Below, one piece after another: positions 1-41,238 of a stretch of DNA of 41,238 bases (within the stretch, counting starts at the first letter, position 1; each line of letters starts with the position of its first letter). The position numbers and the translations under genes were made by a program. The stretch covers positions 1-41,238 of the forward strand of contig CAYMJO010000002.1 of the NCBI GenBank assembly GCA_964391305.1, in the 5' to 3' direction. The notes under the pieces are model-generated. The model worked only from the letters and a program-made list of their open reading frames with translations, made no database searches and was not told the DNA's origin. The DNA is from an uncultured Candidatus Saccharibacteria bacterium (GTDB lineage: Bacteria; Patescibacteriota; CALEFQ01).

Positions 1-456
1 GATTACGGCCAAGACAATGGTCGAACTACCGTTTATGAGCTGGAAGAAAACCACTACGGGGTTGAAATAAACCTCGTTTCCTACTCAAAGTTAGGAAAAA
101 CATACATTCGGGCCGGCGGGTACGCTTTTTTAGGAAAAAGCCGGCTCGAGGAGACGTTGCTAGGCGATGTCTCCTCCAAGAATCGTTCTGGTCTAGGTGA
201 GCTAGACCTAGGGGCGGAAATCGGAATTCTTGGGGGAAAGTTTTTTCTCCTATTAGATTATTTCGAAAGTCTGTGGACTGACCTAAAGTCCAAGACTTTC
301 GGAGTCGGCTTCGAAATGGGAAGCCGAAAAGAAATGGGAAGCCGAAAATCATTTTCCTTCAGGCTTGAAGGAAAATACACCGAGATAAAAAGTACTCCAG
401 GCGGCAAGGACGAGAAACTTGCAGGGCCTGGAGGCAAAATTTCTATTTTTTTTTAA
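1..456 (+). CDS. 3' end of a gene truncated by the left window edge; beta-strand-rich C-terminal fragment of unknown function
   Basis: Frame 1 is open from nt 1 to TAA at 454-456. The TTG at 157 in the ORF track is only the first start-like codon. The sequence alternates hydrophobic and polar residues (YGVEINLVSYSKLGKTYIRAGGYAFLG) and ends ...KISIFF. Reading this as beta-barrel-like is inference only. Confidence 0.4.
   Translation, partial: DYGQDNGRTTVYELEENHYGVEINLVSYSKLGKTYIRAGGYAFLGKSRLEETLLGDVSSKNRSGLGELDLGAEIGILGGKFFLLLDYFESLWTDLKSKTFGVGFEMGSRKEMGSRKSFSFRLEGKYTEIKSTPGGKDEKLAGPGGKISIFF
313..348 (+). repeat. Perfect in-frame 18-bp tandem duplication, GAAATGGGAAGCCGAAAA x2, encoding EMGSRK-EMGSRK
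   Basis: nt 313-330 and 331-348 are identical on direct reading. Confidence 0.9.
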
Positions 457-471
457 AACACTCCAGAACCC

Positions 472-525
472 GGCTCGGTGCAATCAGTCATTAATAGTTA
501 TATTGATGATTTGATTGCCCGAGCC
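472..525. repeat. 54-nt near-perfect palindrome (long hairpin) between the upstream stop codon and the GT4 gene
   Basis: Hand pairing gives 472-478/519-525 (GGCTCGG/CCGAGCC), 480-487/511-518 and 488-495/502-509. That is about 22 Watson-Crick plus 2 G:U pairs, with single-nt bulges at 479 and 510 and a 6-nt loop at 496-501. There is no clean T-tract after it, so the function (terminator or regulatory) is open. Confidence 0.7.
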
Positions 526-570
526 TTCATTCTCAAATATTACCTTTTTCATGATATATTTTTTACAAAA

Positions 571-1854
571 ATGAAGATTTTACTCGTCGAAAAATTTTTA
601 CAAGAGGGAGGAAAGTCCGGGGGCACAACTCGGGCCGCTTTGGAAATTCGAAAAATTTTGACGAAGAAAGGTCACGAAGTCATCCCTTTCACCGCATGGA
701 ACAAAGATATAAAACAAAAATCTCCAGATTGGATAGAGAAATACAAAAAGTACTTCGTGAAATACGAAGATTTTTCGAAGTTTGGTTTCAACCCAAGCAC
801 AATTCGCAAAGCCCTGAAGATGATTTACAACAAAGAGGCTGCGGAAAAAATAGAGGATTTGATCAAAGGCGAGAAGCCGGATTTGGCATACATTCACAAC
901 ATTTTCCATCACATTGGTCCGTCCATTTTGCCCATTCTGAAAAAGCATGATATCCCCGTGATTTACAGCCTCCACAGCTATAAACACATTTCGGCAAATT
1001 ATTATCTTCTGCACAAGAGCAAAATTTATGAAAAAGACAAAGGCGGAAAATATTACCGCTACATTTTTGATAGGTCTATAAAAAACTCGGCGTTTGCGGG
1101 GCTTCACGAGATGGTCGAGATGACGATCCATCACAAAATTTGGAAGCCTTTTTATAAATACGTTGATCTCTATACCGCTCCAAGTAAATTTTTGATAAAA
1201 AAAAGCTACGAATACAAATATCCGAGAAAAATAGAGCACTTGCCGAATATGCTCGATGGCGCAGATTTTCAGCCCAATTCCTCGAAAAAGGGAAATTATA
1301 TACTTTACTTTGGAAGAGTTTCAGGCGAGAAAGGAATACATCTTGTCATTGAAGCGCTTTCACGCCTAGAAAATCCGGACGTGGAATTTTACATTGCTGG
1401 TCAGGGAGATTATGAGTCAAAGCTTCGAGCTTTGGCAAAACAAAAAAAAGTTGAGAACAGGGTCAAATTTCTCGGCTTCAAAACAGGAAATGAGCTGAAA
1501 CGCTTGGTCTCAAGGGCACTGTTCGTTGTCCTTCCAAGCATTTGCTATGAAAATGCGCCGTATGCTATTTATGAATCAGCCGCTTTGGGAACTCCCGTGA
1601 TTGCTTCCCATATTGGCGGAATTCCCGAATTGATTTGTGAAGACCATGATATCGCGAAATCTTCCGGTCTTACTTTTGAAGCTGGCGATGTAAACGATTT
1701 GGAGGATAAAATAAGCTTTCTTCTGGAAAATAAAGAAGTATTGCCTAAAATGGGCAAAGTCGCCCGCAAGTTTTTCGAGGATAATTTCACTCTTGAAGAA
1801 TTTTATAAAAAACTGAAAAAATTGGTCTGGGACAAACTTGATTTAAGGCTTTAA
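571..1854 (+). CDS. GT4-family (GT-B fold) glycosyltransferase
   Basis: The ORF spans 478-1854. I prefer the ATG at 571 (MKILLVEKF...) over the GTG at 478. Motifs: GRVSGEKGIHLVIEA and an E-x7-E motif in YENAPYAIYESAALGTPVIASHIGGIPE. Confidence 0.85.
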   Translation: MKILLVEKFLQEGGKSGGTTRAALEIRKILTKKGHEVIPFTAWNKDIKQKSPDWIEKYKKYFVKYEDFSKFGFNPSTIRKALKMIYNKEAAEKIEDLIKGEKPDLAYIHNIFHHIGPSILPILKKHDIPVIYSLHSYKHISANYYLLHKSKIYEKDKGGKYYRYIFDRSIKNSAFAGLHEMVEMTIHHKIWKPFYKYVDLYTAPSKFLIKKSYEYKYPRKIEHLPNMLDGADFQPNSSKKGNYILYFGRVSGEKGIHLVIEALSRLENPDVEFYIAGQGDYESKLRALAKQKKVENRVKFLGFKTGNELKRLVSRALFVVLPSICYENAPYAIYESAALGTPVIASHIGGIPELICEDHDIAKSSGLTFEAGDVNDLEDKISFLLENKEVLPKMGKVARKFFEDNFTLEEFYKKLKKLVWDKLDLRL

Positions 1855-1869
1855 GTATAAATATTGCAG

Positions 1870-1903
1870 GGGCTTCGCCATGGCGGGGCCCTTTTTTGTT
1901 TTG
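1870..1903 (+). terminator. Rho-independent terminator after the GT4 gene
   Basis: GC-rich stem 1870-1878/1883-1891 (GGGCTTCGC / GCGGGGCCC; 7 Watson-Crick plus 2 G:U pairs), loop CATG, then TTTTTTGTTTTG. Confidence 0.6.
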
Positions 1904-1952
1904 TGGCGAACAGGCTTGCCAGTCGTAATTTTGGCGCAGGCGTGCTTGCCAG
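1904..1952 (+). repeat. Two imperfect direct repeats, TGGCG..CAGG..CTTGCCAG, inside a GC-rich intergenic island
   Basis: Unit 1 at 1904-1922 is TGGCGaaCAGGCTTGCCAG. Unit 2 at 1932-1952 is TGGCGCAGGcgtgCTTGCCAG. Each can also form a small TGGC/GCCA hairpin. Confidence 0.6.
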
Positions 1953-1972
1953 CTGAAGCACACGGTGAGGGG

Positions 1973-2046
1973 CGTAGGCTCGGTAATTTTTTCCCTTGTA
2001 TTACGTTGTACTATATATAGACAATTATACACTTGCCGAGCCTGCG
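1973..2046. repeat. Inverted repeat (core AGGCTCGG / CCGAGCCT) bracketing a 46-nt AT-rich segment upstream of rmlB
   Basis: 1973-1986 pairs with 2033-2046 (12 Watson-Crick plus 2 G:U pairs). The enclosed AT-rich segment contains a TTGT-AC-TATATATA-G-ACAA palindrome at 2006-2024. Confidence 0.6.
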
Positions 2047-2087
2047 GTTTGCCTGTTAAGATAGATATGAAATTAAACAAAAAATAA

Positions 2088-3086
2088 GTGAAATTGCTCG
2101 TCACCGGCGCGCTTGGCTTCATGGGCTCCGCCTTCGTGCGCCACATCCTAAAAAAATATAAAAACTACAAAATAACAAATCTGGATAAGGTAACTTATGC
2201 GGCCAATTTTGATAATTTAAAAAGTGTTGAAAAAGATAAGCGGTACAAATTTGTAAGAGGCGATGTTTCTGATCCAAAAGTTGTGAATCGTATCGCGAAA
2301 AACGCTGACGCCATTGTAAATTACGCGGCGGAAACGCATGTTGACCGTTCGATAAGCAAACCCGATGATTTCATACAAACAGATGTTTACGGCACTTACG
2401 TTCTTCTCGAGGCGGCGAAAAAATACGAGATGAAGCGATTTGTGCAGGTCTCAACAGACGAGGTTTACGGCGAAGTCATGAATGGCCGTTCCAAAGAGAC
2501 GGACATGCTTTTTCCCTCGAGCCCATATTCGGCAAGCAAAGCCGGCGGAGACATGCTTGTTCTTGGCTATTTTCGCACATACGCTGTTTCAGCGATCCTG
2601 ACACGCGCGTCAAACAATTACGGCCCATACCAATATCCGGAGAAGATCATTCCATTATTCATAACCAACATTTTAGAGGGCAAGAAAGTTCCTGTCTATG
2701 GAAAAGGAGGCCAAGTCCGTGATTGGCTTTATGTCGAGGATCACGCGAGGGCAATTGACGAAGTTCTGCATAAAGGAAAGTCCGGCGAAATTTACAATAT
2801 AGGTTCGGACTCGGGAAAAAACATCACAAACATGCAAGTTACAAAAAAAGTTTTGAAGTTTCTTGGTAAAGACGAAAAATTTATCGAACATGTGAAGGAC
2901 CGTCCCGGACATGATAGACGATATGCCATAAATTGTGATAAGATTAAAAAACTTGGATGGAAACCAAAGATGAATTTTTCAGAAGGGATTAAAAAAACAG
3001 TTGATTGGTATAAAAATAATGAAGAATGGTGGAAAAAGATAAAATCCGGGGAATTTTTAGAATACTATAAAAGACAATACGGCTAG
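2088..3086 (+). CDS. rmlB: dTDP-glucose 4,6-dehydratase
   Basis: GTG start. Motifs: N-terminal GALGFMGS Rossmann motif, YAAETHVDRS, the catalytic Y-x3-K in YSASKAGGD, RASNNYGPYQ.PEK and VRDWLYVEDH. At 332 aa the length is typical of RmlB/RfbB. Confidence 0.9.
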   Translation: MKLLVTGALGFMGSAFVRHILKKYKNYKITNLDKVTYAANFDNLKSVEKDKRYKFVRGDVSDPKVVNRIAKNADAIVNYAAETHVDRSISKPDDFIQTDVYGTYVLLEAAKKYEMKRFVQVSTDEVYGEVMNGRSKETDMLFPSSPYSASKAGGDMLVLGYFRTYAVSAILTRASNNYGPYQYPEKIIPLFITNILEGKKVPVYGKGGQVRDWLYVEDHARAIDEVLHKGKSGEIYNIGSDSGKNITNMQVTKKVLKFLGKDEKFIEHVKDRPGHDRRYAINCDKIKKLGWKPKMNFSEGIKKTVDWYKNNEEWWKKIKSGEFLEYYKRQYG

Positions 3087-3122
3087 ATAAAACATGATGT
3101 TTTTCGCGTAAAAATTTCGTTT

Positions 3123-3947
3123 ATGAAAATTTTAATCATAGGGAAAGGTTATATCGGCTCTCGCTGTGCCGAGAGTTGGCCTGACGCGAAGATGTCTGGC
3201 AAAATGATAAACAGCGTCAAAGACGTTGAACAAATTTTGGATAAGTACAAGCCCGATGTTGTTTTGAATGCGGCGGGAATTGTCGGAAAGCCAAATGTTG
3301 ACTGGTGCGAGACGAATCAAGCTGAAACCATGTGGGGAAACACCGTTTTACCAATCATGATTGCGGCCGCGTGCCAAAAAAAGAAGAAATATCTCCTTCA
3401 CATAGGCTCTGGCTGTATTTACTATGGCTATTCGAAAAACAAGAAAGGCTGGGAAGAAGATGATTTTGCCAATCCATCTGCCGTGTACACGCGATGCAAG
3501 TACGCCGCAGATCTCGCGCTTTCGACCTTGCCCAATCTTGGCATTGCCAGAATCAGAATGCCAATCGATTATATTCCAAGTCGGGCAAATCTGATTGACA
3601 AGCTCGCGTCTTTTTCAAAGATTATAAATGTCAGAAACAGCGTGACGGTTGTTGAAGACATGATTAAGGTATTTCACAAACTGCTCGAAAAAAAAGCCGC
3701 GGGAATTTTTCATGTGACAAATCCCGGATCCGTCACTCACAAAGAGATTATCAAGCTCTATGAAAAATATGTGGATCCGAAACACAGCAACAAATGGGTT
3801 TTGGAAAAAGACTTGCTAAAGAAAGGTCTTACCAAAAAGAAAAGATCCAACAATATCCTGCAATCAAAAAATTTGAAAAAACTGGGAATCAAAATGAGAC
3901 CAATCAAGGAAGCATTGACGGACACGATGAAGAAATATGCCCAATAA
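3123..3947 (+). CDS. NDP-4-keto-6-deoxyhexose reductase of the NRS/ER-like type (possibly a bifunctional 3,5-epimerase/4-reductase)
   Basis: Motifs: GKGYIGS Rossmann motif and Y-x3-K (YTRCK). There are long stretches I recall from plant and giant-virus NRS/ER proteins: NAAGI.GKPNVDWCE, GSGCIY, RIRMPI, N.RNS.T and THKEII.LYE.YVDP. It sits between rmlB and rmlA. Confidence 0.65.
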   Translation: MKILIIGKGYIGSRCAESWPDAKMSGKMINSVKDVEQILDKYKPDVVLNAAGIVGKPNVDWCETNQAETMWGNTVLPIMIAAACQKKKKYLLHIGSGCIYYGYSKNKKGWEEDDFANPSAVYTRCKYAADLALSTLPNLGIARIRMPIDYIPSRANLIDKLASFSKIINVRNSVTVVEDMIKVFHKLLEKKAAGIFHVTNPGSVTHKEIIKLYEKYVDPKHSNKWVLEKDLLKKGLTKKKRSNNILQSKNLKKLGIKMRPIKEALTDTMKKYAQ

Positions 3948-3951
3948 TTAT

Positions 3952-5025
3952 ATGAAAGGACTAATTTTATCTGGAGGTCATGGCACGCGGCTTAGGCCAA
4001 TCACATACACAACTCAAAAACAGCTGATTCCGATCGCGAATCGGCCCATGTTGTTTTTTGTTATTGACGATCTGGTTGAAGCAGGCATAAAAGATATCGG
4101 CATCATTATTGGACCCAACAAAGATCAGATTAAAAAAGCTGTTGGCAAAGGCGGTAAATGGAAAGCGAAGATTACCTATATTGAACAAAATTCACCGCTT
4201 GGTCTCGCGCATTGTGTTAAGATCGCGAAAAAATTTTTGGGGAATTCTGATTTTGTAATGTATCTTGGAGACAATCTTTTAAAAGGCGGCATAAAAGATT
4301 TTGTGAAAAAGTTTAAAAAAAGCAAAAAAGCGCAAGCGAGCATAATGCTTACGGAAGTTAAAGATCCGCAGCGTTTTGGTGTCGCAAAACTAAAAAAAGA
4401 CGGTTCCGTTGAAAGACTCATTGAAAAACCCAAAATCCCGCCGTCAAATCTAGCGCTTGTCGGAATTTACGCTTTTCGCGAAAAAATCCATGAAGCTGTT
4501 CGGAAAATAAGGCCATCATGGAGAAAAGAGCTGGAAATTACGGACGCGATTCAGTGGCTTTTGAACAAAGGATACAAAGTTGAGCAATCCAAAGTCAAAG
4601 GATTTTGGAAAGACACTGGCAAGCCATGGGATCTATTGGAGGGAAACCAGCTTGTGCTTGATGAAATGAAGCCGAAAAACCAAGGCAAAGTTGAAAAAGG
4701 AGCGGTGATTGAAGGAAGAGTTACAATTGGTATTGGAAGCAAAATTACGGGCAGAAGCGTGATACGAGGGCCTGTGATAATCGGTACGGATTGCTTGATT
4801 GCGAACAGCTACATAGGTCCGTTTACTGCGATAAAAGATCGTGTCAAAGTGAAAAACAGCGAAGTTGAGCATTCAATCATTTTGGATGATTCAACAATAG
4901 ACTGCAACAAACGGATTGTGGACGGAGTCATTGGCGTTGACTGCGCAATCACGTCCGTTGAGAAAACTATCCCACAACAGGGACATAAGCTTGTGATTGG
5001 AGATAATTCCGTGCTGGAGCTTTGA
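3952..5025 (+). CDS. rmlA: Glucose-1-phosphate thymidylyltransferase, long form, with a C-terminal left-handed beta-helix
   Basis: The N-terminus GLILSGGHGTRLRPITYTTQKQL is the nucleotidyltransferase signature. The C-terminal part has hexapeptide-like repeats (IGIGSKITGRSVIRGPVIIGTDCLI). ATG at 3952 is preferred; the ORF track start at 3937 overlaps the upstream gene. Sugar specificity is inferred from the rml context. Confidence 0.75.
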   Translation: MKGLILSGGHGTRLRPITYTTQKQLIPIANRPMLFFVIDDLVEAGIKDIGIIIGPNKDQIKKAVGKGGKWKAKITYIEQNSPLGLAHCVKIAKKFLGNSDFVMYLGDNLLKGGIKDFVKKFKKSKKAQASIMLTEVKDPQRFGVAKLKKDGSVERLIEKPKIPPSNLALVGIYAFREKIHEAVRKIRPSWRKELEITDAIQWLLNKGYKVEQSKVKGFWKDTGKPWDLLEGNQLVLDEMKPKNQGKVEKGAVIEGRVTIGIGSKITGRSVIRGPVIIGTDCLIANSYIGPFTAIKDRVKVKNSEVEHSIILDDSTIDCNKRIVDGVIGVDCAITSVEKTIPQQGHKLVIGDNSVLEL

Positions 5026-5114
5026 GCAAGTTTTATGTCGCAGATTTTTGTAAAAATCATTCTCTTTTTTTAGTAACCTGTGCCATGAACTCTGTTTCCC
5101 TGTTGCCCATTTTA

Positions 5115-5123
5115 TGCTAGAAT
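5115..5123 (+). promoter_or_regulatory. Candidate extended -10 promoter element (TGcTAGAAT) for the secreted-protein gene
   Basis: TG at 5115-5116 and TAGAAT at 5118-5123, about 49 nt upstream of the ATG at 5172. There is no good -35 box. Confidence 0.3.
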
Positions 5124-5171
5124 AGGCTTATAAAGAAAACTCTAAATATTTTTTTAAAAAATTTTATAAAA

Positions 5172-6521
5172 ATGAAAAAAATATTATTTTTTACAATTTG
5201 TATTGCGTTTTTCGCGATGCCAGTTTTCGTGTCCGCAAAATATGATTATCCGTATAACGATATCATTTCGGACAGGCTTTTTTATAACAGAAATGCGATG
5301 AAAGAAAGTGATGTGCAGAAGTTTTTGGAAAGCAAGGGAAGCTATTTGGCAGATTTTTCCGAAGGAGGGAAAAAAGCCTCAGGGTTGATTTACGAAGCTT
5401 GCAAATCGTACGGCTTGAATCCAAAGATCGTTCTTGTCATGCTTCAGAAAGAACAGAGCCTAATTGAAGACGGAAGTCCAACGGAGCGCGCGGTTCGTTG
5501 CGCGATGGGCTATGGCAGCTGTGACGAAAAATACATGGGGTTTTCCAAACAGATAGACAACGGAGTCTGGATTTTGGGCAAGGGCTACAAAGATAACAAA
5601 TCTAGATATGCATACGATGTCGGCAAGGAGACGATGACACAGGACGGCATCAAGGTTAAACCGAAGAATTATGCCGTTGCGGAACTTTTTATCTACAATC
5701 CCGTCGCGGGAGTTAATAAGGGCAATGGAAATTATCTCTTTTGGAATCTCTGGAAGAATAGATACAAGTTCGGCGCGGACAATATCTTGGCAGGTACGTT
5801 GATTCGCGAGAAGGGATCAAACGGTGTCTACCTCATTGGCAATGAAGGCGCAAAGCATCCTTTTTGGGGATCTTCGGCATTCAGCCAAACCTATAGGCGA
5901 GAGCAGATTGTCGATCTTGATACGAGCGATTTTGTGAATGTGGGATCTGGAGATCCGATCAAGCTTCGGGATGGAGTTTTATTTAGGGCGTCGAATGGCG
6001 CGGTTTTTATTTCGCAGAATGGCAAAAAGCTTGGCGTGCCGAATCCAGAGACTCTGAAAGCGCTTGGATATACAAATAGAGATCCAATTAGTCTAAATAA
6101 GACCGAAGCGGATCTTTTGCCGTACGCCGGTAAATTTAAAAAGGATGGCTTTACGAGACCAAACGGGACTTTTATAAAAACAAAAGGTAGTCAGGCTGTT
6201 TATCTCATCGATCAGAATAAAAAAAGACCATTTTGGGACAAGAAGATCTTTGATTTTAATTACAATGGCAAGGTTGTCGTCGTAGAAATTTCAAGGAAAG
6301 AATTCGATAACTATAAAAATGGTCCTCCCGTAAAGTTTCGAGACGGAGCAATTTTGCAGGCTCCAAGCGGAGGAATATTCGTGATTTCCGGCGGCAAGAA
6401 GCGCGGCGTCGCGTCCATGGAAATATTTTGGGGTCTTGGATTAGATAAAAAAAATATTATAAAAGTGAGCAAAGCCATTTTAGATATGCATCCAAACGCT
6501 CCAACAATCACGACTTACTAG
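5172..6521 (+). CDS. Secreted protein: signal peptide, N-terminal domain of unknown function, and four ~60-aa C-terminal repeats
   Basis: The signal peptide is MKKILFFTICIAFFAMPVFVSA. Four repeats are visible by eye at residues ~207-445 (see finding). The N-terminal segment GLNPKIVLVMLQKEQSLI vaguely recalls cell-wall hydrolase accessory domains, which is a low-confidence impression. Confidence 0.75.
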   Translation: MKKILFFTICIAFFAMPVFVSAKYDYPYNDIISDRLFYNRNAMKESDVQKFLESKGSYLADFSEGGKKASGLIYEACKSYGLNPKIVLVMLQKEQSLIEDGSPTERAVRCAMGYGSCDEKYMGFSKQIDNGVWILGKGYKDNKSRYAYDVGKETMTQDGIKVKPKNYAVAELFIYNPVAGVNKGNGNYLFWNLWKNRYKFGADNILAGTLIREKGSNGVYLIGNEGAKHPFWGSSAFSQTYRREQIVDLDTSDFVNVGSGDPIKLRDGVLFRASNGAVFISQNGKKLGVPNPETLKALGYTNRDPISLNKTEADLLPYAGKFKKDGFTRPNGTFIKTKGSQAVYLIDQNKKRPFWDKKIFDFNYNGKVVVVEISRKEFDNYKNGPPVKFRDGAILQAPSGGIFVISGGKKRGVASMEIFWGLGLDKKNIIKVSKAILDMHPNAPTITTY

Positions 6522-6576
6522 ATTAAAGTGCGAAATTGGCCGAAACAATATGTGAAGATAGTTAATGCTGAAAGTT

Positions 6577-6795
6577 TTAAGCTTTGAGTTTCATCGGTTG
6601 CAGTGCGATGTAGGCGACGGCAAAGGCGCCCGCAATCCAAAGAAAAACTTTCATATCGAGAAAAATACTCACAGAATAAGGTATTGCCGTCTCGATGGCC
6701 AACAATATGAAATAGGTTATAATCGCGCTGATTGCCACATGGAGAAGTTGATTTTTCCATGGGTATTTTATTCCATTATTGTCTGAATTTTTCAT
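6577..6795 (-). CDS. Small two-TM membrane protein (72 aa)
   Basis: Two hydrophobic helices: LLHVAISAIITYFILLAIETAI and VFLWIAGAFAVAYIAL. Its ATG (6795-6793) overlaps the TGA (6794-6792) of the upstream minus-strand gene in an ATGA junction, which suggests translational coupling. Confidence 0.5.
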   Translation of the reverse strand: MKNSDNNGIKYPWKNQLLHVAISAIITYFILLAIETAIPYSVSIFLDMKVFLWIAGAFAVAYIALQPMKLKA

Positions 6796-8276
6796 AGTTT
6801 GTTTAAAATCTTTTTTACAAGGGATTTGATTTCTTGAATGGAAAGTCTAGGCCTTGCTAGCTTTCCTTCTATGCTTTGCAGCTCTATCTCCTCACAGCTT
6901 ATGTTCAGCCCAAGCGTGGTTATGTTGAATTGCGCTTTGTTTTCTTCTTCATACAGCTCTGCCATGTTGAAAATGTATTCATTCGTGATCCAGCCTGCTT
7001 CGTCTATAATCGGCTTGGTGTAAGACGCAAGAACGTATTCTGCCTTGTCGAATTCTTCTTTGCTGGTTTCGTGATCCAGTCTGATGACATAAGGCGGTGT
7101 TGGGTTGAAAAAAGCATCGATATTTTCAGAAAATGTGAAAATTCCGTTGGCGGATACGAGTTCCAAGTCATTTTTTGGAACCGATATTTCCGTCCTCTCT
7201 TTTTTAAAAAATTCTGGAAAATACTGCGAAATTTCATAATTCTTCTGCGCCTCGCTGATGTTATAATTCTGATTGTCTATTTTGATTTCTTGGTATCCAT
7301 TTTCGTGAGTTGTAACCACTTTTAAATTATTGCTTAAGAGAATCAGATTAGATGGAACTAAATCTTTGCCATATTCGGGATTGTCCGCGAGAAATACCCA
7401 ATCTTTGATAACGACTTTATCCAAGTCAAAAACTATATTTTCAAGAAGCGATGCGTCTGTAACCGCCATATCTATTTTGTATAGGCCCTCTTTTAGATTG
7501 TCCAAACTCGCGTTGTAATCTTTCTCTTCAAATATATCTTTTGATAAAAGCTCCCTGTTTCTGAAATCTCTGATTTTTAAAAACTCTTTCGCATCGTCTG
7601 CTGGAGTCTTGTAGAATTTTTTTGTGAAGGAAAGATTGATGGGTCTATCTTTTACGTAGACGAAAAATATATGCCTTCCGCGCAAGGTATGGTTTATTCT
7701 GGTTTGTTTTTCCGAGGGCTTGTAATCCGGCATAAAGAGTTGTGGAGTTGGAGCGGTGTGATGGACGGCAGTTAAAGAATCCTTTGGCGGATCATTGATG
7801 AATTCTTCGATTGAAGCGTAGTTTTTATTTTTTTGAAAAAGTACAATATCTTTGTCCCTAATGTAGTCCCAATCGATTTTGTCCAGAAATCTGTGAGAAA
7901 AGAGGCGATATTTGTATTGAAAATCTTTGCCAGCGTGCGCGCCTAGAAGTATTTCCGGAGAGGAAGTGGTATTTCTTATTTTCATTTTCAGAGAAATATC
8001 TTTATACGCGAGAACGGGCAAGATTATGTCAAAATATACGTTATCATTTTTTAAGGAAAGTATAAAAATACCAGTATCGTCCAATTTTACGTCACTCACT
8101 CTGTTTTCCGGATACAAAGATGAAACAAATCCCCGTCCGTATTTTGGGGTATTGAATTTCAAAGTATCTCTCAATATCCCGGAAGGGGGAATATTACAAA
8201 ACAACAGGTATAAAATGATACCAATTGGGATTAGAATATAGATGGCAATTTTTAGCTTTTTATAAAGATCTTGCAT
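6792..8276 (-). CDS. N-terminally membrane-anchored protein with a large extracytoplasmic domain, function unknown
   Basis: 494-aa ORF with one N-terminal TM (IAIYILIPIGIILYLLF). I recognise no catalytic motif. It is transcribed opposite to the rest of the island. Confidence 0.7.
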   Translation of the reverse strand: MQDLYKKLKIAIYILIPIGIILYLLFCNIPPSGILRDTLKFNTPKYGRGFVSSLYPENRVSDVKLDDTGIFILSLKNDNVYFDIILPVLAYKDISLKMKIRNTTSSPEILLGAHAGKDFQYKYRLFSHRFLDKIDWDYIRDKDIVLFQKNKNYASIEEFINDPPKDSLTAVHHTAPTPQLFMPDYKPSEKQTRINHTLRGRHIFFVYVKDRPINLSFTKKFYKTPADDAKEFLKIRDFRNRELLSKDIFEEKDYNASLDNLKEGLYKIDMAVTDASLLENIVFDLDKVVIKDWVFLADNPEYGKDLVPSNLILLSNNLKVVTTHENGYQEIKIDNQNYNISEAQKNYEISQYFPEFFKKERTEISVPKNDLELVSANGIFTFSENIDAFFNPTPPYVIRLDHETSKEEFDKAEYVLASYTKPIIDEAGWITNEYIFNMAELYEEENKAQFNITTLGLNISCEEIELQSIEGKLARPRLSIQEIKSLVKKILNKL

Positions 8277-8304
8277 ACTTGTTGCCGCGAGCTCATTTTA
8301 TCGA

Positions 8305-8333
8305 ACTTTAGCATGAAAATACCCTTTTGACAA
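8305..8333 (-). promoter_or_regulatory. Candidate sigma70-type promoter for the minus-strand unit (TTGTCA-17 nt-TAAAGT)
   Basis: Read on the minus strand: -35 TTGTCA (8333-8328), a 17-nt spacer and -10 TAAAGT (8310-8305). The ATG at 8276 lies about 29 nt downstream of the -10. Confidence 0.35.
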
Positions 8334-8355
8334 TAGAGACTTTTAAGAGTAGAAT
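8327..8355 (+). promoter_or_regulatory. Near-consensus sigma70-type promoter for the flippase operon (TTGACA-17 nt-TAGAAT)
   Basis: TTGACA at 8327-8332, an exact 17-nt spacer and TAGAAT at 8350-8355. It lies 30-60 nt upstream of the candidate starts at 8385 and 8418. Confidence 0.5.
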
Positions 8356-8417
8356 AATTATAAATTAGTGTTATAAAAAAGCCCATGCCAATTTGGGCAA
8401 TAGTTTGGTTTATTTTT

Positions 8418-9707
8418 ATGAATTTGATTAACATTTCCCAAAATTTAAAAAAGAATGCGTTGGTGAAACATAGCGCCGTATTTTTTACAGGATCTATGAT
8501 TGCCAGCATTATGGGTTATTTGTACCATCTGGCAATGGGAAGAATGCTTGGACCATCCAATTATGCGATTGTTGTTTCTCTGCTTTCGCTATTTACACTC
8601 ATTTCCGTCCCAGCGGGCATGCTCCAGACTGTTATTGCCAAGTTTACCGCGAATGCCAAGGCGGATGAAAATTTTGACTATATTAATGTCCTGCAAAAAT
8701 ATTTCAGCAAATCGTTTTTTTACGTTGGCTGTGTGATCTTTGCGGTGCTTGCGATTTTTAGCAAACCCATTGCCGGTTTTTTGCGGATAGATTCCTATAT
8801 TCCCGTCTTGATTCTTGGTGTTGTTTTCTTCGTTGTTCTTATTGTTCCCGTTTTTCGAGGGGTTCTGCAGGGACTGCAGCGTTTCAAAGCCTTGTCATTA
8901 AGTTTGATCGCCGATGCCATGACCAAGCTTGGCTTGGGGCTTCTTCTGGTATTTATGGGTTTGCGGGTAAACGGCGCCATTACCGCAATTGCTATGAGTG
9001 CCTATGTGGGCATTCTCGTCACGATTTTTTACCTGAAGGATCTGAAAAAATTCGATAAAAAAGTCGCCATCGAAAAAAAGAAAATTTTCATATATTGTAT
9101 TCCCGTTGCTGTTATGCTTTTGACTACCGCTCTTTATTACAATATTGATATAATAATGGTAAAGCACTACTTTGATGGCACCGATGCCGGACATTACTCG
9201 GCCTTGAGCATGCTTGGCAAAATAATCGTTTTTGGAACAATGAGCATTGTCGGAGTCATGTTTCCAATGGTTGCCGAGGCTTTCAGGAAGGGTGAGAATT
9301 ACAGTAAATTCCTCTGGCAGTCTGTCGGTATAGTGGCTCTCTTATCCGGCATTGGAATAGCGGCGTACTTTATTTTTCCCCATTTCATTATAGGGCTTCT
9401 TTATGGAAAAGAATATCAAGTCGTTGCGCCTTATCTCGGGTATGTCGGAATTTTTATGGGATTATACGCGATCGTGAATATATTTGCTCAATTTTTCATA
9501 TCAATCCAAAAATATACGCCACTTATTTTGCTTGTCATTGCCTCGATTTTACAAATAGTTGCTTTGATGATCTTCCACAGTTCCATAAAGGAAGTGATCG
9601 TTGTTATGAATATAGTTATGGTTTCTCTGCTTGTGGCATTTTTAGTTTATTATTTATTTACAAAATCATCGTATAATCCCCAAAATTTAAATGAATTCAA
9701 AAAGTAA
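8418..9707 (+). CDS. Polysaccharide/oligosaccharide flippase (Wzx-like, MOP superfamily)
   Basis: Highly hydrophobic protein with about 12 or more predicted TM segments. The N-terminus (LKKNALVKHSAVFFTGSMIASIMGYLYHLAMGRMLGP) is typical of polysaccharide biosynthesis flippases. An alternative start is at 8385. Confidence 0.75.
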   Translation: MNLINISQNLKKNALVKHSAVFFTGSMIASIMGYLYHLAMGRMLGPSNYAIVVSLLSLFTLISVPAGMLQTVIAKFTANAKADENFDYINVLQKYFSKSFFYVGCVIFAVLAIFSKPIAGFLRIDSYIPVLILGVVFFVVLIVPVFRGVLQGLQRFKALSLSLIADAMTKLGLGLLLVFMGLRVNGAITAIAMSAYVGILVTIFYLKDLKKFDKKVAIEKKKIFIYCIPVAVMLLTTALYYNIDIIMVKHYFDGTDAGHYSALSMLGKIIVFGTMSIVGVMFPMVAEAFRKGENYSKFLWQSVGIVALLSGIGIAAYFIFPHFIIGLLYGKEYQVVAPYLGYVGIFMGLYAIVNIFAQFFISIQKYTPLILLVIASILQIVALMIFHSSIKEVIVVMNIVMVSLLVAFLVYYLFTKSSYNPQNLNEFKK

Positions 9708-10464
9708 AAAAATATCCGTCATCGTTCCAGCTTTCAATGAAGGACCAAGTATCCAGAAAACTTTGAAAGTGCTTACGAATTATCTTTGTAAAAAAGACTT
9801 CGAGTCTGAAGTTATTATAGTAAATGACGGGAGCAAAGATGACACGGTCGTAAAAGCAAAGAAGTTTCAATGTACGAATGTCAGGGTTGTAACCTATGGA
9901 ATGAACATGGGAAAAGGCTTTGCTTTGCGTACGGGATTCGAGCATTCGACTGGAGACATAATAGCATTTTTCGATGCTGGGCTTGATTACGATCCAAGTC
10001 ATATAGACTTTTTCTTGAAATACATGGAAAAGTACGACGCGGATGTGGTCATCGGCAGCAAGAGACACCCGCAATCGAAAGTTAATTATCCCCTGAAACG
10101 CAAAATTATAAGCTCTTTCGCGCAGTTAATAGTAAAAATACTGTTTAATTTGAATATTAGAGATACACAAGCCGGTTTGAAAGTTTTTAAAAGAGAAGTG
10201 TTGGAAAAAGTTGTTCCAAGAGCACTGGTCCGTAGATACATGATAGACGTCGAACTTTTATCTATAGCACATTACTACGGTTTTAAAATAATTGAAGCGC
10301 CCATAGAATTAAACTTCAATTTTAAGACCACATCCGTAACCGCTAAGGCTCTTTGGTGGTGCGGTATAGATGTTTTATCAATTTTTTATAGATTAAGAAT
10401 TTTGAAATTTTATCAAAAATCTGAAAAAGAAAGAGAGAGGATTCTAAGAAAACGCAGAAAGTAA
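9691..10464 (+). CDS. GT2 glycosyltransferase, DPM1/GtrB-like (candidate polyprenyl-phosphate sugar synthase)
   Basis: Motifs: ISVIVPAFNEG, VIIVNDGSKDDT and FFDAGLDYDP (DxD-like). The small size (257 aa) is typical of polyprenol-phosphate glycosyltransferases. It overlaps the flippase gene end by 17 nt. Confidence 0.8.
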   Translation: MNSKSKKISVIVPAFNEGPSIQKTLKVLTNYLCKKDFESEVIIVNDGSKDDTVVKAKKFQCTNVRVVTYGMNMGKGFALRTGFEHSTGDIIAFFDAGLDYDPSHIDFFLKYMEKYDADVVIGSKRHPQSKVNYPLKRKIISSFAQLIVKILFNLNIRDTQAGLKVFKREVLEKVVPRALVRRYMIDVELLSIAHYYGFKIIEAPIELNFNFKTTSVTAKALWWCGIDVLSIFYRLRILKFYQKSEKERERILRKRRK

Positions 10465-10521
10465 TCGTGCGGGAACTCGAAATATTCAAGAGGATAAAGT
10501 ATTTCAAACATTTTAAAAAAA

Positions 10522-11580
10522 ATGCAGCCAAAAGTATCAATTATAATTCCAATCATAGAAATCAACGATTATATCCGAGAGTCCATTCCAAAAATTTTGG
10601 AAATGGATTATGAAAATTTCGAGATCATAGTGCATGTTGACAAGCCAACGAAAGAAAGCTGGTCAAAGACAAGGATTATTGTCGGAGAGAGAAAGAACGA
10701 GACGCCTCCGGTGAAGAGGGATCTGGCAGTAAAAGCGGCAGACGGTGAGATAATCGCGTTTCTTGATGATGACGCGTATCCGAGAAGAGACTGGCTAAAG
10801 AACGCGGTGAGACATTTCGAGCATAACGAAGTCGGCGCCGTTTATGGTCCAGGAGTTACGCCCAAGGACGATGGCGTTCGCGCCAAAGTTTCAGGAGAGA
10901 TCCTTTCATCTCCGTTGACTTCATGGAAATATGTTTATCGATATCTTCCGGCAGGAAAGTTTTTCAGAGAAAAAAAACTTCTGAATTGCAAAGATTGCAG
11001 TATGGAAAAGAACTGCGAAGCCAAAGAGAAAATTTTTACAGTTGATGACGCTCCTTCTGTAAATCTTCTGATAAAGAAAAAGATTTTTGAAAAAGCTGGA
11101 GGATTTAATACGAAATACTATCCGGGCGAAGATACAAAACTCTGTCTAGATATTGTCGATAAACAGAAGAAGAAAATAGTTTACGATCCCGATGTTTTTG
11201 TCTGGCATCACAGGAGAAATTCTTTTTACAAACATTTTCAGCAAAACGTAAGATACGCGATGCATAGGGGGTTCTTCGCGAAGAAATATCCCAAGACATC
11301 TTTGCGATGGCAGTATTTCATTCCTACTATTTTTGGGGCTTTTTTGGCTTTATCGGTCCTAGTTTTAATATTCCAGCCTTTTGATTCGTATTTGCGATGG
11401 TTTGTTATGATGATTTTACTTTTATATGTTTTGTTATTGATCTATTTCGGTCTAATCAGCGCTATGCGTCAAAAAAATATACTCATAGGTTTAATAGTTA
11501 TACCCGGAATTTTTTTTACGCATCTTGTTTACGGCGTTGGAGTCGTGATCGGACTTTTTAAGAAAGATTTAAGAAGATAA
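10522..11580 (+). CDS. GT2 glycosyltransferase with C-terminal TM segments
   Basis: Motifs: VSIIIPIIE, FLDDDAYP (DxD) and WHHRR. The C-terminal stretch ~280-345 is hydrophobic. Confidence 0.8.
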   Translation: MQPKVSIIIPIIEINDYIRESIPKILEMDYENFEIIVHVDKPTKESWSKTRIIVGERKNETPPVKRDLAVKAADGEIIAFLDDDAYPRRDWLKNAVRHFEHNEVGAVYGPGVTPKDDGVRAKVSGEILSSPLTSWKYVYRYLPAGKFFREKKLLNCKDCSMEKNCEAKEKIFTVDDAPSVNLLIKKKIFEKAGGFNTKYYPGEDTKLCLDIVDKQKKKIVYDPDVFVWHHRRNSFYKHFQQNVRYAMHRGFFAKKYPKTSLRWQYFIPTIFGAFLALSVLVLIFQPFDSYLRWFVMMILLLYVLLLIYFGLISAMRQKNILIGLIVIPGIFFTHLVYGVGVVIGLFKKDLRR

Positions 11581-11590
11581 CAACAAAAAT

Positions 11591-12706
11591 ATGAAAATCC
11601 TAGTTACAGGCGGAGCCGGTTTTATCGGTTCCTACATAGTAGATAAGCTGATAGACAAAGGATACGATGTCCGTATTCTTGACAATTTGAATGAACAAGT
11701 GCATCCGGATGGCAAATTGCCGGATTATTTGAATAAAAAAGCAGAGTTTATCAAGGGCGATGTTACGAACAAGAAAGATTTGGCAAAAGCGCTTGACGGA
11801 GTTGATGCCATATTCCATGAAGCCGCTTCTGTTGGCGTCGGTCAGAGCATGTACGAGATAGAAAATTACACAAAAAATAACTCGCTTGGCACCGCGGCTC
11901 TCTTGGATATGATCGTGAATAAATTTAAAAATAAAATTAAAAAGATTCTCGTCGCCGCGTCCATGAGCTCTTATGGAGAAGGGCTTTACAAATGCTCAAA
12001 ATGCGGCGTTGTTCAGCCTAAATTGCGTCCAGTTTCACAAATGGAGAAGCATGATTGGGAACCCAAATGTCCCAAATGCGGCAAGGAACTTTGGGCAATT
12101 CCCACATCGGAAGACGCGAAACAGAATTGCAATTCGGTTTACGCGATAAACAAGATGGATCAAGAACAGCTTGTTCTCGTTACGTGCGGCGCGTATGATA
12201 TTCCCGCGGTTGCGCTTCGGTACTTCAATGTTTATGGACCGAGGCAAAGTTTGTCCAATCCATATACCGGAGTAGCGGCAATATTTATGAGCAGAATCAA
12301 AAATGGCAATCGTCCTGTAGTTTATGAGGATGGACTGCAGACTCGAGATCTTATTTCAGTACATGATGTCGCGGATGCTAATGTCATGGCGTTTGAAAAT
12401 GAGAACGCGAATGGGCAAGTTTTCAACGTTGGCACGGAAAATCCGCTTCCCATAAAATCTATCGCAGAAAATATCGCGAAAATGTGTGACGCAGACATAG
12501 AGCCTCAAATCAATGAAGAGTTTCGGAAAGGCGATGTGAGGCATTGTTATGCCGATATTTCCAAAATAAAAAAAGCCATAGCGTTTAAGCCAAAGGTCGG
12601 CTTTGAGGACGGCATGAAAGAACTCATCGAGTGGTCAAAAACCGCGGAATCTGAAGATAAGTTTGAAAAAGCAAACAAAGAACTGAAATCTAAGGGATTA
12701 ACTTGA
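11591..12706 (+). CDS. NAD-dependent sugar-nucleotide epimerase/dehydratase (extended SDR) with an inserted CxxC...CxxC zinc ribbon
   Basis: Motifs: GGAGFIGS and YAINKMDQE (Y-x3-K). The insert is YKCSKCGVVQPKLRPVSQMEKHDWEPKCPKCGKELW, encoded by nt 11993-12079. Confidence 0.85.
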   Translation: MKILVTGGAGFIGSYIVDKLIDKGYDVRILDNLNEQVHPDGKLPDYLNKKAEFIKGDVTNKKDLAKALDGVDAIFHEAASVGVGQSMYEIENYTKNNSLGTAALLDMIVNKFKNKIKKILVAASMSSYGEGLYKCSKCGVVQPKLRPVSQMEKHDWEPKCPKCGKELWAIPTSEDAKQNCNSVYAINKMDQEQLVLVTCGAYDIPAVALRYFNVYGPRQSLSNPYTGVAAIFMSRIKNGNRPVVYEDGLQTRDLISVHDVADANVMAFENENANGQVFNVGTENPLPIKSIAENIAKMCDADIEPQINEEFRKGDVRHCYADISKIKKAIAFKPKVGFEDGMKELIEWSKTAESEDKFEKANKELKSKGLT

Positions 12707-12730
12707 TCAATATTAAACACTAAATAAAAC

Positions 12731-14221
12731 ATGAAGATATTTATTTCATATCCTCCATACAGATCAGCAAAAGGAATTCCGTGTCTCACGCAAAATCGGC
12801 AATTCCAATGGTTCAACAATCCTTCTTATATTCCTCCCGTTGTGCCGATGACCGCGGCGACAATGCTCGCGAAAGCGGGACACAAAGTTTTTTGGAATGA
12901 CGCAATCGCGCAAGAATGGACTTACGAGCGTTTTTTGAATTTTTTAAAGAAAGAAAAGCCGGATTTGTGGGTGACTGAAGTCAAAACGCCTGTTGTAAAA
13001 CTATGTTGGAAAATAATAGATGAAATTAAAAAAGTCTCTCCGGACACGAAAATTGTCATGATGGGCGATCATATCACCGCGATGCCCGAAGAAACTTTTG
13101 AAAACAGTAAAACAGATTTTGCCATTATCGGCGGAGATTATGATTTTTTATTAAAAAATCTCGTTGAAAATTTTAAAAATGGAAAGATTGCCCAAGAAAA
13201 ACTTTCGACTTGCATAATGTGCAGAGAAAATGGGGAATTAAAAAAAGGCAAAACACAATTGAAATACAATCTTAATGACGCGCCTTTCATAGATAGAGAT
13301 CTGACAAAATGGAAACTCTACCAACAGCATTGGTTCAGAAGAACGCCCGGCACATACATCATGTCCGCGAGAGACTGCTGGTGGGGAAAATGTACTTTTT
13401 GCGCGTGGACGACCTTGTATCCGCAGTATAGAGTCAGAACGCCCGAGAATGTTTTGGCTGAAATCGGAGAACTTATAGAGAAGTACAAAGTTAGAGAGAT
13501 TATGGATGACTCTGGGACGATTCCCGTCGGCAATTGGCTTAGAGAATTTTGCAATGGAATGATTGAAAGGGGATACAATAAAAAAGTAAAAATGAACTGC
13601 AACCTGCGCGCGGGAGCTATTAAATCCCAAAAAGATTATGATTTAATGGCCAAAGCAGGTTTTAAACTGCTTTTGTATGGAGTTGAATCTGTCAACAATG
13701 AAACTTTGAAAAAAATAAATAAGGGCAGAAGTAATCCTTACGACATTGTCGAAGATTGTAAAATGGCGAAAAAAGCGGGATTGAAGCCGCACTTGACCGT
13801 TATGATGGGCTATCCATGGGAAACCAAAAAGGACGCGGAAAAAACATTCACATTTATAAAAGATCTTTTGGTAAAAGGCTTGGCTGATTCATTGCAAGCT
13901 ACGATTGTCGTTCCGTATCCGGGGACTCCTTTGTTTGATGAATGCAAAGAAAAAGGCTTGCTTGCAACGGAAGATTGGAATAGATATGATATGCGCGAAT
14001 CAGTCATGAAATCAGAATTAAAACAAGAAGAAATTATGCAATTTACATACGATATGTATGCAAGTATAGCAAGAAATCCCGTATTTTTATATCATCAGTT
14101 TCTTTCAATAAAAGACATCTACGATTTTTTATATATAGTAAAAGCTGCTCGTCAAGTTCTCTTCGGAAAATTCAAAGATTTTGGAAAAGAAAATACAGAG
14201 AAAAAGTGCGACAATTGCTGA
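12731..14221 (+). CDS. B12-binding-domain radical SAM enzyme (class B) with a Cx4Cx2C cluster motif
   Basis: The N-terminal Rossmann-like segment is DLWVTEVKTPV...KIVMMGDHITAMP. The Cys triad is CWWGKCTFC (C216, C221, C224). The downstream TIM-barrel region is radical SAM-like. Confidence 0.75.
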   Translation: MKIFISYPPYRSAKGIPCLTQNRQFQWFNNPSYIPPVVPMTAATMLAKAGHKVFWNDAIAQEWTYERFLNFLKKEKPDLWVTEVKTPVVKLCWKIIDEIKKVSPDTKIVMMGDHITAMPEETFENSKTDFAIIGGDYDFLLKNLVENFKNGKIAQEKLSTCIMCRENGELKKGKTQLKYNLNDAPFIDRDLTKWKLYQQHWFRRTPGTYIMSARDCWWGKCTFCAWTTLYPQYRVRTPENVLAEIGELIEKYKVREIMDDSGTIPVGNWLREFCNGMIERGYNKKVKMNCNLRAGAIKSQKDYDLMAKAGFKLLLYGVESVNNETLKKINKGRSNPYDIVEDCKMAKKAGLKPHLTVMMGYPWETKKDAEKTFTFIKDLLVKGLADSLQATIVVPYPGTPLFDECKEKGLLATEDWNRYDMRESVMKSELKQEEIMQFTYDMYASIARNPVFLYHQFLSIKDIYDFLYIVKAARQVLFGKFKDFGKENTEKKCDNC

Positions 14222-14275
14222 AAGCAGAAATTCCCAATATGGTAATGGCAAAAAGTAACGCAGATTTTTAGAAGA

Positions 14276-14383
14276 ATCTATAGATGAACTCATTTAGAAT
14301 TTTTATCTTTTAGCCAAAAAAAAATTATTTTCTTGGCTAAAGTATAAGAAAAATAGAGAAAACTTTAAATGAGTTCTATAGAT
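14276..14383. repeat. 108-nt nested imperfect palindrome spanning the start codon of the next gene
   Basis: The basal stem pairs 14276-14284 and 14288-14296 with 14366-14383 (18 bp, 3-nt bulge). The apical stem pairs 14309-14317 with 14333-14341 (TTTAGCCAA / TTGGCTAAA). The ATG at 14369 lies in the 3' arm. Confidence 0.65.
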
Positions 14384-14827
14384 TTTTATACATTAGTAAT
14401 AAATGAAGCTTTCCATCTGGCGATTGTCGGTGTAATTTCAGTTTTTATTTACTGTAAATATAAAAAATGGTGGCTGATTCCGCTTGTTCTGTTTTTTGGA
14501 TTTTTCATTGACATTGACCATGGGCTGGATTACTGGCTGGTAACCGGAGTGAATCTGGATGTGGATAAATTCTGGAACATGGATTTTTATTGTATTCCTG
14601 GCGCCTTTCATATATTTTTGCATTCTCCTGAATTTTTGGTCATTCCATGGCTTTTTAAAACTCTTCGAAAAAATGGAATCGCGCCCGCGATCACGCTGGG
14701 AATGGGCGGCCATTTAGTTTTTGATATGGTGTCAAACGGAATTTATTGGTATAGCTACTTTTTTTCATATAGAGCATTCATAGGTTTTGATCTCAATCAG
14801 TTGCTCACGCATGCGTGCGGAGGCTAA
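14369..14827 (+). CDS. Small polytopic membrane protein, possibly a YdjM/DUF457-like metal-dependent hydrolase
   Basis: About four hydrophobic segments. The His/Asp motifs DIDHGLDYW, HIFLHSPE and GGHLVFD recall the membrane-bound hydrolase family; this is recall only. It is flanked by intergenic gaps on both sides. Confidence 0.5.
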   Translation: MSSIDFYTLVINEAFHLAIVGVISVFIYCKYKKWWLIPLVLFFGFFIDIDHGLDYWLVTGVNLDVDKFWNMDFYCIPGAFHIFLHSPEFLVIPWLFKTLRKNGIAPAITLGMGGHLVFDMVSNGIYWYSYFFSYRAFIGFDLNQLLTHACGG

Positions 14828-14902
14828 ACAATAAATTCAGCAAATGAACAATTCCTGTCAGATTTTTTCTTTTTTTAAAAACTGAAGTAATTCTAAAAAT
14901 AA

Positions 14903-15937
14903 ATGGCAGATAAACCAAAAATTTCAATAATCACTGCGACTCTCAATGCGGAAGAAGCGCTGAAAGTTTGTTATGAAGCGATTGCCAAACAAAGTTATCC
15001 AAAAGATAAAATCGAATTGATCATAGGAGATGGAGGCTCGGAAGATAAAACGCGAGATGTTGCAAAAAGTTTTGGTGCAAAGATCGCCAATAATCCGCTC
15101 AAAACCGCGGAAGCAGGAAAAGCGGCGGCGCTCAAGCTCGCGACTGGCAGTATTGTCGCAATCATAGATTCAGATAATGTCATGCCCAACGAAAATTGGC
15201 TCAAGCGGATGACAGAGCCTTTCCAAGATCCCGACATCATTGCGAGCGAACCTTGGGAATACACTTACCGCAGAGAAGATTCGGCTATTACGCGCTATTC
15301 TTCACTAATCGGCATGAACGATCCTTTATGCCTTTTCCTCGGAAATTATGATAGAAAAAATTTTATAACAAATAAATGGACGGCAATAAATCTAAAGCAA
15401 GAAGATAAAGGAAATTATTTAAAAGTTTATTTGAGTGGCAGAAAGCTTCCAACAATCGGCGCCAATGGATTTGTCATTAGAATGGAGGAACTTAAGAAAT
15501 GTTCGGTTGATAAATATGTTTTCGATATAGATCTTCTGTATGAATTGATCCAAAGAAAAGGCGGAAAAATTATTGTTGCCAAAGTCAAGACGGGAATCAT
15601 CCATCTATATTGCGACAGCGTTTCAACTTTTATAAGAAAGCAGAAAAGGCGAGTGAAAGATTTTTTCTATTTTGGAGAAAAGAAAGAAGATGCCGCGAAG
15701 TATCCGTGGATGAAGTACTATCTTCCCAAGGTGCTTTTGTTCTGCTTGGCATGCGTTACGATTGTTCCCCTATTGATCCAAATACTGATTGGATATTCCC
15801 GCAAGCCGGATTATATCTGGTGGTTTCATTTTGTTGCGTGCTGGATAACTTTGTGGTTGTATGGTTGGGGAGTTGTGTTTAATATGATTTTGCCCAAAAA
15901 AGCGGCCGATAGGAGTGATTGGAAGCAGACAAAATAA
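14903..15937 (+). CDS. GT2 glycosyltransferase with C-terminal TM segments
   Basis: Motifs: ISIITATLNAEE, LIIGDGGSEDKT and IIDSDNVM (DxD). The C-terminus is hydrophobic (LLFCLACVTIVPLLIQILI, WWFHFVACWITLWLYGWGVVF). Confidence 0.85.
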   Translation: MADKPKISIITATLNAEEALKVCYEAIAKQSYPKDKIELIIGDGGSEDKTRDVAKSFGAKIANNPLKTAEAGKAAALKLATGSIVAIIDSDNVMPNENWLKRMTEPFQDPDIIASEPWEYTYRREDSAITRYSSLIGMNDPLCLFLGNYDRKNFITNKWTAINLKQEDKGNYLKVYLSGRKLPTIGANGFVIRMEELKKCSVDKYVFDIDLLYELIQRKGGKIIVAKVKTGIIHLYCDSVSTFIRKQKRRVKDFFYFGEKKEDAAKYPWMKYYLPKVLLFCLACVTIVPLLIQILIGYSRKPDYIWWFHFVACWITLWLYGWGVVFNMILPKKAADRSDWKQTK

Positions 15938-15964
15938 TAGCGCCAAACCAAATTTTCACGCACC

Positions 15965-18280
15965 ATGCGAATATTTTTCTTAAATCACAATCAAGAACGA
16001 TTTGGGACATACTGGAGATGTTTGTTTTTGGGTAAATATTTGTCAAAACTCGGGCATGACATAACGATGGTCTGCGCGAGCGGAAAGGAATTTGACTTGC
16101 TTATCAGAAAACAGAAAATCAACGACCATTTCACCATCATTACTTTACCCCGTGTCAAGTACGCGCAATATATGACGGGACAGCTTTGGAGACTGGTGAT
16201 TTCTGTTTTTCAGGCTCTCTTTTATCGTTACGACATATTTCATGCTTTTACAGTTGCCCAACCACAAATCGGTGTTCCCGCATGGGTTGCCAAAAAAATC
16301 CGCCGCAAGCCAATGATTGTCGATTGGGATGATCTTTGGGCTGGGGGCTTTGCCGAGGCTCATCGTCCCATCATAAAAAAAGTCCTGACAAAATTCGAGC
16401 GAACAATTCCATATTATGCAGATCGCGTTACTTATGTTTCCAAATACTTGGGTGGCGAAGTTGCCAAGCTCGGACTGGAAAAACGGGCAACGCGAATACC
16501 AAACGGGGCGAACATAGACCAAATAAAAGTGTTGGACAAGGCAGATTGCCGTCGTAAACTCAAGCTCGATCCTAATGGCAAATATTTATTGTCCATGGGA
16601 AACACCTATTTTCAGAGCTTTAGAATACTCATGCAGTCCGCAGGAAAAGCAATGAAAAAAGATCCAAAGATCAAGCTGATTCTTCTTGGACAAATAGAAT
16701 CGATTCCGGACTTTGCCCGTAAATACTACAAAGAAATAAAAGATCGTATTATCATAGCCGGATCACGTCCATTTGAGGAAGTTCCGCTTTATATGGGCGC
16801 TAGCGACGCTTTGGTTTTACCGATGGACAATGACCCTATTGAATACGCGCGTTTTCCGATTCGATTCGGAGATTACCTTTGTGCCGGAAGACCGATAGTT
16901 TCCAACGCAGTCGGCGAAGTGAAACGTTACATGAATGAATACGACTGCGGATTGGCAAGCGCTTACGATGACATTGACGGTCTTGCAGACAATATTAACA
17001 AAGTTCTCAACGATAATGAACTTGCAGGCAAGTTGGGTAAGTCCGCTAGATTTGTCGCAGAGAATAAATTACAATGGCAGTTGATCGCTGAAAAGATGAA
17101 CAATGTTTATAAATCACTCAACAAAAAACTTGGTGATAAACTAAACATTGTTATTCTTTCACCGTTTTATCTTCCAAATGTGGGCGGAGTTGAAACACAT
17201 ATTGACGATCTATGCCGTTATTACCAAAAACATGGACACCACACGCATGTGATCACCTACAAGCCTCTGACAACGTCGGTCAAGGCGTTGCGGTATGAAA
17301 AGAAAAAGAATTTAGAGATCCATCGCGTTGCCTGGATTGGCTGGGGCCTTTTTCATAAATTTGAGAAGCATCCCGTAGTTCAGTTTCTCTATTTGACCCC
17401 CGTGCTGTTTGTTTTCACTTGGTATTTATTATTTGTCAAAAAAATCAAGTACGATACGATCCATGCTCATGGTTTCACTGCGGCGCTAATTACAAATATC
17501 CTCAACCGTTTTAATAAAAAACCGATTGTTTGCAGTATGCACGCAATTTATAACTTTGACGAGAGAAAATCCCTTGCCGATATTTGCCGCAGGATTCTCT
17601 GGCCCTTCGATCATGTTTTTTGTCTGGCACAACGTTCTGTCGAGGATTTGGTTGCCGCCGGTCTGCCGCGCGAAAAGCTCTCGCCTTATGTTCAATGGGT
17701 TGATCAGGAAAAAATCTTCAAACCTCGAAACAGGGAAGAGTGCCGCAGGAAGCTTGGTCTTTCGAACAAGTTCACGGTCTTATTTTTGGGACGTCTAATA
17801 GATAAGAAAGGCGTGAGCGTTCTTATGAAAGCTTCCGAGAGAGTTGACAAGGATGTTCAATTCGTTTTTGTCGGAGATGGTCCTATGAAGCAGAAACTTG
17901 ATGAATTTGCAAAGAAGCACGAAAATATTATTTCAGCTGGCAGAAAAAGTCAGAAAGAAGCTGGTTTATATTATTGTGCGACAGATGTTGTCGTCGTTCC
18001 GTCACAATATGAAGAAGGTTTTGCCAGAGTTGTTCTCGAAACCCTATCATCTGGCCGTCCGATAATCGCATCCAATAAGGGTTGTCTTCGGGAAATGATC
18101 ACAAAAGATGTCGGAGTTTTGCTCGATCCAACTATCGAAAATATCGCAAGAGCAATCAATAGATTTTACAAAAATACTGATGAATTGCGAGCGCTTGAGA
18201 AAAACTGCCGTGAATACGCGCTGAAGAATTTCAGCGATAAAAATTGTGAACATATTCTTCATTATTATTATCAACAATAG
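15965..18280 (+). CDS. Fused double GT4 glycosyltransferase (two GT-B modules in 771 aa)
   Basis: Module 1 covers ~15965-17140 and module 2 ~17141-18280. Module 2 has canonical motifs (LSPFYLPNVGGVETH, GRLIDKKGV, EEGFARVVLETLSSGRPII with E-x7-E). In module 1 the equivalent site is degenerate (FPIRFGDYLCAGRPIV). Confidence 0.85.
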   Translation: MRIFFLNHNQERFGTYWRCLFLGKYLSKLGHDITMVCASGKEFDLLIRKQKINDHFTIITLPRVKYAQYMTGQLWRLVISVFQALFYRYDIFHAFTVAQPQIGVPAWVAKKIRRKPMIVDWDDLWAGGFAEAHRPIIKKVLTKFERTIPYYADRVTYVSKYLGGEVAKLGLEKRATRIPNGANIDQIKVLDKADCRRKLKLDPNGKYLLSMGNTYFQSFRILMQSAGKAMKKDPKIKLILLGQIESIPDFARKYYKEIKDRIIIAGSRPFEEVPLYMGASDALVLPMDNDPIEYARFPIRFGDYLCAGRPIVSNAVGEVKRYMNEYDCGLASAYDDIDGLADNINKVLNDNELAGKLGKSARFVAENKLQWQLIAEKMNNVYKSLNKKLGDKLNIVILSPFYLPNVGGVETHIDDLCRYYQKHGHHTHVITYKPLTTSVKALRYEKKKNLEIHRVAWIGWGLFHKFEKHPVVQFLYLTPVLFVFTWYLLFVKKIKYDTIHAHGFTAALITNILNRFNKKPIVCSMHAIYNFDERKSLADICRRILWPFDHVFCLAQRSVEDLVAAGLPREKLSPYVQWVDQEKIFKPRNREECRRKLGLSNKFTVLFLGRLIDKKGVSVLMKASERVDKDVQFVFVGDGPMKQKLDEFAKKHENIISAGRKSQKEAGLYYCATDVVVVPSQYEEGFARVVLETLSSGRPIIASNKGCLREMITKDVGVLLDPTIENIARAINRFYKNTDELRALEKNCREYALKNFSDKNCEHILHYYYQQ

Positions 18281-18282
18281 CC

Positions 18283-19296
18283 ATGCCACGGGGGATTTAC
18301 GATCTCGTCATATACAATCACGGCGTGAAAAAACTCGCGGCTTCAATATTGCGAAGCGGCTGGTTTGTCAATAATCCTGTTTATAATTTCTTTTACAGGC
18401 GACGGATGCATGACCAAATGAAAAAATATGAAAAAATTCCGTTTCGGGTCATGGTGGAAAACACGAATATCTGCAATTCCAAATGTACGTTTTGTCCTCA
18501 CGAAACCATGAAGCGCCCAAAGGGTTTTATGGATAAAAGACTCTTCGAAAAAGTTGCTAAGGAATGCAAGAAGCTTGGAATAGAATATTTTACCATTTAC
18601 GGCTTCGGGGAACCGCTACTCGATAAAGATTTTGTAAAAAAAGTTGAATTTGCAAAGAAATTAGGATTGAAGCGAGTCACAACCAACACCAATGGAGAGC
18701 TTTTAACGAAGGATTTATCAGAAAAATTAATAAATGCCGGACTTGATGAAATTTATATCAGTTTTGACGCGGCTACCGACGCCGCTTATAGAAAAGTCCG
18801 ACCCATACTAAGTTTTCAAAAAACTGAAAAGAACATCAGGGATTTGATGGCTTTGAAACAAAAATTGGGGACTGACAAGCCGGAGGTCACGCTTAGTTTT
18901 GTTGAAAGCAATACAAATAGGCACGAAGTTAAGAAGTATATAAAAAAATGGAAAGACGTTGTAGATAATATTTCCATATCTATCATTCACAATTGGACAG
19001 GCAAGATCACAAGCCAAATGAGCAACAAAAAAAATCTGCGAAGAGATCCCTGTCGTCTTCTCTGGATGGATATGGTAATTAGTTGGAACGGAGACGTTCC
19101 ATTATGTTGTAATGATTACGAAAATAAGGTAATCTTGGGAAATATCAAGAATGAATCCATTCCCAAAATTTGGAATGGAAAGCTTTTGCGTTTGACTAGA
19201 AAAGAGCATATTGACGGCAATTATAGCGTCAACAAAATTTGCAATCAATGTGAATACAATTTCCACTACAAATCGCCTTGGTGGATTGGGAAATGA
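18283..19296 (+). CDS. Radical SAM enzyme with a SPASM/twitch-like C-terminal Cys domain
   Basis: Cluster motif NICNSKCTFCPHE (Cx3Cx2C). The C-terminal cysteines are CRLLW...PLCCNDY...CNQCE. Confidence 0.8.
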   Translation: MPRGIYDLVIYNHGVKKLAASILRSGWFVNNPVYNFFYRRRMHDQMKKYEKIPFRVMVENTNICNSKCTFCPHETMKRPKGFMDKRLFEKVAKECKKLGIEYFTIYGFGEPLLDKDFVKKVEFAKKLGLKRVTTNTNGELLTKDLSEKLINAGLDEIYISFDAATDAAYRKVRPILSFQKTEKNIRDLMALKQKLGTDKPEVTLSFVESNTNRHEVKKYIKKWKDVVDNISISIIHNWTGKITSQMSNKKNLRRDPCRLLWMDMVISWNGDVPLCCNDYENKVILGNIKNESIPKIWNGKLLRLTRKEHIDGNYSVNKICNQCEYNFHYKSPWWIGK

Positions 19297-19437
19297 CGGA
19301 ATACCAAAACCCAAAGCCCAAGGAAATTCAGATGTTAAAAAATGCCAAATTCCAAAGTTTGTCAGTTGTCATTTTTTTGACATTTAGACTTTGTAACTTG
19401 AAATTTTTTTGAGCTTTGAAATTTAAGTTATTCTTCA

Positions 19438-20964
19438 ATGGACAATAAGAAGCAAAATTATTATGACGCCGTTTTTGTCTCTCCACCGTCAAGAATGGTA
19501 AACCATTACCGCCCGCCGGTTGCTTTGATGTACTTGGCTGGGTACTTACAGCATAAAGGCATGAAGCCATATATTATTGACTGCCCAATGAAAGAAGTTG
19601 TGCGTAAACAGAAATTTTACGACAACGTTTTGGAAGAGATGAAAAAAATTGAAGACCAGATGGTTCAAGAATTTAAATGGCTGAAGACAAAAATAGTAGG
19701 CGTCACTTTTTACACAGCGGAATATAACGAGGTTTTCAGCCTTGCAAAACGTTTTAAGAAAATCGATCCGGATGTCAAGATTGTCGTTGGGGGCATTCAT
19801 CCAACTTTTTACACTGACGAAGTTTTTGAGGATAAGGATTCTCCGATAGATTTTGCGATTATTGGCGAGGGTGAAATGACGATGTACGAATTAACTCAGA
19901 CAATTCAGGATGGAAAAAAGGATTTTCGTAACATCAAAGGAATTGCTTATCGTGACCGATTGTCTGGCAAAATTGTCAAGACACCCGCACGTTGCATCAC
20001 AGATAATCTAGATGGCATTTCTTTTCCTGCTTATAATTTGGTGGACATGGAATATTACACCAATGCATCACCTTATGCGATCCGCGGAGTTTTTCTACGC
20101 TCAACTCATGTTCTTGGCGGTCGAGGATGTCCTTCACAGTGCACTTTTTGTGTTTCAAAAAAACTGCGGGAGTATAGCGGCGGAGGAAAGTTTGTCCGAA
20201 TGCGAAGCCCTAAAAGTCTGGTGAAAGAAATCCGTTATCTGAAAAAAAAATATAGAATTGATTCGTTCTTTTTCATGGATGATCTTTTTACTCTTAACAA
20301 GCAGAATGTAATCGAATTTTGCGATTTGATGAAGAAAGAAAAAGTTGATATTTTGTGGGGCTGTGCTTCCAAAGTTTCGACACTAAACGAAGCTGTAATT
20401 AAAAAAATGGCTGAATCCGGATGTATCCAAATCGAATTTGGAGTGGAGCGCGCATCGGATCATGCCTTGCGCTTGTTGAAAAAGGGGATAACTATTAAAA
20501 AAGTCCGCGAGGTTTACCGTCTTTGTAAAAAATACAAGATTCGGACTTATACTAACATGCTCGTGAATGTTCCCGAAGAAACGGAGAAAGATTTGCAGGA
20601 TATTCTGGATCTTCTGAAAGATCTAGACTCGGAACTGGTCAGCATTAATGTTTTTATTCCACATCCGGGGACAGAAATTTATGAAAAATCCATATACAAT
20701 TTTACTAAAGAAGAATATCCGCTTTTGAGTTTCGCACATCCAGATTTTAAACCATTTCAAAGTTCGCTGAAATTTCATAAACACAACCTTGATATATTTA
20801 AGTGGACGGATGATCACATGAAGGAAACGAATAAAATCATTCCAAGCCTAAAATTTCATGTATCTTTTAAGTATTGGCGGACAATTTTGATGTCCAAACG
20901 TAAGCTGAACTATTTGAAGCAAGTGGGCGTACTTGCCCAAGAATTCTTTATGCAAAAATTTTGA
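19438..20964 (+). CDS. B12-binding-domain radical SAM enzyme (class B)
   Basis: The N-terminal B12-like Rossmann segment is IVGVTFYTAEY...KIVVGGIHPTFY. The cluster motif is GGRGCPSQCTFC. Confidence 0.85.
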   Translation: MDNKKQNYYDAVFVSPPSRMVNHYRPPVALMYLAGYLQHKGMKPYIIDCPMKEVVRKQKFYDNVLEEMKKIEDQMVQEFKWLKTKIVGVTFYTAEYNEVFSLAKRFKKIDPDVKIVVGGIHPTFYTDEVFEDKDSPIDFAIIGEGEMTMYELTQTIQDGKKDFRNIKGIAYRDRLSGKIVKTPARCITDNLDGISFPAYNLVDMEYYTNASPYAIRGVFLRSTHVLGGRGCPSQCTFCVSKKLREYSGGGKFVRMRSPKSLVKEIRYLKKKYRIDSFFFMDDLFTLNKQNVIEFCDLMKKEKVDILWGCASKVSTLNEAVIKKMAESGCIQIEFGVERASDHALRLLKKGITIKKVREVYRLCKKYKIRTYTNMLVNVPEETEKDLQDILDLLKDLDSELVSINVFIPHPGTEIYEKSIYNFTKEEYPLLSFAHPDFKPFQSSLKFHKHNLDIFKWTDDHMKETNKIIPSLKFHVSFKYWRTILMSKRKLNYLKQVGVLAQEFFMQKF

Positions 20965-20968
20965 TCTT

Positions 20969-21916
20969 ATGTCTTTCCCAAATGAACAATTTCTAAATAT
21001 TCTCGCTTGCCCTTGTTGTGGCGATTCTCTGAAATCCGCCAAGAGTGGTTTGATATGCAATGGGTGCCAAGAAAAATTTCGGGTTTGCAGAGGAATACCA
21101 GTACTTCTGTCCAAAGTCTCCGATGCGGCATCTGCCATAGACGAAGTTTCTGAAAGGATATGGAAAAAATTGTATGAAGACAAAAAAGATATGTACGATC
21201 CGAAAGCTCCGCCCAAGGAAATCGCCGCTACGGCAAAAAGCGTCAGGCAAATTTTAAGACTTCAGGATAAAAGCCGGGGAATCTTTATGGAAGCGGGTTG
21301 CGGCACAGGTCGAACTGCTTTGGAAATCGCGTGCCATTCGCAACTAACCATCATTTGTCTTGATCGCTCGCTGCAAGCTCTACTCAAGGCACAGCAGTTA
21401 TTTGCACAGACCAATCAGCCGGCTCACTTTGTTTGCGGAGATTTACGTAATTTGCCATTTAAGAGCAACAGCTTGAATTATGTTTTTTCCGATGGAACTA
21501 TCGAGCATTTCAAAGAAACACAAACTGCCGTAGATGAATTTAGGCGTGTTCTCAAAAACAAAGGACAAGTGCTCGCCACGGTTCCTCACTTGGCTCTTGG
21601 AATGCTGACCTATGGACAATTGCAAGGCAACATTCCCAATGTTTTCCCGTTGCGAAACTTGCTTGAGTTTTTTCATATAAAACTGATGAAGGGAAAATTT
21701 TTGATCAATGGTTTTGAATTGTCATTTACTCGAAGACAACTTGCGCGCATTTTTAAAAATTTTTATAAAAAAAATACCGGTTATTTCAAGTCATATAACG
21801 AAATTAGTTTTATAAAAAATCAGCGTCTGAAGAAGATATTGCGGAAAATGTCTGATAATAAATTTTTTTGTCCGGTGATTTACGCGCACGGGATAAAAGA
21901 TCTACGAAGAAGATAA
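20969..21916 (+). CDS. Class I SAM-dependent methyltransferase with an N-terminal Trm112-like zinc ribbon
   Basis: Zinc ribbon: LACPCCGDSLKSAKSGLICNGCQEKFRVCRGIPVLL. Motif I is FMEAGCGTGRTA. ATG at 20969 is preferred; the ORF track start at 20933 overlaps the upstream gene. Confidence 0.8.
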   Translation: MSFPNEQFLNILACPCCGDSLKSAKSGLICNGCQEKFRVCRGIPVLLSKVSDAASAIDEVSERIWKKLYEDKKDMYDPKAPPKEIAATAKSVRQILRLQDKSRGIFMEAGCGTGRTALEIACHSQLTIICLDRSLQALLKAQQLFAQTNQPAHFVCGDLRNLPFKSNSLNYVFSDGTIEHFKETQTAVDEFRRVLKNKGQVLATVPHLALGMLTYGQLQGNIPNVFPLRNLLEFFHIKLMKGKFLINGFELSFTRRQLARIFKNFYKKNTGYFKSYNEISFIKNQRLKKILRKMSDNKFFCPVIYAHGIKDLRRR

Positions 21917-21920
21917 TTTT

Positions 21921-22646
21921 ATGAGAGAAAAAAAAGATTTCTATTCCAAAAACCGCGCAATAGATATAATGGAAACAGGTAATTCTTATAATTACCTGAT
22001 TGGTCTTCTGAAATTTTTTGGTTTGAAAAAATTTCTGGATATTGGCTGCGGCGATGGATCATTTGCCAGCGCCGTTGGTAAAGCATGTGGCTGTGAGGTG
22101 AGTGGAGTGGATATTGCCGCACAATCTGTCAGTGAGGCAAGGGCTCGCGGCGTGGACGCGCATATTATAGATCTGGATGAAAAAAATTTGCCTTTTCCAA
22201 ATGAAACTTTTGATTGCGTATTCTGCGGCTATATCATTGAGCATTTGTATTCGCCGGATCATATGATGGAAGAGGCTCGCCGCGTGCTTAAACGGGGCGG
22301 AAAGATTATCGTTACGACTGCGAACCTGGCTTCTTGGTTCAATCGATTATCTCTTCTATTTGGCTATCAACCGATCTTTACGGATGTCAGCTTGAAGCAC
22401 AGCTTCGGACATCTCTGGAAACTCGCGCCAATGGGTCATTTGCGCCTGTATACTTATAGAGCTCTTCGAAAAATGATCGAGATTTACGGATTTAAAATAA
22501 TCAAGGTCAAGGGATTGGGAATAAGCAACAAATTCGGTTTCGGCAAATCACATCCATGGATCGCTAATTTTGCAAATTTTATTTTTCAAAAACCCTCTTT
22601 ATGTTCCCATTTAATCATTATGGGAACCAAAGAATCAAAAAGATGA
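21921..22646 (+). CDS. Class I SAM-dependent methyltransferase (MetW-like layout)
   Basis: Motif I is LDIGCGDGSFA, followed by FCGYIIEHLYSP and a C-terminal NLASWFNRLSLLFGYQP segment that recalls MetW-type proteins. Confidence 0.8.
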   Translation: MREKKDFYSKNRAIDIMETGNSYNYLIGLLKFFGLKKFLDIGCGDGSFASAVGKACGCEVSGVDIAAQSVSEARARGVDAHIIDLDEKNLPFPNETFDCVFCGYIIEHLYSPDHMMEEARRVLKRGGKIIVTTANLASWFNRLSLLFGYQPIFTDVSLKHSFGHLWKLAPMGHLRLYTYRALRKMIEIYGFKIIKVKGLGISNKFGFGKSHPWIANFANFIFQKPSLCSHLIIMGTKESKR

Positions 22647-23425
22647 AATCGGGCAATACAGACAATTATAGTAAATTATATACAAAAGATTATTTGCTCA
22701 ATATCAACGGAGGCGGCGAGGAGTTTTCGGCTGGTAAAATATCAAGAAGACTTCAGCAGGCGATAGATCTGGTCGATTTTAAACAAAGTGATAAAATTTT
22801 GGATTTAGGTGCTGGGTGCGGAGAATTCGGATATGCTCTCCGTGATAAAGTTGAAGAAATAGTTCTATCCGATTATTCCGACGACGCATTGGCGATCATG
22901 CGGGAAAGAATTGATGAGAATGAAAAAGTGCGAATTGAGAAGATCAATGCAAAGAAAATTTCTTATCCTGACAATTATTTCGATAAAATATTTTTACTGG
23001 AAGTTATCGAACATTTATATCCAAACGAAGCCGATATTGTTCTTCGGGAGATAAAGCGTGTCTTGAAGAAAAACGGAGAATTGGTGATATCGACAAGTCC
23101 CAATAAATATTTGTCTTATCCTCAATATTTTATTGCCGAGAAAATTTTCAAGCTAAAGCTAAAGGAGTATCATGTCAACGAATTTTCATTTTTTTCTTTT
23201 CAAAAAAAGATCAGAAAACATTTTCCCTATTGCAAAATTTATTGCTATCAGGAGAAACTATGGTTTGACATTTGCCTCAAAGAAGCAGCTGTTCCAAAAT
23301 TTGTCAAAAGTCTCGTGCATTCGTTTAATGTCGTTTACGACTGGAAACCGTTTGTCTATTTAAGAGACAGATCTCCATTGAACCGTTTTTTGGCTATTCA
23401 CTATAACGCCGTGGCAAGAAAGTAG
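22643..23425 (+). CDS. Class I SAM-dependent methyltransferase
   Basis: Motif I is ILDLGAGCGEFG, followed by FLLEVIEHLYP. The ATG at 22643 overlaps the upstream TGA in an ATGA junction; the ORF track start at 22601 is less likely. Confidence 0.8.
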   Translation: MKSGNTDNYSKLYTKDYLLNINGGGEEFSAGKISRRLQQAIDLVDFKQSDKILDLGAGCGEFGYALRDKVEEIVLSDYSDDALAIMRERIDENEKVRIEKINAKKISYPDNYFDKIFLLEVIEHLYPNEADIVLREIKRVLKKNGELVISTSPNKYLSYPQYFIAEKIFKLKLKEYHVNEFSFFSFQKKIRKHFPYCKIYCYQEKLWFDICLKEAAVPKFVKSLVHSFNVVYDWKPFVYLRDRSPLNRFLAIHYNAVARK

Positions 23426-23437
23426 TTTATTTGTTCT

Positions 23438-24502
23438 ATGAAATATATTTTCAAGGGATTAAAAAATATCATAAACCAGACCGGGCCAAAAGCCCGCGGC
23501 TTGACTTGGCAGTCGTTGAAGAATTACACATGGGCTTTCATGAAAATTCCCACGAGAGTTCCTCTGCCGGTAGAGATCCAATTGGAACCGTCCGCGCTTT
23601 GCAACTTGAGATGTAAAATGTGCACACTGGACAAAGATACAAAAGGCGATAAATTCCTTAGCCGGCAGAATCTTAAAAAACTTTTGAATGATTTGGGTCA
23701 GTTGAAAACGATCAATTTCACAGGAATGGGAGAGAGCTTGCTGAATAAAGATCTGGAGTTTTTGATAAAAGAGGCCAAGTGGTCTGGGATTGAAACCTAT
23801 TTCATTACCAATGGGCAATTGCTTTCCAAAGAGAGAGCAAATAGGCTAATCAAAGCCGGTTTGGACAAAATCGCGATTTCGATTGAAAGTGCGGATCCGA
23901 AAATTTATGAAAAGATTCGCGGAGGAGTATCTTTTGATAAATTGGAAAAAAATATCTCCGATTTGAAGAGAGTAATCAAGAAAAATAATGCCAAAATCAA
24001 ATTGGGCTTCAATGTGGTATTTTTAAAAGAAAATATAAACGATCTAGATAGTATTTTTAAAATAATAGACTTCGCAAAGAAATTTGATATTGATTTCATC
24101 TCATTCCAAAATGTCCACGATGCTTTCATGAATCAAACTATTTCTTTTTTTAAAAAAGACAAGGGTTTATTGATAAGAAATTTATTTGAAATCGAAAAAT
24201 ATTGCGGGCAAAAAGAGATAGAGGTTTCATTGCCTTCGGTTGAAATGAAACCAAATAGCTGTTATTATCCATGGATATATCCCTTTATTACGGCCTCCGG
24301 CGAATTGTTGCCCTGTTGCGTGATTCCCCAGTTTGGAGCATATCAAAAAATAGTTGAAAAATATTCTTTTGGAAATGTTTTTACAGACAGCTTCGCAAAA
24401 GTTTGGAATGGATCAAAGGCCGCAGCCTTTCGCAAGACGCTTACAAGAAAGAAACCAGACAAGCATTGCAGACGATGTTCAAAGTATTTGAATATTTTAT
24501 AA
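23438..24502 (+). CDS. Radical SAM enzyme with a SPASM/twitch-like C-terminal Cys domain (paralog of 18283-19296)
   Basis: Cluster motif ALCNLRCKMC (Cx3Cx2C). The C-terminal cysteines are SCYYPW...LLPCCVIP...CRRCSKY, the same Cys pattern as the paralog. Confidence 0.8.
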   Translation: MKYIFKGLKNIINQTGPKARGLTWQSLKNYTWAFMKIPTRVPLPVEIQLEPSALCNLRCKMCTLDKDTKGDKFLSRQNLKKLLNDLGQLKTINFTGMGESLLNKDLEFLIKEAKWSGIETYFITNGQLLSKERANRLIKAGLDKIAISIESADPKIYEKIRGGVSFDKLEKNISDLKRVIKKNNAKIKLGFNVVFLKENINDLDSIFKIIDFAKKFDIDFISFQNVHDAFMNQTISFFKKDKGLLIRNLFEIEKYCGQKEIEVSLPSVEMKPNSCYYPWIYPFITASGELLPCCVIPQFGAYQKIVEKYSFGNVFTDSFAKVWNGSKAAAFRKTLTRKKPDKHCRRCSKYLNIL

Positions 24503-24514
24503 AAAATCATATCA

Positions 24515-26998
24515 ATGGACGCCAATAAGAAAAAAATCATAATCGATATTGTAATAATTTTGGTTATCGCCTTGGTTAGTTTGAGTTGGTTTTCAGGAGA
24601 TTTAATAGTTAGTAGCGGCGATAATATTTTTAATTACAAACCCACGGAAACTTTGGACAGATATTTTAACACTTGGGATACGCAATCTACACTTGGTATT
24701 CCCGACAACCAAAGCCTCTGCCAGATTTTTCCCTATCAAACAACACTGGCTTTGGCTGATCAAATAGGAATACCGCTCCATATCGTGCAGAAAATACAAT
24801 ACTATATTCTCTTTGCCTTCAGCGGTCTGACGATGTACTTCTTGGTACGCATAATATTGAAAGATAGCAAGCATCAGCGGTTGCCGGCAATCTTTGCGGC
24901 GCTTTTCTACATGTTTAATCCCTTTGCACTTGTTGTAGTTTGGGGAGGGAACTTGACCCTTATTAATTTTTATGCCATTTTACCGTTTTTCATAGGCGGC
25001 TATTTGAGGGGGATTCGCGATAAGAAATACATCTACGTTATTTTGATTCCTGTCGTTGGGTTGCTTTTCTCCATGGCATACTCCGTGACGGCGCTGATAC
25101 TTCTAACATGGCTCCTTATCTTTTCTATGTTGTTCTTTTATATTATTTATAATTTGAAAAAGGAAAGAAGAAAGAAGATTTTCTCCGCTCTCAAATTCAC
25201 ACTTTTACTTCTCTTGGTATGGTTTGCTCTTAATTCGTATTGGCTATTGCCATATATTAATGATGCTGGAAATTTGATTGTTACTGCTACCTATGAAAAT
25301 CCAACCCAAAACCTCATTGGTGTGAGCCAATCATCAAGTGCCGTCAATGCTTTTCGAATGTTAACCTATCCTCCTTTTTATCAAAAATTCATGGGGGTAG
25401 ATGCCTTTTTCCCATATGCGGGAATATATAATACTCTTGGGTTTCAGATTTTGTCCGGTATTTTCACAACTCTGGCTTTGATAGGAATTTTCTTCTCATG
25501 GAAAGTTTATCCGAAGCACCGAAAAATTCTTTGGTTTCTAGCTCTATTGTTTATTGTTACTTTCTTTTTGTTTAGGGGAAGCAATTCCATATTTGGAAAT
25601 ATGTATATCTGGATGATGGAAAGCTTTCCATGGATGGTTGCCTTCCGCATTCCAATCGATAAGTTCGGACCACTCTTTGTATTGGCGTACGCTATCTTCG
25701 CCGCTCTGGGACTAAGCATTCCCGCCAATTATATTTTTTATAAGTCAATATTTTTTCCAAAAATAACTAAGAGGCTTTTTATTGGAGTGTTGGCGTTTCT
25801 GCTTGTCGGCGTTCTGATGTTTCCTATGTGGACCGGACAGGTATTCTATCGGGGAGGCACATACAGGGCTTCTTATCTCACAAAGCCGCCTTCGGAGTAC
25901 TCCGAATTGGCCGATTATTTGAGAAACGATCCGGGTGCATATCGCTTATTTCCAATACCGATATGTGGCAATTGGGGATGCGGACTTTGGTGGAACAACG
26001 GGAAGCACGGACACAGTGGTGGTAACCCTCATTTTTCTCTGCTGCCCAAGTCTGCTATCCTAGTCAATTCGGAAGGCTTGGCAACTTTTATAATCCAAGA
26101 GTTAGCCACAAAAACCGAAGATCAAATTAACATTTACAATGTAAATCTTGCACTGGGACTACTGAATGTAAAATACTTTTTATTGCACAGGGATTTGGCT
26201 GAAGATTATTTTGCTTATGATAAAAAACAGATGGATTTATTGGCATCTTATCTGGACAACGGGAAGCTCGAAGGAATAACAAAAGCAGCGGAATTTGGAG
26301 ATTTGACCTTGTATCAACTGAACAATCAATATTACTTGCCTCAAATATACGCGCCAAACAGGATTGTCAGGAGCAATATTGCGCTCAACGAGTTTCCAAC
26401 GGAACAATTGGAAAAAGAGCCTTTGGCCGATACCGATATTCCAGCATTTATAAATTTACCTCCGGTGTTTGCGCAGGAAATAGACGCGAAGCAGTGGGAA
26501 GATAATGGCAGGGCCTATAAAATAATTACAGATCCCGGCTTTCATACACCCATGCTTGATTTCAAGCAAGTCTCTCCCAGCAAATGGCGAGTGATCGTTA
26601 CGGATTTTCAAAATCCCTTTCTTCTAGTGATGTCGCAACAATTTAACAACAAATGGAAAATGTATACCAAGCCGCTTGTAGATGAAGAGCTTATAGAAGA
26701 AGCTACTACCGAAAATATTGAATATTTTAAAAATGTCCGAGAAAACAAATTTTTGGAAAACAAATCTATTTGGGAAACAGTTTCCCAAATAGAAACGCCC
26801 AAGGCTCATCTGTTGGTTAATGGCTATGCCAATGGCTGGTGGATAGAGGGCTATAAAGATACTGCTGAATTCGAATTGATTCTGGAATACAGTCCGCAGC
26901 GTTTGTATTATATCGGTGTAATCGTCTCCCTAATAACTGTCTTGATACTGATATTTTCTTATCTTAAGATTAGAAAGAAATCCTATGGCGGATTATAA
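24515..26998 (+). CDS. AftD/DUF3367-like GT-C membrane glycosyltransferase (single module, 827 aa)
   Basis: Many TM segments, a GD loop after TM1 (VSSGDNIFNY), an ectodomain of ~358 aa, then NGYANGW and a terminal TM. It is collinear in motifs with both halves of the 1957-aa ORF. Confidence 0.65.
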   Translation: MDANKKKIIIDIVIILVIALVSLSWFSGDLIVSSGDNIFNYKPTETLDRYFNTWDTQSTLGIPDNQSLCQIFPYQTTLALADQIGIPLHIVQKIQYYILFAFSGLTMYFLVRIILKDSKHQRLPAIFAALFYMFNPFALVVVWGGNLTLINFYAILPFFIGGYLRGIRDKKYIYVILIPVVGLLFSMAYSVTALILLTWLLIFSMLFFYIIYNLKKERRKKIFSALKFTLLLLLVWFALNSYWLLPYINDAGNLIVTATYENPTQNLIGVSQSSSAVNAFRMLTYPPFYQKFMGVDAFFPYAGIYNTLGFQILSGIFTTLALIGIFFSWKVYPKHRKILWFLALLFIVTFFLFRGSNSIFGNMYIWMMESFPWMVAFRIPIDKFGPLFVLAYAIFAALGLSIPANYIFYKSIFFPKITKRLFIGVLAFLLVGVLMFPMWTGQVFYRGGTYRASYLTKPPSEYSELADYLRNDPGAYRLFPIPICGNWGCGLWWNNGKHGHSGGNPHFSLLPKSAILVNSEGLATFIIQELATKTEDQINIYNVNLALGLLNVKYFLLHRDLAEDYFAYDKKQMDLLASYLDNGKLEGITKAAEFGDLTLYQLNNQYYLPQIYAPNRIVRSNIALNEFPTEQLEKEPLADTDIPAFINLPPVFAQEIDAKQWEDNGRAYKIITDPGFHTPMLDFKQVSPSKWRVIVTDFQNPFLLVMSQQFNNKWKMYTKPLVDEELIEEATTENIEYFKNVRENKFLENKSIWETVSQIETPKAHLLVNGYANGWWIEGYKDTAEFELILEYSPQRLYYIGVIVSLITVLILIFSYLKIRKKSYGGL

Positions 26999-28196
26999 AG
27001 ATATCGAATTCAATATTTTTGCGAATACCATGGTGGAGCCCGGAATGAGCGGCGGCAACAAAATTTTTATCGAAATTGCCAAGGAATGGGCAAGGAGAGG
27101 AATGAAGATTATCATTTTCACCTCCGATGTCGGCAAAAAAATCTGTGTTGAAAATGGACTCGACCGTGCGGAATTTGTAACATGGGAAGCTGGAAAATTT
27201 TCGAAGTTTGGCGTGTTTATTCAATACTTAAGAGGTATTTTTATTGGCTTAAAAAATGTTTCACAAAAAAGTACAAAGCAAAACCGAAAGTTTAAAGTGA
27301 TTTATGCCTCTTCGGATTATTGGCCAGATTCAATTCCCGCTTTCTTTATGAAGGCAAAAAACAAGACGGCTTATTTAATTGGTTCCCTTTATCTGAAAGC
27401 GCCCAACCCATTCAAGGGCTTTCGGGAAAATAGCAATTGGAGATTTCCAAAAATATCAAATATCATTTTCTATCTCACTCAAAAACCGATTTACTGGCAT
27501 ATTTTGAAAAAGGCCCAGATTGTTTTTGTAACATCCGAACCGGATCGACAAATTTTTATAAAAGCGGGACGAAAGCCGAAAGAAGTTTTGACAATTCAAG
27601 GAGGCGTTGATATAACCGCCGCACAGAATTTTTTACAGAATAATAAAATTACCGATGAAAAGAAAAAATACGATGGCTGTTTCATGGGACGCCTGCATCC
27701 GCAGAAAGGACCGGTGGAACTGATCGATATTTGGAAATTGGTCACAAAAAAGAAGCCAGATGCAAAACTCGCCCTGATCGGACATGGAGCGCTGGAAAGC
27801 AAAGTCAAAAGCAAAATAAAGCGATACGGACTGCAAAACCAAATAGATATGCTGGGATTCAAATCGGGCGAGAAAATGCATACGATATTTCGAGAGAGTC
27901 GAGTCATGCTCCATCCCGCTATTTATGATAGCGGGGGAATGTCCGCATGGGAAGGCATGGCTTGGGGACTGCCTGGAATTGGCTTTGATCTGCCAGCGCT
28001 CAAAACTTATTATCCGGCCGGAATGCTAAAGGCCCCAATTGGGAATTTCCAGGCATTTGCCAATTTAGTTCTAAAATTGCTCAAAAATCCATCGCTCTAT
28101 GATAAAATTAGTAAAAAGGCTGTCGCGGGAAGCCTCAATTGGAGCTGGGAAAAAAGAGCCAAGAAAGTTTTTAATCAAATACAAGTAATGTTTTAA
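26985..28196 (+). CDS. GT4-family glycosyltransferase
   Basis: Motifs: EPGMSGGNKIF, GRLHPQKGPVELIDIW and SGGMSAWEGMAWGLPGIG. It overlaps the upstream gene by 14 nt. Confidence 0.8.
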   Translation: MADYKDIEFNIFANTMVEPGMSGGNKIFIEIAKEWARRGMKIIIFTSDVGKKICVENGLDRAEFVTWEAGKFSKFGVFIQYLRGIFIGLKNVSQKSTKQNRKFKVIYASSDYWPDSIPAFFMKAKNKTAYLIGSLYLKAPNPFKGFRENSNWRFPKISNIIFYLTQKPIYWHILKKAQIVFVTSEPDRQIFIKAGRKPKEVLTIQGGVDITAAQNFLQNNKITDEKKKYDGCFMGRLHPQKGPVELIDIWKLVTKKKPDAKLALIGHGALESKVKSKIKRYGLQNQIDMLGFKSGEKMHTIFRESRVMLHPAIYDSGGMSAWEGMAWGLPGIGFDLPALKTYYPAGMLKAPIGNFQAFANLVLKLLKNPSLYDKISKKAVAGSLNWSWEKRAKKVFNQIQVMF

Positions 28197-28208
28197 AACG
28201 TGATTATT

Positions 28209-31200
28209 ATGAAAAATTTCTTCAGAAAATGGTGGCCCCAGATAATTGTTATTATTGCCAGTTTCGGTGTTTTATTGTTGTTTAAAGATCAGATGATCAT
28301 TGCCGGCGGCGACAGTATTCTGGATCTGGATTATACAAACTGGTTTGGGCCTCTTAGCTCTGCATGGAACGATAAGGTCAATTTGGGCAGTGCTAATTCC
28401 TCTCTGGCTCGCTTTTTCCCAACTGTTGTTTTTTGGAAATTTTTTAGTCTCTTACACGTTCCGACGTGGCTTATCCAAAGATGCTGGATATTGGCGTTAT
28501 CAAGTAGTTCTGGGTTGTCGGTTTTTTATTTAGTAGTCAATTTGTTTCAGAAACGCACTGTATCGATAAAAATTGGAGCAATCGTGGCAAGCATTTTGTA
28601 TCTTTACAATATGTTTGTCGTGACCGATCCAACTCAAGTAAATTTACATCTCATTCTTGCCATTCTTCCTTGGTTGTTACTGTTATGGATGAAAGGCCTA
28701 AACAAGAAAAAATTTGATTTTACTTTTTCTCTTTGGATCGGCATTATTTCATTGCTGATTGCCGCGTCAGCCACCAACATCGCCTCTATCAGCGTTGTTC
28801 CTATAATCTTAGGTATTTATTTCCTTCATCACATTGCGACAAAGCCCAAGACTTTCAAGCGGAGCTTACTGTTTGCCTTGGCAACGATCGCTAACTGCAT
28901 AATATTCAACCTCTGGTGGATTTCAACATCTATCTTATTCATGCTAAAAACCAGCCATGAAACCGCTGCGGTTTCCGCTGAAGTTTCTTTTATTGACAGC
29001 GCCAAAGTCATTGATGCACTTCGCCTTCTCGGAAGCTGGGCGTTTGAAACCAGTTATAATAGCATACCGCTTTTTGGATATTCAAATCTGTTCACCACGG
29101 GAATCTTGGTACTGACTACGTTGCTTATCACTATTTTTATATTTTTAACTTTTTTAAAAAAATATTTACTCCGAAGCACTCTCTTCTTTTTACTTTTGTC
29201 TATTGTGGGAATTTTCCTTGTAAAAGGCTCCAATCCTCCATGGGGAGAGCTTTACAGTTTTCTTCACAGTAAACCGGTATTTTGGATTTTCCGCGAACCG
29301 TTTTCAAAATTCACGCCGATTACGCTTTTGGCATTTTCCGTTTTGATTGGTCTGGCGATGACAATGCTTCTTAGCAAAATAAAGAAAATGTCAATAAACA
29401 AAAAAGTTCTAGTGAGCTTCGTTACTGTGGCAATCGTGATCTGTTTGCTATTGGTCAATGCCTTTCCTCTGTTGACTGGACAGGCAATATGGGATAAGGA
29501 AAATGGCTCAATGAGATCTCTGCATACAAAAGTTCCCGACTATTGGCAGGAAGCCGACAATTGGCTTTCCGAGAATGATCCAAAATCTCAAGTTCTGCTT
29601 CTGCCAAAAGCCGGGTACGGACAAGCTTACAATTGGGAACACGGCTTCGGTGGGGCCTCGTACGTTGCCATGGTTGTGCTTTCCAATTCTACAGTCGGTT
29701 ATCCTGCACATCCAGTTTCCAAAACGGACAAGGCTCTAATAGAAGTATACGACCTACTCGATTCTGACAAATTAGGACATTTTGCCAAAGCCCTTTCTGT
29801 CCTGAATGTGAAATACATATTACAGCAAAATGATTTGAATTGGCAGCAGGGTTTGCTGTTTAAAAGCCCTTCTCCATCTGTTATGAAAAGCAAGTTAGGG
29901 CAGATTGATGGAATCAAACCGGTAAAAAGTTTCGGACAACTTGACTTATACCAGCTGGATGACAAGTTCTTGAGTGAGACTATTGAGCTGAACAGTCATA
30001 TTACTTACACCGATGGCAATATTGCCGATATTTTTAAGGAAGTGACTTTCAGAGACGGGCAATTGGTTGAAAATTTTTATCTTGCTTCCCAACTTGAAGA
30101 AGATGAAAAAGAAATAATTTCGCAAAAAGCCACGAATCTTGTTCTTAATATCAAACAAGACGAAGATAAGAAAGAAAAATATTTTGAGCTGCCAACGTCG
30201 GGCTCATATGAAATCTTCTTGGCAAACTTAAATACAGATGTCGATAGCGAAAAAATAATCATCAATGGCAAAGAAGTTTTACTGCACAGGGAAGAACTTC
30301 CAGAACAAAATAAAAAGACTAAAAAACAACTGACAGATTTAGAATTAATAGATCCCAAATCATGCGAGGGCGATGATTCCAAGGCTTTGCTTAGATTCAG
30401 TATTCCTCCTGAACTTTCATTGGCAAATAACGCTCTTGAAGGCTTTTTTATCGATAATGAAAAAATCGAGCCGATTGCCATTGATACAAAAAGACACACC
30501 GTAGATATATGTTCTGAAGTTAAAGTTTCGAAAGCGGAAAATGCAAAACCATGGCAAAAGTGGCGTCCCGTTGATACGCAGGCAGGACAAGATATGTACA
30601 GCACAGCTCTCGATGATTCTTTTACGAGTGATCTCACGACAAGTATTGATGATAAAAAATTGATAGTTAGTTTCCTTGGAGATCGGGAAACTAGAGAAGA
30701 ATTTGAAAATTCTCTGACAGAACCATATTCATTGAACATTGGAAGCGTGAAACCGAGAGAAGTTATATTGGTGACGCCTCAAGGCAGTGATCCTCCCGAC
30801 GATTTAAGCGTTTACTATATTAAAAAAGATGATTTGTCTAAACTTGAAAGCTTCTCAATCCGGACAGAAGCTTCATCGCAGTATTTAAAAACTTCTGAAA
30901 AGATCTCTATCAATAAGAGTAGAAATTCAATTTCACTAATTGGTAATTCTGGACTGGATACGGCCGCAAACATCATACTTTCTTCAAATCAATTTGACAA
31001 CTCGATATCTATCGCTGATATGACCTACAAAAAAATATCGGCAACGAAATACGAAGCTAAGATTCCAAAGACAGATACCGATACGACATTGCTTTTTAAA
31101 AATACTTTTGACGAAAAATGGGAAGCTCAAATAGACGGATCTTCTCTCAATAATCATATTATCGCCAATGGATTTGAAAATTCTTGGCAGATCGGAAAGG

Positions 31201-34073
31201 GGCAAGAGGGAATCATAACAATTTCCTATGCACCGCAGAGAACTTTGATTATTGCCCTGATTATTTCCGCCGCTTATCTTGCATTTTCTATTCTTTACCT
31301 CTGGCGAAAGAAAAGGAAGCTCGAGCTTGCAAGAGTCAATTTGGAGATAGATCTGGCTTATGAAAAACCCATTTCGGCTAAATTCAGCATTATCATTGAA
31401 ACGATAATATCCATTGGTTTTTCAGTCTTCGTTGTCCTTATTCTGCTTTCTGTAATATTGAGACTCATACAAAATCGTGATATATCCGATTGGCTTGGCG
31501 TTCAAGCTTTTGTTGTTCTAATAGTTATACTAATCGTCAAGCTGTTCACCGTTGGAAAAAAGTTACAGGCGCACTCTACAATCGTTGAACGCGCCATGAA
31601 GACAGCAGTAGTTTGGATTTTCCAAAAAACATGCAGCTTGGGTATCGAATTTTATCACTTTATGATCAAGCACTGGCCGCTTATCATCATTGCAATATTG
31701 GGATTAGCTTCACAGATCTGGTTCCGAGATAATTTGATTATCGCCAGCGGCGACAATTACCAATATCTTGATCCTGGAAAACTTTTCGACGACAATATTC
31801 TGACCGTCTACGTGAAATCAAACGCGGGCTATGCCAATCCGGCAATCAACACCGTTTTTCCATTCATGTTTTTCTGGAAAGTTTTAGAGGCACTGCATTT
31901 CTCTTTGATCACAATTCAGAGATTATGGTGTTATCTTAACTTCACCGTAGCCGGATTTACGATGTATGCGTTGATTTTCTACTTGTTCCGAAATGAAAAA
32001 TACAACAAGATTGCCGGACTCACAGGAGCATTGCTGTATATGGCAAATGCCTATATTCAACTCGATGTTTTCCAAATTACCGCAAAACCACTTCATGCTG
32101 TCTTTCCTCTCATCTTTTTGCTATGGATCAAAGGATTGCATTATTCAAAGAAAAAAGCTCTCTATTACGCCTTTTCTTTGAGTCTAACGAGTATTTTTAT
32201 CGTTTCATCAGGTGCGAACATCGCTCTAATCGGCGCGCCATTGCTGATATTGCTGGCATATACGATATATTTCTTTATTACCACTAGAAAAAAGATTATA
32301 AGCGGCTTAAAATTCATCGGCTTATCTTTAATATCTCTAATAGTCGTCAATTTATGGTGGTTGATAGTTACCATTCCGGCAATGATAGTCCTAAATCAAA
32401 ATACACCCGAGAAGATAAAAGATGTGACATTCGAAGACAGAACGCATATCATAGATGCCTTCCGTCTATTGGGTGCTTGGGGCTTTAGAATTAAAATGGA
32501 TCTTGGAAATGGGAATTTTGTTCCAAATGTTCCATACGCCGAAGGCTATTATCAACTACCTCTTCTTATCATAACCTTTGGCATTCCAATAATCGCCTTT
32601 CTAGTATTTATATTGAAAAAGGATAAACTTCGAGTGGTAATCTTTCTGGGAATTCTCGCTTTGATCGGATTGTTTCTGATCAAGGGAACAAATCCTCCGT
32701 TGGGAGGAATATATTACATCATCCGCCAAAAAATTCCTATGTTCTGGGTTTTTAGAGAGCCGTTTACAAAATTCATACTGGTTTACCTTTTTCCGCTTTC
32801 TATACTCTTTGGATTATCTATCCAATGCATTACCAATTTTGTCAGAGAAAAGTTTTCCAAAACAAACAAGCCATGGGTAAAAAAGATCTATTTTGCTGTT
32901 CCCATCTTGGCAATAATAGCAATCATTTTCTCCGCTCACCCTCTCTTTACCGGACAGAATGTCCCGGATCACACTTGGTACAATACTCCTAGATATTCTT
33001 CTCGAGTCAAAGTCCCTAAATATTGGAAAGAGCTCGAGACATGGTTTGATAAAAACGATCCGAATGGCCGAGTTGCTCTCTTTCCAAAAGCCAGCTATGG
33101 CCATACATATCGTTGGGGTTCTGGCATGCCGACAGGAAACTACGTTGCAGAAGTCCTCATCTCGAATCCTTTACTTAGATACCCAACCTTGATAAGCCTT
33201 AATATATCAGACATGTTTGTCTCCGAATTGTACACGAAACTGAATGAGCAAAATTTTGACGGGTTCAATAAGCTTATGGACCTATTAAACGCCAAATACG
33301 TATTACAACAAGACGACCTCGCGTGGGATCATGCCCTAGAAGACACACCTAGTCCAGCGATTATGCACAACTTTTTAAATAGGAACAAAGATATTGAAAT
33401 GGTAAAAAACTTTTCCAAGCTTACTTTGTATCGAATCAAAGGCGCAGACAAAAAAAACATCGCCGAGGTAGCAAAAGAAATAAAATTGATCCCCGCGCCC
33501 GCAAATAAGGAAGATATCCCCAATGCGATTATCAATGAATATAATCCCAATACCGCAATTTTAATAAAAGGCATAAATAATGATGGAAAGGAAGATAAAG
33601 TCGAAGGAACTCTTGCAGAATTAAGCAATACCAAATCGTCTTCCATCAAAGTTATCAAGTTGTCGCCAACTCGTTACCAAATCAATGTCAAAGGCAAAAA
33701 TAAATTTTTCTTAACATTCAAAATGACATTTTTGGAAGACTGGAAGGCATACGTTTTATCAGAGAATCAAAAGTTTAGCCCATTGAATAAAAAAGGAAAA
33801 ATATCCGAAGATCTCCATTTTGTTACCAACGGCTACGCAAATGGCTGGATTGTAACGCCTCCGGGCTGTGTAGTGGATGAAAAATGCGGAGATTCTTACA
33901 ATGTGATCATTGACTATAACCCCCAAAATGTGCTATATTTAGGTCTGATAATTTCTGGCTCCGCGCTGGCTTGTTTTGTGGTTTATCTGATAATTTTTCC
34001 CTTTTTTAAAGGGAAAAAAAACAGAAAGATATCAGAACCCTATGAAGATTCTTCTCGCCAATCCACCATGTAG
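28209..34073 (+). CDS. Giant membrane protein made of two tandem AftD/DUF3367-like GT-C modules
   Basis: One uninterrupted frame; ATG at 28209 or GTG at 28200. Module 1 covers ~28209-31320, a two-TM linker ~31321-31661, and module 2 31662-34073. The two modules share ordered motifs with each other and with ORF 24515-26998 (see findings). Confidence 0.8.
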   Translation: MKNFFRKWWPQIIVIIASFGVLLLFKDQMIIAGGDSILDLDYTNWFGPLSSAWNDKVNLGSANSSLARFFPTVVFWKFFSLLHVPTWLIQRCWILALSSSSGLSVFYLVVNLFQKRTVSIKIGAIVASILYLYNMFVVTDPTQVNLHLILAILPWLLLLWMKGLNKKKFDFTFSLWIGIISLLIAASATNIASISVVPIILGIYFLHHIATKPKTFKRSLLFALATIANCIIFNLWWISTSILFMLKTSHETAAVSAEVSFIDSAKVIDALRLLGSWAFETSYNSIPLFGYSNLFTTGILVLTTLLITIFIFLTFLKKYLLRSTLFFLLLSIVGIFLVKGSNPPWGELYSFLHSKPVFWIFREPFSKFTPITLLAFSVLIGLAMTMLLSKIKKMSINKKVLVSFVTVAIVICLLLVNAFPLLTGQAIWDKENGSMRSLHTKVPDYWQEADNWLSENDPKSQVLLLPKAGYGQAYNWEHGFGGASYVAMVVLSNSTVGYPAHPVSKTDKALIEVYDLLDSDKLGHFAKALSVLNVKYILQQNDLNWQQGLLFKSPSPSVMKSKLGQIDGIKPVKSFGQLDLYQLDDKFLSETIELNSHITYTDGNIADIFKEVTFRDGQLVENFYLASQLEEDEKEIISQKATNLVLNIKQDEDKKEKYFELPTSGSYEIFLANLNTDVDSEKIIINGKEVLLHREELPEQNKKTKKQLTDLELIDPKSCEGDDSKALLRFSIPPELSLANNALEGFFIDNEKIEPIAIDTKRHTVDICSEVKVSKAENAKPWQKWRPVDTQAGQDMYSTALDDSFTSDLTTSIDDKKLIVSFLGDRETREEFENSLTEPYSLNIGSVKPREVILVTPQGSDPPDDLSVYYIKKDDLSKLESFSIRTEASSQYLKTSEKISINKSRNSISLIGNSGLDTAANIILSSNQFDNSISIADMTYKKISATKYEAKIPKTDTDTTLLFKNTFDEKWEAQIDGSSLNNHIIANGFENSWQIGKGQEGIITISYAPQRTLIIALIISAAYLAFSILYLWRKKRKLELARVNLEIDLAYEKPISAKFSIIIETIISIGFSVFVVLILLSVILRLIQNRDISDWLGVQAFVVLIVILIVKLFTVGKKLQAHSTIVERAMKTAVVWIFQKTCSLGIEFYHFMIKHWPLIIIAILGLASQIWFRDNLIIASGDNYQYLDPGKLFDDNILTVYVKSNAGYANPAINTVFPFMFFWKVLEALHFSLITIQRLWCYLNFTVAGFTMYALIFYLFRNEKYNKIAGLTGALLYMANAYIQLDVFQITAKPLHAVFPLIFLLWIKGLHYSKKKALYYAFSLSLTSIFIVSSGANIALIGAPLLILLAYTIYFFITTRKKIISGLKFIGLSLISLIVVNLWWLIVTIPAMIVLNQNTPEKIKDVTFEDRTHIIDAFRLLGAWGFRIKMDLGNGNFVPNVPYAEGYYQLPLLIITFGIPIIAFLVFILKKDKLRVVIFLGILALIGLFLIKGTNPPLGGIYYIIRQKIPMFWVFREPFTKFILVYLFPLSILFGLSIQCITNFVREKFSKTNKPWVKKIYFAVPILAIIAIIFSAHPLFTGQNVPDHTWYNTPRYSSRVKVPKYWKELETWFDKNDPNGRVALFPKASYGHTYRWGSGMPTGNYVAEVLISNPLLRYPTLISLNISDMFVSELYTKLNEQNFDGFNKLMDLLNAKYVLQQDDLAWDHALEDTPSPAIMHNFLNRNKDIEMVKNFSKLTLYRIKGADKKNIAEVAKEIKLIPAPANKEDIPNAIINEYNPNTAILIKGINNDGKEDKVEGTLAELSNTKSSSIKVIKLSPTRYQINVKGKNKFFLTFKMTFLEDWKAYVLSENQKFSPLNKKGKISEDLHFVTNGYANGWIVTPPGCVVDEKCGDSYNVIIDYNPQNVLYLGLIISGSALACFVVYLIIFPFFKGKKNRKISEPYEDSSRQSTM

Positions 34074-35550
34074 AATAAAGCTTTCTAGCGGTTATGAACG
34101 CTACTTTGTGCGTGCCGGGAGCCGCTGGCCTTTTTCTACAAAGAAAAAGAGGGAAGAAAAGCTTGAATATGTGCCTTTTCCGTTTTATTTGGCATATTCC
34201 GCGGCATTGCTTAAGAAAGAGGGATTTGAAGTGCATGCGTACGATGGTGTGGCTTTGAATGTGACCGAAAAATTTTTTTTAAAAAAAGTAAAAGAAATAA
34301 ATCCGGATATTGTACTCTTTGAAACTTCTACGCCGACAATTTCAGAAGATTTGAAATTCGCCAAGGAAATTAAGAAGCAAACCTCTAGGGTTGTAATATG
34401 TCTTGCCGGACCGCACGTGACGACTTTTCCGAAGAAAACTTTGGAAAGTTGTAAAGAAATTGATTATGTTTTACTGCAAGAATACGAGCTTTCCTTTCTA
34501 GATCTTTGTAAAATTTTGAAAGAAAAGCAATCCCCTGAAAATATAAAAGGAATTGCTTACAGGAAAGATGGACCGATTCAAATTAATAAGGCAGATTTGA
34601 TAGATCCGCTGAATCAGCTACCATTTCCAGATAGAACAATTTTCCCATCCAACGATAAACCGGACATAAACGTTTACTGGGACGGTTTCTGCCAATACAA
34701 ACCGTCTGTGCAAATGCATGCCTCTAGAGGCTGTCCGTTTCGATGTAATTTTTGTCTCTGGAATCAAGTCATGTATCAAAATGGAAAGTACCGAATGTTT
34801 CCTCCAAAACGCATCGTCGATGAAATGATAGACGCTCAAAAAAAATTTGGCGCCAAGGAAATTTATTTCGATGATGATACGTTTACGGCGGATAAAAAAC
34901 AAGTTTTGAGTATTTGCAAAGAAATCAAGCGGAGAGGTTTGAATATCAAATGGTCGGTGATGGGCGACGCGATGATTTCGGATAAAGAAATGATCGACGC
35001 CATGGCAGACGCCGGTTGTATCGGCATGAAATTTGGAGTCGAATCCGGTAATTTGAAAATCTTAAAACATATCAAAAAGCCCGTGAATTTCGATAAATTG
35101 AGAAAAGTTGCCAAATGGTGCGCGGCTCGAAAAATCAAAACCCACGCGACTTTTACCTTTGGGCTTTCTGGAGAAAGCGCGCAGACGATGGAAGAAACCC
35201 TGGACTTGGCAAAAAGTCTCGATGTTGATTCGGTACAATTTAGCATTACCACTCCATTCCCCGGAACGCGCTATTACGACGAATTAAGAGAAGAAGGAAG
35301 ATTGCTCGCGAAAAACTGGAAAGAATATGACGGCGCTTCGTCTTCGATTGTCAAATTTGAGCATTTGGAAAATAAGGAAGTGGAGAATTTTTGCGCAACG
35401 GCGAGCGGCAAATGGCTGCGCAACAAAGCTGTGAAGCCCACTTGGGTTCTTAGACAAATATTCAATCTCAACCGATTACGCAGGGGACAGGGGACAAAGG
35501 CTATTTTCAGTCGAGTCAAACGTGGATTCGAACTGGCTTCTCATAAATGA
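34042..35550 (+). CDS. B12-binding-domain radical SAM enzyme (class B)
   Basis: The B12-like segment is DIVLFETSTPT...VICLAGPHVTTFP. The cluster motif is ASRGCPFRCNFC. Its first 32 nt overlap the end of the giant gene in another frame. Confidence 0.85.
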   Translation: MKILLANPPCRIKLSSGYERYFVRAGSRWPFSTKKKREEKLEYVPFPFYLAYSAALLKKEGFEVHAYDGVALNVTEKFFLKKVKEINPDIVLFETSTPTISEDLKFAKEIKKQTSRVVICLAGPHVTTFPKKTLESCKEIDYVLLQEYELSFLDLCKILKEKQSPENIKGIAYRKDGPIQINKADLIDPLNQLPFPDRTIFPSNDKPDINVYWDGFCQYKPSVQMHASRGCPFRCNFCLWNQVMYQNGKYRMFPPKRIVDEMIDAQKKFGAKEIYFDDDTFTADKKQVLSICKEIKRRGLNIKWSVMGDAMISDKEMIDAMADAGCIGMKFGVESGNLKILKHIKKPVNFDKLRKVAKWCAARKIKTHATFTFGLSGESAQTMEETLDLAKSLDVDSVQFSITTPFPGTRYYDELREEGRLLAKNWKEYDGASSSIVKFEHLENKEVENFCATASGKWLRNKAVKPTWVLRQIFNLNRLRRGQGTKAIFSRVKRGFELASHK

Positions 35551-35565
35551 TCATTTTTTACTTCG

Positions 35566-37029
35566 ATGAAACATAAATCTGAAATATTATTCGTAAATCC
35601 CGGCAGATATCTCTACGCTTATCCATCCCTTGGAATTGGATATCTGTCTTCTTATTTAAAAAAATATTCGAAATATGTTGAAAAAATTTCTCTAGCCGAT
35701 GAGAACGCCAAGGAGGTACCCGAAGATATTATAAAAGAAAATAGGCCGCGAATAGTCGGAATTATAGCTTCAACACCACAGATAAACCGGGCTCATGCAA
35801 TCGCAGAATTTTGCAAGGCTATGGATAAGGATATCATCTGTATTGTAGGAGGCGTGCATACATCCATATTGCCAAAAAGAACTCTTAAGGAATTTCCATG
35901 TTTCGATGTTGGGGTTTGCGGTGAAGGCGAAGAAACACTCAAGGAACTCGTTGACAATATTTTTGAAGCAGACTTCAGGCTCGACAAAGTAGACTGTTCG
36001 TCTATCAAAGGTTTAGTATATCGTAAGGAAGATAAGGTGTTTGTTTCCCCAAAAAGAGAGCTGATCAAAAATCTAGACACAATACCGATACCGGACAGAC
36101 GTTTGTACAATTTGAAATTTTATTTAAAGCCTAGACAAGCGATTAGAGGCGTTGCACGCAAGGCCGTTCAGATGATGAGCTCTCGAGGATGCCCTTATAA
36201 TTGCCGGTTCTGCTCCAGTTGTATCATGTGGGAAAGAAAAGTAAGATTTCATTCTTCAGAGCGTTTTATCGAAGAAGTTGAAGATCTAATCAGTCTCGGG
36301 TTTAATGGCTTCTTCCTACACGATGACACTTTTATCGCAGACAAAAAAAGAGTCCACCAAATTTGTGAGTTGTTGATAAAGAAGAACTATCATAAAAAAT
36401 TGATCTGGGCGGCGCAGCTTAGGCCCAATTTGATAAATAATGAAGATGATGTTGAAATGCTGCGGCTAATGAAAAAAGCTGGTTGTCTTCAGGTCGAATA
36501 TGGCTTCGAGAGCGGCTCCGACAAAGTTTTATCTTTTCTAAAAAGAAACTCCGCCACCATCAAGCAAAATCAGAAAGCAATTGATTTGACAAAAAAATCC
36601 GGTTTAAGAATCTTCGGCAACTTTATGTTGGGAACACAAGGAGAGACAAAAGAAGATATTATCAAGACAAAGAAATTTGTTCTTCGAAACAGCAACAAAC
36701 TGGATTATTTTCAAGCGTATATCACAACACCATATCCGGGAACGGAATTATGGGATCTTTGTAAAAAAGAAGGATTGCTCAAAGACGTTACTTGGGAAAA
36801 GTTTGGCATGGGAATTCTGGATGAAGTCGTTTTTTCCAACACGGTCGATCATGATTTCGTTTTGCAAACAGTGAGAGAATTGACACAGCACGCCGTGGGA
36901 AAAATTTCTACCATAGATAAACTAAAATGGCTGCGAGTAAGACTGGCGGATGATCCTAAATATGTCTTTAATATGTTAAAAGAACACTTTTTCCAAAGTG
37001 CTTCTATCAAATCACACGATGACAAGTAA
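35566..37029 (+). CDS. B12-binding-domain radical SAM enzyme (class B)
   Basis: The B12-like segment is IVGIIASTPQ...ICIVGGVHTSILP. The cluster motif is SSRGCPYNCRFC. Confidence 0.85.
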   Translation: MKHKSEILFVNPGRYLYAYPSLGIGYLSSYLKKYSKYVEKISLADENAKEVPEDIIKENRPRIVGIIASTPQINRAHAIAEFCKAMDKDIICIVGGVHTSILPKRTLKEFPCFDVGVCGEGEETLKELVDNIFEADFRLDKVDCSSIKGLVYRKEDKVFVSPKRELIKNLDTIPIPDRRLYNLKFYLKPRQAIRGVARKAVQMMSSRGCPYNCRFCSSCIMWERKVRFHSSERFIEEVEDLISLGFNGFFLHDDTFIADKKRVHQICELLIKKNYHKKLIWAAQLRPNLINNEDDVEMLRLMKKAGCLQVEYGFESGSDKVLSFLKRNSATIKQNQKAIDLTKKSGLRIFGNFMLGTQGETKEDIIKTKKFVLRNSNKLDYFQAYITTPYPGTELWDLCKKEGLLKDVTWEKFGMGILDEVVFSNTVDHDFVLQTVRELTQHAVGKISTIDKLKWLRVRLADDPKYVFNMLKEHFFQSASIKSHDDK

Positions 37030-38221
37030 TCCCACAAGTTCCCGTAAGTCAAAACTAAGAAAAAGAATCGGGGTAGTTGTCGGACAGATGATACAAATCG
37101 GCGGAGTTGGAATTGTAGCCATGGAAGAAGTAAGGAATTTCAGAAAGCTTGGATATGACGCAGAGCTCATCGTAATAAAAGAGAAAAAAGGATTTTTGGA
37201 ACATAAAAAACTGGCAAGCGACATTCCTCTTCGGTTTCTCTCAAGAGATTTCCCTTGGTGGGCCAAGATAAATTTCAAAATTCCAGGTTTTTCGTTCTTC
37301 TCTCTTTTTCATCTTTTGGCTTACTTCGCGATACCAAAAATGATAAAGAAAGGAGATTACGATCTTTTGATCGTCCACGAAACTTATAATTGCTTTTCGG
37401 TTTTACGTTTGCAGCGGAAGGGAATACCCTGTATAGCCTACATCTTCGATCCGATTTCACATGTTCTTCCCAGTGTTTATAAGAAAAAATTTCTAAGACA
37501 CTTTTTCCCCGTAATTCTTCCCATCGCGAAGCATTTTGATAAAAAGTTTGTCAGAGACAGCTCAATGACATTTGTAGGATCAAATGTTCACTTGAATTTT
37601 TACAAATCCCTCGACGTAGATGCAAGTAAGATCAAAGTAATCTATCCGGGAATTGTGCCGGAGCCAAATTATCCGGACACAAAACGCACGTACATAATGG
37701 CTCTGACCAAATGGGCCACAGGCAAAAAGCCAGGTTTTCTGATTAAGGTTTTGAAAAATTTGAAGAACAAAAAAATCAGATTGATAGTTGCGGGAAATTG
37801 GGCAACTCCCGAACTAAAAAGAGAGTTTTTGGAAAAAGCCAAAAGCGCCGGTCTGCAAAATAGAATCGAAGTCACCGGCCGCATTAGTAATGAGGAAAAA
37901 ACGAAGCTGTTTTCTTATGCTTTGGCGTTGATTCATCCTATATTTGAAGGATTTGGAATGTTCGCGCTCGAAGCGGCAACCTGTGGTTGTCCAACAATAA
38001 TGCCCGAAAAATCCGGCGTAACCGATGTTCTCAAAAATGGCAAAGAGGGAATATTCCTGTCTGAAGGCGATGTAAAAGCTTTTGTCAAACATCTCGATGA
38101 TTTTATTGATAATCCAAAGCTGGCTATTGAAATGGGCAAGCGTGCCAGAGAAGTGGCAAATAAGTACACATGGGTTTACCACGTCAAAAGGATAGAAAAA
38201 GAAATCAAGAACATTATATAA
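37019..38221 (+). CDS. GT4-family glycosyltransferase
   Basis: E-x7-E motif in PIFEGFGMFALEAATCGCPTIM. ATG at 37019 is preferred; the GTG at 36998 is possible. It overlaps the upstream gene end. Confidence 0.8.
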   Translation: MTSNPTSSRKSKLRKRIGVVVGQMIQIGGVGIVAMEEVRNFRKLGYDAELIVIKEKKGFLEHKKLASDIPLRFLSRDFPWWAKINFKIPGFSFFSLFHLLAYFAIPKMIKKGDYDLLIVHETYNCFSVLRLQRKGIPCIAYIFDPISHVLPSVYKKKFLRHFFPVILPIAKHFDKKFVRDSSMTFVGSNVHLNFYKSLDVDASKIKVIYPGIVPEPNYPDTKRTYIMALTKWATGKKPGFLIKVLKNLKNKKIRLIVAGNWATPELKREFLEKAKSAGLQNRIEVTGRISNEEKTKLFSYALALIHPIFEGFGMFALEAATCGCPTIMPEKSGVTDVLKNGKEGIFLSEGDVKAFVKHLDDFIDNPKLAIEMGKRAREVANKYTWVYHVKRIEKEIKNII

Positions 38222-38227
38222 ATCTTA

Positions 38228-39712
38228 ATGATAGCCTTTGTTTCAAATAGTAAAAATATACGAAGTATGACTGTTCCTGTTCATTATCTTAACATGTCGT
38301 CGTTCTTGACAGCTCATGGAATCGAAAATGACATTATCGAAGTCAAAGAACGATCTAGATTTATAGATAGGCCTTCCGAATATTACGATAACATTTTGAT
38401 TAACAGAATAAAGAAAAAACCCTATAAATATATCGGGCTTTCTTGCTATACGACAGATTATAATACAACATTAAAACTTATTAAAAAAATAAAGAAGGCG
38501 TTGCCCGACGTAAAAATTATAATTGGAGGACCACATGTGACTTTGCGTCCCAAGGATCCATTTCTTTCAAAAGCCCCCGTGGATGTAGTCATTATAGGAG
38601 AAGGAGAATATCCACTATTAAATATTTTAAAAAAGAAGAAAAGTCTGCATGAGATTGACGGCGTTTGTTTCAAAGAAAAAGGAAAAATCATAATTAACAA
38701 ACCACAATGTCTAGCTAAAGATCTGACGCACATTCCATTGCCCGCATACGACAAGATTGACATGGATTTTTATCTGCGACCTGACAATATGGGAATAAGA
38801 TTTTTGGTGACATCGTGCATACATATTTTTACGAGTCTTGGCTGTCCGTTCAACTGCGTCTTCTGCGCAAATAAAGGGCTGTACAAAGCGCAAAATAGTA
38901 GTAAAATAGTCAGATGTAAAAGCGTTGATCAAGTTATCAATGAAATCAAATTTTTAAAAAAGAAATACGGCATGGAAGCTTTTTACATACAGGACGACAC
39001 CCTTACGCTAGATAAAAAAAGAGTTAAAGAAATATGCCGTCGATTGAAAAAGGAAAAGCTTAACATGCTTTGGGGAGCAGAGACGCGAGTAAACCTTATC
39101 AACGAAGATCTTATTGTAAAAATGAAATATGCTGGATGCCGTCAACTCGATTTTGGAGTTGAGGCGGCAACTCAAGAAGCGCTGGACAGAATCAAAAAGA
39201 AAATAACTATCGAAGAGACCAAGAAGGCTTTTGCATTATGCCGAAAACATGGGATAAGAACGGGGGCAAATATCATGCTCAATATTCCAGGAGAAACGGA
39301 AAGGGATGTGAAAGAAATCAAAGGATATCTGAAATCTCTCAAAGCGGACGTATATTACATCGCTCTCACTGTTCCTTTTATTGGAACGGAAGCGTATGAC
39401 AAATATGTGAAACCTCGACTCACTCTCAAAGAGTACTCCCTTTTTGAAAATCCTTTTTTGTACGGCACTATCATTGACAAGCGCTTTCGACTGGCGAAGC
39501 ACAATCTGCCGCTCGAAAAAATCATTGCCAAAATGCGAGTTTCCTTGGTTCTGCCCAAAACAATTTTGGATTTTCCCCTACGCATGTTTTATATAAAATA
39601 TCTATGGAAATCGAAATATAAGCTGGCAATTTTATACTCAATGGCGAAAAACTTTATAGCCGTATTTAATCTAGGCTTGGAATTTTTGTTCAGAAAGAAA
39701 TCTCCTCAATAA
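38228..39712 (+). CDS. B12-binding-domain radical SAM enzyme (class B)
   Basis: The B12-like segment is YIGLSCYTTDY...KIIIGGPHVTLRP. The cluster motif is TSLGCPFNCVFC. Confidence 0.85.
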   Translation: MIAFVSNSKNIRSMTVPVHYLNMSSFLTAHGIENDIIEVKERSRFIDRPSEYYDNILINRIKKKPYKYIGLSCYTTDYNTTLKLIKKIKKALPDVKIIIGGPHVTLRPKDPFLSKAPVDVVIIGEGEYPLLNILKKKKSLHEIDGVCFKEKGKIIINKPQCLAKDLTHIPLPAYDKIDMDFYLRPDNMGIRFLVTSCIHIFTSLGCPFNCVFCANKGLYKAQNSSKIVRCKSVDQVINEIKFLKKKYGMEAFYIQDDTLTLDKKRVKEICRRLKKEKLNMLWGAETRVNLINEDLIVKMKYAGCRQLDFGVEAATQEALDRIKKKITIEETKKAFALCRKHGIRTGANIMLNIPGETERDVKEIKGYLKSLKADVYYIALTVPFIGTEAYDKYVKPRLTLKEYSLFENPFLYGTIIDKRFRLAKHNLPLEKIIAKMRVSLVLPKTILDFPLRMFYIKYLWKSKYKLAILYSMAKNFIAVFNLGLEFLFRKKSPQ

Positions 39713-39734
39713 ACTTAAATTAACGCTACATACA

Positions 39735-40400
39735 ATGAACCAAAATCAACTCAAAAATTCAGAAGCAGGTTACGATAAATTGCACTCCGATGAGGGATTT
39801 GCCGAAGAGCCGGAATATTATGAAATTTTGGGCTCGTTCCTTCGCGGAAATAAATCTGTCGATATCGGCTGCGGATCTGGTTTGATTGAAATTTTTTCTC
39901 CAGATACGGTCGCCGTTGACTTTTCAAAAAAGGCTTTGGAAATTGCGAAGAAAAAGGGAGCAAAGACTACAGTCCAGGCTCCAGCGGAGAAACTGCCTTT
40001 TAAAAACGATGAATTTCAAGTATCGTTGAGCAACGGTGTTCTTGAGCACTGTGTCGGCCAAACGAAAGCAGTATCGGAAATGGTTCGTGTTTCCAAAATA
40101 CAAATTCTTATCGTTCATGCCAAGCTTCCATTCCCATTTGCCCAACTCCGACCACTGACTAATAAAATCTTCGGACTTAAAGATCAACCGGTTGAAAATC
40201 CACTTTCCTTGCGAGAGATCAAAAGAATTCTCAAGGAAGCGGGATCAAGAACATTTATTGAGGGGGTTTGGAACTATATTGATCCTCGATGGATTTGGAA
40301 AAGGCTTCCATATGGTTTGATCAAATGGCCTTCACACTATTTCATTGTTGGCATGAAGACCAATAATACCGAGCGCAAGTTTTTAGGAGATATGAAATAA
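39735..40400 (+). CDS. Class I SAM-dependent methyltransferase
   Basis: Motif I is VDIGCGSGLIE, followed by LSNGVLEHC. Confidence 0.75.
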   Translation: MNQNQLKNSEAGYDKLHSDEGFAEEPEYYEILGSFLRGNKSVDIGCGSGLIEIFSPDTVAVDFSKKALEIAKKKGAKTTVQAPAEKLPFKNDEFQVSLSNGVLEHCVGQTKAVSEMVRVSKIQILIVHAKLPFPFAQLRPLTNKIFGLKDQPVENPLSLREIKRILKEAGSRTFIEGVWNYIDPRWIWKRLPYGLIKWPSHYFIVGMKTNNTERKFLGDMK

Positions 40401-40439
40401 TATTCACTTAATCCAATATTTTAATTAATTTGGACATTT

Positions 40440-41222
40440 ATGGAATATATTAAGTGCGATTTGTGCGGCGCGGACGATTATACTCGCTTGTATCGATTGA
40501 AGCAGATTTTTATTTCAAAAGAAGCTTTTTTCACACTGGTCAAATGCAAGAAGTGCGGACTTATTTACATTAATCCGCAACCAGACAAGCAAGAAATGTT
40601 GCCTTACTATATGGAACTAGAAAATTACTATGCCTATAAGAGTGATGAGAATGATAGTACTGAACTATACACCAGATTATTGCACAGCATCTCCAACCAT
40701 GCTATCCGTGAAGCTTTCAAAGAACGTCATCCCATAAATATCGGCTTGTTGCTTTACTATATCTCTCGGCATCGTTTTAGTACGTTTCCAAGAGAGAAAC
40801 GAAATCATGGAAAAATACTGGATGTCGGAACTGGATCGGGTTTTTACCTAAAGCAAGTCAAGAAGCTTGGCTGGAATGTGTACGGCGTGGATATAAATGC
40901 CCAGGCTGCCAAGATAGCTAATCGAAACGGACTTAATGTCTTTTGTGGCGAACTTGCCGATGCAAAGTATCCCAACAATTTTTTTGACTTGATAAGAATA
41001 TCCATGGTTTTAGAACATGTTCACAGCCCCAGAGAATATATCAATGAAGCTTATCGTGTTCTGAAGCCAGGCGGTCTTCTGGGAATTTCCGTGCCAAACA
41101 TTGGAGGATATACGGCGCATCTGTACAAAGAAAAGTGGGCAATCCTTGATGTTCCCCAACATCTTTTTCAATTCACCGACAAGTGTTTTGCATACGGACA
41201 TTTTGCACTCGGTTTAAGATAA
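40440..41222 (+). CDS. Class I SAM-dependent methyltransferase with an N-terminal CxxC...CxxC zinc ribbon; the C-terminus may be truncated by a frameshift
   Basis: Zinc ribbon: KCDLCGADDY...VKCKKCGLIYINP. Motif I is ILDVGTGSGFY, followed by ISMVLEHVHSP. The stop at 41220-41222 follows a TTT run, and another frame stays open to the window end (see finding). Confidence 0.7.
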   Translation: MEYIKCDLCGADDYTRLYRLKQIFISKEAFFTLVKCKKCGLIYINPQPDKQEMLPYYMELENYYAYKSDENDSTELYTRLLHSISNHAIREAFKERHPINIGLLLYYISRHRFSTFPREKRNHGKILDVGTGSGFYLKQVKKLGWNVYGVDINAQAAKIANRNGLNVFCGELADAKYPNNFFDLIRISMVLEHVHSPREYINEAYRVLKPGGLLGISVPNIGGYTAHLYKEKWAILDVPQHLFQFTDKCFAYGHFALGLR

Positions 41223-41238
41223 TCCGAGAGCTTGATTA

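Follow-up and report, generated by a model that had tools for sequence, protein, structure and literature searches.

MoeK5 is a sugar C-methylase that acts on a lipid-linked saccharide. It clusters in a class B sequence network with Fom3, which methylates a CMP-linked substrate (cytidylyl-2-hydroxyethylphosphonate), and with HpnJ, a proposed non-methylating ring-contraction enzyme acting on hopanoid-linked glucosamine; HpnJ and BchE are both listed as non-methylases (PMC9204698). C-methylases form the majority of characterised enzymes sharing the B12-binding plus radical SAM architecture, and a 2026 review lists AprD4, a diol dehydratase, as not binding cobalamin (PMC12931638).

We analysed a stretch of 41,238 nucleotides (hereafter the window) that holds a radical SAM-rich island. 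We regard it as a genuine variant of glycan tailoring that has yet to be characterised; our literature search found no published description of an equivalent cluster. The host is a tiny-genome groundwater bacterium of the Patescibacteria (CPR) from the Rifle aquifer, and the window is one entire contig of it. The proteins encoded at 34042-35550 and 12731-14221 had Patescibacteria MAG proteins as top matches, the latter being 100% identical to ACD_63C00180G0004 from an uncultured bacterium.

Radical SAM enzymes of the island

All open reading frames of the first-pass annotation were recovered where it had placed them. We called 18 genes within 12731-41222, seven of them radical SAM. The binomial tail for this density is ~5e-9, given a genome-wide radical SAM frequency of 1.5% that is our assumption and not a measured value. 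Chance is not a credible origin, and independent contigs have the same make-up as well. The last 14 genes (19438-41222) form a same-strand run with intergenic gaps of -46 to +39 nt, in line with the earlier reading that none exceeds ~40 nt.

Five of the seven were confirmed as B12-binding-domain radical SAM genes, all on the plus strand: family 1 (12731..14221; Pfam B12-binding 35.4 bits), family 2 (19438..20964; 65.2), family 3 (34042..35550; 55.6), family 4 (35566..37029; 58.3) and family 5 (38228..39712; 59.7). These scores exceed the gathering cut-off of 32.1 bits, and Radical_SAM matches each at 67-88 bits (cut-off 29.5). The other two, also plus-strand, had been described as SPASM-like and do carry a SPASM/twitch-like domain, with only five Cys apiece: 18283..19296 (CNSKCTFC; Radical_SAM 80.9, SPASM 54.2) and 23438..24502 (CNLRCKMC; 82.1 and 57.1). 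Distant PDB matches of the latter include MoaA, PqqE, BtrN, BlsE and DesII.

The first-pass annotation called the five B12-type proteins paralogous. The term overstates how close they are: pairwise identity is 25-34%, and other phyla hold separate orthologs of each. They are old, separate families rather than recent duplicates. Family 1 has 5874 relatives at E<=1e-20, and family 3 occurs at 530 loci in species genomes. A family 2 ortholog (659 bits) lies in a Lentisphaerae locus (L020), and orthologs of families 4 and 5 (776 and 753 bits) lie in L001, a contig described below. The Cys strings reported earlier are all present and conserved in orthologs, with one correction: CWWGKCTFC of family 1 is CX4CX2C, versus the canonical CX3CX2C. 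The triad is kept in 75/75 orthologs of family 3 and, in its CX4CX2C form, in 9/9 of family 1, and triads are retained across all families.

None of the seven proteins reached a curated NCBIfam cut-off, and none proved orthologous to an enzyme of established non-glycan role. The top curated family, always sub-cut-off, was HpnJ for families 1, 3 (263 bits, cut-off 578) and 5 (177.8 bits), and BchE for families 2 (177.8 bits) and 4 (184 bits; cut-off 481 for both).

Glycan-assembly genes and AftD-like modules

The earlier reading of a glycan locus held, and the locus is larger than that reading had it: leftward of 12731 the island also takes in RmlA and RmlB, a Wzx flippase and a further pair of GT2 genes. 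With one exception given below, the genes of this section lie on the plus strand. RmlB, a dTDP-glucose 4,6-dehydratase (2088..3086), scores 461.6 bits on NCBIfam TIGR01181 (cut-off 365.1), and a long-form RmlA, glucose-1-phosphate thymidylyltransferase (3937..5025), 480.6 bits on TIGR01208 (cut-off 320). Between them lies a short, RmlD-like SDR reductase (3123..3947; Pfam RmlD_sub_bind 63 bits; 69 bits on NCBIfam rmlD, under its cut-off of 224). A second SDR enzyme, a sugar epimerase/dehydratase (11591..12706; two stretches matching Pfam Epimerase, 167 bits), has a zinc-ribbon insert (Zn_ribbon_8, residues 133-165) with CxxC...CxxC visible in its sequence. The Wzx-type polysaccharide flippase (8385..9707) matches Pfam Polysacc_synt at 75.2 bits and has 11 predicted TM helices. 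Profile searches of the window found no initiating phosphoglycosyltransferase, recognisable Wzy polymerase or RmlC.

The one GT2 reported inside 12731-41222 (14903..15937, with one C-terminal TM helix) and the two upstream were borne out by Pfam. The former recurs beside AftD-like GT-C genes, with orthologs of 377-381 bits in four loci (L104, L113, L114, L127). The upstream GT2 at 10522..11580 (Pfam Glycos_transf_2 and Glyco_trans_2_3) has three predicted C-terminal TM helices. The other, at 9691..10464 (Glycos_transf_2 102 bits), is a candidate polyprenyl-phosphate sugar synthase on the strength of sub-threshold matches of ~70 bits; its top NCBIfam matches, all sub-cut-off, are PpgS (70.8), PgfS (70.8) and ArnC (54.3). 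The first-pass annotation also counted five GT4 domains in 12731-41222, where there are only four: two in a tandem protein (15965..18280; matched twice by each of Pfam Glycos_transf_1 and Glyco_transf_4), one at 26985..28196 (Glycos_transf_1 92.1 bits) and one at 36998..38221 (Pfam). The fifth lies at 478..1854 (Glycos_transf_1 126.9 bits, Glyco_transf_4 46.9). The GT4 at 36998..38221 travels with radical SAM families 3 and 4; in L001-L005 its orthologs (395-411 bits) come after family 3, as the first or second gene downstream.

Five class I methyltransferases, the number reported earlier, matched Pfam: 20933..21916, with an N-terminal Trm112-like zinc ribbon; 21921..22646, 22601..23425 and 39735..40400 (Methyltransf_11 78.9, 63.3 and 57 bits); and 40440..41222 (Methyltransf_23 79.4 bits). 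Three proteins have no assigned function. Those encoded at 5172..6521 (secreted or anchored, with internal repeats and one N-terminal hydrophobic helix) and 6792..8276 (N-terminally anchored; the sole minus-strand gene) had no Pfam, NCBIfam or PDB match. The small membrane protein encoded at 14369..14827 had no Pfam or NCBIfam match; it travels with radical SAM family 1, and weak homologs (21-43 bits) share loci with that family in L008, L012 and L014.

All three GT-C modules claimed at first pass are AftD-like by Pfam GT-C_AftD (cut-off 26 bits), by mutual identity and by predicted helices. One forms an 827-aa protein (24515..26998; 26.9 bits; 10 predicted TM helices, C-terminal anchor included), and two are fused in tandem in a 1957-aa protein (28200..34073; 131.5 bits in two stretches; 22 predicted TM helices). 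The halves of the larger protein share 34% identity across 609 residues; the smaller is ~24% identical to each half. Predicted membrane helices number 11 + 10 + 9 per module, plus one C-terminal anchor helix per protein. GGD occupies residues 36-38 of the 1957-aa protein, and G37 and D38 are invariant among relatives.

Recurrence and the link to glycosyl transfer

The whole island is collinear with two contigs (L131 and L001) of another CPR genome, MAG GCA_042570845.1; the two proteins that we compared are 69-76% identical. L131 has a matching 451-aa ORF in the position of 5172..6521, a 482-aa minus-strand ORF in that of 6792..8276, and a 152-aa ORF after radical SAM family 1. A further locus, L129, packs eight radical SAM genes, four methyltransferases and a GT-C into 21 kb, and loci of the same type were found on other CPR contigs (L130, L002, L008, L012, L014).

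A co-occurrence of radical SAM and GT-C genes was seen from both sides, in counts that rest on crude ORF calling in the related loci and are uncorrected for a background rate. B12-type radical SAM genes occur in 16 of 42 AftD-like metagenome loci (13/16 where the locus is at least 8 kb), often as immediate neighbours of the AftD-like gene. Around family 3 relatives, a GT-C lies within 10 kb in 27 of 80 loci, and in 17/41 of those whose sequence spans 18 kb or more. A direct Pfam scan of 55 large polytopic neighbours gave 21 PMT_2, 3 PMT and 1 AftD, and an Elusimicrobia cassette reads PMT_2 - SDR - SDR - family 3. The AftD-like link is a CPR feature; elsewhere the partner GT-C is PMT_2/ArnT-like.

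Fusions also occur. Among 53 multidomain relatives of family 3, 18 have a GT2 domain and three a GT4 domain; P0176, for instance, is GT2 + B12-radical SAM + GT4 and P0154 radical SAM + GT2. P0111 is a nucleotidyltransferase fused to radical SAM. In another family 3 relative, P0152, the fusion partner is a class I methyltransferase, an arrangement neutral as to whether the radical SAM enzymes methylate. Recurrent synteny, the two-sided GT-C association and the GT2/GT4 fusions support a functional tie between the radical SAM genes and glycosyl transfer, and radical SAM enzymes repeatedly beside or fused with sugar-transferring enzymes point to an unknown sugar chemistry.

Proposed pathway, alternatives and known systems

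We hold it probable that the window is one CPR envelope-glycan island whose radical SAM enzymes and methyltransferases tailor carrier-linked sugars, most likely by C-methylation. The window encodes sugar activation (RmlA, RmlB and the two further SDR enzymes), enzymes of cytoplasmic assembly (three GT2 proteins and the five GT4 domains) and a Wzx flippase. The three AftD-like modules would work outside the membrane with polyprenyl-phosphate-linked sugar donors, because this is known for the GT-C class. Sugar tailoring would fall to the seven radical SAM enzymes and five methyltransferases. Because radical SAM chemistry depends on SAM and a reductant, these enzymes would have to act in the cytoplasm, presumably on a sugar unit borne by a phosphate-linked carrier (nucleotide or polyprenyl phosphate), immediately preceding or following a GT2/GT4 step and ahead of both export and transfer by GT-C. 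A nucleotide-linked substrate is suggested by the nucleotidyltransferase fusion, a lipid-linked one by the GT-C association, so action could fall at either stage. The likeliest radical chemistry would be C-methylation at unactivated sugar carbons, although some of the five B12-type enzymes may instead carry out ring contraction or deoxygenation. The ordinary methyltransferases would add O- or N-methyl groups, and the resulting surface glycan or glycolipid would be heavily alkylated.

Rather unlikely, though a serious possibility, is glycan tailoring without radical methylation: AprD4-like dehydration/deoxygenation, HpnJ-like ring contraction to a carbocycle, or epimerisation, with some enzymes perhaps using no cobalamin and all methyl groups coming from the five ordinary methyltransferases. 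The AF2 model of family 3 (pLDDT 91.8) has a class B-type fold, and the protein's best solved-structure match is AprD4 (80 bits by sequence; TM 0.70/0.77 by fold), the enzyme listed as not binding cobalamin. Both top curated families, HpnJ and BchE, are listed non-methylases, the window has no cobalamin riboswitch and, to our knowledge, cobalamin synthesis is missing from CPR genomes. However, all five proteins pass the B12-binding cut-off, the cobalamin methylases TsrM, CysS, TokK and MgmA are close second fold matches, and most characterised enzymes of this architecture are C-methylases (PMC12931638).

It is improbable that family 3 and its partners at 35566-37029 and 36998-38221 perform Fom3-like C-methylation of a CMP-activated hydroxyalkylphosphonate that later decorates a glycan. 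Fom3 acts on such a substrate and clusters with HpnJ (PMC9204698), and L004-L006 share the order Ppd - Fe-ADH - NTP_transferase::family 3 fusion - family 4-like - GT4 ortholog (411 bits), with Ppd at 456.7 bits on TIGR03297 (cut-off 312.5) and phosphonate-associated ADH as best match of the Fe-ADH. In a Desulfobacteraceae locus (L018), the trio family 3 - GT4 - CDP-alcohol phosphatidyltransferase adjoins Fe-ADH, Ppd, a PepM::cytidylyltransferase fusion and NTP_transferase. But Ppd and phosphonate ADH are confined to these four loci, the PepM motif is absent from every frame of the window and present in only 1/130 loci examined, and most family 3 neighbourhoods hold SDR sugar enzymes and glycosyltransferases instead.

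We consider it very unlikely that the target of the radical SAM enzymes is a lipid instead of a sugar, either the polyprenyl carrier or a lipid of the membrane, in the manner of HpnP/HpnR, GrsA/B and Tes, while the glycosyltransferases independently build a glycolipid head group. Sub-threshold matches to HpnR, a ladderane radical SAM and (for a SPASM protein) Tes, and the membrane setting of the GT-C and TM-helix GT2 enzymes, fit such a role; the fusion partners, however, are soluble-type GT2/GT4 and sugar-phosphate nucleotidyltransferase-like domains, not lipid enzymes, SDR sugar enzymes are neighbours, and the window has no lipid-synthesis gene. Least plausible is a protein target, with the B12-type and SPASM enzymes C-methylating or maturing a peptide, as happens in proteusins, and the GT-C enzymes glycosylating the product (an S-layer protein or pilin, for example): sub-threshold RiPP matches (ApyD 172 bits, rSAM_ocin_1 131 bits, several SPASM peptide maturases) and the inclusion of protein O-mannosyltransferases in the PMT_2 type of GT-C, the partner type outside CPR, are outweighed by the lack of a precursor-like small ORF in the intergenic gaps, by family 3 matching HpnJ much better than it matches any RiPP family, and by the indication of a polysaccharide from the Rml genes, from Wzx and from a total of eight GT2/GT4 domains.

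Tailoring of carrier-linked sugars stays our preferred reading. The radical C-modification of sugars proposed at first pass is upheld in its tie to glycosyl transfer, with C-methylation as a candidate chemistry; the heavy cobalamin demand put forward at first pass is an inference rather than a finding, because the enzymes nearest to family 3 are AprD4 and the proposed non-methylating HpnJ. AprD4 is family 3's closest solved structure by both sequence and fold, yet it is a diol dehydratase listed as not binding cobalamin, so the match leaves methylation and cobalamin use by the window's enzymes less than secure. The nearest characterised relative is HpnJ, itself proposed to act on a hopanoid-linked sugar, which family 3 matches below the curated cut-off.

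Gene content of the glycan island

The window encodes 29 ORFs, all of which were scanned with Pfam. The ORF listing and these scans bore out the gene inventory that a first-pass annotation, made from the sequence alone, had drawn up for 12731-41222, except that it had counted five GT4 domains and the actual number is four. Five genes, hereafter families 1 to 5 (12731-14221, 19438-20964, 34042-35550, 35566-37029 and 38228-39712), encode radical SAM proteins with an N-terminal, Rossmann-type B12-binding domain; they match PF02310 at 35.4, 65.2, 55.6, 58.3 and 59.7 bits, respectively (cut-off 32.1), and PF04055 (Radical_SAM) at 67-88 bits. All of the cysteine strings quoted in the first-pass annotation were found in the sequence. 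A CX3CX2C motif holds for four of the B12-type proteins and fails for the product of 12731-14221, which has CX4CX2C. Two further radical SAM proteins carry a SPASM domain (18283-19296 and 23438-24502; PF13186 at 54.2 and 57.1 bits, cut-off 21.5), with five cysteines in each C-terminal region compared to the seven-Cys pattern of two auxiliary clusters, and thus appear closer to a twitch-like single cluster.

The same scans identified five class I methyltransferases, a GT2 (14903-15937), a tandem double GT4 (15965-18280), two single GT4s (26985-28196 and 36998-38221) and two proteins matching GT-C_AftD (24515-26998, 827 aa, and 28200-34073, 1957 aa). The methyltransferase at 20933-21916 begins with a Trm112-like zinc ribbon. 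All genes in the window except one lie on the plus strand, and the last 14 are as tightly packed as first described, with gaps of -46 to +39 nt; several gene pairs in the window overlap by 11-46 nt. The GC content is ~0.39, and the 20 nt upstream of each of the 28 plus-strand genes form A/T-rich leaders that lack a recognizable purine-rich, Shine-Dalgarno-like motif. Rfam and tRNA scans of the window returned no match, and hence no cobalamin riboswitch.

The island extends further left than the first-pass annotation stated. Upstream of 12731, Pfam and NCBIfam scans identified a GT4, RmlB (461.6 bits, cut-off 365), an RmlD-like reductase, a long form of RmlA (480.6 bits, cut-off 320), two exported proteins without an assigned family, a Wzx flippase (PF01943, 75.2 bits), two GT2 genes and an SDR epimerase with a zinc-ribbon insert. 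In this last protein, an SDR epimerase/dehydratase encoded at 11591-12706, a CxxC...CxxC zinc ribbon splits the domain at residues 133-166. PDB sequence searches with the GT2s of 14903-15937 and 10522-11580 gave generic GT2 matches only. No RmlC was found in the window, nor, by Pfam and transmembrane prediction, any Wzy-like polytopic protein or initiating phosphoglycosyltransferase of the Bac_transf or MraY/WecA type; these functions may be encoded outside the window in this genome, or the GT-C modules may take their place.

Three genes of the window encode proteins with no match in the family databases. A secreted protein with three internal repeats (5172-6521) and a 494-aa, N-terminally anchored protein encoded by the sole minus-strand gene (6792-8276) matched nothing in Pfam, NCBIfam or the PDB; ORFs like both in size and position occur in L131, a related locus on another contig. 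A 152-aa His/Asp-rich membrane protein (14369-14827) has no Pfam or NCBIfam match. Its weak homologs share loci with family 1 (L008, L012 and L014), and in L131 a 152-aa ORF directly follows family 1.

Divergence of the radical SAM families and the GT-C modules

Among the five B12-type proteins, pairwise identity is only 25-34%. The first-pass annotation had allowed that the radical SAM ORFs could be orthologs of enzymes with non-glycan roles, or that their cysteine triads might not be conserved. None of the seven radical SAM proteins reached a curated NCBIfam cut-off, and the cysteines that bind the [4Fe-4S] cluster were invariant in 75/75 orthologs of family 3 and, as CX4CX2C, in 9/9 of family 1. 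Neither possibility therefore holds. The family 1 motif reads RDC[WW/PY/MF]GKCxFC, corresponding to Cys216, Cys221 and Cys224 in the product of 12731-14221. HpnJ (TIGR03471, cut-off 577.6) was the best curated match for 34042-35550 (263.0 bits, over nearly the full model), 38228-39712 (177.8) and 12731-14221 (133.4), and it also matched 19438-20964 (159) and 35566-37029 (149.9); for these last two proteins BchE was the best curated match, at 178-184 bits (cut-off 481). Scores to the BchE, PhpK, HpnR, ApyD, BzaD, Mmp10-type, KedN5, ArsL, AprD4 and ladderane families all fell 2- to 10-fold under their cut-offs.

Each of the five families has orthologs of its own outside the window. Families 3, 4 and 5 have orthologs in L001, a locus of a related Patescibacteria (CPR) genome, at 753-817 bits, family 2 has one in a Lentisphaerae locus at 659 bits, and those of family 1, from Shapirobacteria, PVC-group and other loci, score ~500-614 bits. 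The product of 12731-14221 is 100% identical to ACD_63C00180G0004 from an uncultured bacterium, and its next relatives are proteins from Patescibacteria MAGs. Overall, the radical SAM families are spread across Patescibacteria, Elusimicrobiota, Verrucomicrobiota, Myxococcota, Bacteroidales, Omnitrophota and DPANN archaea. Family 1 has 5874 relatives at E<=1e-20, including proteins from Methanoperedens, Actinomycetota, Omnitrophota and Chloroflexota. For family 3, scanning species-representative genomes with an alignment of the family (A1) confirmed 530 loci, and the analysis continued with the best 80. The 18,957 representatives at E<=1e-30 were not taken as the size of family 3, since the paralogs within the window already match each other at ~1e-40 and this figure thus covers much of class B.

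To which class family 3 belongs was addressed with an AF2 model of 34042-35550 (pLDDT 91.8). Its best fold match was AprD4 (TM 0.70/0.77), followed by TsrM, MgmA, CysS, OxsB and TokK, and a sequence search against solved structures agreed in placing AprD4 first. Given these fold matches and the sequence search, the predicted architecture of family 3 is class B-like. AprD4 has a B12-binding-like domain, yet according to PMC12931638 it does not bind cobalamin, and PMC9204698 counts HpnJ and BchE among the non-methylases; the use of cobalamin by the five B12-type enzymes, and methylation by them, are therefore only plausible.

The AftD-like modules are similarly divergent. PF11847 (GT-C_AftD) matches 28200-34073 at 131.5 bits in two stretches and 24515-26998 at a borderline 26.9 bits (cut-off 26), the latter match gaining weight from an identity of ~24% with the other modules. 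The two halves of the 1957-aa protein are 34% identical over 609 residues, each is ~24% identical to the 827-aa protein, and 22 membrane helices are predicted in two blocks plus a C-terminal anchor. This single polypeptide comprises two complete AftD-like GT-C modules with a large non-membrane region after each; complete GT-C proteins in related loci are single-module, of about 780-950 aa. Both alignments of the module, A2 and A3, show an invariant G37 and D38 in its first extracytoplasmic loop, and aligning the module to 6W98 places the conserved D opposite the D of the AftD PDT motif. The family is so divergent that a word-indexed search with a GT-C module returned only 10 proteins, and A2 was too divergent for scanning the metagenome collection; the closer set A3 was used instead. 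Pfam detected no homolog of DprE1, DprE2 or UbiA, which supply decaprenyl-phospho-arabinose as the donor for arabinofuranosyl transfer, among the 29 ORFs of the window.

Recurrence of the island and fusion to glycosyltransferases

The island recurs in nearly the same gene order in the related CPR genome GCA_042570845.1, its left half as L131 and its right half as L001. Identity to the counterparts in this genome is 76% for the 12731 product and 69% for the 34042 product. Other loci have a similar make-up. The 21-kb locus L129 holds four B12-type radical SAM genes, four other radical SAM genes (two with SPASM), four methyltransferases, an AftD-like GT-C, two GT2s and four complete GT4s, with a fifth cut by the end of the locus; L130 holds five B12-type and two SPASM proteins, two AftD-like GT-Cs and five GT4 genes. 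Islands of like make-up were also found in L002, L008 (Shapirobacteria) and L012/L014 (Moranbacteria-like). Outside CPR, a Lentisphaerae MAG carries a locus (L020, 4214-17367) that lacks an AftD-like GT-C and has a DUF2961 protein at its end. The six orthologs that it shares with the window include the double GT4 and a single GT4, alongside families 2 and 3 and the SPASM protein of 23438-24502. This locus suggests that a radical SAM/GT4 core moves between phyla.

The first-pass annotation had proposed looking for radical SAM genes in the neighborhood of AftD-like genes, and the two do co-occur. Scanning metagenome contigs with A3 revealed a B12-type radical SAM homolog in 16/42 AftD-like loci, and in 13 of the 16 loci of at least 8 kb; these are raw counts and, like those for family 3 below, lower bounds because ORF calling was crude. 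The radical SAM gene often directly adjoins the GT-C, and the ortholog of the GT2 at 14903-15937 likewise recurs in these loci. From the family 3 side, among the best 80 of the 530 loci, a GT-C was present within 10 kb in 27, and in 17 of the 41 with at least 18 kb of sequence. AftD-like GT-Cs in this set were confined to CPR loci and a single Planctomycetia locus; the other loci had PMT_2/ArnT-like GT-Cs, and a Pfam scan of 55 large polytopic neighbors of family 3 returned 21 PMT_2, 3 PMT and 1 AftD. Two cassettes exemplify the non-CPR arrangements. Elusimicrobia have PMT_2 – SDR – SDR – family 3 – second B12 radical SAM – GT4, and Verrucomicrobia and Bacteroidales have SDR – WecG/TagA glycosyltransferase – family 3.

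A1 also served as the profile for an exhaustive search, and many cluster representatives among the 150 best proved to be multidomain. We scanned 53 multidomain relatives with Pfam and found GT2 domains in 18, GT4 in 3, SPASM in 2 and a class I methyltransferase in 1. The fusions include GT2 + B12 + radical SAM (P0161), GT2 + B12-radical SAM + GT4 (P0176), radical SAM + GT2 (P0154) and radical SAM + GT4 (P0137), and in P0111, at 52% identity, a nucleotidyltransferase is fused to the radical SAM protein. More than any other line of evidence, these fusions indicate that family 3 acts at the pathway steps where glycosyl transfer or substrate activation takes place. Other relatives carry an apparently beta-rich N-terminal domain of ~290 aa (residues 1 to about 290 of P0183, P0196, P0149 and P0221; two copies within residues 1-600 of P0168). 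This region contains no Pfam domain in any of the five proteins, and the P0196 segment had no NCBIfam match.

Some relatives of family 3 lie in a phosphonate context, which raised the alternative that the island tailors a phosphonate. In L004 (201-7244, and also in L005 and L006), Ppd (456.7 bits, cut-off 312.5) and an Fe-ADH whose best match is a phosphonate-associated ADH precede P0111, which is followed by a second, family 4-like B12 radical SAM gene and an ortholog of the GT4 at 36998-38221. In L018 (7842-19005), family 3, a GT4 and a CDP-alcohol phosphatidyltransferase adjoin Fe-ADH, Ppd, a PepM::cytidylyltransferase and an NTP_transferase, a set that, by analogy, reproduces the logic of Fom1/Fom2/FomC/Fom3. 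Both operons resemble a system in which Fom3-type chemistry supplies a phosphonoglycan or phosphonolipid, and they hint that family 3 may accept substrates on a phosphate- or phosphonate-linked carrier. PepM, Ppd, Fe-ADH, phosphonoacetaldehyde reductase and cytidylyltransferase are absent from the window, as is the PepM motif EDKx5NS in all six frames, and among the 130 loci examined the motif occurs in one (L018), a regex match in L091 being spurious as it contains stop codons. We therefore rejected a phosphonate function for the window. A RiPP reading is unsupported, as the intergenic gaps offer no plausible precursor ORF.

A model for radical tailoring of envelope glycans and its relation to known systems

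The enzyme inventory is conserved across related loci and linked to glycosyltransferases, and we propose a model that builds on this observation. The radical SAM enzymes would reside in the cytoplasm and tailor sugar units while these are attached to a nucleotide or polyprenyl phosphate, immediately before or after a GT2/GT4 step. Ordinary methyltransferases would add O- or N-methyl groups, Wzx or another flippase would export the tailored units, and the AftD-like GT-C modules would then transfer them. We put forward tentatively, as a possibility rather than an expectation, that class B radical SAM enzymes, which often adjoin a GT2 or are joined to one in a single protein, remodel sugars on a phosphate-linked carrier by C-alkylation or by ring contraction to carbocyclic or branched units. 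This remodeling would generate unusual donors for GT-C enzymes and so parallel, by radical chemistry, the DprE1/E2 step upstream of AftD. It would be widespread in uncultivated phyla and greatly expanded in CPR bacteria, which would need to scavenge cobalamin for decorating their surface, and it would yield envelope sugars of undescribed kinds.

To our knowledge, sugar tailoring by radical SAM enzymes is known almost only from antibiotic pathways and one hopanoid step. Searches of full-text literature, CPR papers and class B reviews found no such islands and no envelope-glycan substrates of class B enzymes, and neither 'polysaccharide' nor 'glycan' appears as a word in the recent reviews that we searched on cobalamin-dependent radical SAM enzymes. 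One paper on Elusimicrobia does mention B12-radical SAM genes, but its subject is a nitrogenase-paralog cluster and not glycans. Polysaccharide loci that include tailoring enzymes are of a known kind; what is new is a battery of uncharacterized radical SAM families coupled to GT-C. Large, conserved radical SAM families are here tied to envelope glycan assembly by synteny, glycosyltransferase fusion and GT-C association. CPR genomes are roughly 1 Mb in size, and the more than 40 kb spent on an island that is collinear in a related genome suggests that the surface glycan matters for a host-attached lifestyle. If the enzymes are cobalamin-dependent, organisms unable to make cobalamin would depend on a vitamin to construct their surface. 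The GT2::radical SAM fusions offer a direct experimental entry point, as donor, acceptor and tailoring activity would reside in one polypeptide.

The closest parallel to the proposed tailoring comes from hopanoid synthesis. HpnI, the enzyme that places the sugar before the HpnJ step, is a GT2, and the GT2::radical SAM fusions of family 3 mirror this order of HpnI and then HpnJ within the HpnI/HpnK/HpnJ system. HpnJ itself is a radical SAM enzyme with a B12-binding domain; it has been proposed to act on a sugar already attached to a lipid and to remodel it there, and it co-localizes with Fom3 and MoeK5 in the class B network (PMC9204698). In contrast to HpnJ, family 3 sits in a context of Rml/Wzx/GT4/GT-C assembly, with five radical SAM families rather than one, and none of the hopanoid genes (squalene-hopene cyclase, HpnH, HpnI and HpnK) was found among the 29 ORFs of the window. 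Fom3 is a class B enzyme with a nucleotide-activated substrate, and relatives of family 3 are fused to a nucleotidyltransferase (L004) or lie beside PepM::cytidylyltransferase (L018). However, a phosphonate context occurs in only two of the neighborhood types examined, and the likeness rests on network grouping and gene context.

On the GT-C side, mycobacterial AftD (PF11847; 6W98 and 6WBX) shares with the window modules an N-terminal polytopic GT-C, a large extracytoplasmic region and a C-terminal helix, whereas the window GT-C and the solved AftD sequences match at only 22 bits and the window has a 1957-aa tandem fusion. The AftD donor is itself made by sugar tailoring on a polyprenyl-phosphate carrier, by DprE1/DprE2, a functional analogy to the proposed model. 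The Arn pathway, with ArnT (PMT_2), offers a similar logic, in which a sugar is modified, loaded on undecaprenyl phosphate and transferred by a GT-C, and it resembles the non-CPR cassettes of PMT_2 – SDR – SDR – radical SAM – GT4. It has no radical SAM step, however, and the window GT-Cs are AftD-like, not PMT_2-like.

Finally, GenK, GenD1, MoeK5, AprD4 and BtrN perform radical chemistry on sugar carbons and carry B12-binding-like or SPASM/twitch domains, and the SPASM protein of 23438-24502 has weak PDB matches to BtrN, BlsE and DesII. Those five enzymes belong to actinomycete secondary-metabolite clusters, with one or two per pathway. Compared to such antibiotic sugar tailoring, the window has seven radical SAM enzymes in what would be a primary envelope-glycan island with GT-C modules, in a reduced-genome CPR bacterium, and their families extend to many uncultivated phyla.

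Follow-up and report, generated by a model that had tools for sequence, protein, structure and literature searches.

Ethambutol targets the Emb proteins, which are GT-C glycosyltransferases. Enzymes of this kind make essential glycans of the cell envelope and are drug targets. They use lipid-linked donors at the extracytoplasmic face of the membrane (PMC11127046). The closest described relative of the protein presented here is AftD, an alpha-(1->3)-arabinofuranosyltransferase of Mycobacterium (6W98, 6WBX, 6WBY). AftD is a single-module protein of ~1400 aa with three carbohydrate-binding modules (CBMs) and 16 TM helices, of which the five C-terminal ones bind ACP/phosphopantetheine. Residues K39, D41, E251, K361 and D474 are essential in AftD of M. 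abscessus (bioRxiv 10.1101/2019.12.22.885152). Cooperation of GT-C enzymes outside the cytoplasm has so far mostly been inferred from non-covalent complexes.

The window, i.e. the whole stretch of 41,238 nt analysed here, derives from an uncultured, probably CPR-type host and encodes a protein with two such modules per chain, in contrast to the single module of AftD. The protein is a known kind of enzyme, as its family, fold and general mechanism are already known, and the fusion of neighbouring paralogous genes is a common evolutionary event. Its two-module architecture is rare. It is not unique, since three other database proteins have it, one of them via an independent fusion. We favour, with moderate confidence, the reading that this is one polytopic protein, generated by the in-frame fusion of neighbouring, diverged AftD-family genes, whose modules likely add different, consecutive sugars outside the cell.

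Two GT-C modules in one reading frame

The first-pass annotation had described an unbroken frame of 1957 aa. The ORF indeed runs on the + strand, as do all features given below, without interruption from a GTG at 28200 to 34073, but 1957 aa are reached only from this alternative start; from the ATG at 28209 (28209-34073) the protein has 1954 aa, the length of the identical database sequence P0001. The halves had been read as repeats of each other, with ORF 24515-26998 as a third paralogue, and both readings hold. Residues 3-591 share 34% identity with residues 1150-1753 over 609 aa (E = 2e-100), far above chance, and the C-terminal ~110 aa of the halves share 31% (E = 1e-8). ORF 24515-26998 matches both halves with 25% identity (E = 1e-34 and 3e-44). 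The motifs quoted earlier were all found in the translations of both ORFs, and the three Asp codons lie at 28311, 31752 and 24620 as reported. It is thereby confirmed that ORF 28209-34073 holds two complete GT-C modules. Their limits had to be revised, however, because residues 1036-1155 are no neutral spacer: residues 1055-1117 form two TM helices of module 1. Module 1 (M1) accordingly spans residues ~1-1118, the seam ~1119-1130 and module 2 (M2) ~1131-1954.

Each half separately matches PF11847 (GT-C_AftD; DUF3367), with 98.3 bits for M1 and 45.7 bits for M2; the upstream paralogue, at 26.9 bits, barely passes the curated gathering threshold of 26 bits. The fused protein is not represented by an NCBIfam model. 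The family profile matches the solved AftD in the PDB (E = 1.5e-27). AlphaFold (AF2) models of the modules (pTM 0.72 for M1 and 0.90 for M2; pLDDT 73.6 and 89.5) both show the GT-C fold, in which a multi-TM domain at the N-terminus leads into an extracytoplasmic domain. Foldseek placed AftD 6W98 (6w98_A) at the top for each model (E = 8.4e-20 and 4.9e-16), followed for both by STT3, DPY19, AftA, PglB and ArnT. Homologues normally have a single module and 700-1300 aa.

Module 1 starts with a membrane domain of 11 TM helices (aa 1-428; 28209-29492), delimited by hydropathy, AF2 helices and conservation. It contains the EL1 Asp35 (28311-28313), R272 and W277 (RLLGSW), and R362 and K367 (FREPFSK). 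The extracytoplasmic domain (aa 429-1009; 29493-31235) comprises the GT-C soluble domain with W476 and D542, an insert without a recognised fold (aa 669-918; pLDDT <50) and, towards the C-terminus, a beta-sandwich with NGFENSW at aa 987. The insert, ~250 aa long, is specific to module 1, and Pfam and PDB sequence searches of its region (aa ~600-930) gave no match; a weak similarity to the A118 integrase (E = 0.03) was judged to be due to chance. The module ends with a membrane anchor (31236-31559) made up of TM12 (aa 1010-1033), the basic sequence WRKKRK on the cytoplasmic side and a hairpin of TM13 and TM14 (aa 1055-1117). The stand-alone homologue P0004 terminates with these elements as well, and the two-helix hairpin of the former "linker" is part of module 1.

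Module 2 begins behind the seam with a cytoplasmic helix and its own 11-TM membrane domain (aa 1131-1582; 31599-32954), harbouring the EL1 Asp1182 (31752-31754), R1419/W1424 and R1516/K1521. Its extracytoplasmic domain (aa 1583-1905), with W1636, D1703 and NGYANGW at aa 1874, and a last TM helix (aa 1906-1935) occupy 32955-34013. The outside domains thus differ about twofold in size, ~580 aa in module 1 versus ~320 aa in module 2. An N-in topology and an even number of linker helices fit the hydropathy and the distribution of basic residues; as the hairpin adds an even number of TM helices, the topology of module 2 is kept. By hydropathy and the positive-inside rule, the catalytic loops of both modules are predicted to face outward.

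Residues conserved in the family are kept in both modules: D35/D1182, N134, R272/R1419, R362/R1516, K367/K1521, W476/W1636 and D542/D1703. The acidic residue of loop 1, stressed in the first-pass annotation, is present in all three window modules (D35, D1182 and D36) and in the orthologues; of 187 family modules, 79% have D and 14% have E at this position (~93% D/E). K367 and K1521 are the equivalents of the essential K361 of AftD. For two of the five essential AftD residues, E251 and D474, no conserved counterpart was found at the aligned column, and the register of D41/K39 shifts by 2-4 residues between pairwise and profile alignments.

Both modules are probably active, because the conserved residues are retained and the modules evolve at similar rates. 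The opposite case, one catalytic module accompanied by a degenerate pseudo-enzyme that acts in acceptor binding, as a scaffold or as a large built-in carbohydrate-binding module, would agree with several observations: the position of AftD D474 is occupied by S484 in M1 and by Asn in M2, W53 (96% conserved elsewhere) is lost in the M2 clade (V, V or A), and M1 has its additional insert of unknown function. We nevertheless consider it unlikely. The equivalents of the EL1 Asp, R272, R362, K367, W476 and D542 are present in both modules of all three orthologues, and divergence among these is equal for the two modules (53-57% identity for M1-M1 and 52-61% for M2-M2), which is not expected of a relaxed pseudo-domain.

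Reality and origin of the fusion

The exact 1954-aa sequence is known from a single source, one contig of 41,238 bp. Moreover, the neighbouring proteins in the window carry accessions of three ACD_63C scaffolds (00179, 00180 and 00199), suggesting that the contig joins earlier, shorter scaffolds, and a relative (locus L001) has split, abutting genes. The long ORF could in principle be an artefact of misassembly or of a sequencing error that erased the stop between two adjacent genes. This explanation is extremely improbable in view of the orthologues P0002 and P0003, which were obtained from separate samples with separate assemblers (GCA_042570845.1 and Logan SRR22387783) and share with the window protein its architecture, its fusion point and a conserved in-frame seam of ~30 aa. 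A second lineage (P0136) is likewise fused in two separate metagenomes. The junction between the modules, for which the first-pass annotation had wished independent reads, is thus borne out by two independent orthologous assemblies, and the fusion is evolutionarily conserved and in-frame in three.

The split state is seen in L001, where P0004 and P0024 are encoded by two abutting genes with the junction cgcTGAATGgaa (…TGAATG…). The TGAATG stop/start boundary of this pair aligns with aa ~1119-1130 of the fused protein, the fusion seam (31563-31598). Met1130, encoded by an in-frame ATG at 31596, may be a relic of the former start codon. Internal translation initiation at this codon was considered, but a Shine-Dalgarno-like sequence was not found upstream of it.

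M1 and M2 appear to be long-diverged paralogues. They are ~32% identical, and each is nearer to single-module proteins (37-39%). In a neighbour-joining (NJ) module tree, each clade was monophyletic in 100/100 bootstraps, and M1 and M2 were sisters in 13/100, a figure to be read with the caveat that long-branch effects in this NJ-only tree could mask a sister relationship. On the strength of this last value, a recent internal duplication was rejected as the origin in the window lineage. Such a duplication holds for P0136 and probably for the L001 pair, in which the copies are each other's closest relatives (46% and 53-55% identity, respectively).

Among the best 150 of 18,276 family representatives, two modules occur only in the window lineage and in one independent lineage, that of P0136 (2606 aa). 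A scan of metagenomes yielded 19 loci and no further fusion. When genome contigs were scanned with an alignment of the fused proteins, the only matches were two relatives with a single module, from Auribacterota and Moraniibacteriota MAGs; the scan had low sensitivity because its two DNA patterns were derived from module 1 only. Related loci often carry two paralogues side by side on the same strand (L001, L008, L012 and L009). No description of such GT-C fusions was found in open-access papers. The covalent fusion of diverged GT-C modules, kept in several uncultured bacteria and of at least two origins, provides genetic evidence for fixed pairs of AftD-family enzymes.

The glycan cluster and a possible division of labour

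The fused gene is part of a glycan cluster of 41 kb, which contains Rml-type genes and also encodes a Wzx-type flippase, GT2 and GT4 enzymes and a DPM-like GT2. The stand-alone third paralogue (24515-26998; 827 aa, EKD49279.1) has 11 TM helices followed by an ectodomain and a last TM helix. It keeps D36, R281, R378 and K383, has lost the equivalents of G275, W277 and P344, and is more distant than the two fused modules are from each other. A GT4 glycosyltransferase gene (26985-28196) lies between the paralogue, whose end it overlaps, and the fused gene. Downstream, a gene for a B12-binding radical SAM protein (B12-rSAM; 34042-35550) shares 32 nt with the 3' end of the fused gene, a position conserved in L002 and L003. 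The order GT4, GT-C, B12-rSAM is also found in L029, and in L001 the B12-rSAM gene sits between GT4 and the GT-C pair. In L002 and L003 only GT-C followed by B12-rSAM is visible, since P0002 is truncated by the end of its contig and the ORF upstream of P0003 is incomplete and has no Pfam data.

Further upstream, a Wzx/MOP-type flippase with ~11 hydrophobic segments (8385-9707) overlaps the gene of a soluble GT2 (9691-10464), a candidate polyprenyl-phosphate-sugar synthase named dolichol-phosphate mannosyltransferase in its source record. The best NCBIfam matches of this GT2 are of the PpgS, PgfS and ArnC type (E from 1e-19 to 1e-14), but all of them score far below the cut-offs. In the 41-kb cluster, a GtrA-type flippase was not detected by PF04138, and a 152-aa membrane ORF at 14369 fits no family; the Wzx/MOP-type flippase is the sole flippase present.

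The donor, acceptor and module coupling that we infer are as follows. Two neighbouring, previously diverged PF11847 genes would have fused, a short cytoplasmic seam replacing the stop/start junction. Module 1, with 11 TM helices, a ~580-aa outside domain and three further TM helices, would end in the cytoplasm, where module 2, built of 11 TM helices, ~320 aa outside the membrane and a single closing TM helix, could follow. The glycan backbone would be assembled in the cytoplasm by GT4 and GT2 enzymes of the cluster and exported by the Wzx-type flippase, while the DPM-like GT2 at 9691 would make the polyprenyl-phosphate-linked donor, which is then flipped across the membrane. Each module would transfer a sugar from such a donor to the cell-surface glycan at the membrane's outer face, and one more step would fall to the stand-alone paralogue at 24515. 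The fusion would fix a 1:1 stoichiometry and the proximity of M1 and M2, making the protein the covalent equivalent of hetero-oligomers such as EmbA-EmbB or Pmt1-Pmt2. The two modules probably catalyse different, consecutive transfers, as they are only ~32% identical and their ectodomains differ.

The possibility that both modules perform the same reaction, either as a gene-dosage effect or as a two-headed processive polymerase making one linkage, seems rather unlikely. It draws on the identical architecture and motif order of M1 and M2 and on the close mutual relationship of the copies in the L001 pair and P0136. This relationship does not extend to the window protein, in which each module is closer to single-module proteins than to its partner, the sister grouping is poorly recovered and the ectodomains are of very different size. 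An acceptor other than a polysaccharide or glycolipid is still less probable. CPR cells are thought to be rich in surface proteins, and STT3, PglB, DPY19 and the C-terminal domain of AglB are among the structural matches, so that an S-layer protein, pilin or other surface protein might be modified in the manner of PMT, PglB or AglB. The polysaccharide-acting AftD and AftA, however, rank first or high in the same structural searches, the locus resembles a classical polysaccharide locus (Rml genes, Wzx-type flippase, many GT2/GT4), and the cluster has no evident gene for an acceptor protein. A more far-reaching variant, to which we likewise assign a low probability, is an intramolecular pseudo-heterodimer that works outside the cytoplasm as a two-site co-polymerase or assembly line, in which the growing glycan passes straight from one active site (module 1) to the other (module 2) and the paralogue acts in priming or capping. 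If true, this would give the cytoplasmic dual-GT polymerases their first counterpart among GT-C enzymes. The two independent fusions and the frequent abutting pairs would in that case be signs of a general, hitherto unrecognised obligate pairing in the AftD family outside Actinobacteria.

Under the preferred reading of two different, consecutive transfers, the fused protein is a single-chain target for structural and biochemical work on consecutive extracytoplasmic transfers. A bacterium probably from a group with very small genomes would devote over 41 kb of clustered genes, three GT-C modules among them, to one surface glycan, which could be relevant to the episymbiotic way of life, dependent on the cell surface, that has been described for CPR.

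Comparison with AftD and with other paired glycosyltransferases

AftD belongs to the same Pfam family as both modules and is their best structural match, at ~12% identity in structural alignments. Common to all are the 11-TM GT-C membrane domain, the soluble GT-C domain and C-terminal TM helices, as well as the EL1 acidic residue, the EL4 Trp (W272 equivalent) and the EL5 Arg and Lys (K361 equivalent). The designation "AftD-like" therefore stands at the level of family and fold, but not in the sense of an orthologous arabinofuranosyltransferase. The window protein is no AftD orthologue, because arabinose-donor genes in the cluster, CBMs and an ACP-binding bundle were not found. Window ORFs of at least 100 aa, i.e. 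those of the cluster, gave no match to the decaprenyl-phospho-arabinose pathway (UbiA-type PRPP transferase, DprE1/DprE2). At E <= 1, Pfam assigned neither a CBM (F5/8 type C or other) nor any other domain to aa 565-1035 or the M2 ectodomain, whereas the actinobacterial homologues P0014, P0015 and P0018-P0020 have PF00754, most of them together with PF24607; the window protein has neither. Compared with the five C-terminal TM helices of AftD, module 1 has three, module 2 one and the paralogue one, and the ACP-binding TM bundle was found in none of them.

GT-C enzymes acting in pairs are known from EmbA-EmbB, EmbC2, Pmt1-Pmt2 and Pmt4, in which two GT-C protomers in one complex work at the outer or luminal face with polyprenyl-phosphate sugars. 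The protomers are often diverged paralogues from neighbouring genes, as in embCAB. They are separate, non-covalently associated polypeptides of other GT-C families, whereas the window paralogues are covalently joined and only their linkage was seen. As AftD was solved as an ACP-bound monomer, a dimer-like packing is no property of the family.

The proposed route of the sugar resembles that of GtrA/GtrB/GtrC and of Citrobacter ORF12 of GT136, in which polyprenyl phosphate is loaded with a sugar by a GT2, moved across the membrane by a flippase and then serves a GT-C as donor for glycan modification outside the cytoplasm, the GT-C often having an Ig-like beta-rich domain (PMC11127046). The window differs in that a small flippase of the GtrA kind was not detected, its GT2 is only weakly assigned, and three GT-C modules, two of them fused, stand in place of one.

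Two glycosyltransferase modules per polypeptide, carrying out alternating or consecutive transfers, are also known from PmHAS, WbbB and KpsC. Their domains are soluble or peripheral, of the GT-A/GT-B (or GT107) type, and use nucleotide sugars in the cytoplasm. Both modules of the window protein are, by contrast, integral-membrane GT-C units predicted to act outside.

The fused protein and its AftD-like modules

The fused gene lies on the forward strand in a single open frame (28200/28209-34073) free of interruptions. The first-pass annotation gave its product as a 1957-aa protein in one uninterrupted frame; the frame stands, and the length becomes 1954 aa from the ATG at 28209, 1957 being reached only when counting starts at an upstream GTG. 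The 1954-aa product is identical to database entry P0001. All motifs previously quoted for it and for the stand-alone paralogue upstream (24515-26998, forward strand, 827 aa) are found in the two translations. When residues 1-1035 are compared with residues 1036-1954, BLASTP aligns 609 aa at 34% identity (E = 2e-100), and a further segment, the C-terminal ~110 residues of both halves, aligns in collinear order (31%, E = 1e-8). The upstream paralogue matches each half at 25% identity over nearly the full length of that half (E = 1e-34 and 3e-44). Because of these matches, the internal repeat is real and far above chance, and the earlier reading of two repeated modules with a third paralogue upstream is borne out.

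Scored separately against the Pfam family PF11847 (GT-C_AftD, formerly DUF3367; cut-off 26 bits), modules 1 and 2 reach 98.3 and 45.7 bits, and the upstream paralogue reaches 26.9 bits. The sequence of module 1 alone finds the structures of AftD, a mycobacterial arabinofuranosyltransferase (6W98 and 6WBX), at E = 1.4e-4; with a profile built from 15 family sequences, the match improves to E = 1.5e-27 and spans ~570 positions. AlphaFold2 models cover residues 1-1125 (mean pLDDT 73.6, pTM 0.72; confidence very high at 1-650 and 930-1045, poor at 669-918) and 1126-1954 (pLDDT 89.5, pTM 0.90). The top Foldseek match for both is AftD 6w98_A (E = 8.4e-20 for module 1, 4.9e-16 for module 2), followed by further GT-C enzymes, namely STT3, DPY19, AftA, PglB and ArnT. 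With PF11847 scores above the cut-off and AftD as the best structural match for both modules, the proposed AftD-like GT-C assignment of each half holds. The fused orthologue P0002 already bears the NCBI name 'alpha-(1->3)-arabinofuranosyltransferase family protein'.

The layout of the chain is based on hydropathy analysis and the helices of the models. Module 1 comprises a membrane domain of 11 TM helices (aa 1-428), an outside domain of ~580 aa (429-1009), TM12 (1010-1033), followed by the basic patch WRKKRK, and a hairpin of two TM helices, TM13-TM14 (1055-1117). A Lys/Arg-rich cytoplasmic stretch of ~40 aa leads to module 2, which has 11 TM helices in its membrane domain (up to aa 1582), an outside domain of ~320 aa (1583-1905) and one final TM helix (1906-1935). 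Basic residues concentrate in those loops that the prediction places on the cytoplasmic side. As the helices contributed by the hairpin are even in number, TM1 of module 2 would again run in-to-out, so that, as judged from hydropathy, the loop-1 sites D35 and D1182 would both lie on the outer side.

A module-1-specific insert of ~250 aa (aa 669-918, window 30213-30962) is conserved in all three fused proteins as well as in P0004, the first member of an unfused pair. Neither Pfam nor the PDB gave a match to this insert, its model confidence is very low, and it is an uncharacterised extracytoplasmic domain.

The seam and the history of the fusion

The same two-module architecture is found in P0002 (GCA_042570845.1, 'Patescibacteria group bacterium'; truncated at the contig end) and in P0003 (Logan SRR22387783, 1932 aa); the closest fused orthologue of P0001 bears the former's organism label. 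That the window was misassembled or has lost a stop codon is very unlikely, because fused orthologues exist, all three fused proteins share a conserved inter-module region, and synteny with the downstream B12-binding radical SAM (B12-rSAM) gene is kept in the orthologous loci. The junction can therefore be taken as genuine.

The unfused state is seen on contig L001: position 13414 is the last of P0004 (1137 aa) and 13415 the first of P0024 (905 aa), and the junction reads cgcTGAATGgaa. P0004 aligns with residues 1-1112 of the fused protein, both hairpin helices included, and the alignment of P0024 begins at ~1150. Since the stop/start boundary of the pair aligns directly after G1116-K1117-K1118, the seam falls at residues ~1119-1130 (nt 31563-31598), where an in-frame Met1130 occupies the expected start position of the second gene. 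The stretch ~1036-1155, formerly regarded as a linker between the modules, thus belongs for the most part to module 1.

Out of 1.84 billion representatives, all searched with a profile, 18,276 belong to the family at E <= 1e-3, and 7,547 pass E <= 1e-30. Lengths peak at 700-1300 aa (187 sequences fetched); single-module proteins are the norm. Among these 187 sequences, with the two-module survey covering the 150 best of the 18,276, two GT-C domains occur only in P0001, P0002, P0003 and P0136. The last (2606 aa; L004 9429-17249 and L005 6113-13933) carries two AftD-family modules and is present in two separate metagenomes. Its neighbours (cytochrome bd oxidase, sulfotransferase, a Wzx-GT2 fusion) form a context unlike that of the window, and its modules are mutual nearest relatives (46%) that share only about 20% identity with those of the window. 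For these reasons, P0136 is an independent duplication and fusion, from a different organism that is probably not CPR.

In the window lineage, the two modules are about 32% identical, and both have closer relatives among single-module proteins (37-39%) than in each other. Neighbour-joining bootstraps show each module clade as monophyletic (100/100), and their sisterhood is recovered in only 13/100. Given these identities and bootstraps, the fusion joined long-diverged paralogues. Abutting or overlapping same-strand paralogue pairs are frequent (L001, L008, L012; L009 with a 1-kb gap), and a single module occurs in the same GT4 -> GT-C -> B12-rSAM context at L029. Pairing is thus the common arrangement, from which the fused form is rarely derived. 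Divergently oriented pairs occur at L006, L010, L016 and L025.

Other fusions in the family include P0017 (2108 aa), with GT4 and GT2 domains N-terminal to its AftD-like GT-C domain (aa 1159-1747), and P0055 (1722 aa), with a 495-aa N-terminal extension. GT-C enzymes from different families cluster too: at L027 (2561-9012), a YfhO-family GT-C is followed by a GT2 and then, two genes downstream, by the AftD-family GT-C P0113.

Conserved residues and the distance from AftD

In AftD, K39, D41, E251, K361 and D474 are reported to be essential; the enzyme has 16 TM helices and three CBMs, and acyl carrier protein is bound to it (bioRxiv 10.1101/2019.12.22.885152); the 6W98 chain numbering equals that of the paper plus 3, as verified at E251 and W272. 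K361 corresponds to the invariant Lys of FREPFxK (K367, K1521; K383 in the upstream paralogue), R357 to R362 and R1516 (99% conserved in the family), and W272 to W277 and W1424. For D41 the register is ambiguous: pairwise alignment pairs it with D39 (and D37 with D35), and the family profile puts AftD K39 in the D35 column. E251 has no conserved counterpart at the aligned column, and D474 corresponds to S484 in module 1 and Asn in module 2. The loop-1 Asp singled out by the first-pass annotation is retained: of 187 modules, about 93% have D or E in its column (D35, D1182, D36 in the paralogue), and all three of the window have Asp.

Both modules keep family positions G60, N134, P154, N234, W237, R272, G340, R362, K367, P420, G424, P443, P466, W476 and D542, and the only strongly conserved position missing is W53, replaced by V, V or A in the module 2 clade. 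The upstream paralogue lacks equivalents of G275, W277 and P344. Among fused orthologues, identity is 53-57% for module 1 and 52-61% for module 2, and these equal divergence rates argue that the modules are under similar constraint. Judging from sequence, both are likely to be catalytically competent.

Unlike AftD, the fused protein was found to contain neither CBMs nor an ACP-binding bundle, and arabinose-donor genes were not found in the 41-kb cluster. It therefore belongs to the AftD family without being an orthologue of AftD or, demonstrably, an arabinofuranosyltransferase.

The glycan cluster and a proposed role

The entire 41-kb window is one glycan cluster, with RmlB, RmlD and RmlA-like genes, a Wzx/MOP-type flippase, three GT2 genes and four GT4 genes, one a double GT4. 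It further holds five B12-rSAM genes (12731-14221, 19438-20964, 34042-35550, 35566-37029, 38228-39712), two rSAM-SPASM genes (18283-19296, 23438-24502) and five SAM-dependent methyltransferases (within 20933-23425 and 39735-41222). This radical SAM content, with five class-B paralogues and two SPASM enzymes, is unusually high for a glycan cluster; the best NCBIfam match of the B12-binding paralogues is HpnJ (263 bits, cut-off 577). The association of GT4, AftD-like GT-C and B12-rSAM recurs at L001, L029 and L003, the last showing only GT-C -> B12-rSAM. This recurrence and the richness in rSAM enzymes and methyltransferases suggest a conserved pathway to a heavily C-/O-methylated or otherwise radical-modified glycan.

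A GT4 gene starts over the 3' end of the upstream paralogue (14 nt, 26985-26998), and a B12-rSAM gene overlaps the 3' end of the fused gene (32 nt, 34042-34073). These overlaps suggest a tight operon with translational coupling of paralogue, GT4, fused GT-C and rSAM. Window proteins near the fused gene are identical to 'ACD_63C…' entries of AMFJ01 (the paralogue is EKD49279.1), the Rifle aquifer dataset with its many candidate-phyla-radiation genomes.

Elsewhere in the cluster, a 771-aa protein (15965-18280) matches Glyco_transf_4 and Glycos_transf_1 (Pfam) in two stretches apiece, and thus carries two GT4 (GT-B) modules in one chain as a second tandem glycosyltransferase fusion. Two ORFs have no family in Pfam or NCBIfam: 5172-6521 (+), 449 aa, with internal repeats such as GVYLIGNEGAKHPFW and AVYLIDQNKKRPFW and a single hydrophobic segment at the N-terminus that is probably a signal peptide; and 6792-8276 (-), 494 aa, in which a single N-terminal TM helix accompanies a large outside domain, the sole sizeable minus-strand ORF of the window without an overlapping plus-strand ORF. 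A 152-aa ORF directly upstream of a GT2 gene (14369-14827; His/Trp/Tyr-rich, at least two hydrophobic segments) has no family match, and its reading as a GtrA-like flippase was rejected for absence of support. The soluble GT2 at 9691 has PpgS, PgfS and ArnC, which are polyprenyl-phosphate sugar synthases, as best matches, all below their cut-offs; its source record names it dolichol-phosphate mannosyltransferase.

A three-component logic for extracytoplasmic glycosylation is established (PMC11127046). By analogy, the fused protein most likely transfers sugar from a lipid phosphate outside the cell: the lipid-phosphate sugar would be made in the cytoplasm and flipped across the membrane, and each GT-C module would then move the sugar onto a surface glycan. 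The modules may perform different, consecutive steps, coupled by the fusion at 1:1 stoichiometry.

A search of open-access papers found no description of a tandem GT-C fusion. The architecture is genuine, conserved and rare, within a known family and not categorically new. The fused protein is of interest as a structural target and as genetic evidence that AftD-family enzymes act in pairs. Non-covalent GT-C dimers such as EmbA-EmbB, EmbC2, Pmt1-Pmt2 and Pmt4 are well known, whereas here the two modules are joined in one chain.
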